Assembly (NCBI GenBank): GCA_964035575.1
Contig: OZ037833.1
Location: forward strand, 2,108,001 to 2,172,000
Source of the DNA: Rhynchopus sp. YZ270_cl-10
Lineage: Eukaryota
Direction: 5' to 3'
Length of the DNA stretch: 64,000 bases
Shown: positions 1 to 64,000 of the stretch, piece after piece
How the letters are laid out: each line of letters begins with the position of its first letter
Numbering within the stretch: position 1 is the first letter of the stretch
Made by a program: the position numbers and the translations under genes
The notes under the pieces: generated by a model
Told to the model about the DNA's origin: nothing
The model's database searches: none
Seen by the model: the letters and a program-made list of their open reading frames with translations, nothing else

Positions 1-748
1 CGTCCACAGTTCTGTTGAACCGTGTGTCCTCATAGGCATCTGCCAGGTTGATGTGCACCCCCGTTGTCGCACAATGCCCTGCAAGCCCTGTACTTTTGTG
101 CACCCGGATCACTTCTTCTGATTTGATTTGCGTTACCAAGAAGTCATCTTCGAGAAGAAACAGAGAGCACCGATCTGCATTCAACAACTCCTGGCAAGAC
201 TCAATGATACACGGGAGGAGCACCTCAGAGTGCGTCACATTCGAGCACAGATCCAAACTGATGTGCAGCAATTTTTCAAGAAACTCCGGCCCAAGACGCT
301 CTGCCGCGCTGAGCGACGTTTTCTTCCTTGCGACATACGAAGACTGCCTACCGAATGATATTGAAGACTTATGTGCCGCACCATCATACGTCCCGGTTTG
401 CTTGAAAAAAGACCGAGTGGTCTTGAGGGTGTGAAGGTTGGAAGTCGGCAGCTCACCCCCTCTCAATGAACCCGACCTATCAAGATCCAGGTCTTCCTTC
501 GGAGGAGGTGCTACTGCAGGAGGAGGTGGATGTGGTGTCAGGCTCTTTCCGCATAGCTCGTTCGCTGGTGCCTTCTTGAGGAAGGGGTCAGGAGAGGGAG
601 ACGTCTCGCAAAGCGCAGAAAACATATCGCGAAGGTGTTCATAAGGGTTTTCAGGGAGTCGTGTGAGCACGTCAGAAACGGCCTCGTTGATGACCTCGTG
701 TAGCTTCCATTTTTCGATGTATTTGTCATATCTTGCTCCTTCGAACAT
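1..748 (-). CDS. GAF-domain protein (cyclic-nucleotide PDE/cyclase type) with N-terminal RIIa/Dpy-30-like docking helix; runs off the left edge
   Basis: Manual translation from ATG 748 is open to position 1: MFEGARYDKYIEKWKLHEVINEAVSDVLTRLPENPYEHL...CQELLNADRCSLFLL...GLAGHCATTGVHINLADAYEDTRFNRTVD. This is the typical PDE-type GAF signature. It is missing from the ORF track because there is no stop in the window. Confidence 0.88.
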   Translation of the reverse strand, partial: MFEGARYDKYIEKWKLHEVINEAVSDVLTRLPENPYEHLRDMFSALCETSPSPDPFLKKAPANELCGKSLTPHPPPPAVAPPPKEDLDLDRSGSLRGGELPTSNLHTLKTTRSFFKQTGTYDGAAHKSSISFGRQSSYVARKKTSLSAAERLGPEFLEKLLHISLDLCSNVTHSEVLLPCIIESCQELLNADRCSLFLLEDDFLVTQIKSEEVIRVHKSTGLAGHCATTGVHINLADAYEDTRFNRTVD

Positions 749-1674
749 CTGGTTACCTTTTTTGGTTAACCCCTAATATGGCCAGCTCAAATTGGGTGAT
801 TGTGTGTGGGATGAGGAGGAGAAGGGGAGGAGGAGGAGGTTTTATGCTGAAGGATAGGGGTTGAAGGTCGATGAGTGTACGCAGATACCAAAGTAAAGTT
901 GATAGTGCAAACGCCTCTGCGACGCAAAGCACTGACACTCCAAAACTTTCTCAAAAACCCCTACTAAAAAGGAAGGATTGTTGAATTTTTTTTCTGAGAA
1001 AGTACAAAAGAAACTCTTTTGAAAAACTACAGATACTAAAAGGGGGGCTTTACTGGAGTAAGGGGGGTAAGAGAAAAACAAAAAGAAAGAAGGGGAGGCT
1101 TTTTTTGTTTGCAAGAAGTTTTTACTTCTGACGCCAAAAAAGGAAAAAAAAAAAAAACGAAGGAACTGAAAAAAGTCAACAAAAAATAATATAATGGAGA
1201 ATGGGTTTGGCTGGTGTATGTCCCTTAACAATATACGTTGTTAGTTGGTTAACATTTTTTTTTTTTGAGGAATTTTGCGGACGTTTTTGCATAGGATAGA
1301 AAATGGTGAATTAGCCACGCAAAGAAACAAAAAAAGGGTGACAATTACCAATTAAACCAAAAGTTCCCAAACTCCGATATTTAAAAAAAAGAGGGAAAAA
1401 ACAATCAAATACAGCTGCTCTGGACAATGAGAGACAACTGACGTTTCATAACGCGAATAACGCTACTTTTATTTTGTGGGAAACGGGCGCCTATTTTTGG
1501 GTTAGATTAGTGGTGCAAACCATTTTTCCCTGCATCATTCTGGTAACTTTTTTTTTATGCGTTTTTTTTTTCGACAAAACAGGCAAAGGGCAACAAAAGG
1601 ACAACGTTTGCAAAAAAGCATCTCGACTGAGAATTTCTCATCTTATTTTTGCTTTGCTTTGTTATTCTGCCTAA

Positions 1675-1863
1675 TCAGGGCATGTTGTCCCACACGTACC
1701 TGTCACGTGGTCCGTAGGCGTTGGTGGTGTTCGTTGCTGTCGCGTGGGCGACGAATCCTCTGCGCTCCGTGCGAGTCGAGTTCTTCTGGTCCTTCGACCC
1801 CTTCTTCTCGTCCTTGTTCCGTCCGTGACGCACACCCTTCCTCGAGTTTCTGGATCCAGACAT
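1675..1863 (-). CDS. Possible small basic protein (62 aa)
   Basis: ATG-initiated ORF in a GC-richer island, co-oriented with neighbours and preceded by 'gctaacag' and a pyrimidine tract. No recognisable domain. Confidence 0.3.
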   Translation of the reverse strand: MSGSRNSRKGVRHGRNKDEKKGSKDQKNSTRTERRGFVAHATATNTTNAYGPRDRYVWDNMP

Positions 1864-2049
1864 AGTGAGAAAGAGAAAAAAAAAGGAAATAAACTGTTAG
1901 CAAAAAGACTCTGTATTGGGGTTGATTGTGGTTATTTTTTTTCCCTCGAAAATTTTCATCAAACATCCCCTGCATTCTTTTTGCAATACTAAAAATGGGC
2001 AAAAAAGTTTGTAAATGAAACCCCACTCCCGATCCCACTCCCCTCCCCT

Positions 2050-2841
2050 TTATACTGGCGGCTGATGGGGTGTAATGTAACCAAGCTTTGCAATCCCTGC
2101 AACAGATGGGGGTCGCTTTGCGAAGTATCGTCGCCTCTTCCTCCTCACGATTGCAAGCATTCGAGCACGGTGCACTTTGAACTCCTCCTCACGCCGTTCT
2201 GTATTTAACTCTAATCTACCTTGGTTCCATTCTGGCGTCATCCGACCCTGCGCAACACGGTTTCTTTGCACTATATCACACCGATGCCTCCGCATCTGCT
2301 TTATCGCCTTCACCCTTATCCTCAACCTCTCCCTCTCTTCCGTTTCTCTATGTAAATCCACTGTGTACGCCACCTTCTGCTCCAACAACGTTGTTCTCGG
2401 ACGAGGTATAATCTTAGCCGGTGGAGATACCGTTGCACATACCGGCGCAACAGGCCGTACACTATCCTCTTCCACCACACAACTCACCTCATTATCACGA
2501 ACCCTGTTATTATTCCCATGGCGTAGTCTCTGTAACATCCGTTCTAGACTCTCCACATCGTGAATAGATCCCTTCTTTGAAAAGCTTTGCGATTTATCTG
2601 AAGATTCGCATTTTGCATTACCTTCTGAGGATATACGAAAAGATTGGTACCGTTCAATATTCTGCCGTTCATTTTCGCTTCGGATCACCCGAGAATGTTG
2701 TCTCAAGCTGTCATATCGAAATGCGTCATTTGATGAAGGTGAAGGTGAAGATGAAGACAGCATAGGAGGATGAGGCGCGTAACACCCCAAAATCGCCTGG
2801 CAGTTTTGGCCCACTGAAAAGCGGCTACTCTGCTCAGACAT
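2050..2841 (-). CDS. Hypothetical protein (263 aa), basic coiled-coil-like C-terminus
   Basis: Long ORF free of homopolymers. A pyrimidine tract plus CAG acceptor (~2861) lies just upstream of the ATG. Confidence 0.65.
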   Translation of the reverse strand: MSEQSSRFSVGQNCQAILGCYAPHPPMLSSSSPSPSSNDAFRYDSLRQHSRVIRSENERQNIERYQSFRISSEGNAKCESSDKSQSFSKKGSIHDVESLERMLQRLRHGNNNRVRDNEVSCVVEEDSVRPVAPVCATVSPPAKIIPRPRTTLLEQKVAYTVDLHRETEERERLRIRVKAIKQMRRHRCDIVQRNRVAQGRMTPEWNQGRLELNTERREEEFKVHRARMLAIVRRKRRRYFAKRPPSVAGIAKLGYITPHQPPV

Positions 2842-4344
2842 AATGAGGTTCCTTCCAACTGAGGGGGGGAAAGAAGGTGAGATAGATAGAGGAGATGTTG
2901 TTTTAAAAAAAGGGTAGAGTTGAAATACAAAGCCCTCTCGTGAACAGTGTACTCTTGTTACGGAGGCTTAGGGGGGGGTGGTTGCATAAAATTTGGGTAG
3001 TCTTTTTAGTTTTCAGGTGTCTTTTTTTTTTTTTGGTTTTCTTTTTTAGAGTGGAGTTTTGTCTATCCAGGTTTAGAATCTCAAAAAAAAAATATACTTA
3101 AATTATTTAGAGGGGAAGGGGAGACGGGGGCAATGTATTTTTTTTGTTTTTGGAAAAAAAGGCATGGTGATTGAGTGTCGTATCTTTCCCCATGAGGTAG
3201 ACAGTCTTTCGCCTAAGTAGCAGCGCATCGTCAAGACTAAAAAGGGCTATATTTTATCTATTCTCTCTTTGCGCGAAATATTATCCCCCATATGAATGGG
3301 ACGGTCAAAAATAACGGCAATCATGACGTTGCTGTAGGTGGAAAAGTGTTCCCCCTCCTCGTTTTATGTTCTGTAACTGAACAAAGAAAAAAAGTGTGTT
3401 AGAGGTGTGGACACCCCCACAGCACACATCCTAAACGAGAGGGGGGGGAGAGGGTAATTCATGCAAGGTTCATATCCCCTCTAACTGACTGGGGGTCATG
3501 GTGAAAATATGAAAGACAGAAAATAGAAATTTCGCACAAAACACACACACGAACCAATGCATGGATCACACATCCTCGACTTGATGGTAGAATCGTGGCC
3601 TCCCGGAGTACGATTTGTCTCCCTGCAGAAGCGCGAAAGTTGCGTCTCTTTGTCTCAAAGTTTCGTGTTGCATTGAAGCACCCAAACGCGTGTTTATTTG
3701 CTGTTTCTAGTTCCCCTTTCATTGCATGAGGTTACAAATATAAACACAACCAAGCGCTTTTCCCGTACCCTTTCAACCCTTCAAAAGAAATACAACAATT
3801 GTTAAACCGAAACTTCACCTATATAAAAAGTGAAGCTGGATAGTGCAAACGCCTCTGGACACAGGCATTGTCTTTGACACTCCGCGGGGTTATCGAATTC
3901 CGTTGTGCTTTGCTGACAGAGAAACTGTAAGATAAACAAAAACAAAAACCTCCAAATAAAACAAACCAGACAGAACAAAGCGAACGAAGGGATCAATTTT
4001 TTTGTCTAGTTTTTCTCTAATGACACTTCATGTAAAGGTGGGGGAAGAAGGCCCAAAAAAAAAAATTAGGGGAGGGATTGTGTAGGAAAGACGAATAAAG
4101 GGGGAAGAAACTCATTTAACCGGAACTGTATTTTTTGTATGCTTTTTTTTGTTGGAAATTCGGGATCGTGTTAGTTAGCCTTTTGCAATTATTCACTTTC
4201 CCTTTTGTTTCAGGGGGTTTTCTTTTTCTTTTTGTTCGCATGGAGAGGAGATGGGAAACAAAAAAAAAACTGGACATCTTATTTTTTTTGTAGTGTGTTA
4301 TTGGCCTCCCTCCCCCGCTACCTCCCACCACCCTTCCCTGCACA

Positions 4345-6211
4345 CTATATTTTCACACTGTTTTCCCGACCCCAATTCCTCATAATCTTGATGATAGCAT
4401 CGACCTGGGTGTTCTGTGTGTTTCTCAACATATTGAACACATCTCTGAGCGCGTCTGTCGGTTCCTTTTGCGCGATTACCTATTCAAAGTTTTTTTTTTT
4501 TTTGAAAACTTGGTTGTATTAGTGTAGCCACCCTAGAGTGTGCTCCACTATTTTTTTTCTTCAAAAGCTGACAAAACTCTGATCCAAATCACCTTTCGTT
4601 TTTTGGTCTAATCTAATAGAAACAGAGGTACCATAATATTGTATTTCCCATTGCATTGCCTTTACATACCTGCTGGAAGACACCAATGCACGCTCCCCTC
4701 TTGCCATCCCAAAACTCTGGGTTCGGGTCAAGTCTTTCCAACACATCGAACGCCTTTGCTGAGTGGTAGAAGCACCCCACCCTGTAGCAGTCATTTGCGA
4801 TGAGAGTGAGGAGGTTGAAACTCTCATTTCTGGTGTCCATCTTGAGGTAGAGCTCCCAGGCACGTTTGGGTTGCTTCATGTGGATGTGGCAGCGTGCGAG
4901 CCACGCGAGGTAGCAGTACTCAGAACGGTACTTTTCGTTTTGGATAGCGGAGAGGGCCTGTTCAGCCTCTGACCATTGCCCGGTGTTTGCGAGGGCGAGA
5001 CCGTAGTTGTACAGGAAGGTGTCGTCCTGGAAGAAGTAGCTCTTAATTGAGTTCAGATAGATCAGCACATCCTCATACTGCTTAAGCAGGAAGAAGCAGG
5101 AGGACATACACTGCCTCCCCGGGATTGTATCGCACTCTGAATGCGAGGCGCCGACCAGTTGGAAGTACTGTTGTGCGGTTTTAATATGATCTCGGTTCCC
5201 GGTTTCCTGCCCGATGCATGCATTGACGACACCCTTGAGGACGTACTCTGGTGGGGTAAGCGGTTCGAGATCTTTGATAAGCTCATAGGCCTCTTTGATG
5301 TCGTCGTTTCTGAGATAGTAGATAACAAGGTTGAGACGTGCCTCGGGTACAATGTCCAGGAGACGAGGCAAGATCTGCAGTGCGTTCTCCCCATTGCGGA
5401 ACACCACAAGGTTGTGCTTGACCAGGTCATTCTCAACATTGTACGAAGCAGACTGCAAATCAATCAACACCTTCAACTCCGACTCCGCCGCCTTCCCGTT
5501 GTACAGCCTGTAATGATTGCACGCCTTCAAATTAATTGCTATTGCGGAGTCCTGGTGGACCTGCAAATAAACGTTCAGCACCTCAAGGGAAACATCGTAA
5601 AACTCTAGCTTATAATAACACAACGCAACGTAAACGTTGAGCGCAAGGTACTCTCTGTTGTCAAGCAGAATGCGCTTGTAGATGTCCGTCGCCTCTTGAA
5701 AGTGATTTCTGAAGTAGTGGATTGCGGCGAGGGAGAGCTGGTCTTCGAGGAGCTGTTCCTGGAGCTTTTGGTGGTAAATCATGAGTTTGTTGTCGTCGTT
5801 GTTTTTGTGCGCCACGTGGAAGAGAAGACGGTTTTGCAGGGTGTTAACTGGACCTTTGAGGGCTTCTGCCTCAGCCTCTTTGAACTGCCCCAAATAGAAA
5901 TGACAGCACGACGCGTAAATGTGTAGAATAGGATCCGCCGACTCATCGGTCAGCATCTCCGTGTAAACCTCAAGGGCCTTCAGATAGTCACCCAAATGAA
6001 ACCCACAGTACGCCAGCCACGCATTCACAGGATACCCCTCAATCGGCTGGTTCTGCTGTTTGTGGAACTCCAGCAGCGCGACCGCCCCTGTGAAGTCGCG
6101 GTTCGTAATGTAGTCATCAAGCTGCTTCGCGCGTGAGGTGTCCACCTTGGGCTTGCTCGTCGAGCTGGGTGTCGGCCCCTTTTGGCGCACCCTACCCGAT
6201 GCCATTAACAT
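4345..6211 (-). CDS. IFT56: Intraflagellar transport protein 56 (TTC26/DYF-13); exons 6211-4670 and 4479-4345
   Basis: TPR protein with TTC26 motifs ([45 protein letters not shown]). Removing the GTATGT...TAG intron 4669-4480 restores the conserved C-terminus [44 protein letters not shown]. Confidence 0.95.
4480..4669 (-). other. Cis-spliceosomal intron of IFT56 (190 nt)
   Basis: CAG|GTATGT donor and GAATAG|GTA acceptor, phase 0. Splicing restores the homologous C-terminus. Confidence 0.9.
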
Positions 6212-6372
6212 TGTTGCTTTTGTGTGGAAGACCCAAACCCCCTGTAAGAATCAATTATAATGGTGGCAACGTGTGTAGGGTGTGTAGCAAAAGGTATGTG
6301 GGGAGTATATTCTGCGTTATCGTAACGATGAAAATATGTTCGTTCCCCTGGTCCCCCGTCCAGTAGTTTTCT

Positions 6373-7479
6373 TTAGACCGGCGCGTTCCGCCAGAACTGG
6401 TGGTACTGGAACTGGCTTGGTCTATATGCTCGGTCGTGCGACAGGTCAGGCTCCCTCCACCGCATGAACGGCTCTCTGTGGCTGTTGTCGTACCATTTCA
6501 CGTCGGCCTGTTTATTATAAAAATGCAGGGAAAAAAAAAAACAACATTGCCATACCACCATCCTCGCTCTCAACCACTGCGAATCAATTACCTGCTGGTA
6601 ATCTCTCGTTGTCTTCGCGTATTTTCCTGTTGGGGCGTAGATATCCGCTGGTTTGTCCACCTTCCATGACCCATCATTGTCTCGCCGGACAAGCTCCTCC
6701 AAACTCTCCGGTGGGTATGGGGTGTACTTCGCTGAGAAGGGCCCCACCTGGCTGTTGTAGTCAGGTCGTGCCAATGGGAAGGCCTGCGTCTTGCTGTCTG
6801 CTACGTCCACCTCTTCTTTGAGATCACCAAAGTCCGAAAATGTTTCGTTAAAAAGCGCGTTCGTCCCTCCTCTGAAGTTGTACAGCGTTTCCGGGTTGTA
6901 ACCCCAACGTTCAAACTCTTTCAACGCCTTTTCACTGGAGACTCCGTCATGCGAGACACAGATAATGTCTAGACCTACCTCCGGCTTTCCAAAGCCGTAC
7001 ATGCTTTTGAATGCGGTGTCTTGCAGTTGGAGTGCATATGCAACTTCTTCCATGGGGATGCGTACACTGAAGGGGATGTGGTTTTTTATGTTCGAGAAGT
7101 CGGAACGGACGTCGATGACGAGGCTGGAGTCCTCTGGGAAGCGTGTGAGGCGTTCAACGTCTTCTTGGTAGACCTGTTGGAAGGCCTTTCCGCCGTGGCG
7201 GTACTGTTCGTAGTGGAAGCTGTCGGGGTTGTTGCGGTTCTCCTTTGCAGACGTCTCGTAGCGTCGCCAGTTGCGTGCAATTGAAGGGTTCAAGTCATCG
7301 TTAGGCAGCTTCTGTCTAAACCGCAACCGATACGTTTCAATATCTGACGCCTCAAACACACCGAAAGGCCTCCTTCCTACCCTCGCATTCCCCGGGTTAT
7401 ACTGGTTCAACACCTCAGCGGTGGGCCTCCCCTCTAAAGTACGCCTCGCTATATCCGAAAGGCATCGTGTGGATTTCAT
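6373..7479 (-). CDS. Rhodanese-like (TSTD1/Rdl/HSP67B2-type) domain protein, possibly mitochondrial; probable 48-nt intron 6555-6508
   Basis: Motifs VIDVR..HIPFSVRIP..ALQL...FKSMYGFGKP...NFRGG. The N-terminus is Arg/Ser-rich. The in-frame segment gtatggcaatg...(T)n...aaacag looks like an intron. Confidence 0.8.
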   Translation of the reverse strand: MKSTRCLSDIARRTLEGRPTAEVLNQYNPGNARVGRRPFGVFEASDIETYRLRFRQKLPNDDLNPSIARNWRRYETSAKENRNNPDSFHYEQYRHGGKAFQQVYQEDVERLTRFPEDSSLVIDVRSDFSNIKNHIPFSVRIPMEEVAYALQLQDTAFKSMYGFGKPEVGLDIICVSHDGVSSEKALKEFERWGYNPETLYNFRGGTNALFNETFSDFGDLKEEVDVADSKTQAFPLARPDYNSQVGPFSAKYTPYPPESLEELVRRDNDGSWKVDKPADIYAPTGKYAKTTRDYQQVIDSQWLRARMVVWQCCFFFSLHFYNKQADVKWYDNSHREPFMRWREPDLSHDRAYRPSQFQYHQFWRNAPV

Positions 7480-7810
7480 GTTTTTTTCTGCAGAGAAATT
7501 GATAAAAAGAGAATTTTCAAGATTCTGATAGATCCCTAGATCCCCCTAGACGTGGCAACGCTACTTCAGTAGTGACTTTTAAAAGAGAGGAACGAGAATT
7601 GATAGATGCGGTGTTCTCAAAGATAAGGGTGTTACCTCTCCCAAAGCTGTCCCGTAAGTAGTTGTTGATTGAAGGATTGTGAGGAAGGCCAAAGAGAAGG
7701 GGCTTTGTTTTGACTAGAGAAAGAAGGACTGACCTGACTGGGAGAGAGAGGGGGAAAGGGAAAGATGAACCTAATCCTCAAGGGATTAGTCATTTGAAAA
7801 GAGATTGCGA

Positions 7811-8359
7811 CAGGGAAATAGCTCCATATACCGAATTATGCGACATCGCATAATTCTGGATTTTTGGGGAAAAAAAAAAAAAAAGGGGGGAGGGATTTTT
7901 GGGCACTTTTGGGGGCCCCCTCGCCCGACCCCCAGATCTCCCAAATGACTGGAATGATGGAATCTTAAAATTTTCGCTCGCTGCGCTTGCAGAGGTACCG
8001 TACCCCTTATTTTTTTTTTTTGCCTGCGGCGCCATTTTCCTTTTTTGCTCCGCAAAAAGGGGTTTGTTGAGTGACTGTGTGGTTGTAAACCAGCATTTTT
8101 ACACCGTACCCTATTTTTTTTTCGCCTGCGGCGCCATTTATTTTTTTCCCATACGGTTAGTGGAACGTAAGGTGCAAGACCAAACTCCGTAATAAGGGAT
8201 TACATTCCGTTTTTTTTGTTATCTCGCAATTTGACCTTTCGCCTCTCCACTCAGGGAGGCTTGCGCGAAGCGCGCAACGACCGCTTTCGACCGGGCGAAA
8301 AAAAAAAATTTGTTTTCGCATAATTCCTGATTTTGGAGGAAAACCAAGCTATTTCCCTG
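7811..8359. mobile_element. hAT-like MITE family 1, copy a
   Basis: TIR CAGGGAAATAGCT and 8-bp TSD GATTGCGA. Near-identical inverted copy at 55819-56370. Confidence 0.92.
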
Positions 8360-9441
8360 GATTGCGATCAACAAAAAAAAAAAACTATTAAAAATTGATG
8401 ACAAAACAATATGTCAACGCTGTTCTCCTCTTGAAAAAGGAGGCAAAAAAAATTTTTGAAAGATGAGTGGTACATCTGGTTTAATGGGGGGATCCGCGGA
8501 TCTCTGATAACATTGCAATAATTTGGGGGGAAAGACGCGGGGTGGATAATGTTATTCTTTCGTCGAATCAACGCAGCCAAAAAATCATAATGGAATGGTG
8601 CAAATGAAGGGTTGGGTGTGATTAATTTTGGCAAAAAAGAAGTAAACAAAAGGAGAAAATGCACAGGTAGGGCGGTGAAAAGGGGGGGTACCGGATGGGG
8701 AGTAGTAGACCACAACTCACCACAAAAGAAGTGTTCACCTGAAACTAATCATTCAAAACACCTCTCATGACACCTTGGTACAATGACCGGTCCACCCCGA
8801 GCGGACCCACCCAACCATCCATTTCAATATTTTGCCCATTTTTTCTTTTTTGCCACATTTCATTGTAATAGAGGGTTATGTAGGAAGGTATAAAAGATGA
8901 ATATGTTTTGGTGAAGGCAAAAAAAAATATGAGAAAAATCTTGAAAAAACCTCACAAAAAAAAGAAGGGAAACGTTTATAAGATGATCCTAAGCGCAGTG
9001 TTTATTAGTCACCTTGGAAAGACACAAAAAAAACACAAAGAAATAAAGAAAAACACGCACAACATCAAAAAATACCGTGGTACCTGTGTAGTAATGCTGA
9101 GAATGTCAATAAATTGGACATATTCCTGACACATAAGGTCACTATACATCACGATACGGTAGATCCCTTGAGATTCAATGGACGCAAAAAATAACTGAAC
9201 AAAGAGAAATTTACATGCGAGGCAAAGGATGATTTCTCCACCTCAAAAAGAAATATGGAAAAAACAAAGAAAAATCTGAAGAATAGACCCTCCCTCAATT
9301 CCCCCAACACACAATAACGTTGATTCCTGAAACTTGAAAGGGTTTTTTCTCAAAGGTCCGGATATTATTTTATTTCGAATATTTTTTTCGGGCGTTTTCT
9401 TGTTGAGTTATTGCAAAGAAAGAGACCCTTGAACATGGTGG

Positions 9442-9568
9442 ACAGAAGATCTTACCTCAGATATGGGTGAAAAATCCCCTGTTTTTTATCTTAGATAAAA
9501 CATTTACTAAGATAAGACGATGGGTGTTTTTTGGAATAACCCAACCTCTGAGTTAAGATCTTCTGTAT
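9442..9568. repeat. Short palindromic MITE (CAGAAGATCTTA..CTCAGA); relatives ~12288-12400 and 45171-45219
   Basis: Inverted termini and a shared internal gataagacgatggg. Confidence 0.7.
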
Positions 9569-9926
9569 ATCAGGCTAGGGAAAATATTTTATGTTGACAT
9601 AGGCAAGAAGCAGTCGGTAATACAACTTCGAGAACCTTTGGGGGAAAATATTTCGCAAAAAAATTAAAAAAAAAAAATGAAGTTGTCCTACACATCCCTC
9701 ATTGCAGATGAACAGAGAAGAGAGCACTTTAATGTGCGTGCGCCCAGATCTCAGATCAAAAAAGAGAAAAAAAAAAGAACGTTGATTTGAAATACAAAGC
9801 CCTCTCGTGGCTGCGTACCATTTGTGCGTGACCAGTACACGGGGACCACGCCAGACAGCAGCCGCAGGGTATTGTGTTTGTAGCATCGACGGTCACCTAT
9901 CCGAGGACAAGGGAGAGTTTTTTTTT

Positions 9927-9969
9927 GTTGTATCGACAATCACCTACCGAGGTAGGATCTGTACACAAT
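9927..9969. promoter_or_regulatory. Family C hairpin (representative of ~8-12 copies)
   Basis: gttgtatcgacaatca-cctac-cgag-gtagg-atctgtacacaat. Confidence 0.5.
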
Positions 9970-10279
9970 TTTTTTCTTTTCTTTCCCACAGCAAACATAT
10001 GAAGCGAAACTGTACTAATACCAAATGGGTATCAACTGTGTACTGGATCATGTTAGAAAAAGGAATAAGATAAGATGATCCTAAGCCTCGTTGTGCTAAG
10101 TCATCTCAGAAAAAATTCATCAGTTTTTTTTTTTTTTTGAAAATCATCGCATACACCTAGGTTTAATGAGCAAACAGCTGAAAGGCAAACACCCTGCCGT
10201 GAGAATAAAAAAAGGGAATGAATAGATTCATTGTATTCTTTTTAAACCGAAAGGTGAGAAAAAAAATGCATTGTTTTTT

Positions 10280-10326
10280 GAAAACTTGGTTGTATTAGTG
10301 TAGACACCCGAAGATGAACTCCACTA
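10280..10326 (-). promoter_or_regulatory. Family B hairpin (representative of ~9 copies)
   Basis: Sense strand UAGUGGAGUU-CAUC-UUCG-GGUG-UCUACACUA-AUACAACCAAGUUUUC-An. Confidence 0.55.
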
Positions 10327-10667
10327 TATGTTTTTTTTTGCAAAACGTGTCACCCCTCTCTTAATCAGCTGATTTTGCTGAGGTTGACAAAATATGTCCA
10401 CATAAACAAATAAACGTTTTAAAGATGATCCTGAGCTCCACATCCTGGGCCTTATAATAATTGATGCAAACGAATTGAAGGGGTTTTGCTTAGGTGCGGT
10501 TATCTTTGCAAATGCGAATTCCTTCCATCAGACGAACTCAACAAGATGCAAAAATAATAAAAGATTACAAAGAAAACGTTGAAAAAAAAAAATGCAAAAC
10601 GCCTCACCGTACATGCGGACGCAGAGCACTGAAGATCAACAAATAACAAGCCTGTAGAGAAAAAAAG

Positions 10668-10705
10668 GTAGAGTTGAAATACAAAGCCCTCTCGTGACAG
10701 TGTAC
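10668..10705 (-). promoter_or_regulatory. Family D hairpin upstream of pyrimidine tract + CAG (representative of ~8 copies)
   Basis: Sense strand GUACA-CU-GUC-ACGAGAG-GGC-UU-UGUAU-UUCAACUCUAC, followed by C(U)nCUCUACAG. Confidence 0.55.
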
Positions 10706-10956
10706 CTTGGTACATGACCGGCTGTACCGGGGGGGTGGACACCCAACCATCGCGCAGTAGCGTACAGTAAACCCGTCCCTTCTTGCCGAAGAGACATGAA
10801 ATGGGGTCACAATTATCTTGAGATGATAATGTGTCACCATTTGGTATTGCAGGTTAAGACACATGGCATACATTTACATCTACTACTAGGAATGAGAGCG
10901 GGGAAAACCCCACTATTCAAGCCATATTAACTTAAAAGAGAAGCAAAAAAAATTAG

Positions 10957-11114
10957 TTATATACTCCAGGGAGAAATTGAAGCTTTTTTTCCCCGAGGGG
11001 GGTGCAACTCCCAAGGATGTGTATTTCCCGAGCCGAAGGCGAGGGAAATACGAATCCGAGGGAGTTGGCACCCCCCAAGGGGAAAAATCTTCAATTTCTC
11101 CCAGGAGTTTGTAA
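10957..11114. repeat. ~160-bp imperfect palindrome (foldback MITE)
   Basis: actccagggagaaattgaag...cttcaatttctcccaggagt folds around a central gccgaaggc. Confidence 0.85.
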
Positions 11115-11118
11115 TTTT

Positions 11119-11878
11119 TGGTGTGGCTGACGACCCCAAAATAGCAGAAAATAGCAGAAAATCGCAGAAAATAGCAGAAAATAGCACTTTGGGGGGTTTT
11201 TTTTGGGCTTGGTGGCTGGGTGGTGGTGTGGCTCATGATGGACGCAAACCCGGAAACCCCCTCCCACTCCACAAACGGATCATAAGGTACACAGTACACA
11301 GTACACAGTACACAGTACACAGTACACAGTACACAGTACACAGTACACAGTACACAGTACACAGTACACAGTACACAGTACACAGTACACAGTACACAGT
11401 ACACAGTACACAGTACACAGTACACAGTACACAGTACACAGTACACAGTACACAGTACACAGTACACAGTACACAGTACACAGTACACAGTACACAGTAC
11501 ACAGTACACAGTACACAGTACACAGTACACAGTACACAGTACACAGTACACAGTACACAGTACACAGTACACAGTACACAGTACACAGTACACAGTACAC
11601 AGTACACAGTACACAGTACACAGTACAGCACCTGGTCTATATCGGGACAAAATACATTTTTTTTTTGCTAAAATTGCTCTTATTTTTTACGCTGTTTTGC
11701 TCGAAAAAAACGTTGTCCTGCATCTTTGGTAGGTGTTTTGGGGACTGGCTGGGGTCAGGAGTCCCTCATTTTCCCTCCCTTTAGCAAAAGCCCAAACCAC
11801 GGCCAAAAAATAAAAAAAATCCAGACCCCCAAAATAGCAGAAAATAGCAGAAAATAGCACCCCCCTTCAGCCACACCA
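11119..11878. mobile_element. TIR element (TGGTGTGGCTGA) with AAATAGCAGA subterminal repeats and an internal (GTACACA)n array
   Basis: TIR pair. Miniature relatives occur at 35474-35526 and 58690-58788. Confidence 0.75.
11287..11627. repeat. (GTACACA)n, ~48 units
   Basis: Perfect heptamer tandem array. Confidence 0.98.
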
Positions 11879-12718
11879 ATTTTATTGCCTCCAAATAGTG
11901 CCGAAAGCCAAAATTTTAGGGGGTTTTGACCCACCGCGTGTGCACATCTGTTGGTGGGTGCTTGGGGTGCCGTACAAAAAGAAATGAAGCCGAAAACTAA
12001 AGCAATTTATAACACGACCCTAGACCTCTCTGTGATTACCAGGAGGGGTGTATACTACCTCTCACCCTTAGGCGCAGTTACAGCTATAAGGGGGAAATTG
12101 TATGTGACCCCCCGAGTAGTCACTATAAAAGAGGGAGGAAAGACACGAATCCTTTTGTATCAACCCTGTTTCCTTAAGTTCGGAAGCTATCGTTTGGATT
12201 TATCATGGTTTGCTTCAAAATAGAAATTCCTCCTGCACGAAAAAAAAATGGGTTGCTGTTGCTGTGTATATGTGCAAAAAAACACCTCGAAGATCTTAGT
12301 TTTGGGTTTGCGTTTTTTTTTGACAAAATATTTCCTCAGATAAGACGATGGGGGGGGTGGGAAAAAACCCCCACCTCTGAGTTAAGATATTATGTATACC
12401 AGAGAACAAAACAAAGAAAAGTTAGGTAAAGATGATCCTGAGCCTGTCGCGTTGAATCACCTTGAATAACAAAAAAGCTTTTTAACAAATATTGTAAGAT
12501 GAGTGCACCTCTGCATATCTTTACCAATAAAAAGAGAGGGGTGGAGAGACATTTAATCCACGAAGCAGACAAAAAAAACAACAAAAAACTGTGTGTCGCA
12601 GTGTTGTTGTAGTATACTGCTTTCATCATCATTTATTCTTTTTTCTTTCCTATTCATGTCAGAATTTTTTTTTTCGTCCTTTTTTGTCCCGATGGATCTT
12701 TTCTCTTCCGTCCCTCTC

Positions 12719-15355
12719 TTACTGCAATACACCCATATGCAGATGTGTTCTCAGATGCGATCCTGTTTCAATCAGATGCGCGACAATCTGCAAGACAGCG
12801 TCCACCTCCCTACCGGAGGTGCGTTCCTTTATTGTCGCAAAGTCTTTTGCAAAGAAGGCGTGGGTATACTCTTCACTCCACTCCCAGGCGGGGGGGTCCT
12901 TTCTAAGCGACGGGGTAGGGGACCTGGCCAGAGGGCTGGATGGCGCCATATCCTCAGAAGCGTCACCATGCGTATTCGTTGACTCCGGACAGAACAATGT
13001 TAAGGGATGGGCGTGACTCAACGTCATTGCCGCGCCGTCAGGGGCGACCGGGTTTTTCATTACTTCATATATCGTGAATTTTGGTCCATCTCTCGCACGC
13101 CATTCATCTATAGGACGGAGGTTTTCAACAAAGGTCCGATTATGTCCTTTCATTCTGGTCATTAACGCAGCGACACCAAGCTCAATCGCAGTTTCGGAGA
13201 GAAGAGAGCTCATCCCCAGAGGCTGCCCCATGGCTTGGATGTATTTCATATCGGAGGCCCCGATGCAGCCGTACATAACATTGCCTTGGCAGAGACCTAC
13301 GTGGGGTGTGAGGAGGTCGACCTTGCGAAGCTTTGCGGAAAGGAGGGTAGGGAAGCGGAGGAGGGAGGTGAGCTTTGAGGCGTGGCCGTTCCACCAGACG
13401 GAGACAGAGCCTCCGAGGACAGAGAGGGTGTGTCCCCCGGTTGCGCGGAGGGAGGCGAGGAGGCAGGACAGCGCTTCGTTCATGTTCTCGCCCAAGGAGG
13501 CGGCTCGGTCAGAGAGAATGTCTTCTACGCAAACGAAGCGTACTCTCCCCACAACGACGTCAGAGAATTTGCGCAGCGGGTCTTGCTTTGGCGTAGTGTA
13601 TGCAGAGCCAGCGGCCGCCACGGAAACCGCAGCAGAGAAAGTGAGGTTGCTTTTCTTTTCTTCCTGCGGCCCAGCGGTCCAGCTTCCGCAAGACACCTCG
13701 CTCCGGATGTGTGATGTGTTAAGTGGTGGCGGCTTCTTAGCCAATCTCCTCCCCCGCTCTTCAATACTACCTTCAATTTCGAGTTGCCGTGACATCAACG
13801 CTTCGTTTAAGATGATAGTATCTGCCGCTTTATCATCAGTGATGATGACCAAATCCTTCATACGGTGCTGTAACTGCCCGACCACCTCTGAAGCAACGGT
13901 AACCGCACCGGGTATACCACTTGCCTCCATTCTTGCTGCACGAACAACGGTTTTCCCTGAATAGTCAAGCTGGTCTGTGATAAGATGACTGTCCTGCTGT
14001 ACCTGGCCGTACGCAACACCAATACGTGGGCGAAGTCCGTTGAACAAAACTGTTCCAGTAGAATCCACCAGACGTGCGCAGAATCGGCTTTCCCGTAAAC
14101 GAGACGGCCAAGAAATGCGGTTCAACTCTTCCAAACACTCCAATCCAAATTGTACTGCCGAGCACGCATCGTCAAAAACAATCATAAAAGCATCACCCAA
14201 GGTTTTCACCTCTACCCCATCATGCGCTTCGACAGCCAGCCGTATGACGTCGGTGTACATCGGAATGCTTTCCGTCATTTCTTCTGCAAAATCCTTCCAA
14301 AGATTCGTTATCCCCCAAATATCAACAAAAACCACTGCCAAATAGGTTCCTGGGGGCGGCGTGAGAACATCCTCCGGATCGTGCGAGGTTTCGCTCCGTT
14401 GTGAGGCAATAAATTCACTTTCCCCCCACGAAAGCATTCTTTGTGGAACCCTTAACGATCTATGTGACCCATTCGACCTCGCACCCGGTGACTTCACCCC
14501 CGGGGACATCGGAGACTGAAAAGAAGATACCCTGTACAGCAAGGCTTCTGGAAGATAGCGTTTGTACTCCCCCAGATGATTTGCTACCCCAAATATGCAG
14601 GTTTTGATGTTATTAAACTCTGTGATACTACAGAGCACTCCCCAACCTGCTTCAAGGGTTTCAGTGCTCAATCCTTCAAGATTGCTTAGTCCACGTAGCC
14701 CTTCTGCTATTCCTTCGAACCTCTCCCGAACCACTAATTTGCAGTACACAAACACCCCACAAAACCCTAACCATGAGAGCAACAGTAATAAGAGTAAAGG
14801 AACCCCACTGCTTTCAGAGCTGCTTGCCAAAGGGGTTAGTGTTGTGCTGCCGGATCCTTCTAAAAGGGATTGCAGAATGATGAGAGCTTGCTCGGTTTTA
14901 TCTTGCTCTTCATTAATCCTTTGTACAGCGTAGACCTCGGCTATCACCCAGACTAATACACCAATAACTGTTGTATGGAGGTACAGAACCGAGGAAACCA
15001 AATATGCAAGAGAAACGGTAGGGGGTTGGAGGGGAAGCTGGGTAGGGGGGTTGTTCGCGTGGGTTGGGGTGGTGGTGCTTCTCCCTCTGGGGCCTGCCAT
15101 GTACCGTAACCTGGTTGAATGGAGTGTCGCTTCATAATCTTCTTCGTGTAGTGATCTGCGTATTGCAAATGAAATCAACCTTCCCGCAATCCCTACAACG
15201 CTTCCCGCTAACAAACACAGCACCACCACTGCCACAACAGAAAGCGATGAAAATGGGGAGCTCAAAGAAGAAGAGGAAGAAGATGCAAGTTCGTCCTTCA
15301 CCCACCCCAACACGGTGGTATCATCGAAGAAGCCCCCAGAGGAGTTGTACGACAT
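12719..15355 (-). CDS. Membrane-anchored class III adenylate cyclase with a second degenerate cyclase-like domain
   Basis: Motifs VVFVDIWGITNLW, EVKTLGDAFMI, FNGLRPRIG and DYSGKTVVRAARME, plus about 3 hydrophobic segments. The start is placed at MSYNSS (15355), downstream of a (CT)n/pyrimidine tract and CAG at ~15394. Confidence 0.9.
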   Translation of the reverse strand: MSYNSSGGFFDDTTVLGWVKDELASSSSSSLSSPFSSLSVVAVVVLCLLAGSVVGIAGRLISFAIRRSLHEEDYEATLHSTRLRYMAGPRGRSTTTPTHANNPPTQLPLQPPTVSLAYLVSSVLYLHTTVIGVLVWVIAEVYAVQRINEEQDKTEQALIILQSLLEGSGSTTLTPLASSSESSGVPLLLLLLLSWLGFCGVFVYCKLVVRERFEGIAEGLRGLSNLEGLSTETLEAGWGVLCSITEFNNIKTCIFGVANHLGEYKRYLPEALLYRVSSFQSPMSPGVKSPGARSNGSHRSLRVPQRMLSWGESEFIASQRSETSHDPEDVLTPPPGTYLAVVFVDIWGITNLWKDFAEEMTESIPMYTDVIRLAVEAHDGVEVKTLGDAFMIVFDDACSAVQFGLECLEELNRISWPSRLRESRFCARLVDSTGTVLFNGLRPRIGVAYGQVQQDSHLITDQLDYSGKTVVRAARMEASGIPGAVTVASEVVGQLQHRMKDLVIITDDKAADTIILNEALMSRQLEIEGSIEERGRRLAKKPPPLNTSHIRSEVSCGSWTAGPQEEKKSNLTFSAAVSVAAAGSAYTTPKQDPLRKFSDVVVGRVRFVCVEDILSDRAASLGENMNEALSCLLASLRATGGHTLSVLGGSVSVWWNGHASKLTSLLRFPTLLSAKLRKVDLLTPHVGLCQGNVMYGCIGASDMKYIQAMGQPLGMSSLLSETAIELGVAALMTRMKGHNRTFVENLRPIDEWRARDGPKFTIYEVMKNPVAPDGAAMTLSHAHPLTLFCPESTNTHGDASEDMAPSSPLARSPTPSLRKDPPAWEWSEEYTHAFFAKDFATIKERTSGREVDAVLQIVAHLIETGSHLRTHLHMGVLQ

Positions 15356-18300
15356 ATTTATTTGGTGTATTATTTTGGTGTCCCCACCACTTCCTGAAAG
15401 AGATTGTGGGTGGGAGGGAAGGGGAGAGAGAGAGAGAGAGGAGGAAGGGGGGGAAAAAATGATATTTTTTTTTTTTTTGAAACTCAACGTTCCCCCTACG
15501 ACAAATCGTCCATTGCTTGAGGGGGACTTTCTTCTCATGTTTTTTTTTTTTTTTTTTTTTTAAAGTGGCAAGACACTCCCAAAAAGGAGAGAAACGGCAC
15601 CACAGATATCACGGATATCTGGCTGTCCTTCGTGGAGCTACCACAGCACTAAGAAGTGCCCAAAGTAAATAAAAAAAAATGGCACACCCATTTTTCAGGA
15701 AGCGGGGGGGGAATAGCTTCCGAGGGGGGGGAGAAGGGAAACAAAAAAAAAAAAAGTTTCGCCTGAGCAGAACAAAAAAAAAGGGGGGGGGGAAACGGTG
15801 ATTGCAGAAAATGGGGCGAAATGGAGAAGGTGGGTTTTGTTGTCTGATAGACCTCTCGTTCCGCCTACAGATGCGGCAAGAGATTTGAAACAAAAAAGAA
15901 AACTTGTAAGATGAATGTGCTTCTCGGTGCACACACACACAAAAAAAGTATTTCAGGTGTGTTGCACGATCCCATTTAATAAAAAAGAAGCTTTTTTTTT
16001 AGAAGATGGACCCCAAGCCTCTCGTACACTAGTCATCTTGATCACAATCGAAAAATAGAAGAAAAAAAAGAAAATCTGCCCCTTTTGAGGAAGGTAAAGG
16101 ACGCACTATTTTGTTGCTGTTTTTTTTGCATAGAAAATCCCATTCTTTTTTTTTTCCCCCACCCCGTACAGCGAGGAGGGAAAAAACGACAGTGGTTTAA
16201 AAAAAAAAAAATGGGGATGTAATAAGTCCAAATAGAGTGCTGTCGAGGGGGGGAAGAAAACGCAAAACAAAAAAGAGAAAAAAAAATCGTAAGATAAACT
16301 TACGTAAATAATAACTTTTTGAGCGATACCATGTGCTTTCACGCACATGCATCTATAAAAAAAATAGAGAGATCTGAGTTGCGCATACATCTGTGCACAT
16401 CTCCACCTCCAAAAAAGAAAAGTTGATAAGATGAACCTAAGCCTTTCGGACATAGTCACTTAAACACAAAGAACGAAGAAGCATCTGATAAAACAGGCGC
16501 AATTGTAAGCCTAAACCAAAAGAAAAAAAGGGGGGTGGCAAAAAAAGGGGGTGAGAGAAAAAGAAAAAAAACGCGTTGTTCTCACCCACTAAAATGGAAA
16601 GACGAGGGGTTGCGGGAGGAATATTGGAGGGAAGATGTACTGGCCTCAAGGGGCGCAGACATCTTGGGATTTTTTCCTTTTAATTCCCCCTTCATTTTTT
16701 TTTTTTTTTTGTGGAAAGAGGGGAGGGGGACAATCACTCAAAATTTGAAGCTTTGGGGGGTATTTTCAACTTCGTATCCAAGCACCTCTTTTTTTGGTGT
16801 TGCCATTGTGTCGACAATCATCTGTATCTGCACGCATTGCCACCCGGCAATAGTACTGAAATGACATGACGTTTTTTTTTTTTTTTTTTTGTGTGTGTTG
16901 TGTTGTGTCGACAATCGCCTAAAGCACCCTCCTTGGTTGGGTAAGTTAGGGTCTGTACTCAATGTTGGATTTTTTTTTTTGGATAAATTGCTGGAAAAGC
17001 GTAGGTGGCACTGGCCAGCTCTACGTTCCCTTTGTGTTCAACTGAACCCGAGGGGAGGGGGAGGGAACCCAGCTCCTTAGGAAGAATGAAGGAGGAAGGG
17101 GAGGGATCAAACTTGGCGCCATGTAACCACTGCGAATGGTTCACGTTGTCCGTTTCCTGTAAGAAAGAAAGACTTCAACGCAATGGAAAATAAGGGGTCT
17201 CACCACCACACCACCCACTCCACCTACGCCATATATTGAAAAAGGTACTCAAAGATGATCCCAAGCCTGTGCTTACTCACCTTAGCAATTACCCCAATAC
17301 ATAGTGAAGTCAAAGGTGCAAGTGTCGTCACCAAAAAAAAAAAAATGCACCGGAAACTAACGGTTATCAAGAAAGAGAGAGAAAAGAAAAGTCGAGATGA
17401 ACCTCAGCTAACAGTGCTTAGTCACCTAAAAGAAAAGAGAGAGAGAAAGAGGGAGAAAGAAATAAAAGCAACTTGATTCATGCATCCAGCACGACAAAAT
17501 ATGACAAAAAAAAAAAAACAAAAACCCTTAGTGATAATAGGCGCGAATGAAGAGAAAAAATATGAATGAAAGAATGTATGACGTTCACAGGTACATACAT
17601 CTTCAGAAAAAAAATATCAGGAAAACTGTCTATAAGATAAAGCTAAACGTCGCTCAGCTATCTCGAATAAACGGAAACAAAAAAGAATGTGTCTCATTTG
17701 TGACAAAGGCATCTGGTTTTCCCCCCGCAGTTTGTTATCACACAGCCTTTGAAATATGGACGTGGACCTTGCGGTCAAACATCGTTCAAAGTGTAGGATA
17801 ACGTGATGCTTATTTACTTTTGGAGGGGGCTTGTTTTTGCTGTGTAGACATCCGACATACCTAGGAGGGTCTGTACCCTTTTATCTATTTTTTTTTTTTT
17901 GGATCGTTTTGTTTTCTGATAATTTGCTGCAATACAGCTTTCATTCTGACAGTCTTTTTTCGCTGTTTTTGTTTTTGATTTTTGTCTTTTTTTTTGTTGT
18001 TGCATCGACTGTCGCTAACCGAGGGGGTCTGTACTCGATGTCGCAGTATGTACAGACAGCACACCTCAGCCTGAGTATGACAGTGATGACATTAGGGGAA
18101 CTCTGGACTGACACCTTTTTTTTTTTTTTGCTTTTGTTTTGGATAAATTGTTGGAGTGGAGCGTAGTTGCCTCGGTTGTGTTGCCACAGTTGTGCAATCT
18201 CCACTTTTTTTTTTTGTCTCGACATTCCCTTTGGGGTTCTTAAGGAATTGGTATAAATTGTTCAATTGGGTCAACTTTTTTTTTCTTCTTCGTTTTGTCG

Positions 18301-20509
18301 TTCTTTTTTTTTACCGCACTTTAAAATATTCGTCTAGAATAGAGGAACCCGAAGTCCAAATTTATCTCTTAATATATTTCTGGACCAATATTTTTTTTTG
18401 AAGTACGGTAATTTTTTTTTTAAAGCATGCTTCAACACGATATTTAGAGAATTGGAAGTAAACCAACACCCCATCCCTGCACACTCATCCCCTGATAGCC
18501 TGAAAAGACCTTAGCTGTCTCGGAGGCTTCACGGAACGGGATTGGTGCCAGAAGTATGAAAGGCCTTCATTTCATGGCGAAATATCTCAAGCAAAGAGGG
18601 GTAGAGGAAAACACCAATGCAATCGCACAGCCCTCACTCTGGTTATTGAGTCACAGAGAGAGAGCTCGGCTTTTTTTTTTTTTGGTTCGTTGTTTTAATT
18701 TGTTTTGAAAATGGTGTTGAGCTGCTCCATTGCCTTTAGCCCGCCGTCAACTTATGGAATCAGTTGATGGTACAAAAAAAAAAAAAAAAAAAGAATCTGA
18801 CCCTGTGCCAGTTAACTTTCGTTCGTCGAGATTTATAAAAACTGAAAAACGGGGGGGGGAAAGTTGAAGTTCAACTTCAGAAGGGAGGGTTTTCTAAATG
18901 AAAAAAAAGTACGTTTAATTTCTTTTTTTGTGTTCTCTTTTTTGTCACTCCAAGACAGTGTGGCTGCTTGCCTGTCTCTAAGCCCGGGAACTTGCCCTGG
19001 TTGAAGCTGGTTGCACGCTTGAAAACACATCGGGTGGTCGCTGGACGGTACCTGAAGCGCAAACACATGCCGCTCCAAAGACAGAAACAAGCTTTTAACA
19101 CACTACAGGCACAACACGCCACCACTCGTTTTTTTGATCATTAAATGCGAACACGATATAATATGAGCTTGGTGGACGGTGGTTTTGTCACTAGAAGGGC
19201 AGGACAGGGGAGGGCGGGGGGTTTTAGAACAAAGACGAGAAAAGCTGGAAAACAGAGAGATAATATACGCCACTCTCTGCATATACCCAGCTTCCTCCTG
19301 CTTTTTTGGTTTTATCGGTGATTGGTGTGGTGTGGTGTGGGTTCAACGTGAACAGACGCTCGTTCACATTCAGCAAAATAAACGCATCACCGCTAACCTG
19401 GGTGGAACAATGAACTTGAGGGTTTTGGGGGGGTTCTTTTGACTCAGTAGGTGGGTTCTTAGTATTTTTTTTAAAAGCTGAGAAGAGGGAGAGTGAGAGT
19501 GAGAGAGAGTGAGAGAGAGAGAGTGAAGACATCCACATCCTTTTTTTTGTCAGCTTTTAAGAAAGACGTAGGTACGTCAGTAGCAGCCACCACCGAAGAT
19601 TATCTCTGGGAAGACCGCACTGCTAAACCATGTATCTCTGAGTCGCCTCGGGTTCTATCCGGTAACAGTGATCACAACCACCATATGAACGTCGAAACGC
19701 TGCGTTTTCGCGCGGGTGAGAAAAAATAAAAATGTAAGCGTAATGAAACGGTTCTGGTTCTCATCCCGATTAGAGGAAAGTTGCTGTGTTTTTTAATTTT
19801 TTTTTGCTTGGATACAGAGAGAGTTCAAAAAAGCCCTAAAAAAAATCAAGGCATGAATGATCTTATCCCTGCTGTCCAACTTGAGTGGTAGAAGACGGTA
19901 TTCATATGCACGGACATACATCCTATCGTAGATCACCATCCGGCATGTCCATAAGAACAATCCACCTTTTTTTCTCCCTTGAACAAACGTTTGGTTTTCA
20001 GTGCCAATTTCTATCGAAAAGAAAAGAAAAAAGAAAGTTGGGGACGAACCCCTCTAGGAACCCTTTTTTTCCTGCAATTCGGTCGTTTTATGGGGGAGGA
20101 AACCCTCCGTTTCAAAATGAAAATGCGAGAATGCTTTCAAAAGAAACGGACGCTAGGAGAAAAAAAAAAATAATCTATTAAGCACCTCCACACAAGATAA
20201 ATATAGAGTTTGTAATTAATGTGGACACGTCGTCAATGACACGTACTGAACGGATGCAGGTACTGGTACCCCTCCGCCACCAACAGCAAAAATTGCAAGA
20301 AAAAAATTAGTGCTGCGGCGTATAAAAAATAACAAGATTGTAATTGAGCAAAAAAGAAGACGGTGTTTTGGGACCCTCACAATGGACCCCCCACACACAA
20401 CACCAGCCTCATTCTTTGGAACATTGAATATTGAGGACAATACAGTAAAGTTGCTATTTAAAAAACCATGATATGTGTGTTTTTAAAGTCTTTTCTTTTT
20501 GGTAAAAAA

Positions 20510-21844
20510 CCACCTGATTTTTACCCCGCGGATAGGCCCGGATAGGTCCGGATAGGCGCGGATAGGTCCGGATAGGGCCGGATATGGCCGGATAGGACCG
20601 TACAGGCCAAACCCCACGTATTTTTCCCATACGTACTGTGTACTGTGTACTGGGTACTGGGTAGCTACGTTAGAGATCTGTTTCATTCTCGGCAGCAATC
20701 TTCTTCGCAAACTCCAAGACAAAGGGTTGGAAGAGGAAGTCGGATTGGGCTGTGGAAGTTTCGGGCTGCTGTTCCACCCCGCAGATGATCGTTTGTCATC
20801 CGCATGCCCCCAGAGTCCTTCAGCACTCTTCTCATATTTGATAGGGCTTTCCGTTGTGGAGCACATCAATACTGTGAGACGAACCTCATCTGTGCTGAAC
20901 CATTTGCAATGTTCTTCAACTTCCAGTGCAAAATCTTGCGACGAAATTAGCACACCTTTGAACAACTATTCTTCGTCTTTTTTGTCGAAAAATAGACCGC
21001 ATCACGTTCTGCACACCTCTGGATCTTCTTCGCTACGTTAGTGCGATACGCGCAGAGGGAGGGGTCCACCCCTTTGCTCCCGTGAACTTGTACTGTTTGT
21101 CCGATGTTTTCTTTGGCACAAGAGTGATGAACGAGGTTTGAGTGAGTCCAAACACATCCTTCTCAGGCAAAGAGTAATAAGAGGTTGTGAGACGCTCGGG
21201 ACGCTGCGAATGCAGCATGCAGAACTGAAAGGCAGTGTTAAACCAGAAGATTACAGATGGCGGGTCAGACGCTGTGTCACTTACCCCATGCATCGGTAGA
21301 TGAGAGCCAACACCTTCAGAGCAGTGAACACAACACTGGGCGCAAAATTCATGTGCCAAAAGGCAACAAAACCCTACAAGGAGTACCTAGTACACAGTAC
21401 ACAGTACACAGTACACAGTACACAGTACACAGTACACAGTACACAGTACACAGTACACAGTACACAGTACACAGTACACAGTACACAGTACACAGTACAC
21501 AGTACACAGTACACAGTACACAGTACACAGTACACAGTACACAGTACACAGTACACAGTACACAGTACACAGTACACAGTACACAGTACACAGTACACAG
21601 TACACAGTACACAGTACACAGTACACAGTACACAGTACACAGTACACAGTACACAGTACACAGTACACAGTACACAGTACACAGTACACAGTACACAGTA
21701 CACAGTACACAGTACAAAAATAGTTTTTTTTCTGACTTTTCGACCCGCGGATAGGCGCGGATAGGTCCGGATAGGCCCGGATATGGCAAGGATAGACCGG
21801 ATAGGGCCAAAAGCCGGTTTTTTTTTTGGGGCAAAATCAGGTGG
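20510..21844. mobile_element. TIR element (CCACCTGATTTT) with GGATAGGnCC subterminal repeats and an internal (GTACACA)n array
   Basis: TIR pair with direct 10-mer arrays near both ends. Confidence 0.75.
21390..21716. repeat. (GTACACA)n, ~46 units
   Basis: Perfect heptamer tandem array. Confidence 0.98.
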
Positions 21845-21965
21845 AAAAAAATAAAATACATAAAAAAAAAATAACAAAAACGTGAAGCTGATAAAGAAAA
21901 ACACTAAAATGAACAAAAAAATATATCGATCCCTTTGTAGGACCTATTGTTAAAAAAAAAATATA

Positions 21966-22092
21966 GTAACTCTGATAGGTAAAAGGAAAAAAAAGTTTTT
22001 CGTTGATTGCTCAATTACCCTGTTGGAGGGGGTGATTGGCGACCGTATCGGAAGAACTATTTCTCCTTTAAGCTACGCTTGTAGGTATAAAA
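21966..22092. repeat. Dispersed ~130-bp repeat; second direct copy ~59020-59163
   Basis: ttcgttgattgctcaattaccctgttggagggggtgattggcgaccgtatcgg... is nearly identical in both copies. Confidence 0.9.
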
Positions 22093-22152
22093 ATAAACGC
22101 GCTATCTGCTCTGTATAAGTAAATGTCACCAATTAAAATATTAGATTCATAT

Positions 22153-22725
22153 GGGTGAATGCGTAAAACCCCCCCTCCCCTAAATTTCACTACGATTTTT
22201 GATTTTTTTTTATTTCTGTTGGGAGGCTATGAGAGGTCGACCCTGCGGGGGTGTTTTGGGGTCTTTTTTATGATGTGCGACGCTTTTTTGGACATGAACG
22301 TGTATTGTGGCCCGTCTTACCACAGGTTTCACACGTTTTATGTGAAACTGAGGAAACTGAAGAAATAAAAGACCGCGTTCTCTTAGCCATGCGGTGAAGG
22401 GCCTCTGTCATCTCTTCTTCTTCTTGAGGGACAGGATCGTGCTCCTCGTCAGAGGAGTCACCGATTATATCGTCCTCGTCACCGATCCTCGTCAGAGAAG
22501 TCACCGATTATATCGTCTTCTGGGGGTAGGGAGTAAAAATAGCCTAAAAACACGCAAAAATACCCCAAAATGGGTCAAAATAAGTATATTTTTGCCCAAA
22601 AGCCCCCAAAACCCGCCGGAAAATGGTTTTGGGGGTGGTTCTGGGCAGTTTTCGGCGCTGATTTCTGGTAAAACCTCAAAAATCGTAGTGAAATTTAGGG
22701 GAGGGGGGGTTTTACGCATCGACCC
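22153..22725. mobile_element. Deleted DNA transposon (MULE-like) with ~50-bp TIRs and a zinc-knuckle remnant
   Basis: TIR GGGT..ATGCGTAAAACCCCCCTCCCCTAAATTTCACTACGATTTTTGA. An internal minus-strand fragment (22268-22504) ends CETCGKTGHNTRSC (CX2CX4HX4C). Confidence 0.8.
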
Positions 22726-24104
22726 AATATACTTTCAATTCACAGAATTGAAAGTATGTGAGAGGGTCAACACATGCACCCTTTCTTAAAATAAAAAAAA
22801 GGCAGGGATTCTTACAGACGGCACACTTCATCCATAAAAGAGTGTGGCAGAGAAATGCTAATAGGAACTCTGGTCTGACCCTTGTCCTGTTTTCAAAATA
22901 GTGTTCGGGAGTCCAAAATGGATCTGTCCATGACGAGGAGTCAGAAACATCCAAAAATTTAAAAAAAAGAAGAAAAAACGAAAAGAAATAAAGAAAGAAA
23001 AACAAGCAAGACGAACCCAAGCCTCACAATGCTTAGTCACCAAAAAAAAGAAGCAACGCGTTTAGTTTTTTCCCCTTTTTTCCAAAAAGGAAAAACAATG
23101 AATTCGTAAAAATACTCAATATCAAAAAAAAAAAAAGAAGTAAAAAAAAATGTATCCCATTCTGCAAGAAAAAACGGCAGAACAAAATCATCCTCGCAAA
23201 AGACACGTAGGGGGGAGAGATACTCGCTCTTGGCGAGAAGTTTATTTTATTTTATTTTTTTTAGTTTTTTTCGCATGTGGTTGTGATTGTGTGATTTTTT
23301 TTTTTTTGTTTTTGTTTTTGTTTTTGCTCACTGAACATACTAATAAAATAGTAAACTGTGGGATTGCTGTGGATGATGGAATGACCATCTTGTGAGTGAA
23401 TGTGAATGTGTGTGAGTGTGGTATCTCTTGCGCAGAACGATACCTAATGCAGTACAAAGCCTACCGATGCGTTTGGTAAGTTGCGTATGTGTGTGTGTGT
23501 GTGGGTGGGTGTGTGGGTGTGTGGTCAGTGTTTTGACCAGAATAACTATTAAAGAAAATGACCCAAAAAATATCCCCAAAGAGACAAGAGGATCACAAAA
23601 AAGAAGAAAAAAAGAAACGAAAAAAAAAAAAGAAAGTTTTGTAAGATAGACTCAAGCCTCACCGTGCTCAGCCACCTTCAAAAAAAAAAGAACCTGGCCT
23701 GACAAGTGAAACCTTTTTTATATTGCAACCCATACCGTATTCGTAAAGGGGTTAAAAAAGTAGGGAAGGGGATTAAAAGATGAATGGGCCTACCTGCGCA
23801 TCTTAAATTCGAAGCTGAAAATGGGTGCAAAAAAAAAGAGAAAAAAAAAAAAAGGCCACCATCAAACAAAATGGGTGATAAAAGTGGTGCCAAGGTTTTC
23901 AGGTTTTTTGGGAAAGGGAAGAATGGGACAATCAGATCGCAAAACGGTTTTGAATTACGATGCGTCGTCTTATTGGAAAGAAGGAAGTCAGTATTGCATG
24001 ACAATGTCATGGTGTCAAGGGCGATAGAATTTGAAGAGAGTTTTTTTTTTGTGGTGCAAATGTCTCTTTAGACACGTGCACCAACAAAAAAAAGCAAAAA
24101 AGCA

Positions 24105-24136
<32 letters not shown>

Positions 24137-24268
24137 AAGAAGAAGAAAAAAAACGGTAAGATGGACATAAACCTCAGTGCTTAGTCTGATTAGATTACTT
24201 AATGTTCCCTCAGTGCTTAGTCACCTTTTCTAAAAGAGAAAAAAAAAACCTAAATGAAAAGAAAAAAG

Positions 24269-24303
<35 letters not shown>

Positions 24304-24974
24304 AGCGAAGGTACATCCCGCCTCTGACGACGCAGGGCACCGGAGAAAGAGTGGAAAAATAAAAAAAAATAAAAAAAAAGCAATAAAATAAAACTTAATG
24401 AAGATGCAAACGAACCCCCACAACAACAAAAAAGGAGGGGACGCAAACATCTGATCTAAACGGGATGATATATGAGATAAAAACTGAAACCCATTTTTTC
24501 ACGATTTTTTTTTTTTTCCTCTTCGGGATCAAGAACGAGGTAACACTTTGCTCAAAGCTTTGTTTTTTTTTAAACAGGAATCTGCTGTACACTTGGGTAC
24601 AACAAAATTCAAGAAAAAAAAATACACCTTCCCTTGGCCAGATGTTCTTCCACCTACAAGGTAAAAAGGAGCGTTCCATGCCAAAAGGAAACACTGCAAA
24701 CTTTCTAAAAAAAAGAGAGAAAGAAATGAGATTCAAGACATGCAGAAAAAGCAGCGCAGGGAGAAGGGCAGCGATTGAACCACGGAAAACGCAGGTGGAT
24801 TTACAGTGAGGGTTAAAAACATTTTTCTTTTTCGGACGGGGGTTTTTTTTGTTTAAAAATGCTGGCTGGACAAAGTGTGCGCGTTACACACACCCTCACA
24901 CCTCCACATGAGGTGATATTTATAAAACAAATCGTCCTCGCCACCCCCCACTACCCGTTATGTTTAATTCTATT

Positions 24975-25549
24975 CAGGGGACTTTAATATGCCGGTGTGC
25001 CGGTGTGGGATTGTTGGGGGGAAAAAAAGAATAAAAAGGCGGATTTCTGATTTTTTTCTCTCTGAATTTTATCTCCTCATACAAGGTTTTACCGCTCCAA
25101 CCACATCTGCAGCGGTTTCGTATGTGTCCTCAGAAAGACCAATCGGTCCGTTAAATCAAAAGAAATAGGAGAGTCGACGAAAAAGGCGCCATGACTTCCA
25201 CATAAATTTCTTCGCCCTTGCAACTTCGCAGTAGAACTATTACTTTTCACCGTGGCAGACAAGATACTGCGTGTAGTAGATGCCGCTGGTTCGCGGAAGG
25301 GATATTTTTCTGCGTTCGGAGTGGTACCACCCCCTGTGCGGAGGAGGAAGACGGAAGTCCGCGGCGAGTTCGTCAAATGCCCCCTTTTTTTGGTTGGCTA
25401 TAAAAACGATTTTACGTCACAATTTGTAAAATGTTGTGTACCGTGGCTTCGCCAGATTGGTGCCATATGTTGACGAGGACGAAGGGGGGAAATTTTTGCC
25501 TCACACTGGCTTTTTTCCCTTCAAAACCCCAAACTATTAAAGTCCCCTG
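24975..25549. mobile_element. MITE family 2 (TIR CAGGGGAC), copy a
   Basis: caggggactttaata...tattaaagtcccctg, flanked by a TTCTATT duplication. Confidence 0.85.
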
Positions 25550-26200
25550 TTCTATTTCACGGGGGGAAAAATAGCGACTAAAAAAAGAGAGAAAATGAAC
25601 TGTGAAAGTGAAAAAACAATTTATTTTGGAGGATTCACTGCCGTGCTTTGGTTGTGGGAAGCACGCGTCCCTTTGTGATGTGACCACTCTCAATGAAATG
25701 TTACAAACGCATCGCAAGTGAGATGCCTTAAACAAAAAGAAATAAATGTTATATAATGTAAACCAAGCAAGGCTCTCTGTGCTTAGTCAACTTAATCAGA
25801 ATAGAAAGTTTTTCGTTAGATGAATCGAAGTATAGTCAACTAAGAATAAAGTGATAAACTTAAAAATAGAAAACGACTTCAGGATATGACAGTTAAATGA
25901 AATAAAGATAACACTTTTTCGTTTATCGCTACGATAAATTGTAAATCATAAAGAGAAAATATTTAAAAAATACATCGGGTTATTCGCACAGGCGTGAATC
26001 ACTACCACAACAAAAAGGGGGGGGGAAACGAGAATAAATCTGGGATTTTTTAGCCCAAAAAGGCGAGAATAAGGATCTACCCTGGAAGGGTGTACCTTGA
26101 ACCCCAACAAAAAAGGGGTGACATGTTTTTCTTTTTTTGCCACCATAACAAGGCAAGATGTTGGAGGAGAAACTTGAGACGTGAGACTTTAAAAGAGCGG

Positions 26201-26234
<34 letters not shown>

Positions 26235-29200
26235 GATAAATTGTTGGAGTAGTGTAGTTGCCTCGGTTGTGTTGCCACAGTTTGTACAATCTCCACTTTC
26301 CACTTTGTAGTGCTGTAGACAGGAGACCTGTCATTTATTTTAAAGTTACAGTAAGTAGCAAAACTCCCGCCGTAACAAAAGGGCAGATCAGAAGTAGCTG
26401 GCGGTTCTTTCCTCTAGGCGCGACTTTTTTGCTACTTGTACAATTTTTCTTTTTTTGAAAAAGAAAATTGAAATATTACTGAACTATTCATCATCTCTGC
26501 GACATTCACGCAGCTAGCGTCAACCTCGCTTTTTTCGTGTACACTGCTTTACTAATTATTACAACAAAAAAAAAAAAATACCCGATCTTTGAGTGCACAA
26601 AGCCCGGTATCATGTTTTTTTTTTTATCTGAATGCAACCCCATCCCGCACCTTCCCATCGGAAGACCTTTTACATTTTTTTTTCTTTGTCAGACATTCCC
26701 AAGATAAGTGTCCGTCGGTAGAAACGGACGTGGGTGGCCTTAGTATTGCTTCTTGTTTCGTTAAATTTACGGGGGAGTTTTTTTTTTTTTTCCTTTTTCT
26801 AGATTTTATCTTCGTTCTATGAGCGGGGGGGGAAATGCGAGGGGGGGGGTTGGGTTATTTCTAAAGGATTCAAGAAAATATAGAAAAAAAAGTTTGTAAA
26901 GATGAACAGCCTCATTGTGCATTGTCACTACTAGGTCCTTAAAATGTTGTTTTTTAACTCTATCAGTCCGAAAGCACAAAAAAAAAAAATTGCTCTCGCC
27001 AATAAAGTGGGAACATTTGCTACCCTTTTTTTATCCGTTTTATCCGTCTTTTATCCGTTATCGTTTTGGATCAGAAAAAACCTTGGCTCGGAATCAATGT
27101 AGTTTTGCAGAACTCAAAAAAAAAGTCACTCAAAAAAAAAATGTGTTCTTTTGTTTGGTATCGCTCCGAGGAGTCTGAATAAAGAAAAGTTTTCTGAGAT
27201 GAACCTAAACCTCACTTGTGTTTAACCACCTAAATACGTGAGAATTCTTGTGAGCTGCCTGTTCGTTACGTATGCATCCCCTTTTTTTTCGCTGGCATCG
27301 ACAATCCATTAACAAAAGAGATGGATTTTGTACATCAATGTCACCTAAAAAAAGGGGGGGGCGAGGGTACGTACAGACGATTTCAGTTCTTCTTTTTGCT
27401 TTTATTTATTCCCTTTTGCATTTTGGTCTGTTTTTGTTGTGTCGCCGCCGAGTAATCCCACCAGGGAGAATTCGGGTCTGTACACAATATTTTTTTTTCT
27501 TTTTAAACCCACACCCCAAGCGCCTTTACCGGTTGGTGAGCCCCAAACCAAAAACTCAAAAGTGGTTTGAAAATATGGGGTGTACAGGGTTAAAAAAAGC
27601 CACAACTGTAGAACTACTGGCTATCATTCCGGCTGTGAAACTATAGCGTTGTGGTTCGCATCTGAAACAAAAGAGAAAAAGGGTTGTGAACCCATATCTC
27701 TCTGGGGAATAAAAAAGAAAAAAAACGGAGAATATTCGAAAGACGAACGCACAATGAAACAGCGCGTACACATACACATCTTCGCTTCACAAAGCGTTTA
27801 TAGGGAGAAAAAAAAAAGTTGGGAGAGAAATTGGAACAAAAAAAGAGTAGGGCAGGGATGTGGGATAAGGGGATGTTGTTTAGTGATGAGTAAATTACAA
27901 ATAAAAAAAAATGCACTTCGAATCTAAAACAGGGTGAAAGGGAGGGGATTGTCCCTTGGAGAAGTTTCGCTTCTTTTTTTTTAGGTCAATTGACGAGTCT
28001 TTTTTTCCCTGCGACAGTCTGCAGAAAAAAAAAGGGGATGCAAGAAAGGGGAGAGAGTGAGAGAGAGAGAGAGAGAGAGGGGTGACATTCTGAGTGGGTA
28101 TATCAATGAGGCAAATTCCAATTACCCAGTCGGAACGCGTATTCAACAGCGAAACGGGTACCAATAATTAACGGAGCGCGCTGTGAAAAGAATGCATAAA
28201 AGAAAAATTGCACCCTTTAAAAAGATAAATAAATCGTGAGAGTACCGAAACGCGTTAGAAAAAAATCGAAAAAAAATCGAGAAAAAAAAAAAAAGAAGAT
28301 CAGGCCATCGACCTGGAATTGTGAGTTGAGGAAAAAAAAATATCGCCATTTTTTTTCCCCGTTTTGAATTCGCTTGCCCTTTTTTTGAATTTGGGTCTTT
28401 AAGCACTTCATGTAAGGGAGGAAAAAAGTGAACAAGGTGTGCTAATGTACCATCTTCACTAACAAACATGAGGTGTCCTTTCCAGTGTTTCGCGCTAACT
28501 TCTGGGGAAAACCCCCCGGGGCAAAAAAAAATGCACTGGAGGAGCTAACTGGCATCCTCCACCCGTTGTCGGACATTTTTTACCCCATTTTTTTTTTTTC
28601 TTCTTTTGTTCTCTTTCTAACTCAGAGTGTGGATATTATTCTTTCCCTGCAAAAACACAACGGTTATGCAACGAGCTGACTCTAGATAACTTTACTCAGG
28701 AAAGGCTAACAAAATGAATGAATGTCCCATGCACACACACGGCACACACATCTTTTAAAACGCGGCACTCCTCAAAAAAAAAAAAAAAGCACTTCGACAA
28801 AAATCTGAGTTTACATTAGTTTACTATTCGCCAAGGTAAGAGGGGTGATAGGGGAGACGATAATCTGACCAAAAAAAGATAGTCATCATTGGTTCTCTAT
28901 TCGGGGTTATTACTTTTTTTTTTTTTTTTTTGCTGTGGGAACTCAAGGGCAGGTTGCGAGTCTTATCCTTAAGCTTGGGAGGGGGAAGAGGGAGGGTGTA
29001 GATTTTTGTATCCTATGAAGTAGAGCTGTTTTTAGGCCAACAACGCTACACACACCCGGGGAAAAGGGGGATTGAAAGGGGTTTTATGAAGCTTTTTTGT
29101 TAGGGGGTTCCGTAACTTGATTGAAGGTTCTGACCGGTCACTTAACCAGCGTGTTGTCAAAAATTCGGCATTTTTGTGTACAAATAGTACCCGGTCAAAA

Positions 29201-30099
29201 TAGGGTACATAAATTTGACGAAAAGGGGGATTGAAAGGGGTTTTTTTTGGTATTCACTCTCGTCACTTTAGCGCTGCCGAAGTGTGGTCGCTCTTTTTTT
29301 TGTTCTATCCAGAGTAAACCCGTTTTTTTGTTATTATTTTTGCGTGGTACTCTAGTATTGTATGACCCAAAAATCAAAACCAGCAAAATGAATGTGCTCT
29401 GTTTTGCACAAAGGAGGGGGGGAGGAAAAAGAGAGAAAAAAAAGAAATGAAACGATACAGGAACACACAGCTGCCAAAAGCAGCTGAAGCCTCGCCGGAT
29501 CTAAGAACGTCAGGTTATTTTTAAAGGGGGTGGAGATTGCACAGGTTGGAACTGCACTGTTCAAAAAAAAAAACAAAAAATGGGGCATAAACGAAAGAGA
29601 TGAACGGGTCTCAACAAGACACCCCCATCTTCTGACAAACTAGGGAGCAAAGAAAACACTCCCCATTTATTTCTTCAATTTCTTTTGAAGAACGCTATAA
29701 AAAAAAAAAATAAAACTATATCAGTGCTAACCACTCACAGTTGTGTGTGTTCCGTCCCGCAGGATTATAACCCTATTTTTGACACAACTACACAACGTGA
29801 GCTTTCCTCAACAAAAAAACAGGGGAGGGGAATTGAAAGAGGTGGGTAGAGTTTATTTTTTTTTATACGAAAATTCTGTTACTTTTTGTGTTGTGCTCTT
29901 TCTGGGGGAGGGGGACATTGTTTCGTTACAATTATGTTTTAGATGCTTAGATGCTGCAAAATACCCCGAACCGTTTCTTAGCTTTGCGTGTGATAATGTG
30001 GACAACAAAATTGTCCACATTATCATACAAAAAATGTCGGTAGTGCTGTGTTGCACACATTTCCCATACATTTTTTTTTTTTGAAATTTTGAAAACTAT

Positions 30100-30636
30100 C
30101 AGGGGACATTGGTAGTTTGAGATTTTGAAAAAAAAGCCGGTGTGAGCCAAAAAAGCCGGTGTGAGGCAATTTTTTTTTCCCCACGCATTTTTGGCAGAGA
30201 CCTCCACAACTCTTTCCCCTCCGCGCCCTTGTCTAACCATATGGCATCAAAACTTTTCTGGCGAAGCCACGGTACGCAACATTTCAAAAATTGTGACATA
30301 AAATCGCACGCTTTTATAGCCAAACTATGGTAAAGGTAGCTGTGACTATGGCCTAGGGTAGAGCTGTGGGCTACCGCTCGTCATTTTTAGCTGCGCCGCA
30401 GGCGCACGGTACGCTACTTTTTTATGAGAGTTGCAAACATCTATTTCTTTTGATTGAACGGACCGATTGGTCTTTGTGGTGGGGTCACATGCACATAAGA
30501 AACCGCTACAGATGTGGTTGTAGCCTTGTATGAGGAGATAAAATTCAGAAAAAAATTCAAAAATCTGCCTTTTTCTTTTTTTTTTTTTTTTTTCTCAAAA
30601 TCCCACACCGGCACACCGGCATACTAATGTCCCCTG
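30100..30636. mobile_element. MITE family 2, copy b (inverted)
   Basis: caggggacatt...aatgtcccctg with 8-bp TSD AAAACTAT. Shares blocks with 24975-25549. Confidence 0.88.
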
Positions 30637-31923
30637 AAAACTATGTCAGCATGTATCCCCACGTAGTAATCCACGTTTTATTTTTTCTCGGGGAGTCACA
30701 TCTTTGTTTTGTAGCATCATCGTTGGGGGGCACTTAATTTTTAAAGAGGGGTTATTTTTAAACCGTCTCAGTAGGGTAGCATAACAGACGGTATATCTCC
30801 CTCCAAATAACTGGGTGCAGCAGGGAATGGAACATGAGGGCATTCTAGTCTGATGCACAGAAAAAAATAAAAATCCACCCCCCCCCCCCCCCCTCCCCCA
30901 TCTTCAGATAAAAAGAGCAGAGCTTTGAGGACTGAAAAACAAAACAATTTTTTTTTAAAGTATGTAGGATGGATCTAAGCCTCATGCGCTTTAGTCACCG
31001 TAAAAGACATTAACGCCAAAAGAGGGGGGGAAAAAGGTTGAAAGGTTGCAATACAAAGCCCTCTCGTGACAGTGTACCCAGAAGAAGAACAAAAAAAAAA
31101 ATTTTTTTTTTGAAATCCTACAGACACGCCTGCTTCGGGTGGGGGCATTGCCTGTAAGAGCTCTCTGCAAAAGAAAAGAATTTTTTTCTTTTGAAAAAAA
31201 ATACAAAAATATTGCTGGACAAATCAGTTGTTTGCATTGGTAAGATGATCTTCAGTCTCAAACTTAAGCCACCTTGCCAATAATAATAAAATTAGTGCAA
31301 ACATCTAGGATGCAAGCACATACATATATATGGGGGAGATGGGAGGCAAGATGAACCTAAACCATGCTGGGTTTAGGGGATCTTCATAAGGAAATAACAA
31401 AAAAAGGGGATTTGTGGAAGATGAGCGTTTTTTTTATTTTGCTTCACCTAAGGAAAAAGGCGTATGTCATCGTAGGATAACAGAGCGGTTTTTTTTGAAC
31501 CAATACTCGGTGTGGTCCAAGATGAGCAAAATATCCTACCCCCATACATGGGTGCACTGCACTGAAGTGTAGAGAGAGAATAGTGGCGATCTCCGTTCAA
31601 TGCAAAAAAAATTGTTTCATATACTAACTATTCTACTGAATAGATGGTATAATCAGCAAAAAAAGAAAAGAAAAGAAAAGATAAAAACGTTTGTCAAGAT
31701 GGACATAACCCAAGCCTCCCCTTAGGTTCATCCTCGAAAAAGAGTCTTCTTTTTGAAAAAAAGAAAATACAAAAAAAAATACAAAATAAAAAATAAAAAA
31801 ATTGAAAAAGATGAAATATACCTCTCATGCATATTCATCTATGAAAATAAGGGGGATTTAAAAAAAAAAAACTGAGCGGGGTTTGTCAGTCCAACCTATG
31901 TCGGTATATTTTTCGGAAAAAAT

Positions 31924-32221
31924 CAGGCACTCCGCTAGGTACTAAAGTTCTGTTGATTGTCAACAGAACTTTTTGAAAATGGGGGAAAAAAGAAAAAAAA
32001 AAAAAGTTCTGCTAAGTGGTTCAGACCCGTTCTACCTGTCAAAAAAGCTCAAGAGAAGAAGATATGGAGAGGTGAGTGCTTAAACGTCCCAAAAAAGTCA
32101 AAATCGGGCGTTGGTAAAAAAAAAAGTTGCGTACCGTGCGCCTGCGGCGCAAGCATGTACCCCACCAACGTGGACCATCAACAGAATATTTTCAAAATCG
32201 GAAATCCTAGCGGAGAGCCTG
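31924..32221. mobile_element. hAT-like MITE family 3, copy a
   Basis: TIR CAGGCWCTCCGCTAGG and 8-bp TSD GAAAAAAT. Confidence 0.9.
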
Positions 32222-33891
32222 GAAAAAATGCAAAAAAAAAAAAAAAAAAAAAGGGGGGAAGCAAATATGAAGAGGATCTCTAAAGCAAAGGGCTAAAAAG
32301 ATCCGGAGGAGGAAGCACAAAGGCAGTCAGGGTTAAGGAGAGCGTGGAGATATTTTTCTAAAAAAAAAGGGGATTTTTTGTTTTTGTTTTGTTTAAGGGA
32401 TGGGGAGTGGAGCCAGCTTCCTCTGCGTAAGCTAAAAAACCCCCCGGAGGCTTTAAAAAAAAAGAAGAAATAGAAATAGAAAAGAAAGGAAAGAAAAGGT
32501 GATTGGGAAGAGAGAACTAGGAGTAACGATGTGGGTCACCCTTCTCTCCCCCCCTTTCGGTCTTACTTGCTCTTTTTTTTTTCCCCCTCTTTTTTTTTCC
32601 CTCCGCGTTTTTTTTTTTTTCGCATTCATTTTGAAGGGGGATTTTTTTTTGTGAAATATTTGGGCTATTTCGGTTGGGCCTTTGCAAAAAATATAAAAAA
32701 TAAAAATAAATGTCGCATCAAAGAAAGAAAGAAAAACCATAAATTAAAGAATTTTTTTTTTTTTTGAAAGATGAATGTACCTCACTCATCTAAAGGAGAA
32801 AAAAAGGAGTAGAACAGAAAACAGCCAAAGTGTGCAAAGTGTCAAAAATAATAAGGTGTTAACACAAGAAAGAACAGGTGCAGTTTTACACACTGTCACT
32901 TTTTTCCTAATAATATAATAAAAGCAGTGGTCATATTTTTGTTGGATCGACAATCTCCTACCGAGGTAGGATTTTTTTAAAACAAAAAGGATATGGGGTT
33001 TATTTGTTTTGCCTCAGAGTAGCAAAAAAAAACCCTTCTATCTCCCCATGACATGGGAGTCGTGTTATCATACCCGATTGTTAGAAAAAAATCTCAATTT
33101 TTCGCGAGTTTTTTTTTTTTGAAAGAATTGGTAATGTGTCGACGGAAGGGGTCATTTTTAGACACCTCACCTTTTTTTCTTCCCCTTCTCTGTGTGAGCT
33201 CCACGCAATTTTTTTTTTAAAGTTTTAGACAACCACAGTGAAAAAATTCTGGCTCTGGTTCATTGCAGCCTATCCCCCCCTCAGACGCTGTTCGAGGCAT
33301 GCGGAGAAAATAGGTCTTTAATAATGCATGAACGTCCTGTGGTTATACAACAAACCTTAAATAAAACCCGGTAACACTGAGAAAGCGAAAGCCCCGTATA
33401 GTAAAGAAAGGATTTTGCAAAAAGAAAAGAAGAAAAAAAAAAAAAAAAAGGACGGTGGACAACACATCTAGCTCTCTATCCTAGAGGTTGTGTTCAAATT
33501 TCACATTCGTGGCAAGGCATTTCTGTCTGTAACTACCAAGTAATCAAATAAATGAAAAATTGAAAGGAAAAAAAAAGGGGGCGATCCTGTGTATTAGGCA
33601 CAGTCAACTTTATATAAAACCTCCCCAAGGATTTTTGCAAAATAAAAAAAAAAAATGCAAAAACGGGAATTGGGAGGGAAAACAACGTCCTTTTTTTTTA
33701 GCCCTACTTTTAAATAAAGAAAAGTTGGGTAATGTGCGTAAGCCTCTTCTCTCTCGCTTTACGCCAAAAAAAATGCACAAAAAATACACGATGCACAACT
33801 TTAAAAAAAAATGTTTTTTTTTGGGATTTGATAAATTTACTCAAGGAAAGAGATGTAAGAGAATTCTCGTCATTTTTTTCATTATATTTCT

Positions 33892-35460
33892 TTAGACCTG
33901 CGACTCGCAGGCAAGCAGGCAGACCCCTTGCTGACAGAGTGCGCACCGGCTTGTTGCGGTGTGGCTTCTTGGCTGATAGACCGGAATGTCTCCTTCTCTG
34001 ATGGGCTGCGACTTGAGGTTGTAGGAGTGGAGGAAGGTTCCGCGTGGGTCGCGAATGCTTCTGGCAGCGAAGGAGATTTTGAGCACAAAGAGTCCAAACT
34101 TGGTCTGGTCGAGGTTAACCAAACGCCGTGCCTCTTCCACGGTTTTGTACTCAAAGAAGCCAAATACAGTAGGGTTTTTTCTGTCTCCACACAACCGAAC
34201 CTTCGACAACTCACCACACTGCGACGCCAGCATCAGCAACTCCTGCTCCGAAATCCGTGTATCAATCCCGCACACATACACTGTTCTCGCCTTCGCTGTT
34301 TCCAACTCTAATTCCGACGAAGCATCGTTCCCTTCACGCTGTACTCTTGCGGTAGGCGAGGATGCGGCGGTCCCAGGGGCCTGCGTTTTCTTTGGTGCAT
34401 CCTTTTTGTTTGCCCTTCTGGTTGCTTGAGAGAGAGCAGCGATGCAGGCGGAGAGGGGTTGGAGGCAGCGTTCTCTGGACCCCATTGCGTCGACCTGGTC
34501 ACCCGAGACGGTGCGTACAAGGCTTTCGAGTTCTGCAGCGTATGCAGGGAATTTCTTTACAATACGCCTCGCGTTGGTCAAAATGAAGGATTTGAGGCTC
34601 GAAAAGCAATGAAAATGCGCCGTGCTTCTCTCAAGCAACGCAGCGCAAAAACTTCTCGCAGAGGCCTCTGTAAACCGCTTTGAACGCATCAAAACCGTCG
34701 CCAGCTCGACTGCAGAGGTCTTCAACTCTACCTCCTCATGAAAGGCGTCTTCATCCTCCAGCAGCACTTCACGCTGCGCAATCGCTACACAAACGCTCGC
34801 AAGCCGGGCTGCAATGCAATCCGTCGATGTCTTCACATCCCCGGTCAACGTCATCGACAACAGCTCCTCAACAACGCGGAGCGGGGAGGGCAGGTTCCGT
34901 ACTGGCTGCTCCAACGGCATTTCCACCATCTCTAGGTTGCTCGAGAGAAGCTTGATCACCTTTTCATCGCTGGTCACCTCTAGTGTTTTTGCAAGCGAAT
35001 GAATTTCATCAGGAAACCAATTGCACGACCGCCCGCCCGATGAGCTCGTTGAGTCCGACGCCTCTGTGCACTCCCCATCCAAGGCACCATCGTAACGTTG
35101 TGCAACCGTGTGCATGATCCCATACAAACACGCCATGTTGTCCGACTCACCTACAGAAGAAGAAGCAGAAGCAGCAGCCCCTGCATGCGACACCGCGTGG
35201 CTTGAAATTGTAAAACCGGTAAATATGATGGAGACGAAAAGAAGGGGGGGTTTTTTTGTTTACGCCGAAAGAGCAATGCCCTCCAGTCCGAGTTGTCTCA
35301 AAAGAGAGACGATGAGGGGAACGGTAAGGTAGAGTGGGGGAAGCGATGCAGGTGCCGACGGGGGAGTTAGGGGTGTGTGTTGTCGGGTTTGGTGGCGATG
35401 CCTAGGGAAATTATCTGTTTGGTTGGTTGGTTGGTTGGTTTGGGAGCTAGAGAACGGCAT
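33892..35460 (-). CDS. RRM-domain RNA-binding protein (CID/kinetoplastid RBP-like RRM); possible exon 1 35460-35264, intron 35263-35201
   Basis: RRM motifs RTVYVCGID...GELSKVRLCGD...FGFFEY. The upstream ORF joins in phase via a GC|gtaaac...tttcaag|C junction. The 5' structure is uncertain. Confidence 0.8.
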
Positions 35461-38400
35461 AAAGTAGTACTGTTGGTGTGGCCGACCAAAGTAGCACAAA
35501 AATAGCACACCCTTTCAGCCACACCAAGTACGGTTCTTTGTATTCAATCATGTTTGAAAAATAAAAAGATCGTTGCATTACCACTACGATTCTGCTGCAC
35601 TCTCACGAACCTTAAAGAAAAACGGCGTCTGAGGGAAGGTGCTGTGTCTTCAGGATGATATTCTGCAACAGAGCTGCGTCAACTTTTGTTAGGTTGGTTG
35701 GAAATGAAGTTGTAAGCTTGTCAAAGGGGGGGTTGGGGTAGAGAGAAAAGGGTTTCCTCTTTTTTTTTGATGCAATTTGTTTTTTTGTATGGTTAATATA
35801 AAAAGAAAAGCTTAAACAAAAAGACAAACAAAAAAAAAGAAAGCCTGGTAAAGATAACGAGAAAGGTTTAAATGAAAAGACAAAAATAAAAAGATGCAAT
35901 AAACATGCACAAAATAACGTTGAGTGTGGGGTGTGGGGAAGGGTTGGAAAGGGTGGGGGAAAGCAATAAAAGAAAAGCAAAGGTTGGAAAAAGATGGATG
36001 CGCCTCACAAGACAACACTCATCTTTTAAAAAAAAGAAAAATAAAAAAGAGAAAATATTGTAAGATGATCCTAAGCCTCTCCATCCTTAGTCACCCGTAA
36101 CCAATAAAATAAAACATAGATTAGAACGGTAAGGAGAAAACATCCAGCGTGATCCAATCACCGAACGCACCTTGTAGTGGAAGAAAAAAACCGATTATTT
36201 TTTTTTGTAAATTCCACATTACTTCTGACACGAAACCGCCCAAACTGACAGAATAATGTGAGAACCCACTGGAACTCCACCCCTTGCACTTGGTACCAAA
36301 ATCAAGACGGGACGGTTCGTTTTTTTGTTGTGTCGACAATCACCTGCTAGTGCAGGATCTGTACTCAATTTTTTTTTTTTTGTACAAGCCCTTCCGATCT
36401 GATTAACGGACCCAAATCTAACACCTCCCCAGGTGGAGAGTATCAATACTTCATCGACACAAACAACAGGAAACAGGATGAAATTATTCACCCCAGAAAC
36501 CTACAAAAAAAAATCATTAGATGAACATAGTGCGGAACATCCCACCAAAGAACTGCTTCCGAGTTTTTTTTGTTGTTTTATTGTCTCAGAAAAAAAGGCG
36601 CAGAAATAGACAAAAATTTCCTCCAAAAAAAATGAACCATTTTTTAAGTGCGGTTCAAAAAAATAGAATACCCATAAAGAAAAAAAGGGGGAAAAAACAA
36701 AGAAAATAGATTCGATGAATTTCGCAACTTATTCTTAAACGACATAGGCAGCAACATTGGTTTCGTTTAGACTCCTAGAAAGCCTTCTACGAGCAGGGTG
36801 AGAAAGATAAACAATACAATGAAGCATGGAGAGAAGATTTTCCTCTTCTTTTTTTGAGATGAACACAATCTCGCATCTGTCAAAAAAATAGAGGAAAAAA
36901 AAAAATATCGAGTGAGTAAACAAACAAAACGTGTAAAATGCATAACGGTGTGTGTACACACTCCCATCCTCTACCCACAACTGAGAATAAGACTCGGGGA
37001 CCCGGTCTATTCTCAGCCGGACTGGGACCTGGACCCAGGGACCGGAAACCCGGCTTATTCTCAGCTGTGTCTCTACTGCCTAAAGGGGAAAAGGGTGGTA
37101 CACAATCACACCATTTGGGTGGAAATCAGGCACGTACCAGAAGAAGAAAATAAAAGCGGTGTGCGGTTATTTCTCTCCTGGACAAAAAAAAAGGGGTGGG
37201 AAGGATATGGGGGAATAATTGGACAAAAGAAAGATGAATATAAAGAAATGGTTTGAAAAAAACGGATGGAACCTAAGCCTCTGCTCCATCCTTCATCAGG
37301 ATACTGACAGTATCCTTTAGAGAAAGAGAAAGAAAGTGACGAAAAAAATTGAAATATAGATAGGCCCCTCACGGGACGCACACCACAAAAAAAGGAAATC
37401 GCTCTCCCGGTTCCCTTCATTTTTTTTGTGACAAAATATTGGAAATAGCGTATTGAAAGCTTTTTAGAATCAGTACGTCTCTCTTTCTTGATTCATTTAT
37501 TTTGAACCAGCAGCAGACCTGTATGTTTCCCTTAGGGGTAAGTTTTTTTGGTCTAGCGCTTTTTGACCTGAGTTTTCCCCAGGCCAATATATTGTGTTTT
37601 TTGGTAAAAGGGGATTACCTCAACACCAAAAAAAAAAAAAACTCCTTTTTTTTTGTAGATAATATATGAAACTGAAAACAAAACAAAACAAAGAAAAAAA
37701 CGAAAATTGGTGCGATTATCATAAGAGTTACTTATTTAGGTCACCTTGAAAAAAAGAAGGGTCGAAAAACTTGTGGATGAAAGCGGGAATGGGGGATGGG
37801 GAAAGTGGCAAAAGTATGGAGTCAGAAAGACAGTGAAAAAAATTGTGGATATGACGATTGAAGACTACGGCAAAAAACACAAAGGGTTGGGGGGAGATGA
37901 AGGTGCACAGCGGACTAGTCAGAGGACTACTAGTGAAACTACTCGTCATAACAACTGAGTGCTAAACTAGTAGTGGTACTGGTATTACACTAGTCGTAAA
38001 ACACTAGTCATTTGGACAAGAAGAACTAGCAGTAGTCCCCCTGACTCGTCCGCCATGTGACGAAGGAAACTGTGAACTATACTTTGCTGTTGGCTTCACG
38101 AAAAAGCCGAATTTTTTGAATAAAAATGCGTTGTGTAACAAGGTAAAAATACATCTCAAGGGGGAAAAAAAGAAAAAAAAGACCAATGCCGGGTGTAATA
38201 GTGTTCCAGGATTTTTTGTGTTTCTGTTTTTTTTTGTTTTTTTTTTTTTGCTTTGTTGCGTCATCCTCTGCACAGCAGACGATAACAATAACTTTTTTTG
38301 AACAGATGGGCTTTTTTGTCCCTAACTCTCTTCCAACCAGCAAAAAATCCTTGTGGTTGTGGTTTTGGAAGTGATTCACACTCACTCGGTGAAAAAAAAA

Positions 38401-38794
38401 AAAATACTTTTTTTCCGTTGTTCTTTTTTTATGCAAAATTCGCACTACCTTCAAAAAAAATTGAGGTAGAGTTTCAATCTTACAATGTCTTGCTTTTGTT
38501 TCTTTCGCACAAAAGCATGTCATATGTGATACACAATTGTAAATATAGTCTGACTCTCAAATGGTACAAAGGACTTGGGGCGGGGGGGAGGGCATGAACC
38601 TACGCTTGATTATGTTGTGATATACCCTGGTGTTGCATTTCCTTTTAGCCTTTTGGAATATGGACAACAACCTCATTTAAAAGCGGTGTCACGTCTTAGT
38701 ATGCTACAGTCAGGATGGTCACGTGGTTCGTTGGTTGGTCTGGGGTAGGGAGGGGGGTGGGAGGGGAACGGAGAGCAACGCATGTATCTTCATT

Positions 38795-38812
38795 ATTGGT
38801 ACCCCAGAAATC

Positions 38813-38856
<44 letters not shown>

Positions 38857-40044
38857 GAAGTACGCAAGCAGGCTTTGCGCTAATTTTTGGCCCTTGGCCC
38901 GGGATTTTTGGATATTTTTGTGGTGCGTTTTTTTTTTGCAAACCGGGGTTTCCTTAAGAAAACCAGAGAATCTCATAGTTCATAGGAAGGGTACTTTAGA
39001 GTGTTTTTGTACACACATGTGACCCCACCGTGGAGAGCAATCGGCTCGCGCAATCAAAAGAAAGCAGAGAAAAGGGAAAATAAAAAAGAAAAAAGTTGGG
39101 TACCGTGCGCCTGCGGCGCTACCTGTTCCCTACCCTACTTTATTTCTAAATATGATGTACTTATGTACAGTGTTCATTTTCTTTTGAGTACGACAATGCG
39201 CTGCTGAACCGTCTCCACCCTCGCTGCGTGAGGGCGGCACCCCTCCGAGGCTATAACCGTCCTGGTTTTTGTTCTCACTCTTCTCTGTGGTCACAGAAAC
39301 CCCATAGCTTCTTCAGTTCATTGGTGCTTGCAGTCAAAACACCACAATTTCATGCCAAGTTGGGTTTTCAGACTGAAAATGACCCTTGTTTACGGTATGG
39401 GTTCATATTTTGTGAAAATGTAAGTCACTGAAATTTTGTCCATTTTTCCGTATATCCCCCACCACAAGCCGGGATTGGTTCGGAAATGCAACAAAACGAC
39501 CTCTTGGGCGGAAAAAAAAAAGGAAATTTACGCACTTTTTGAGACCGGGGTTTCCTTACTAAAACCGGAGGAATCTCATAGTTCATAGTAAGGGTACTTT
39601 AGAGTGTTTTTGGACACGCATGTGACCCCACCGTGGAGAGCAATCGGCTCGCGCAATCAAAAGAAAGCAGAGAAAAGGGAAAAGAAAAAAGTTGGGTACC
39701 GTGCGCCTGCGGCGCTACCTGTTGCCAACAGCCAGTCAAAAACACCGCAATTTCATCTGAATTTGGGTTTTCAGACTGAAAATGCCCCTTGTTTAGGAGT
39801 ATGGGTTCATATTTTGTGAAAATTTAAGTCACTAAAATTTTGTCCATTTTCCCGAATATGCCCCACCACAGCCCGGGATTGGCTCGGAAATGCCACAAAA
39901 CACTGTTTTTTCACCCCCAGACGTAACCCTATTTGAGGTGCGTTTTTTTGGGCCCGAACCACGATTTTTCAGATTTTTTTCCAAAAGTTAGCGCGAAGCC
40001 TGTACGCAAGCAGTACGCAATATGGGGTCGTCAGGAGCACCAAT
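38795..40044. mobile_element. Probable TIR element with an internal tandem duplication (~38942-39510 and ~39543-39900)
   Basis: Ends attggtaccccaga / tcaggagcaccaat. Two direct copies of accggggtttcctta...gggattgg.cggaaatgc. Confidence 0.65.
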
Positions 40045-41439
40045 TATCCCTTCTTTAAATGCTCGTTGTTTCCAAAAAGAAAGAAAAAAAAAAAAAAAAC
40101 ACAAAACAGACCTGACACTACTTGGTTACTCGCGAAAGTCAAATGTAATATATTTCGTTTTTTTTTTTTTGTGCGCCAAACCAAAACCAATATAGGGGTG
40201 ATTAGCGGCGCACTTTTTTTGGCTTTCCTTGGCAACCCATAAAATATTGATAGATTGGGTCGGTTGAGTCGATGAGGTGTGTAATGCAGGAAGCTAAAAA
40301 AAAAACAAAAGAGAAAAAAGGTTTGGTCAGATGATCTAAAACTCTGTTTAGTCGCCTTTCTTTTGCCTTTTAAAAAGCTAAATAAATGGGGCAGGGCTGT
40401 GGGGGGGGCTTTTTCTGAGCAAACTACACACTGGGAAAAATATCGAAAATACAGAGGGCTGTTTTTTTTTGGGGGGTGGTGAGGGGTTGATCACCCACCT
40501 GGAAATTTTCAAATGACCCCCCAATATTGACAGGTTCCTGACAGGATTTCCTACCCCCCCTTCCCCGTTAGGCTGAGACCTGGGGGGACGAGGGGGAAGC
40601 ATCATCGCAAAAATATAATATAAGTACTCCTTTCCGTGGGCAAGACCCTTTTGCATTGATCAATTGGAAGCGTTCTCAAGCCAGAGACGCTACACACTGC
40701 TGGGACTGCAGACCACGCACACCTTTTTTTTTGTTTTGTTTTTTTGTTTTGTTTTTTTTGCATGAAATATAGGTCCTAAGAGCGTAGACAGAGGGTACAC
40801 GAGGGTGCCAAAAAAAAAAGCTTTTTTGAGACCCTTTCACAGATGCTCAAAAGTGCCCAAAATCTAGCACAAAATTGGCCTGGAAACCGTTGAAATTACC
40901 ATCATTTCTCAGTCCTGTATGTTACGATAATTGAAAGATACATTTGACACTACATCAAAGTACATTAAAGAAAGGTCACGTTATCCAAGTCGCCGTCACG
41001 CTCTTATTCAAATGAATTATTGGGTGGCGCTACAGTATGTACTCAATGTTGGCGATGGGGGGGGTTTTTTTTTCTTTCTTTCCATCATGTAAAAGAATGG
41101 GGTTGGCGGGGAAGTATGTTTTTTTCTGTTTTTTTTTCTTTGTTTAAATTCCACCGAAAGATGCTTTGTAACAAACATCGCTCGGGCTGAAAAAAAAAGG
41201 GGTAGTTTCAAAATCAAAGCTATTTTTTTCTTCGTATCTCGAAAATAAAATGTTCTTTTTTTTTTGAAGATTATCTTACACCTCCCCTAAAACAATGCTA
41301 TGTTGTTTGATGTACAATGTCCCAATCACACTTGAAGTGGATCAGGGTGTATGTGCATTTTATTTTCACTTCAATGATTGTTTTGTTTGGGGAATCCCCT
41401 CCACACTGTCCGTATACGTTGGCTATTTTTTTCCCATTA

Positions 41440-41849
41440 GGGCACGGTAATTTTTTTTCTTGGTAAGCGTCAGACCACTTCTCAAAAAAAAGTACGCACG
41501 CACGCAAAAAAAAATTATGCAGTAAAAAAAATTATGAGTGGTGAAAAAAATTATAGAGGAAAATTACAGTGGGGGAAATACAGGCCAAAAATATTTTCCC
41601 ACCAATTTTTGCCCACAAAAAATCGGGGGAAATTTTTTTTGATTTCGGCTCTCGGGAGTATGTGTGTGCTGTGATGGGGTCAATTTGCGCTGAAAAATGT
41701 ACATTTTTTACCTAAAATACATGGTTGAGTTATTGAGGGCCCCCCTTTATAATTTTTTTTCTACCCCCCTACATAATTTTTTTCCCTGGAATCTCAAAAA
41801 AAAAAAGTACGCACGCAGACGCTTACCAAAAAGAAAAATTACCGTGCCC
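41440..41849. mobile_element. PIF/Harbinger (Tourist)-like MITE
   Basis: TIR GGGCACGGTAATTTTT...TTGGTAAGCGTC, flanked by TTA on both sides. Confidence 0.85.
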
Positions 41850-42434
41850 TTATTTATTTCTTTTTTTTGATAAATTGTTGGAGTAGTGTAGTTGCCTCGG
41901 TTGTGTTGCCACAGTTGTGCAATCTCCACTGTCTGTTTTTAAAGAGAGAGAAAGGTTGGTAGGTTATGTCACCAAAATCATGAAACATAACTTATTTTGT
42001 TTCGCAACGCTTGTGTGTGGGGCGAAGGTTCGCAAGAAGTCTTTTTTTTTTTTTTTTTGACAACGGGAAAGATGCTGAATTTTTTTTTTTTACTAAAAAA
42101 AGGGGGGAATTCCGCAATCACCATTACTCCAGAAAGGAGAAAGGGACCAGAAATAAAAGGGGGGGGATGGAGGAGAGAGATAAAAAAAAACTTTGAACTG
42201 TGAACCACATTGCTCAAGATGCTCCAAATTCTGACCCAATATTTTTGGGTGGGAATAAGGCGCTGTGAGTATCGCTTTCCCTGAGGAAAGCAGTCTCGTG
42301 AAAGATGTCATTCTTTTTTTTTTATATATGAACAAAATGGGAAGTGTCCCGATAGGTTCGTTCAAAAAGAAAAAAAAAGAAAATGATTGTTTGGTATGGT
42401 TTGCAAACAAAACGTTGGCGTGTCGTGTCTGTAC

Positions 42435-42867
42435 CAGGGGCTTATAGGGGGGTAAAACCCGGTCAAGCATGCGTCCTACCTTTCCCATGACATAGTTTGG
42501 CAGTAAAAATGTGCAATTTTAAGCGGTTTGAAATATTGCGCAACATGGCTTCGCCAAAAGCTCTCGTTATAGCAACGTATGGAAGCAAAATTTACGGAAC
42601 TGATGATAATTACCGATAGTGCCACGATATGTCAACATTTTTTTAGAAATACCGCCAGGAACCTTTGGGCCGTTTCTTTTTTTTGTACTGAGGTTACTGA
42701 TAATTCAGTGAGCCACATGTGCGCATGGTGCAAATATCAATGAAGTGCCGAACTCCGCAGTTGGTTAACCGAGGAATTCTCACATTCCGCCGGAGGCCCT
42801 CAACTTGAGCTGGGTTGGGCTCCACCGAGATTGACCGGGTTTCAGCGAAAACCCATATAAGCCCCTG
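42435..42867. mobile_element. hAT-like MITE (TIR CAGGGGCTTATA)
   Basis: TIR pair with TSD GTCTGTAC/GTCTGTGC. Internal blocks are shared, inverted, with 59.5-59.9 kb. Confidence 0.8.
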
Positions 42868-43658
42868 GTCTGTGCAAAAAAAAAAAACAAAAAAAAATAC
42901 AAACGTTGGCCCAGAGACTACAAAAAATACGGATTGTGAGAAAGTGTTTGCACTTCCCCCTAACCACAAAATGCCACCCCCTGGTTATTTATCACAAAGG
43001 GGACGGTAATGATTTGATGCGTCTCTCGGACTCTCTCCTCCAGTTTTTTTTAAAGTTCTATTTCTAAAAATGAGAAAAAAAAAACACTGAAAATCTGCTC
43101 CAAAAAGAAATATCCACGAAAGGGGTGTAGTCAAAATGGGGGAGCTTTTTTTTGATGGGAGCATGGGGCGGGTGTACATTGTTTTTTTTTTTTCCCCTTC
43201 CCATTTTCTCCGTCGTCGACGTGTGGACAACGAAAAAATGTGAAAATAAATAAGAAAGGTTGATAAGATGGACCTTAAAAAAAACCTCTGATTTTTTTTT
43301 TCAGTCCATCTTCAAAAAAATCCTTGGGCCGAGCCATATTTTTTATTTCAAAAAATATGCTCCAATTTTTGAAATTCGCATAATGTTGGGGTGGGGAAAA
43401 AAACAACAAAGGGGGGAGAAAAAAAATGTCAAGAAACCCACCTACATACCCAGCGCGATGCCGATACTAGACCCAAAATTGGTCAAAAAAAATCGCGATG
43501 CCTTCGTATGTATGGGGACCCGAGACACCTTTTTTTGGGAGCATTTTGGGGGAACGTTTTATCGACCAAAAAAAAAAAATTTTTTTTTTTCGAAATCTGC
43601 TATAAAAAAAACGAGCATAAACCTCTCATATTGTGTTTAGACACCTTCAAAAAATATA

Positions 43659-44644
43659 TCATCCTTCCTCAGTCACAACCACCATGGGGGAGTAGGTGCC
43701 TCTTGGGGTGACGATGGTGCTGACCCCTGTGAACTCCTCGTCGATGGGGGTGCAGCGACCCCGGATGCGTTCGTGGCTGAGCGACTCACCCTCCTCTGGT
43801 TCGTCGCTGATACCTCCTTCGATTTCGTCGTTTACTTCGTCGGGGAAGGAACCGGGACGGACATCCACTGGAGTGTCGACAGGGATCGCAGTCACAAAGG
43901 GTCCACCGTAAGGGTCCATGCGGAACATCGCCGAAGACGACAACGAAATAGTGTCCATCGCTGGCGTCGAAGGCATCTTCAAGAAAGGCCCGCTTGGACT
44001 CCCCTCCAGGTTGAAGTGCTCGCCCTCAGGGATGAACTGCTCATCCATCTCATAGATGTCCTCTGCACGCAGCCCCCCCATGACGCGGTCGTGCTGTGGT
44101 GTCTCATCCAAGATAACCGGAGTGTTCATGACGCTGAAGCATGGGCTCTCCTGTGGTGTGAGTGGCGTCACGTTTGGGGAGGTCAGCGAAATCTGGTGTG
44201 CCGTCTTGCCATGCTTCTTGTCCTTACGCTTGTGGCGGGTAGAGATCTTCTCGTTGTCGCCATGTGCAAAGGTACACCGATCGCCAAACGCACACTCCCC
44301 CTGCTGCCAGTTCCTGCAGATCTTAGTGTTCCGCTTGGTCAGATCAATCGAAGGCGACACATTGAACACACGTGACGGGGCAGGGGACAGTGAGATGGCA
44401 GAGTGTGCGGTGATTGGGCCGCTCATGGTGTCCAGTCCGTACACCGGTGATTCGTGGCGGGGCAGCATCAATTCGTGGTCCTGAGGAAGAAAAATAATGG
44501 TTGTAAGGATTAGAGCGGTTGGGCAGAGAAAAAAGCTGAAGGATGAATCGTTTTGCAAAACTTGAAAAGGGTTGTGGTGGAAGGGGTGATGCATACAATA
44601 GGCGTCGACATGTGGTCCATGTTCTGCATAGCGTCCATCATCAT
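43659..44644 (-). CDS. CCCH zinc-finger protein; exons 44644-44597 and 44480-43659
   Basis: Finger TKICRNWQQGECAFGDRCTFAHG (C-x7-C-x5-C-x3-H). Exon 1 (MMMDAMQNMDHMSTPI) joins through a GTATGC...CTCAG intron (44596-44481) in phase 0. Confidence 0.88.
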
Positions 44645-45495
44645 GATGTTGATTTGTTTTGTTGTGTAATGAAGGAGAAAAAAACGGAAATAAAGCGGAA
44701 AAGAAGGAAGAGGTGTAGTATGAAGAACGGGTGTAAAATGAAAATAAAGCTCGAGAGAGCGAAAGCAAAATACTAAAAAATGTGTAACTGATATTTGGTG
44801 TGGTTGGTGGGTTGTTGCTGAGTACTAAGTAAAATGCCAAGTACAAAATCAAACAGTGAGATACAAACATTCGCTGGAATGTGCAAAACGTCCTTTTTTG
44901 AATTCCAGAATTCTACACGCATTATCAGACTGTGAACGGACCACTTGAGGGAGAGGCAAACTTGATGAGAAAGAAAAAAAAAAAAGGTGGGGAGAATTTC
45001 CTTTTTCCGTTGGCGTAATATTGGTGTGTTTTTTTTTTTTTTTTTTGAAAACTTGGTTGTATTAGTGTAGACACCCGAGGATGAACTCCACTATAAAAAT
45101 TTTTTTTTTTGTGTGATTTTTGTTGGTATTGTGGTGGGGAATATTTTTTTTTGTTATTTTGTGACGAGCATGGTATACAGAAGATCTAAATATCTGAGGT
45201 AAGATCCTCTGTATACCATGGACGACAAAAGAAAGAAAGAAAGAAAGAAAGAAATAAATACAAAGAAGAGGGAAAAAACTTGATAGATCTCTGAGTCTTC
45301 TGGACACGTGGATCTATGAAAAGAAAAAAAAAAATCAATAGTAAAAAGCGTTAGATATTTTGGCCAGCAAAAAAAACATAATCTTTTTTAATTTTTTTTG
45401 CATGACAAAATAATGCGTGGAGATTACACAGTGGTGATGACTACACGAAACCAAAAAAAAAAATTTTTGAACAAAAAAACGCCTACCATGGTAGG

Positions 45496-45930
45496 TTACA
45501 GTGAAAAAAAAAAAAAAAAAAAAAAAAAGTCACACAAGGTCCTCACAACACACCCCATTTCGCTGTTTTCTTGTCCTCCCTCGCAAAGACCTGCGACTAT
45601 CTTTGCACGTCTGAAGAGCATTTCCTTCAGACATTTTATTTCCTCCGCTTCCGCAGTGTTCGCATCACGAAGACATGAAGCAAGACACTGTATTGTTGTA
45701 TTGACAAAAAAAATAGTAGGCTCGGTAGGTAAAGTTGTTTCCTTGATGTTCTCCGTACCCGGTAATACTATTTCTCCTTTAAAGCAAGCTTCGTAGGAAT
45801 AAAAGAAATCCATCCAACCTACAATGTAGTCTTGGGTACTATGTCGACAACCACACTACCTGGCACTACCTCGAGTTTTGTCAATTCGACCAGCGATGAA
45901 TGTGGCTTAGGAAGAGGACCGCTGCGTTTT
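45496..45930 (-). pseudogene. Coding-like island with disrupted frames
   Basis: Homopolymer-free stretch giving protein-like fragments (LEVVPGSVVVDIVP; EEIKCLKEMLFRRAKIVAG) in different frames. Confidence 0.25.
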
Positions 45931-48842
45931 GTGTGTGAATAGTGAAAACCTGTAAACAGACATGAAGTGAATATGGGCTTTTTGATAGTATAGAAAATAA
46001 CTAAAAAAAAACAAAGGCAAAAAAGAATCTTTTGGAGAGAAAATAACAACTTGAAAAAGATGGGCGCGTCCCACGCACACACCTTCGAAGAAAGGTGTAG
46101 GGAGAGAAAGAGAAAAAGGGAACACAAAATTCAGTTCCCATCCCATGCTACCCAGGAAGGTATTGTGATAATTGCCCATCATAATACATACACACCACAA
46201 TACAGCTGTATTGTGATGTGTACCACAGGGTAGTAAGCTCTCTCTTTCAGTGGGGGGAATTCACTTTGATCGTGTATGATATAGGGGCTGGGTTTTGCTT
46301 AGTTGATATCTGTTCCGCTTTCCACCCCTCTAAAATAGCTTTTTTTTTTTAGATTCCAAAAACCTTTGCAGGTCTTCAGAAAGAGAAAAAAAGAAAAACT
46401 ACAGAAAAAAAGGATGGTTGTTTCATAATTCGACAATCACGATCGTCAAATAATTTGTTACTGTAAACAAAACATTATGTTTTGTTGTGTAAGTGACAGC
46501 ATCGTCGTAACTTATGATGGACGTAGCTGTGTACAATATACGGGGTTTTTTTTCTTTTCTTTTTTGAACAACATTTTTTTGGCACAAATACTAAATACGC
46601 GTTGCTGTTTTGTTTGGATTTCATAAACGTTAAATTGCCAAAAAAAAAAAAAAAATCACAATATTTTAAGTATCACCTCGTTTCCAAAACGAAGAACACA
46701 AAAAAAGAAAATGAAGGACAAAACAAGAGGGGGAGATGAAATGGTAACCTTCCATATTCCAAAACTATTGGTCAGATATTAATACGTTTTTTTTGTTTGT
46801 TCTGATCAAAAGAAAATAAAGATGACCCGAAGCTTCACAGTGCTTGGTCACCTCAAAAAAAAAGAAAAAGAAAAAGGTTGTCAATGGCGATAGTTTCCCC
46901 CATTGCTCTGAGTAAGAGACTGACGGACGAATTGAATTAGCACCACATTCTCAAAAAGAGAAAAAAATCTCACACAAACACTTCTGTCTCTGCAGATCGC
47001 AGATATGCGCTCCTTTTGTGTGACTTATCAGGGTTTGGGTGATTTGCAAAAAAAAAAAAAAAAAAAGAAAAAAAAAATCCCCCGCAAAGGTTTTTTTTGC
47101 GGACGACTAAAAGAGCGTAAATGTAGCCTATCTGTTGGGGATGAGGGGGGAAAGGGTTATCACCCTAGAGCAAAAAAAAGGGGGGGAATTTTGCATTCTT
47201 CATTTTGAAAACTGTGTACAGTGCATTTCAGCAAAAAAAAAAAAAAACATTTTTTTTTTCTAGTTTTCGAATCACACTTCGTTGTAAGGAAAGGTAGACA
47301 GCAGACTTTTGTTTCGTTTGAAAGGGGGAAATAAAGAGGGTCAGAGGAAAGACATGAAGATATGGGGGATGAGGGCGGGGGGCGGGGGGTTTGGGTTTGG
47401 GTTGAGATCACTATAATGCAAAAAATCCTGCATTGGTTTTCCGTTTGGTTTTGTGTGAATAAGATAGCACCCAACTCTTAGTGACCGATAGTCGAGCAAA
47501 GAGAGCAAAGGGGGGGAATCACAACATCTCTTGGCGTCCCATGCTGTACCGACAGTTGGGCCTCACCCTCTTAGGGGTTTACATGGACGTCCTTACAGGC
47601 AGTACACTGTAGCCCTCAAGTGTAGCAGAACCGAAGTCCTGGCCTGACCGTTGTCACTGTTTAATGCTCCGGGTGCGAGCACCCTTCATAGCATGGGGAA
47701 GCCACGTCCCAGCATTTATATACCTTGCCAAGGTTTAACTTTGCATAGGGGCAGGGACGTTTAGCACCCTGAGGACAAGGGGGAGAGTCCCGCATACCCA
47801 AAAAGAAAGACAAAGGCTATGGTGAGGAGAGGCAGGGTTGCTAAAAAAAAGAAAAGACCCCCGAAGGCACAAAAAAAAACGCCCCGCATGCCCCCTCCTC
47901 GCCTCCTGTTTTGGTAATCTCTCAGGTCAAGACATCGATTCGATGAAAGGCGATTACCACGTTCATTTTATATCCATCAATAAATATGGTTGTAAAAAGT
48001 AGCAATCACCAAAAAAAAAATTTTTTTTTTAAATCCACACAGCTCACTCAGAGATCACCGTATGTGATCCATTTTTATTCCTAAAGAGAGAAAATCCCTC
48101 TTTTTTCGCACAGTTTTTTGGGGCTTGTTTTGTTCTTTGTTCCGTCTCTAAACATTGCTCTTTTTGTGACAGTGATTTTTGGCCACTCACTTTTATGGGT
48201 ACAGCCAATCGTCCATCCAGAGATGAGTTCTGTACTCATCACCCTGTTGTGACAAAGCAATACAAGTGAGGTTCTTTTTAAAATTTTGGCCCACTGTACA
48301 CAAGGAAAAAGCAGCTGACAGAACAGAATTTACTTCGCTACTGCATCTGAGCAAAAACATACCAGATAATCCATATTTCCCTCACAAAAACCGTGAAAAT
48401 TCATTTGAAAAGAAAAAAAAGAACTGTAGAATTCTCCAAAGTGGGAAGCACTGTCATTTGCACGGAACGTTATCAGGAGCTCTGGGGTTCAGTTATTGTT
48501 GTTTTTTTTTTCCACCGTAACCTACCGAGGTAGGCGTGACGCTGACTACACGGTAGTTATTGGTAGCCAGCGCTACTGCCTCTTGCTTAGTTTTGTTGTT
48601 GTGCTACTTTGCGATTTTATTTTTTAATTGAAAAGTAAAACATCCGTACAAGACCCCGTGCGTTGCCCGATGACGTGCAATACAGTGTGTTTCTTCGTTA
48701 ATCTGTCGGTTCAGTGTTGCCACACAACGATAAAGTAAATGACTTTACTTGCGGTTTCACCGTTGTCTTACAACAGTAAAATATCCAATGAAAACCACAA
48801 GTCAAGTAATTTACTACCGTCGTGCATAAAAGACAGTTTTCA

Positions 48843-49190
48843 CTAGAGAAAAAAACGTTCCTTATTTTTTATGTACAAATAATACACAAGGCTTCCTGAG
48901 AGGACACCCTGCGTTGAAGAGGGTGTTTTGGGTGTCATATAATTTGTCTTGCACAAAAAAATGCGAAGCGAAATGGAGAGAAGAACAATACTATTGAGAA
49001 TGGTCAACACTGTGTGTATGTCACCTACAAAGAAGCAATGTCCAATGAAGGAAACATGTGCACAGCATGTGTTGAAAAGAAAAATGGTAATTGATGCAGG
49101 CACCGACTGACCCACGTACGATGCCAGCCATCCCGATGAAAGCACGACAAAGAAAAATGAAAACGACATGAAGAGGACAAACCAAACCAT
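48843..49190 (-). CDS. Possible small multi-TM protein or relic
   Basis: Hydrophobic ORF directly after a long pyrimidine tract and AG. It could be an artefact of the T-rich strand composition. Confidence 0.2.
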   Translation of the reverse strand: MVWFVLFMSFSFFFVVLSSGWLASYVGQSVPASITIFLFNTCCAHVSFIGHCFFVGDIHTVLTILNSIVLLSISLRIFLCKTNYMTPKTPSSTQGVLSGSLVYYLYIKNKERFFL

Positions 49191-51320
49191 ATCTTTCAAG
49201 AAAAAAAAGAGAGAAAGAAAAGAAAAGAAACGAGAGTAAGAGAGAGAGAGTGAAACGCAATTAAAATGGGAAGGCTTTTTCCACTGTAACCTACTAATGA
49301 ACGGTTGACACTAACTGTCAGTATTATCGATAGTCGTGTCCTCTGTTGTCCCTTTTTTTTTGTTGTTGTGCTGACGAAGTGGGGTTCCTTTCCTCACTGC
49401 AACAGAGGCAGTTTCCGTTGTTCATCTGTGTGGAGGTAGGTCATTCGTAAAAAGAAAACCCCGTTCAAAGATGGTATCAGAAAAAGCAAAATAAAAAAAA
49501 GAGAAGTTGGTGTAAAGTGACCTAAACATCTTGTGTTTTGGTCACCTAAAAAATAAAAAATGTTGCAAAAAAAATATATAAAAACCCACACAAAAGAGAG
49601 AAGAAATTTGAAAGACGAGCTCTGACCTTGCGGATAAACAATATCTATTCAATCAACCGATCAGCACACCTGCCAAAAGAAAATTTGTGGAGGCAGGATC
49701 AGTGGTGTTCTTTCTGCGAATGATGGAGGTAGAAAAGCGGCAAAATAAAAAAGAGAGAAGTTGAGAACATTCCATATTTTTATATATTTGAAAAACAACA
49801 GTCGAAAAAAAAAAAAAAGAGAAATAAAATACCGTATCCATTCCCTTTTGGTGAGCAGGGTGGGTATATCTCATTTCAGCTGAGAGGCAAAAAAAAATGG
49901 ATATCTTTGAACCCTGATTTTACCTTGAGAGGGAAGGGAGGGGTGGTCAATCATCGTCTCGCATCAACAAAACTAAACAAAGAAAACTTGGACGGATGAA
50001 TATGTCTCACATACACATGCAGCCATCTTTCAAAAAAAAAAAAAAGAAAAAAAAGAAAAAAAAAATTCAAAAAAGAAAGAAACTTGAGAGTGCAGTGTGC
50101 CTGTCACGCACATCTAAAAGGATTTGCGTTAACGGACTGCAAGACTCAGGTGTGTCTTATATTGGAATGAGTGTGAGAGCGCGCGAAGAAAAGAAATGGG
50201 CAAGATGAAAAAGCAACGAGGCAGTCACCTTCACCACAAAAAAAAACAACCAGGGGTCTCAACCTGTCGCTAAAAAAGGTAGACAAAAACTGTGGACAAA
50301 TTTTTTTGTCTTCCGCTAGCGACCCCTGAAAATCATTAAAAAGAAATTATTTTTTTTTGAGTATTCCCCACGAATGTTCATAACACAAGTGTAGCCTGGT
50401 ATGAACTGTAAGAGAGGTTTTATTTTGCAAGAGAAATTTCGTGAAGCGAATCAAGTGGAGAAAAAAAAGAGAGAAAAAAGAAAAAAAAAACTTGAACGAT
50501 GAATGTGCCTCGTGCACATTCAAAAGACGAAAACGATAGAGAGAGAAATGGAAATAAAATGAACCACCCATGACATAAATATATATATTTTTTTTTTTCA
50601 ATCTGCAGCATAATTGCATTATTAAGACAACACACAAGACACGCACCTCTCTCTTCCTCACACAGAGCAAGAGATTTCTTTTTTTTACCAACAGTTTCTA
50701 TTTTAGTTTGGCTTTTTCGATGTTGAGAAGAAAAAAGGGGGTTAAAGCAATGCTCAAAAGAAGTTTGAACGAAAGAGACGATACTGAAAAAAAAAAAAAC
50801 GGGGGCTATAGTAATGGATGCAAAACGCTGTTTAGCATGCAACCACTCAACAGCTGAACACAGCTACAACCGTTGGTAGCCACAACATGCTCGTTGTTTT
50901 GAATTTTTACTTTTTTTTTTTTGGAGTAGTGTAGTTGCCTCGGTTGTGTTGCCACTGTTGTGCAATCACCACTTTTTTTTTTTTTTTTGTGTTACACCAA
51001 TCACTTTACACCTACTGGCATAAAGATCAGTACTCAATGTCGGCCGAAGCCTTTGTACTACGGAAGGTATAGACGCAGATCATCATCTGCCCCCCCCTTT
51101 TTCTTTTACACAACAACAATAACCAAAGGACCTGGTGTGACTGCAGTCTAACAATATTGGCACCCTTTGTTTTGCTACCTTAGGCGACATAATTAAAAAT
51201 GTCTGTAACACTGTTTTGTTGCTGCTTTTTTTTGGAGGGATATTTGTATCAACAATACTCACAAAGAGGTGGTTCAATGTCACCCAAAAAAGGGGCTCGG
51301 AACCACTTACCTACGACATA

Positions 51321-51449
51321 TAATGGCAGTATTATGATGGGATGCCATTTGGAATACACAAAATGCATCACAATAAACGTGTATTGTGATGTATTTTGAT
51401 GTATTTTGCGTATTCCAATGGGCTCCTCATCACAATACTGCCACCATTA
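51321..51449. repeat. ~130-bp foldback palindrome
   Basis: ggcagtattatgatg...ttggaatac / gtattccaa...catcacaatactgcc. Confidence 0.75.
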
Positions 51450-53159
51450 ACGACACACCTTATCCGACAAAACTGAGATCAGATTTTTTTTCCAAGCTCA
51501 TTCCTATAGCTAAACCAAGGCTGGGGGGGATGAGAGAGGGTGATGGGAGGAATAGTGGGCTTGGGGATTATGCCGTGATCAGGCAAAAAAAACCCAAAAC
51601 ATGAAGAAAAAAATGACACATAAACCGCAATTTTTTTGAGGATTTTTTTTTTGGGATAATTTGAACGGGAAGCGAGGGAAAACAAAAGACAACCAAATCG
51701 TGGTGAGGATATTTTGAGAAATCCTAAATAGGACAGGGGATGGGGGATGGTAGGGAAAATAATCTTGGGATGGGATGTAGGGCTGGGGCGTATGATTACT
51801 TCAAGGGGAGGGATGGGTGGGGGGGGGAGATTTTTTTTTGCAAGAAAAATAAATAAAAAACACCGTGCAATAAAAACCTGCCTGAAAGCAAGGCTCTTTG
51901 CAGAGAGAGTGTGGTTTTTTTGTACCACTGAATATATAAACATAGACCTGCAAGGGAGAGAAGAAGAAAAATATAAAAAAGTTTGGGAAGATAACCTCAC
52001 CGTTTATCTCCGTAAGACAAAGTGTGAGTCCCCTAAAAATGTTCCCTTAGTCATATTTCAAGAGAATGGCTGGTAACAAGGTGGAAAATGTGCCCCTTTT
52101 CCTGGGGATGCATTTTCCTTTATATTATGGGCATCCACACAGGGGGAAAATCTATTTTATACCACAGAGATCCAAGACGGGGGTTTTTTTTGTGAAATTC
52201 CGAAATTCGTGATGATTTTCATGGTGTAGATGGATTCATGGATTGAAAAAATTTTGTAAGATGAACCTAAACATGCTTTGGTCACAAAATAATTCCTTTT
52301 AGATTGAGCCTCGGTACTGCAAAAAAAAGTCGAGAGCTTTGCAAGGGTGAAACAAAACAACAAAAAAACAGAAAAATCTTCAAAAAATATGTGCCTCGAG
52401 GGGCCTGAAATAAGAAATGGTGAGATGAGCTTAAGTCTCGCACTGCTTAATCATCTTGACAAAATGGGGGGTGAGGGAGAAAGGGAAAGGAAGCAGGAAC
52501 TTCACGCTCCCGCCGTATCTGTGTAACCTTTAAACAATACAAAACAAAAAAAAAACTTGAATAAATGAGCCTCGCGGGGTAGGGGTTGTAATATGGCTTT
52601 CGTACACTTTCGTCATCAACAATAAAACACTGAACAAAGAGAATTGAACGTGCCTTAGTCACCTTAAATAAAAGCAAATGGCAGGGAATAATAAAGGTGA
52701 TGACAATGAAACCGTCGCACTATAAAAGGGGGTTTTTTTTTTGAGTAATGAATGAAATGAGAAGTACGGTGAAACCAAGAGAAAAATACACAAATTTTGT
52801 TGTGAGGCCATAATATCCTTTTTTTTTCTCCATTTTTTTTCGGGTCAGGGTAACACCCGACATCACCCAAGACCCCCTGCATGCGTAAACATGGTATATG
52901 TGCCTCTCCTCCGACAGCAGTTGACACCTTGCCTGCATCGAATGTCTTCTGTTGTCGAATAGAAAAAACAACACAACCAAAAATCCACATTGTCTTCAGA
53001 AGGTATACATTCCGTGTGTGAGGCAAGTCAGAAAGGGGGGGGGGAAAGGTGGCTTTTTTAGTGCAAAGACCACAGAGGTGGTCCCAAAGAACAGGAAAAG
53101 AAGTTCGGGAAAGCGTTGTACGTATGTGCGTTTTTTTTTTTTTTCTTTTGTGTGTGTGT

Positions 53160-53457
53160 CAGGCTCTCCGCTAGGATTTCCGATTTTGAAAATGTTCTGT
53201 TGATGGTCCACGTGGTGGGGTACATGCTTGCGCCGCAGGCGCACGGTACGCAACTTTTTTTTTTTTTCAACGCCCGATTTTGACTTTTTTGGGACGTTTG
53301 AGCACTCACCTCTCCATATCTTCTTCTCCTGAGCTTTTTTGACAGGTAGAACGGGTCTGAACCACTCAGCAGAACTTTTTTTTTTTTTTTTTTTTTCCCC
53401 ATTTTCAAAAAGTTCTGTTGACAATCAACAGAACTTTAGTACCTAGCGGAGTCCCTG
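53160..53457. mobile_element. hAT-like MITE family 3, copy b (inverted)
   Basis: Same TIR with 8-bp TSD GTGTGTGT. Near-identical to 31924-32221. Confidence 0.9.
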
Positions 53458-55818
53458 GTGTGTGTGTATGTGTGCGTTGTGCGTGGACTGTGTGTGTGTG
53501 GGGGAGGGACAGCGGGGGAATATCAATTTCGTTTTCCTCTGTGTACGGCGAGCAAAAATCATAACAAAAATACAAAAAAAAAAAATCCAGTGGCAGTCAG
53601 ACGAGGCTCAGCGAAAGAAATTTTCGTGTAGGGTGTTGGTGGTGAACTAAAAAAGGTTGAACATGTTTGTAAATCAAATACCACAAAAAAAAAATAAAGC
53701 CCACGCCTGTCTTCGAGTATCAGCCTGCCACAATCAACCAAAAAACAATTCACTCGATAGTGAAAAATATTTTTTTTGACCTCGAATGGTATCTCTCCCT
53801 TCGTGATCGTGGATACATTTTCTTTTTTTTTGCTGCTAGTCGAAAACGAATGAAAAGAAGTGAAAAAAAAAGAGAAAAATAGGGGAGCGGGAGGGGGGGG
53901 TTTGAAAATGCTTTTGTTATAGCTTGTACTCTTTGTTTTTGCTATTTTGTATTTGCGTTTGTTTAGCTTTTTAGATCCTTAACAACAAAAATAGGGGAGC
54001 GGGAGGGGGGAGGTTGAGCTAATACTGTGCCACCCAGCTCGTCACTGAGCGAGTAAGCAATAATAATGATCATAAAACGTGAGATGAACGTGCCTCTTCT
54101 GCACATACATCTATAAAAAAAAATGTGCTACCTAGTCATCTAGGTGGCGTAAGATGATCCTGAGCCTTACAGAGCGCAGTCTCCAGGGGGAAAAAAATAG
54201 AGGGTGCTTTGTTGTTGTTGCCGAATAGGTTGAAAGATTTTTTTTTTTGATAAATTGTTGGAGTAGTGTTGCCTCGGTAGTGTTGCCACAGTTTGTGCAA
54301 TCTCCACTGTCCAAAAAGTTTTGATTTGGATGACCCGAAACCTCATGTGCTCACTCATCACTCCCCTTGATCACATTGATAATAGCACAGCATCAGTTGT
54401 GCGAGAAAAAAAAAATTAAACCAGACGAGCAAAGCCCAAAAATCACACCAGGGACTTAATATAGGGGGTATTTTATTTTGCACGAGGAAATCGCGCACAT
54501 ATCCACCTAATTATATTTTTTTTCAAAAAAAAATCGTGAACCATCCTAACCACGACGGGGGGGGGATATGGGGGGGGGGTATTTTGTAATGAGTGAGAAT
54601 TTGAGGAGGGGAGCTTTTTGAGTACATAAAAAGGTAGTAAAAAGATTGTGTTGCAATTTTCCTTGCGAAGGAGGGGGTTTGGGGTTGGGGTTGGGTTTGG
54701 GAAAAAGAGGGAAAGACTTTCTTTTGAATCCTGTTATTTTTTTATTACGTTGTGTCAACACAATTTTTTCCCTGAAGAGGCTATCAAAAGCCGGAACCCA
54801 GGGTTTGCTGTGTGCTACTCATGTTGTCCGAAACCTTTGTACGACGCAAAGGCAAGGAACACGATTTTTTTTTTTTTTTCAAAAAAAAAAAAAGATTGGC
54901 GAGGTTAATGCTTCCTTCAAGAAGCACGTTCAGGAGTGGACAATTTCGGGAAAGAAGAAAAAGGGTTTTTTTTTGTAAGATGAACCTAAGCTTCTCTGTG
55001 TTTAGTCACCTTAATAAGTGGTGGTCGATGCAGGCACCTTGGATGCAGCGCAAAATAAAAGTTGCGATGCAAACGTCTCACCGGACACGGACAAGATGCA
55101 GGCACCCAATTCTCGAGAAAGAGAAATAAAATAAAATAAAATTAGAAAAACTTGGTACGTTGAATCTGAACTTCTGCCTATCGACAAGAAGTAGTCATCG
55201 ACCTAAATAAAGAAAGAAAGGTATGGGGAAGTGAAGGAAATACCACCTCAAACAAATTTTTTTAGCAGGTGGTGGGATAAACGTGCTCAAACCGAATGAC
55301 TCGGGGTAGCAAAAAAAATAATACTAAAAGAGAGAAAGAGGGAAAGATTTTTTGTTATTTTATTTTGAGACGATTTTCGTATTTTTTTTAAACCCTTTCC
55401 GGACGGGAGGCACTTTTATGCCACAAGAAGAAACGGCCGCCGTCCGGAAAGGAATAAAAGAAACGGTGTTGCTTTGAGTACCCCTATTTTTTTCCCCTTC
55501 CACATTGCTGTAAAATGCCGTTTTGGATGACCCCATTCAGGTTCACCCCTTTTTTTACTAACGGGTCTCCACTAATAAGCACACAATGCCCACTGTCCAC
55601 AAAACGCCTCTCCAACGCAGTTTTGCTGTTACGATAAAACAGAGACTGTGGATACACTTTTTTTCAGCGCAAGGCTTATTTTCAGACCACATTTTTTTTT
55701 ATAAAAGGGTCGCTGCCTTTTTTTTGGGGATGATCGACACTTTTGTCCAATAAAAAGCAAGGGTCAAGGAAAGAATGGGGCTTTTTTTTCCTTTGTTTTT
55801 TTTTTTTTCTCTTGAAGG

Positions 55819-56370
55819 CAGGGAAATAGCTTGGTTTTCCTCCAAAATCAGGAATTATGCGAAAACGAATTTTTTTTCCGCCCGGTCGAAAGCGGTCGTT
55901 GCGCTTCGCGCAAGCCTCCCTGAGTGGAGAGGCGAAAGGTCAATTTGCGAGATAACCAAAAACGGAATGTAATCCCTTATTACGGAGCTTGGTCTTGCAC
56001 CTTACGTTCCACTAACCGTGTGGAAAAAAATAAATGGCGCCGCAGGCGAAAAAAAAATAGGGTACGGTGTAAAAATGCTGGTTTACAACCACACAGTCAC
56101 TCAACAAACCCTTTTTTGCGGAGCAAAAAAGGAAAATGGCGCCGCAGGCAAAAAAAAAAAAATTAAGGGGTACGGCGCATCTGCAAGCGCAGCGAGCGAA
56201 AATTTTAAGGTTCCATCATTCCAGTCATCTGGGAGATCTGGGGGTCCGCGGGCGAGGGGCCCCCAAAAGTGCCCAAAAATCCCCTCTTTTTTTTTTTTTT
56301 TTTTTTTTTCCCCCAAAAAATCCAGAATTATGCGATGTCGCATAATTCGGTATATGGAGCTATTTCCCTG
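55819..56370. mobile_element. hAT-like MITE family 1, copy b (inverted)
   Basis: Same TIR, 8-bp TSD CTTGAAGG. Confidence 0.92.
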
Positions 56371-57487
56371 CTTGAAGGGTTTCTTTACAAAAAGAGAAAA
56401 TATCATTAGTGCACTGCTTGGGTATTACTTGCAGTATCCTTAGGGACCTGCAGTGTTCCATGCAACTGTGCAGAACTGAAGAGAGAGAAAAGAAAGAGTT
56501 TTTTTTTTGAAATACAAAGCCCTCTAGAGACAGTGTACCTCGCGCGCGGGGGGAAATAAGGTTTGGTAAGAATGTACTAAGCCTCTTGCTTAGCCACCTT
56601 CAAAATAAATAAAAAACTCATGGCGGCAAAGGGGCTGAGAACGACAAACGGAAACGCAGTGCATATTCTCTCCGATCTATTATGTGTTTTTGCACAATAA
56701 TAATATAAAAACACGTAATTATGCATTTCTGCTCTTTGTCAACCCAGAGGGGAGGAACGGGTTGTGAACCCGGTGTATAAATAAGTTAAACAACGAATAA
56801 TCCACCAATCCCAGGAACCTTTCATAAGACAACTTGGCTTAGAGGAGTACGAAGGATAGGGGAGTCGGGAGGTATCAAGGAGGCTGACATATATAAAAAA
56901 GAAGAATAGGAAAAGGAATAAGAAAATGAAGACCAGGATAAAGAAAAGAAAAAATTGGCAATATCTTAAATGTAACGGACGACGGCCCGTTTGCCCACGG
57001 GTCGTGTCCTGTTGTACAAAAAATATGCACTAATATTTTGTTGTAGAAAACAGTAACGCCTCTCCCCAAGGCGCAAATTTCCATTTTTCAAGACTATGCG
57101 TCTCTAATCCTCACGGAGAGGGAATTGCAACACAATAATATTATGCATGGATGTCCGAAGTAAGTAAAACAGCAAAAAATCGGCGTCTTTTTGGACCAAA
57201 TTATCACGCAGGAAGAAAAAAGATTTTTTTTTTTTGTAAGATGAACCTTCCCGGTGCTTGGTCACCTTCGGGAGGGCCTCTCAAGTAACTCATACAAATA
57301 AAAAAAAAACAAAGAAAACTTGTAGATGAATGTGCCTCTGCACAAACAAATAATTTCACTTGAAATACAAAGTCCTCTTGTGACAGTGTAAGCGAACATA
57401 AATGAAAGGTGGTGAATGTTAGGTACAGGATCAAGTTAACTACAGCCGCCACACCAACGTACCCCACCCCCCCCTTTTTTTTCCACA

Positions 57488-57636
57488 CACGGTGGACTCT
57501 TCCTGGAAAGGGCAACTTAAAAGGAGGTAGAACGGGAGGGAGTGCCAACTCCCCCTAGCCTAAAGGGGAAGTATCAACTCCCCCTTTTTGGAACTCCAGA
57601 ATAAAGTTGCCCTTTTCCAGAAAGAGGTCTACGGTG
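57488..57636. repeat. ~150-bp foldback MITE
   Basis: cacggtggactcttcctggaaagggcaactt / aagttgcccttttccagaaagaggtctacggtg. Confidence 0.7.
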
Positions 57637-60120
57637 CAAAATAGAACTCAACGGACGCACCAAGCTTCGTTGTGTCCCGTAGAGGGTGGTATCAGGGTGA
57701 TTTAACCGGCAGTGATCGTTTTTTCCTTGTCATATGACACAATCAAGTACCTTCTTACCATTGCCCTTCTGAAAACAAAAAAAAAATTGTAAAAATGTGA
57801 AGGGAAAAAAAAAAGAAGAAGAAAAACGCTGTGGAGCGTGGGTGTGTGAGTGGTGAATACATAACGCAGAAATGGGCTAAAAACCCATTCTAAACCAATG
57901 CTTCTTATTCCACTCTGTTCGAAGGAGTGTCATTTATCTGAGTATTTTCGCCCCAGAAAGCAACGCACAACAAGATGAAGTGATACCAAAAAAGCAACTG
58001 AGGGGAGAGATGTGAGCGAACCGACGTGGTTTGCCATTCCTCTCGTGTACATCATTGTGAAAAGGGGGGGCAAAGGAAAGGGGGTGAAGAGAGAGAAAAA
58101 CTTGAAAGATGCAATACAGCTCTAAAACTAATGAAAAAAGGAAAAAAGGAATAAATAAAAAAACGCAAAAAATAAAAAATAAAAAACCCATATTTTTTAT
58201 CTCTGGTTTTATTTCGCGCTAGTTGGTGGTCCACACAAAATAATGAAGTTATTTTGATGATTTTTGAAAAGAGGAAAAAAGAAATACGGATAGCCACGGA
58301 ACAGAGGCACACTGTGGGTAATCGATTGGCTCTGCGGACATTTTTTTTTTGTTGTTGTTTTATTATTGAATCGAGGTTCTACACTCAATGTTCGCTAGGA
58401 AGGTGCTTATAGAACGGCACTGTATCACTATCACCTTCTTTTTTTTTGCCATTCTGAAAAAAAAAAAAAAAAATCGTATACTTTCAGGAGAATGCAAATC
58501 AGTTGAGAAGGGTACAACACCAAAAAACAAATGCAACCTAAGAGAAAACTTCGGTAAGATGAACCTCAGCCTCGCAGTGCGCAGCCACCTGGTTCTCATT
58601 GAGAAACGGGCGTCATAAATACCATCATTACATCTGGCGTTATATCAAGAGAAGTGTTGAAAGTGCAAACAATACCAAATGATAAATAATGGTGTGGCTG
58701 AAGGGGGCTGATTCGCACTTTTTTTTTGCGCATTTTTCCGCACTTTTTGCGCCCCCCCCCCCCCCCCCCCCTCCATTCCGCCACACCATATAATTACCTT
58801 TTAACAATTTGCTATTATGGCATTTGGTTTTGGCCCTTTTCTGCACCAAATTTTGAACCTCCAAAAAAATTCATTTTGATATAATACCCTACCTATTCTC
58901 ATATTTCACTCTTAAAATAGCTCTGCACGACTCTTGCATACACAATCGTAATACTCCACGCGGTAGTTTTCATTCTAGAGGAGTGACCTTTTTTTTGTTG
59001 AGAACATTCGCAGGGGACGTAGTAACTCTCATAGGTGAGTAAAAAAAGGAGGAAAAAAAAAGTTATTTCGTTGATTGCTCAATTACCCTGTTGGAGGGGG
59101 TGATTGGCGACCGTATCGGAGGAACTATTTTCTCCTTTAAGTTACGCTTTGTAGGTATAAAAACATCACATAATTAGCATACAACGGTTCCGTTCGTGAT
59201 AGGGTACCGGGGTGGAGACCCAACCATCTGTTTCGTGGTTTACATCTGATAAACACCCTTTTTGTCTATTTTTTTTTTGACATTTTATTGTCACCTTTTT
59301 GTATCAAGCACACCTTTTTGTCAAAACGATAGGTTGCTTTCTGTACAAAAAAAAAAAAAAAGAATCCTGAAACAGGGTTCTATACAGCATTCCGCCCACG
59401 AGGGGCTGGCTCGGTCAGAATCGGTTTGACTCGGTCAGCCAAAAAAAAAATTTCCCCCCTCCACAGGGAATTATATAGGTTTTGGGTTTTTTCGCTGAAA
59501 CTCCGTCGAGCCCGGGTCCCCAACCTAGCTCAAGTTGGGGGCCTCCGGCGGAATGTGAGAATTCCTCGGTTATCCAACTGCGGAGTTCGGCACTTCATTG
59601 AAGCAATTCGTGCACCAGGCACAAGTGGTACACGAATTGTCTGTAGCCTCAGTACATTTATAACAAAGAAAGGGCGGTCACGGCACCCAAAGCGAAGCCA
59701 CGGTACGCAACATTTCTAAAAAAAAGTTGACACAAAACGGCACTGTCGCTGGTAATTGTGGTCAGCTTCCGTAATTTTACTCCCCTGTTTTTCTAAAACG
59801 AAAGTTTCTGGCGAAGCCACGGTACGCAACATTTCTAAAAATTGCGCTTAAAATTGCACATTTTTACTGCAAAAGTATATCATGGGAAGGGTGGGTTGCA
59901 ATCTTGCGCCGCAGGCGCACGGTACGCTACTTTTATTATTTCGCCATGCTGCATGCTTCCTTTTCCTTCGGCGTTTGACCAATTGAGTCGCGTTCTGGCT
60001 GTGACGGGGTCACTTTGTTCATGAGGCCATTTCTGGTCACTCTCAGAGGCTCGTGGGAGGTACCAAAATTTCCACCCCAAGATTTGGAAAAAAAATCTGA
60101 GATTTATAATAAAAAAAAAA

Positions 60121-61078
60121 GGGAAAACCTTTATTCGGCTCACAAAAAGTAATTTTTCCATCATTCGGCTCACAAAATAAAATTTTTCCATCATTCTATC
60201 AAAGTCACTATAATTTTTCCTTCATTCGGCTCACAAAAGTTAATTTTTCCACCATTCTATCAATATTTTGCCAATTTTTCCATCATTCTATCAAAGTTTT
60301 TTTTTTCACTTTTTCGAAGAAATTTTTGCCGCTGGAAAAAAAAATTTGGGTGGTTTTTTGAGGAAAAATGGGGTCATTTTTTTTGCATTTTTCGAAAAAT
60401 TTATAGTTCTAGGGTCACAAATTACACACTGTTTGCTAAACATGCAAAGACAAGTGGTCACTGGTGCCGAGTTTAACAGCTTGGATGACCTAAAGGAGAC
60501 GGTAACGTGGCAGTCCTTCATCCTCCACATTTTTCCTTCCGCGTCTCGAACCGCACAGGCACCCGAATGACCCTTGTGTGCCGGTTCCTTATGTGCATGG
60601 AGGGTGTGTGCGGTGCAAGACGGTGATGGTTGTCGCATCACCCAGCACGAGCGCACCTGCACCTCTGACGATCACCCTGTTGCCAACACAGGAATCGTCG
60701 GCGCCGTCGCCTCCCGGACCTGCGATAACGTGAGAAGTGTATCAAACTATGGTGCACATAGTGTGATTGCTGACATGCGTGACCTTCGCCGCAATAAGTC
60801 ACCTACGAATTTTCCCTCCCACAACCTATAAAAACGGGCAAAAAATCCTACCCAAAAATTTTTTCCAGTGGAAATATTTCCTCGAAAAAGTGAAAAAAAA
60901 AACTTTGATAGAATGATGGAAAAATTGGCAAAATATTGATAGAATGGTGGAAAAATTAACTTTTGTGAGCCGAATGAAGGAAAAATTATAGTGACTTTGA
61001 TAGAATGATGGAAAAATTTTATTTTGTGAGCCGAATGATGGAAAAATTACTTTTTGTGAGCCGAATAAAGGTTTTCCC
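60121..61078. mobile_element. Mutator-like element with ~240-bp TIRs
   Basis: GGGAAAACCTTTATTCGGCTCACAAAA... is mirrored at about 60840-61078. The element is inserted in an A-run. Confidence 0.9.
60442..60831 (+). pseudogene. MuDR-type transposase N-terminal DNA-binding domain remnant
   Basis: GAEFNSLDDLKETV...*...CAGSLCAWRVCA...ITQHERTC matches the G..F.S...K / C.WR..A / HTC pattern. There is an in-frame TGA at 60568-60570. Confidence 0.7.
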
Positions 61079-61254
61079 AAAAAAAAAAAAACGGCTGACC
61101 GAGTCAACGTCTGACTCGGTCAGACCGACCGAGTGACCGGGCCTATATAGAACCCTGCTGAAACGATTGTGTACACCTTACTGTGCACACAATGTTTCGT
61201 GATAAAATGGTATCTATAAAAAAAGGGTGTGTCAAAAGAAAAGAAAAGGTTCAT

Positions 61255-61289
61255 AAGATGAACCCAAGCCTCTGGTGCTTAGTCACCTT
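61255..61289 (-). promoter_or_regulatory. Family A bulged hairpin (representative of ~45 co-oriented copies, 7.7-62.3 kb)
   Basis: Sense strand AAGGUGA-CUAAGC-ACCAGAG-GCUUGG-GU-UCAUCUU. The repeat is directly visible; the regulatory role is inferred. Confidence 0.6.
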
Positions 61290-62916
61290 GGCAAAAAAAA
61301 AGGGTTGATGGTGCAAAACACCCCGAGAGGCAGGCACCTGGCATTCCGTGGGATTATCGAAGCCCCGGAGTGCTACACTAGGGAGATGCTCACAGGAAAA
61401 CTGCGAGCCAAAAATAAGTTCCCCATACATAAAAAGAGTGTGATGGAGAAGGAAAGAAGCCACTAGAAACAGTGTATTTGATATCTTTTTTTGCAAATAA
61501 GAGGAATTCGCCTCAGGAAAATTCATCTATAAAGAAATAAAGTTTTTAAAAAAAAATGTGCAAACGCCTTTACCAGAAACAGGACGCAGGGCACTGAAAG
61601 AAAACACACCCGCCCGACTCCTATTTTTTCGTTCTAATTCTGTCGTTTTCTGCCCCCTCCCAATAAAAAAAAAAAAAAAAAAGAACAAAGGAAAATACTG
61701 AAAAAGACGAATTGAATCCCGGGAGGGGAGTGCCAAAAAAAAAAAGAAATAGAAAACCTTTTGACGAAGCTATGCCCCATTGGACTTAGTCACCAAAAGA
61801 CAATGTGTACTCACGGCCTAGACGGGAGGGAAAGGTGGGGATGGGGAAAGCTGAGGGTTGTAACTTTGTCGATGTATTGTAATATTATGAAATAAATAAG
61901 TAAAAAAGTTTTTTTTTTTGAAAGAGAACAATGCGCAAATCTCGTTCACCCACACACAACAATGGGTAATGTTTTGTTCTTAGGAACTACCTACATTTAC
62001 TTTCAAACGCACACATCAGCAAAATACATAAAACACTGTTCGTGGATCTTAAGGGTAATGGGAAAGGGGAATATTTTTGAGGAATAAAAAGGTGATGCAC
62101 ACCAAAAATCAGGGAAGGGAGAGTGGGGGGAAAGGGGTAAAGAGTAAAATTCGTTCACACATAAACGATGTGGGAACTGTCGTTTGTCGTTTTTTTTTTT
62201 TTTTTTGGCGAGACATAGAAACGTACACATTCATCACACGAAAAAAAGAAATGAAAAGTTGATAAGACCCTAAGCCTCTGCTTAGCCACCTTATAATGCA
62301 CGTTTAAAAAAAAAACCCTCCTATGGGAGAGATTGTGAAAACGCGCTCACACCTCGACCTTTTGGTGAGGCGTGGCTCTGCAGTAGCGGTTCGTTCCCCC
62401 AGAACCGCAGGTGTATTCAAAATGCATTGTTTCTACTTCCTCCTTTATCTCATGAGGTGACAAGAAGAAAAAAAACCTCTCAAAAAAAAATCAATAAAAG
62501 CTGGGGGGGTAAAAAATGTAAAGCGAGGGAGGGACAAACGGATGTATAAAAAAAATTGCGGTTTTGTGTCGGGCATGTTGGGTGGGATAGGGTAGGAGGA
62601 TTAAAATAAGCAAAAAGAGGGGGTGGCGCGGGGGGGGGGGTGAGGGAGGGAGAGACATCAGGAAAGACTGGGAAGAGGGGATGGTTGGAAAAAGCTATTT
62701 TTTTTTGTCCGGTCTTTTATTCAGGATCTGAAATCTATGCACTCCACATCCCTACCTTGTATCGAATACGATCACCTTTTTTTTTGTCTTGAAATATTGA
62801 AAATAAAAATCACAACACACCAAAATCACTCCAAAGCAATTTTCCTCCTAATCTAGCTCTCTTCAATGGAAAATTTCTGAACTTTTCTGGCCCAAAAAAA
62901 AAAAAAAACAAAAAAT

Positions 62917-64000
62917 TTAGGCCTCCTGAATGTTTTCAGACCCACTGACACTAGACCCTTCAGAGGTAATCACATTGTCGGAAGGAGAGTGCTGGGAGAT
63001 CCAGCCCCGCTTCATGCTGCGCGGGGTGAGGGTGGTCTTCACTGGGATATGAGTGTCCTCTGGCACTGGGGAGCACCGCCCCTTGCTGCGGGTGGGGCTC
63101 AGGTCCATCGCCTCTTCACACACTCCTCCCTGCACCTTTTCGTCCCCACCCACACTCACATCCTCCGTGGGGCAGGACATCTGCGGAACCTTCAATGCAT
63201 CTTCGTAGTAGAACCTATCCACAACAGCTCCACCGTACGGGTCCATCCGGAACATAGAGCTTGTCACACTCGCCGCCCCCATTCCTCCTCCATTCAACGA
63301 CAGCACATCGCACGCCGGGGCAGGGTCCTCCAACCTAAAGCTCTCCCCCTGCTGCAGGAATTGAGGGTCCTGTTCAAGCTGGGATTGGAGAAGACCTCCG
63401 AGAGCATGGTTCTGGCATACTGGGGTGTCGGTGAGGGGGACGGGGGTGTCGAGCTCGCTGGGTTGGAAGCCTGCGAGGAGGAACATGCCGCCGGGGCTTT
63501 CGGGGACCAATGGGGAGTTGACGGGGGTGGAGAGCTGAGGTGCGTAGTCTACGTTGAGGTTTGCGACGTACGCCTTTGTGGCGGCAGCGGTGGTGTTGTA
63601 GGGGGACGTTGCGGCAGGTGCTGCAGGCACGGCGTCGGCAGTGGGGGAGGCGCTGCCGGGGGCAGCAGTGGTGGTGGTGGTGGTGGTGGCGGTGGGGGTA
63701 GTCGTCGCGGCAGCCTGGTCCTCCTGCAGCTTCTCCTCGCGTACCCGCTCGTTGCGCTCCTTGCGCTTCTTGTCCTTGCGCTTGGAGCGTGTGGTCACCT
63801 TCTTGTTCTCCCCATGCGCAAAGGTGCACCCATCCCCATAAGCACAGTGCCCCTTCTGCCAGTTCGTGCAGATCTTTGTAAACCGCTTTGCGAGGTTGAT
63901 AGAAGGGCTGACGTGGACGACACCGCTTGCAGGGGTCATGGTGGTGATGCTGGGCACAGTCAGGGCAGTCTGCGGGAGGACCTGGGGCTGGGGCTGGGGC
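62917..64000 (-). CDS. CCCH zinc-finger protein, paralog of the 43.7-44.6 kb gene; 5' part outside the window
   Basis: Finger TKICTNWQKGHCAYGDGCTFAHG. It shares the VSPSI.L.KR, KRKDKK, MFRMDPYGG and GRC.P motifs with the first gene. The frame is open to the right edge. Confidence 0.9.
   Translation of the reverse strand, partial: PQPQPQVLPQTALTVPSITTMTPASGVVHVSPSINLAKRFTKICTNWQKGHCAYGDGCTFAHGENKKVTTRSKRKDKKRKERNERVREEKLQEDQAAATTTPTATTTTTTTAAPGSASPTADAVPAAPAATSPYNTTAAATKAYVANLNVDYAPQLSTPVNSPLVPESPGGMFLLAGFQPSELDTPVPLTDTPVCQNHALGGLLQSQLEQDPQFLQQGESFRLEDPAPACDVLSLNGGGMGAASVTSSMFRMDPYGGAVVDRFYYEDALKVPQMSCPTEDVSVGGDEKVQGGVCEEAMDLSPTRSKGRCSPVPEDTHIPVKTTLTPRSMKRGWISQHSPSDNVITSEGSSVSGSENIQEA

Follow-up and report, generated by a model that had tools for sequence, protein, structure and literature searches.

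Co-oriented families of short hairpin repeats in the non-coding DNA of a diplonemid, possibly relics of retroposed elements

The SIDER elements of Leishmania, which are about 550 nt in length and are marked by a 79-nt signature and ingi homology, and the SIRE repeat of Trypanosoma cruzi, which is able to supply an SL acceptor, offer the nearest described parallels to the repeats considered here, together with LINEs and SINEs, whose copies usually combine a fixed 3' end with a variable 5' extent; for the stringent LINEs and their SINEs we know of no strict strand rule. As described in PMC2689281, SIDER1 and SIDER2 are short non-coding interspersed repeats of a polycistronic, trans-splicing euglenozoan: they lie mainly in 3' UTRs and mainly in the sense orientation (about 4-fold more often than antisense in gene clusters, with an antisense excess in spacers), number about 1,850-2,000 per genome, and are of retroposon origin with later regulatory use. 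In the account of PMC11957388, SIRE is a short repeat of 1,500-3,000 copies, found typically in 3' UTRs, that often contributes poly(A) sites and is part of the VIPER retroelement. Stringent LINEs such as ZfL2 bind a 3' stem-loop, which is recognised as RNA (PMC4176376). Finally, the Helitron-like HLE1 and HLE2 have a hairpin near the 3' end and make no target duplication, HLE1 being marked by a CTRR end and HLE2 by short terminal inverted repeats (11-18 nt) and a T-T insertion site (PMC11417382).

Against this backdrop, we describe at least seven families of short hairpin-plus-tail repeats (D, Dvar, K, N, E, G18 and M; 71 profile matches in total) in a window of 64,000 nucleotides, the whole stretch of DNA that was analysed. 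In their short, interspersed and non-coding nature, their presence in a 3' UTR and their sense orientation they recall the SIDERs; however, they differ in measuring 40-90 nt, in the copy number of D alone (of the order of 10^4), in falling into at least seven families and in being sense in 71 of 71 cases. SIRE offers an earlier example of a repeat acting as a source of processing signals, but no parent comparable to its retroelement was found here.

The DNA belongs to a marine diplonemid whose genes can carry cis-introns, and not to the kinetoplastid that the first-pass annotation had supposed: in homologue comparison its IFT56 gene stands at 87% to Diplonema papillatum. All long genes of the window are carried by the minus strand, and the following features bear on transcript processing:

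4360..6211, minus strand: IFT56 gene, with a GT-AG cis-intron (about 4669-4480) and both exons in register with homologues
2859..2861, minus strand: CAG, probable SL trans-splice acceptor of the 263-aa gene, with the start of a contig of run X5 at 2859
1911..1913, minus strand: CAG, SL acceptor in an A/C-rich context, with no hairpin element upstream

At 1911 contigs from runs X5 and X6 end in loose stretches of 23 and 26 letters that agree with the SL core of euglenozoans, and this is the only SL junction whose letters were read. The X5 contig at 2859 begins at the G of the CAG with 12 unmatched letters, the same pattern as that of the SL-bearing contig at 1911; the SL junction previously predicted at about 2861 thus probably holds. 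The run-contig comparison covered window positions 1-4460 and 15 of 21 contig joints there, so that a minor SL site near 3820 or 850 may also exist; X5 and X6 were taken as RNA-like solely for their SL-joined contigs.

The hairpin elements to which the text refers are as follows:

893..935, minus strand: Dvar copy preceding the GAF gene, in what is probably a spacer separating two mRNAs
2914..2952, minus strand: family D copy at the very 3' end of the IFT56 transcript, with the probable SL acceptor at 2859 following 55 nt downstream
3832..3875, minus strand: Dvar copy inside the IFT56 3' UTR
8740..8823, minus strand: degenerate D-like copy with the 5' extension (local alignment score 42 against a control maximum of 29)
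9781..9818, minus strand: family D copy, degenerate in its 5' part, from a profile match
10668..10754, minus strand: longest family D copy, with hairpin and tail at 10668-10706 and the common 5' extension reaching about 10754
31046..31078, minus strand: family D copy within an array holding three K copies (30956-31376)
56505..56540, minus strand: family D copy with a 10-A run after it and a K copy directly upstream
57358..57391, minus strand: family D copy heading a D-N-K array (57229-57394)
59172..59232, minus strand: degenerate D-like copy with the 5' extension (local alignment score 43 against a control maximum of 29)
7753..62295, minus strand: family K, 33 dispersed matches of about 45 nt with a stem-bulge-stem hairpin
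9868..54310, minus strand: families M (9 matches), G18 (6) and N (7, up to 57351) and two more E copies, from the profile search
Across the window, minus strand: family Dvar, 7 matches from the profile search

All eight sites that had been assigned to D (six) and to its variant (two) are present on the minus, gene-bearing strand; the two degenerate copies are additions to that set. The 38-mer quoted as the D sequence is exact at 10668-10705, but the five remaining copies deviate from it, with a mean column identity of 78%. The D profile returns six matches in the window (E 7e-13 to 2e-16) and none in the reversed window. Its genomic abundance can be gauged from summed contig depth, which at position 2928 reaches 1.36 million against 135-171 in the flanks in run X3 and 3.49 million against 265-518 in run X4; the ratios of 6,700-13,000 place D at about 10^4 copies per genome, an estimate rather than a true copy number. 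In metagenomes, a 19-nt D pattern occurs at 6 loci (five near-identical contigs of 66% GC and one of 43% GC) with no likeness outside the pattern, which we ascribe to chance; a K pattern has 0 matches in viral contigs.

Hairpin elements occur about once per 760 nt of non-coding DNA. They tend to sit in arrays, with 15 short gaps where 6 would be expected (p 0.0005; this count, like those of gene-start distances, strand-specific folding and tail runs, uses the 65 of 71 matches with E<0.01), and are absent from coding DNA (0 of 71 matches against 11 expected) and from the interior of longer repeats (0 of 71 against 12). A profile match places one family E element inside the IFT56 cis-intron. Copies of E and G18 are near-identical, while the mean pairwise identity of K is 64% (22 copies), a range expected of successive bursts.

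The most distinctive feature of these elements is their orientation: all 71 profile matches lie on the sense (minus) strand. Although the profile seeds all came from minus-strand copies, the search covered both strands, and a strand-neutral self-BLAST gives the same co-orientation. T runs are biased between the strands (568 against 413), too little to explain 71 of 71. True terminal-inverted-repeat elements of the window, which lie both ways, provide a control, and we accordingly reject a reading of the hairpin families as TIR MITEs:

7811..8359, no strand assigned: terminal-inverted-repeat element with an 8-bp target duplication and a sister copy at 55819-56370 in the opposite orientation

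We give roughly even chances to the view that the hairpin families are what remains of short retroposed elements of the SINE/SIDER kind and are not signals dedicated to splicing. Within it, D is likely the conserved 3' end, a weak stem-loop plus a short tail, of a retroposon-like element that is non-autonomous and about 90 nt long. Two traits of retroposons are seen for D, namely a high copy number with flanking DNA that differs between copies, and a constant 3' end with variable 5' extent; in the alignment, a 5' extension is common to the copies near 10668, 8760 and 59200. Family K, in contrast to D, starts sharply at the stem base (as judged, like its covariation, on 23 hand-picked copies). 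A run of at least five A follows E, G18 and M in 15 of 17 copies against a background of 19%. The D fold prefers the sense strand in all six copies under RNA parameters and in only one of six under DNA parameters, which points to recognition as RNA. This is the property that we propose D to share with the 3' tails of stringent LINEs and SINEs; it differs from them in that no partner LINE was found here and in having neither a tRNA-derived head nor a repeat tail.

Briefly, we advance the following mechanism. D copies would be transcribed passively within the polycistronic pre-mRNA, and a LINE-type reverse transcriptase would recognise the 3' stem-loop and copy it, often with 5' truncation, into T-/A-rich non-coding tracts. 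The six sister families would be earlier and later bursts of elements of this type. The nearness of Yn-AG sites would stem from the T-rich sequence beside the element, and single copies, e.g., that at 2914, may have been co-opted as poly(A) or acceptor context.

Several observations stand against retroposition. An A run follows D in one of six copies and K in 5 of 29, and T runs follow D in five of six, so that D has no classic poly(A) tail; the 71 of 71 sense orientation is stricter than the SIDER ratio. Target-site duplications exceed those of permuted flanks only slightly, averaging 5.7 nt against 4.9 nt (p 0.02; 52 copies with E<0.001, 6 skipped), an excess that local composition could explain; the corresponding values for D with Dvar are 4.2 and 3.5 nt. 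The classical SINE trait of a tRNA-, 5S- or 7SL-derived head is absent: ARAGORN predicts 0 tRNA genes in the window, and the 3 weak Rfam matches are all below the gathering score, with none on D. Pfam comparison of 85 of the 200 frames of at least 85 aa yielded no transposase or reverse transcriptase (3 weak matches below the cut-off), and 15 of the 21 contig joints in positions 1-4460 included no empty-site allele.

A different and rather unlikely explanation holds that the hairpins, whatever their origin, have been under selection as RNA structures acting in cis in long 3' UTRs and 3' ends, for instance by binding proteins that govern mRNA stability or by marking the poly(A) site; it may coexist with a retroposon origin in the form of later domestication. 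It draws on the absolute sense orientation, on the RNA-type G-U asymmetry and on the pairing of D, where 47 of 48 stem cells are paired and all substitutions except one keep pairing. Covariation in K, with 87% of cells paired, 7 two-sided changes and only 8 of 500 shuffles as high, likewise fits selection on RNA structure. The location of the 2914 copy, where the IFT56 transcript ends and no more than 70 nt ahead of the next acceptor (an X5 contig, 2926-3673, depth 68, extends into it), and the unusual length of diplonemid 3' UTRs reported in PMC10161547 are in keeping with such a role. However, the covariation of D is not above shuffles (415 of 500 reach it), and its hairpin is not notably stable: the two copies compared with shuffles, at -6.2 and -6.4 kcal/mol, have a z of about -0.5 and do not outperform them, while the Dvar copy at 894 folds better than D (z -2.7). 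Moreover, about 10^4 near-identical copies require a copying mechanism, and copies also lie in a cis-intron and a spacer. For the latter, the X5 and X6 contigs of the small gene upstream of 893..935 match down to 1170 plus about 40 further letters, and the GAF contig reaches 782.

It is more doubtful that the elements represent termini or minimal versions of HUH (rolling-circle, single-stranded-DNA) transposons, whether Helitron-, Helentron- or REP-like, which would have entered transcribed DNA on its exposed non-template strand. Elements of the IS200/IS605 group do insert strand-specifically into single-stranded DNA, and the hairpin about 10 nt from the conserved end, the lack of a clear target duplication, the T-rich flanks and the arrays recall such transposons, among them HLE1 and HLE2. 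Helitron ORFs are also reported in D. papillatum, in the account of PMC10161547. Yet the CTRR of HLE1 is absent from the 6 D tails, the longer D alignment, whose true 5' end is undefined, reveals by eye no terminal inverted repeat of 11-18 nt as in HLE2, and the D hairpin as DNA has about -2 kcal/mol with no strand preference.

Still less probable is the proposal of the first-pass annotation that D is a structured branch-point or enhancer that fixes SL trans-splicing at the next AG, with orphan copies, as at the predicted sites 10652 and 56477, defining non-coding transcripts or poly(A) sites. Several of its observations are borne out: the DNA downstream of D is pyrimidine-rich (Y fraction 0.73 against 0.54 in random non-coding DNA), Yn-CAG sites follow the copies at 10668 (by 25 nt) and 56509 (by 34 nt), the 894 copy precedes the GAF gene, and a probable SL junction lies 55 nt downstream of the 2914 copy. 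Acceptor-like context accompanies 24% of 62 elements (3 without an anchor omitted) against 10% of random positions (p 0.002), but 27% of 477 control T-runs reach it as well, and D itself, at 3 of 6, does not exceed that level (p about 0.2). The supposed fixed spacing gives way to distances of 64, 40, 25, 60, 34 and 4 nt from the hairpin foot to the first AG. The YTRAY branch consensus occurs in 0 of 6 D tails and 0 of 2 variant tails; it is present in only 13-16% of introns in the three Diplonemidae covered by PMC12621601. The element nearest to the SL acceptor at 1911 is 994 nt away, and the IFT56 3' UTR continues uninterrupted across the 3830 copy (an X5 record spanning 3651-4460, with 0 other letters and 0 gaps). 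Near gene starts no significant enrichment is seen (3 of 8 have an element within 300 nt against 25% expected, p 0.32), and one of two RNA-supported acceptors has a D copy, both being small numbers. A family-level trans-splicing rule is not supported. With about 10^4 copies and co-oriented elements every 760 nt or so, some D copies would lie near acceptors by chance.

Least probable of all, the elements might be relics or relatives of short end-paired non-canonical diplonemid introns spread via RNA as introner-like elements, a route that would explain the sense orientation and that their length and end-pairing evoke (compare the 37-nt median of such introns in Artemidia motanka, PMC12621601), but the 3830 copy, the one case available, is retained in a gap-free transcript contig, and coding DNA, where such introns live, has no copies. 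Readings as H/ACA, C/D-box, SECIS or tRNA T-arm structures were dropped after a by-eye check against their consensus motifs.

Returning to the retroposon-like reading, the strict co-orientation of the hairpin families is its unexplained and interesting part. One speculative answer, to which we give a low probability, is that diplonemid genomes contain many hairpin RNA mini-elements of 40-90 nt, spaced on average some 0.8 kb apart in non-coding DNA, which copy out of and into the polycistronic transcript in a transcription-coupled, sense-only manner, thereby building long 3' UTRs and seeding poly(A) and SL-acceptor contexts. Our literature search found no description of such families in diplonemids, although the supplementary repeat section of the D. 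papillatum genome paper may bear on their novelty. According to PMC10161547, the 3' UTRs of diplonemids are very long, and half of their genomes consists of dispersed repeats, many without obvious origin. Dense, co-oriented, tiny hairpin repeats would thus be a concrete source of diplonemid UTR sequence and would parallel the domestication of SIDERs in Leishmania. They also pose a testable question: does the strict sense orientation arise from the mechanism of insertion or from selection?

Profile searches run over both strands of the window recovered seven families of 40–70-nt hairpin-plus-tail repeats, with 71 of 71 matches in the sense orientation; the reversed window, used as a control, gave two matches, both to family E.

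Matches per family in the profile search, all sense
D: 6
Dvar, a variant family of D: 7
K: 33
E: 3
G18: 6
M: 9
N: 7

The strand bias of T runs (568 versus 413) cannot account for this orientation, and a looser pattern found further K/N-like copies, 41 versus 7 by strand. The short elements are absent from coding DNA (0 versus 11 expected) and from the longer repeats (0 versus 12 expected, with repeat intervals merged by eye), and they are grouped in arrays (p = 0.0005). Family K has diverged to 64% identity and still keeps its stem, with modest covariation. A runs are found at the ends of 15 of the 17 copies of E, G18 and M, and T tracts after 37 of the 48 copies of D, Dvar, K and N. By eye, where the loop meets the stem, D, Dvar, K, N and G18 all carry GAG and then G or GC, and many tails include CAAC or CAAG; together these might be a shared recognition feature.

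The six copies of D and two variants reported in the first-pass annotation were all confirmed, on the minus (gene) strand.

D and D-like copies
About 2914, 9787, 10668, 31045, 56509 and 57361, minus: D
About 894 and 3830, minus: Dvar
8740–8823 and 59172–59232, minus: degenerate D-like copies, with a 5′ extension of ~50 nt in common with the 10668 copy

The D copies are followed by G-poor, T-rich sequence, as are copies elsewhere in the genome, going by a loose-end consensus from dozens of contigs. In two runs with even coverage, summed contig depth at the 2914 copy is 6,700–13,000 times that of the flanks. The tool warns against reading this ratio as a true copy number, but it agrees with the 6–8 copies per 64 kb: D is a high-copy repeat. 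In local alignment the two degenerate copies with the 5′ extension score 42–43 versus at most 29 in controls; in each run, 61–94 contigs have loose ends 5′ of D that look like the near part of the extension. Hence, D is the constant 3′ end of a ~90-nt unit with a variable 5′ extent.

All long minus-strand ORFs of the window run in one direction (encoding a GAF protein, a 263-aa protein, IFT56, a rhodanese-like protein, an adenylate cyclase, an RRM protein and two CCCH zinc-finger proteins). The IFT56 protein shares 92% identity with a eukaryote transcriptome protein and 87% with that of Diplonema papillatum, so the host, earlier taken for a kinetoplastid, is a diplonemid. IFT56 has a GT-AG cis-intron, with homologues matching both exons in register, and the rhodanese-like gene probably has a short frame-keeping one (6510–6590, minus; by eye only). 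Trans-splicing is present: at 1911, one contig each in the RNA-like runs X5 and X6 parts from the genome, and its 23 or 26 further letters match the euglenozoan spliced leader (SL) core quoted in PMC7859406. Upstream of this acceptor in use (1911–1950, minus) the tract is A/C-rich and has no polypyrimidine tract, in keeping with a report of A-rich tracts in the introns of D. japonicum (PMC12621601). A basic 62-aa ORF (1675–1863, minus) lies in an SL-joined X5 contig of very high depth (3153, versus 3–100 in its neighbours), and a GT at ~1700 is unspliced in that contig. The IFT56 3′ UTR appears to be ~1.4 kb (2860–4360, minus), ending at most 70 nt from the next SL acceptor; the poly(A)-to-acceptor distance thus appears short, if the contig is the mature mRNA. 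This UTR holds a further short high-copy repeat outside the seven catalogued families (3640–3684), with a bin depth of ~3,100 in run X3 versus ~160 in its flanks. Downstream of the RRM and CCCH zinc-finger genes lie repeat-filled, gene-free stretches of 8–18 kb that could be spacers or very long 3′ UTRs:
15540–33890
35140–43650
44900–62900

In sum, D is a dispersed, high-copy, sense-only, non-coding repeat with a fixed 3′ end, found in at least one 3′ UTR contig. We favor, at about an even chance, a retroposon-like unit copied via RNA by a LINE-type reverse transcriptase. Briefly, the unit would be transcribed within polycistronic RNA; the enzyme would bind its 3′ stem-loop, as in the stringent LINEs; and copies, frequently 5′-truncated, would insert into homopolymer-rich non-coding DNA. 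Such binding in stringent LINEs is described in PMC4176376, and PMC10161547 reports many LINE-like and other reverse-transcriptase genes in D. papillatum. The weak points of a retroposon origin are that D has no poly(A) tail, that the target-duplication signal is faint, that the scanned frames of the window (85 of the 200 of at least 85 aa) hold no partner ORF, and that no empty site appeared among 15 of the 21 joints in contigs matching window 1–4460.

That D is instead a selected 3′-UTR or 3′-end RNA structure is unlikely. Its predicted fold has two stems, of 5 and then 3 bp, with a 2×2 pyrimidine loop between them and a purine-rich loop after the second; pairing is retained in 47 of 48 cells, with no two-sided changes, and stability in the two copies folded is not above that of shuffles. 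Quite improbable is the end of a single-stranded-DNA transposon: the fold relies on G–U pairs, such that the sense strand folds better in six of six copies as RNA and one of six as DNA.

The trans-splicing element proposed in the first-pass annotation we regard as very doubtful. An X5 contig opens with 12 unmatched letters, very likely the SL, and meets the genome at the G (2859) of the expected CAG; this probable junction stands, whereas a general rule does not. In favor of the element, acceptor-like context attends 24% of elements versus 10% of random positions; against it, control T runs do as well (27% of 477). Rather than at a fixed spacing, the first AG lies 4–64 nt from D, and the D tails contain no YTRAY. 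Elements lie within 300 nt of only three of eight gene starts or likely acceptors (p = 0.32), and the closest to the SL acceptor at 1911 is 994 nt off. The IFT56 transcript continues gap-free in X5 contigs (depths of 101 and 68) through the 3830 copy and to 2926 in the 2914 copy, the one D copy of the six checked against transcripts; the gene downstream of IFT56 has an X5 depth of 10, contig depth being a poor measure of transcript level.

Element placements
3830: mid-UTR
2914: UTR end, beside the acceptor
894: probably spacer
One E copy: cis-intron

This spread fits a dispersed repeat rather than a dedicated acceptor signal; the D hairpins are real, and the function first ascribed to them is not supported as a rule. 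An intron-derived origin is the least likely reading of D.

The longer terminal-inverted-repeat elements of the window occur in both orientations, unlike the short hairpin elements.

Longer repeats
7811–8359 and 55819–56370, opposite orientations: two copies of a 550-bp terminal-inverted-repeat element with 8-bp target duplications, presumably hAT-like going by duplication length
11280–11640 and 20525–21811: long 7-bp-unit arrays, the second inside an inverted-repeat-bounded element with a ~700-bp interior of higher GC and no Pfam match
59373–61147: composite element bounded by short terminal inverted repeats; it holds another, nested element whose inverted arms are 220 bp long (60121–61078), and fragments of a repeat family with 10 members in both orientations

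Among known systems, Helitron HLE1 does not fit D, whose tails fail the test for HLE1 ends (PMC11417382), TIR MITEs, expected in two orientations, do not fit the short elements, and D has no tRNA-like head. Closest in their working are the SIDERs of Leishmania (PMC2689281) and SIRE of T. cruzi (PMC11957388), short and partly domesticated repeats in the 3′ UTRs of polycistronic euglenozoans. The likeness is one of description, and we do not file D as a member of either, since the elements here differ in size, density and strand strictness. What emerges in this diplonemid is a set of tiny hairpin repeats, densely spaced and strictly of one orientation, and with it a testable puzzle: why all copies point with transcription.

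Follow-up and report, generated by a model that had tools for sequence, protein, structure and literature searches.

About 80 short hairpin repeats of nine families are present in the non-coding DNA of the window (the whole 64,000-nt stretch of diplonemid DNA analyzed here), and nearly all of them lie on the minus strand, the strand that carries every identified gene and is thus the sense strand throughout. They are 30 to 65 bases long and predicted to form RNA hairpins, many with a loop that ends in GAG. Our leading interpretation, which we hold tentatively, is that these are promoterless, non-autonomous micro-retroposons that are transcribed as passengers and whose stem and loop are read by a putative mobilizing protein. 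The host is a single-celled diplonemid, and we did not find this kind of repeat described for diplonemids.

The families have discrete ends and unrelated flanks, and are interspersed. All 34 family A matches and all 69 listed copies are in sense orientation; none is in coding sequence, and none overlaps the longer inverted-repeat transposon relics, which occur in both orientations and whose intervals were hand-drawn for this count. Self-comparison gives no inverted matches within the short families (A 8/0, D 13/0, B 10/0, C 3/0, and E 2/0, inverted matches second), unlike the largest long-repeat group, in which 17 of 26 matches are inverted. There are two possible plus-strand exceptions, a family B 5' half with 14 exact bases (29529..29563, E 0.58) and a GC-AACAGAG-GC hairpin followed by UUCAUCU (49393..49427). 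All coordinates below are on the minus strand.

Family A hairpins are at 58551..58593, 56563..56602, 54322..54363, 54146..54188, 52417..52459, 49508..49550, 46814..46856, 36057..36099, 31237..31277, 30961..31003, 27191..27234, 23003..23045, 17389..17430, 17247..17285, 16423..16464, 15999..16041, 12424..12465, 8975..9017, and 7757..7798, together with the top match to the family model (54972..55014), one with an RNA fold z of -4.0 (10067..10109), and one with a short AGAG loop (62256..62294). Two more carry loops quoted in an earlier sequence-only reading, AAGC-ACCAGAG-GCUU (at 61280, in 61250..61291) and GAGC-ACGGUGAG-GCUU (at 23669, in 23638..23680). Other copies are diverged (61756..61798; 17629..17666, A-like, E 0.065) or incomplete, having lost the inner 3' arm (57233..57270) or the loop (52253..52290), or retaining the 3' half only (37264..37288), part of the 3' arm (26894..26933), a 5' part (25749..25795), a 3' part (10417..10458), or a partial match (31343..31389), and one has a 15-base internal duplication (24153..24229). 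An A-type scaffold at 43260..43314 (E 0.33) has an inner stem of paired A- and U-runs with AGAG on top. Family A2 hairpins are at 57318..57352, 50490..50526, 49988..50032, 32763..32797, 31803..31845, 29379..29416, 15904..15946, and 54076..54115, the last with an RNA fold z of -3.2; matches are weak at 35987..36024 and 29590..29632, and A2-like copies are at 28708..28752, 23773..23808, and 12491..12524 (weak).

Family B combines an outer stem, an AC/GAG internal loop, an inner GCAA hairpin, and an A-tract (54249..54308), with further copies at 50915..50973 (within an A-run), 41869..41930, 26235..26297, and 18142..18205; its long form, CCGAGGCAA, occurs five times, on the minus strand. Family D copies are at 57360..57391, 56509..56540, 31038..31078 and 10667..10708 (both with GUC-ACGAGAG-GGC, at 31070 and 10698), 9781..9818, 8750..8779 (diverged, added by eye), and 2913..2954; that at 10667..10708 has a 5' extension in common with the copy at 8779. 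Family H, with a D-like architecture (61550..61595), is also at 24303..24341, 10584..10630 (inner hairpin extended), 3835..3869, and 897..933, with an H-like weak match at 55052..55106 (E 0.79). Families C, E, and F are dispersed without the GAG loop motif: C, which has an outer stem in common with B, has a CUCG loop at 45047..45093 and a UUCG loop at 10280..10326, and a third copy (4504..4550) is within an intron of the TTC26/IFT56 gene (4668-4481, GT-AG). Family E has a fixed outer scaffold and an exchangeable apical stem (36327..36364, 32941..32976, 27434..27483, 17995..18034, 16904..16958 with a long apical stem, and 9927..9964 with an adjoining partial copy at 9885..9914; E-like at 17837..17876 and 16804..16843). 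Family F (UUCG) is at 54806..54845 and at 50981..51061, where it continues into an E-like hairpin immediately upstream of a B copy.

The sequence-only reading proposed that different scaffolds present one GC-A(C)...GAG-GC loop, through recognition by one RNA-binding protein or descent from one ancient element, and it is partly supported. The loop strings that it quoted are all in the window and all on the minus strand (5/5), and the motif exceeds chance: GCA..GAGGC paired with two further stem pairs is found in non-coding DNA 14 times in sense and once in antisense, compared with 1.0 ± 1.1 in 50 block shuffles (maximum, 6), and a stricter hairpin scan gives 13 sense and 6 antisense against a mean of 2.0 over 20 shuffles. 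GAGG is present across differing stems in B (5/5), D (7/7), and H (4/7), and is nearly or wholly absent from C (0/3), E (1/9), and F (0/2). Several details need revision. The loop GUGC-AGAAGAG-GCAC (at 54104), assigned to family A, belongs to the separate scaffold A2; the AC...GAG form exists but is in the minority within A, where 10 of 25 loops start with AC, 16 with A, and 15 end in GAG; and the families extend beyond the range 18170..61289, reaching down to 897. The 3' tail said to be common to A and D holds only in part, as UCAUCU in A pairs with AGGUGA as the 3' strand of the outer helix rather than forming a free tail, and the full UUCAACUCUAC tail of D is in only two of seven copies (10667..10708 and 2913..2954).

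Common descent is likely for A and A2, which align with a p of 0.0025, and alignment more weakly suggests it for D (p 0.03, uncorrected and one among 30 comparisons). A and B do not align (p 0.67), yet B has the motif in pairing register, which arises in 0.17% of shuffles. We give almost no credence to the view that the loop similarity reflects inheritance within one family together with chance, the match in B being coincidental. It draws on the failed A/B alignment, on the occurrence of GCAC..GAGGC in order without pairing register in 1.3% of B shuffles, and on the inspection of about nine families, but the in-register chance remains roughly 1.5% over the inspected families, and the 14 motif instances, which are not independent, compare with 1.0 in shuffles. 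Protein recognition and common descent are not mutually exclusive, and the putative binder may be a mobilizing enzyme instead of a host regulator.

The chief alternative, possible but less probable, is the protein option of the sequence-only reading: each sense copy would be a functional cis-element on a pre-mRNA or long 3' UTR, at which a host RNA-binding protein reads GAG on a stem; mobility would only have seeded the copies, which the host retains. The complete sense orientation outside coding sequence and transposon relics is compatible with this, as is a bias above the 4-fold of Leishmania SIDERs, the persistence of GAG through stem replacement, and a mild clustering of copies (18 gaps of at most 150 bases versus 11.4 expected, P 0.016); Diplonema papillatum 3' UTRs are long and have been proposed as binding platforms (PMC10161547). 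We note, however, that GAG is not conserved above the stems in the window alignment, the outcome that the sequence-only reading had named as its refutation: the GAG columns are 0.79/0.85/0.78 in all 34 A matches against 0.82 for the inner and 0.90 for the outer stem, and 0.76/0.88/0.80 in 25 full-length copies against stems of 0.81/0.86. What stands out is the mid-loop, at 0.33 to 0.60 well below the adjacent GAG (P 4e-7 to 1e-3 versus the stem rate); free variation is confined to the mid-loop and a single bulge base. Host function also fits poorly with the lack of a terminal GAG in 10 of 25 A loops, the truncated copies, the C copy in a cis-intron, and a copy density (0 to 3 per kb) without relation to stop codons or start sites, and the count of relic overlaps depends on the hand-drawn intervals.

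Pairing in A exceeds neutral expectation: 291 of 340 cells are paired in the 34 matches, where two neutral models predict 277.6 and 281.7 (P 0.001 and 0.006), and compensated double changes number 11, against predictions of 3.5 and 4.5. This excess need not reflect selection, because template switching is a mutational process that can yield both compensated pairs and inverted loops, as described in the available text of PMC8794818, and changes of this kind are present here: the loop segment is reverse-complemented in an A scaffold (50197..50233, weak match, E 0.28) and an H scaffold (61311..61338, weak match, E 0.23), and in an A-derived copy with a GGGGAG loop (31692..31733) the 5' arm complements the family's 3' arm almost exactly. 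Folding favors RNA over DNA, being stronger in sense than in antisense (mean z, -1.4 and -0.2 for A and -0.9 and +0.8 for D). E has no strand preference, and several copies fold at shuffle level (z -0.3 and -1.0). At a fixed wobble position, 27 cells are complete, of which 22 are G·U, 5 are A-U, and none is G-C; elsewhere G·U outnumbers A·C by 24 to 13, which is not significant (p 0.10).

Such changes also bear on whether the repeats are elements at the DNA level, either very short MITEs or ends of the REP, Helentron, or other HUH type, whose palindromes are maintained by template switching, with the RNA fold incidental. We consider this unlikely. The outer arms of A and A2 are inverted (6 to 8 bases in A, with a fixed G·T and conserved bases running on 3' of the arm), copies sit in T- or A-runs, and loop inversion and arm perfecting have mutational precedent. 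But the short families lack inverted matches, TA is on both sides of only 2 of 25 A copies, an antisense GTAG is at the hairpin foot of only 1 of 25, DNA folding is weak (with DNA parameters D does not fold, z +0.5), and the wobble and a 2-base bulge have survived, although correction between the arms would remove them. GTDB genomes contain no match to the A pattern, and no HUH transposase was found in the window.

Dispersal is evident from B copies 3 to 36 kb apart, which have 92% mean column identity and unrelated flanks, and from the identity among 30 A copies, which is independent of distance within the 64 kb (Mantel rho 0.005). The two flanks of one copy match for longer than permuted flanks (6.8 versus 6.3 ± 0.2 in 45 copies), a small, low-complexity excess without a clear target-site duplication; it fits insertion into a low-complexity run, yet shared local composition also produces it. 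AA(C/G)UUU follows 20 of 58 copies versus a 2.3% background. A-runs follow B, C, and E, whereas A, A2, and D are mostly followed by AA(C/G)UUU and U-runs, not A-tails. The U-runs could point to splicing or processing signals, with the tail serving as a branch point that a pyrimidine tract follows or the 5' arm as a masked 5' splice site, and AG|GU is at the start of 14 of 25 A copies; three copies, of D (at 2954, before the 2050-2841 ORF), A (7798), and H (933), are closely followed by a pyrimidine tract and CAG that precede a gene. This is nevertheless very unlikely, as the distance to the first AG after 44 A and A2 copies varies from 0 to more than 100 bases, YAG is found in 25 of 44 versus a 44% background, A2 copies mostly start with AGAUG, without GU, and about 80 copies compare with 8 genes.

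In the micro-retroposon interpretation, polycistronic transcription would make sense copies as passengers, so that these would need no promoter. A LINE-type reverse transcriptase acting in trans would have a general affinity for stems and a specific one for the A..GAG loop, and would insert the copy after priming in an A/T run; selection on copying itself would preserve the stem and GAG and relax the mid-loop. A zebrafish LINE ORF2 shows recognition of this kind in the available text of PMC4176376, with general reading of the stem and specific reading of the loop, and it tolerates swapped stems but not swapped loops. D. papillatum has unidirectional gene clusters and encodes LINE-like and SLACS reverse transcriptases (PMC10161547). 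A, A2, and probably D and H would be one lineage with rewired stems, and the motif in B would reflect convergence or descent too old for alignment. Some copies may now serve the host, by analogy with proposals for Leishmania SIDERs. Against retroposition, target-primed insertion alone leaves the near-total sense bias unexplained, with T-runs (n=164) and A-runs (n=140) both common on the sense strand, and none of 128 non-coding frames of at least 75 residues screened in the window matches a reverse transcriptase or a partner LINE. The spread of C, E, and F in the absence of a GAG loop also counts against it.

Gene regulation in euglenozoans is considered largely post-transcriptional. The D. papillatum genome paper leaves the binders of the long diplonemid 3' UTRs open (PMC10161547), and the repeats offer concrete 40-base baits with a three-base mutation for that question. 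Mobile repeats of this kind would represent retroposons pared down to a recognition hairpin, with a strand bias unexplained by target-primed insertion; if host elements, they would form a dense structured cis-code in a free-living trypanosome relative. It is rather improbable that the genome hosts promoterless 30- to 65-base hairpins that exchange stems around GC-AC/GAG-GC, insert in sense only, and, at one to two per kb, also act as a genome-wide post-transcriptional code. Each hairpin would then be little beyond a protein-recognition stem-loop riding polycistronic transcription.

Several known systems resemble these repeats. Bacterial REP/BIME elements are short extragenic hairpins with internal mismatches, of several families and sometimes clustered; the repeats here differ in their single orientation, weak DNA fold, and eukaryotic host, and a REP/RAYT assignment is disfavored by the GTAG count, as is a Tc1/mariner-type MITE by the TA count and single orientation. 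H/ACA or scaRNA guides were discarded because A has only a 2-base bulge in place of a pseudouridylation pocket, just 4 of 25 copies have ACA at the foot of the stem, where an ACA/AGA box would be expected, and Rfam has no match to any copy at E up to 1. No tRNA-like sequence and no tRNA-, 5S-, or 7SL-derived head with an internal Pol III promoter, as in SINEs, was found in the copies. The SIRE of Trypanosoma cruzi is a short repeat likewise found in T-runs and in transcript UTRs, at several hundred bases versus 30 to 65 here. Leishmania SIDER1 and SIDER2, in the available text of PMC2689281 and PMC2424063, are likewise non-coding and interspersed, belong to a euglenozoan with polycistronic transcription, mostly follow the transcription direction within gene clusters, and lack clear target-site duplications. 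There, SIDERs are about 550 bases long, about 4-fold sense biased (PMC2689281), and grouped into subfamilies by chromosomal proximity, in contrast to near-totally sense single hairpins with no proximity effect within 64 kb, and the 79-base trypanosomatid retroposon signature is itself longer than the elements here. The stringent LINE/SINE 3' stem-loops (ZfL2-1, ZfL2-2, and UnaL2) have a partner LINE, which was not found in the window; the element here is in its entirety about the size of such a stem-loop, without the tRNA-like head. Those stem-loops likewise combine a bulged stem with a specific loop and have a short tail at the 3' end, and in the available text of PMC4176376 their stem is exchangeable and their loop specific, as proposed here.

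Every string quoted in the sequence-only reading, which had described a common GC-A(C)...GAG-GC loop on different hairpin scaffolds, is present on the minus strand, the coding (sense) strand of all identified genes in the window. In non-coding DNA, the form GCA..GAGGC with two further closing pairs has 14 sense occurrences and one antisense, against 1.0 ± 1.1 in shuffles; the 14 are not independent, with seven in family A, three of A2 type, three in family B, and one in no assigned family. These families of short hairpin repeats are nearly uniform in orientation. Sequence-only models, seeded with minus-strand copies, searched on both strands, and counted with weak matches to E 0.5 to 1, give sense/antisense counts of 34/0 for A, 16/0 for A2, 6/1 for B, 4/0 for C, 6/0 for D, 10/0 for E, 2/0 for F, 7/0 for H, and 3/0 for I, the last being another repeat confined to this strand, roughly 100 bases long and weakly folding (59066-59163, 21998-22093, and 45767-45804). 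A covariance model of A yields 27 matches below E 0.003, sense only, of which 25 are its training copies, and its three plus-strand matches are the opposite strand of sense copies. Unseeded self-comparison finds no inverted matches inside the short families and 17 of 26 inverted in the largest long-repeat group. As the orientation control, the long repeats 7811-8384/55799-56370 and 31924-32250/53131-53457 are 92 to 95% identical and lie in opposite orientations. None of the 69 hand-listed short copies lies in coding sequence or long repeats, and the possible antisense exceptions number two, at 29529 and 49393. Folding under permissive settings, at about 1,280 loops on each strand, is too noisy, with A..GAG loops at 18 versus 5 and any GAG end at 60 versus 48. 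In an anchor-only test, GAG is present in 21/38 sense versus 3/20 antisense inner segments, and mean folding z does not differ between sense and antisense (-0.7 and -1.0).

A is predicted to fold into two helices separated by a 2-base bulge: the outer one, AGGUGA/UCAUCU, contains a fixed G·U, and the inner one is CUAAGC/GCUUAG. The loop is mostly of 8 bases, and the hairpin is followed 3' by UAC, AA(C/G), and then a U-run. Because AGGUGA pairs with UCAUCU, what had been described as a 3' tail is mostly the 3' strand of this outer helix. The CAUCU strand is retained in A2, whose inner stem is replaced (mean column identity, 52%), and a single copy with an inner stem of A-run/U-run still has AGAG at its top. 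In B, AC and GAG are predicted to face each other across an internal loop beneath a GCAA hairpin. Families C, E, and F carry mostly CUCG, UUCG, or CUAG loops, which are stable RNA tetraloops, in place of the GAG loop. GAG and CUC loops might also form kissing pairs. At 50911-51061 (minus), F, E-like, and B modules are consecutive, with an A-run ahead of B, which suggests composite elements. A lone hairpin-like stretch with a loop ending in GAG lies outside all families at 33726-33765 (minus), about 130 bases past the RRM stop codon, and its predicted fold is ambiguous. AUUGCAC in family B (e.g., 41869-41930, minus) is a candidate match to the U1A-binding sequence of U1 snRNA. The 5' arm of A, AG|GUGA, complements the U1 5' consensus of kinetoplastids given in PMC11613528, and is paired inside the hairpin; AGGU is unbroken in 14 of 25 A copies. 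A branch-point reading of the hairpins is not supported.

The GAG, which was expected to stand above the stems in conservation, does not do so in the window alignment of A. Among the 25 copies of full length, the other 9 of 34 matches being partial and excluded, its three positions are conserved at 0.76/0.88/0.80, against 0.81 for the inner and 0.86 for the outer stem; over all 34 they stand at 0.79/0.85/0.78, against 0.82 and 0.90. The mid-loop and second bulge base vary far beyond the stem rate, and the A and C of the loop are somewhat more variable than that rate (P about 0.015). GAGG is present in 5/5 B, 7/7 D, and 4/7 H copies. Covariation in the 25 A copies is modest, its score being matched in 4/500 shuffles and its compensated cells in 22/500. 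Over all 34 matches, paired cells (P 0.001 to 0.006) and compensated changes (P at most 0.002) exceed simulated neutral decay, in a model that treats A as a single master without subfamilies and an alignment with ragged ends trimmed. For A and D, the predicted fold of the sense RNA is better than that of the antisense RNA or of the DNA, and E has no strand preference in folding. Against selection on pairing, G·U and A·C stand at 24 to 13 (p 0.10), and template switching, described in PMC8794818 as able to produce compensated pairs and inverted loops, offers another source for the compensated pairs. Two loops in the window are inverted and one copy has a perfected arm. Arm correction would tend to erase wobble and bulge, yet both remain, with the A wobble persisting in 22/27.

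In cross-family alignments against dinucleotide shuffles (30 comparisons, p uncorrected), A aligns with A2 (p 0.0025) and weakly with D (p 0.03), and not with B above shuffles (p 0.67), so that the loop of the A group is likely inherited. Descent of the families from one ancient element, an option raised in the sequence-only reading, is likely for A and A2 and weakly supported for D; B is unaligned to A yet has GCAC..GAGGC in pairing register (the same in 0.17% of B shuffles). B is suggestive of an independent case of the motif, the sole one. B and C align (p about 0.01) in either orientation, and the CUCG core of C may be an inversion of the CCGAGG of B; C as a circular permutation of A is not significant (p 0.22).

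Dispersed copying, by whatever chemistry, has occurred. B copies are 92% alike, lie 3 to 36 kb apart, and have unrelated flanks, and A copies have a mean pairwise identity of 65% (maximum, 86%) that does not depend on distance; local duplication is rejected as the source. Copies lie in T- or A-runs, the two sides of which match slightly above permuted flanks, and no clear target duplications are seen at copies in the window. GTACTGT 7-base-unit arrays (11250-11640 and 21380-21720, with a short inverted copy at 20633-20663) lie within transposon-like stretches, and an inverted repeat of 240 bases at 96% identity (60121-60359/60841-61078) encloses about 480 bases and is nested in another repeat. 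At 22152-22726, 57-base terminal inverted repeats flank a frame with a weak zinc-knuckle match (E 0.008), probably a DNA transposon relic. A Pfam scan of 128 further frames of at least 75 residues, with F- and K-rich frames omitted, finds no reverse transcriptase or transposase; its three matches are all below cut-off.

The window DNA is eukaryotic. Its TTC26/IFT56 protein shares 87% identity with the Diplonema papillatum counterpart and 92% with a EukProt record, which makes the host a diplonemid; a GT-AG intron interrupts the TTC26 gene at 4668-4481 (minus). The identified genes, coding for a GAF-domain protein, an unknown ORF, TTC26, rhodanese, adenylate cyclase, an RRM protein, and two CCCH proteins, are all on the minus strand, which fits the unidirectional gene clusters that PMC10161547 describes in the D. 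papillatum genome. The three longest gene-free stretches, 44651-62916 (about 18 kb), 35141-43658 (about 8.5 kb), and 15361-33891 (about 18.5 kb), each come after an RNA-binding-protein gene (CCCH, CCCH, and RRM, respectively) and may be sites of very long 3' UTRs. The CCCH zinc-finger paralogues at 43659-44650 and 62917-64000 are 77% identical over 142 bases.

From this one 64-kb window, we tentatively interpret the repeats, with slightly less than even confidence, as micro-retroposons that lack a promoter and would be read by a LINE-type protein. The repeats themselves, their orientation, their setting, and their pattern of conservation are observed, and the folds are predicted. They would be transcribed as passengers, the hairpin RNA would be reverse-transcribed via a partner, and the loop would be bound by the LINE-type protein; a LINE precedent, in PMC4176376, has the stem recognized generally and the loop specifically. 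This leaves unexplained a near-total sense bias, which is above the 4-fold bias of SIDERs given in PMC2689281 and speaks most strongly in favour of the main alternative, itself rather unlikely, that a host protein reads the hairpins. The two readings can be compatible. An exact match to the loop-free A pattern is absent from viral, metagenome, and GTDB contigs, and one to a B pattern is absent from viral contigs. A search of sequencing runs gives five that contain at least half of the searched words, from two studies and none of them RNA, a result without bearing on expression. The A model finds nothing below E 0.2 in five TTC26 loci, which are 37 to 51% identical and too distant for diplonemids, and Rfam gives no match at gathering level and three chance-level matches, all off the copies. 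No such repeats are described for diplonemids in the literature covered, to which the D. papillatum UTR/repeat supplement (PMC10161547 Additional file 1), with a possible bearing on novelty, does not belong. The repeats fail the defining membership tests of classical SINEs, SIDERs, MITEs, REPs, and H/ACA RNAs. In the way they would work, they come closest to SIDERs, pared down to a recognition hairpin of the LINE type.
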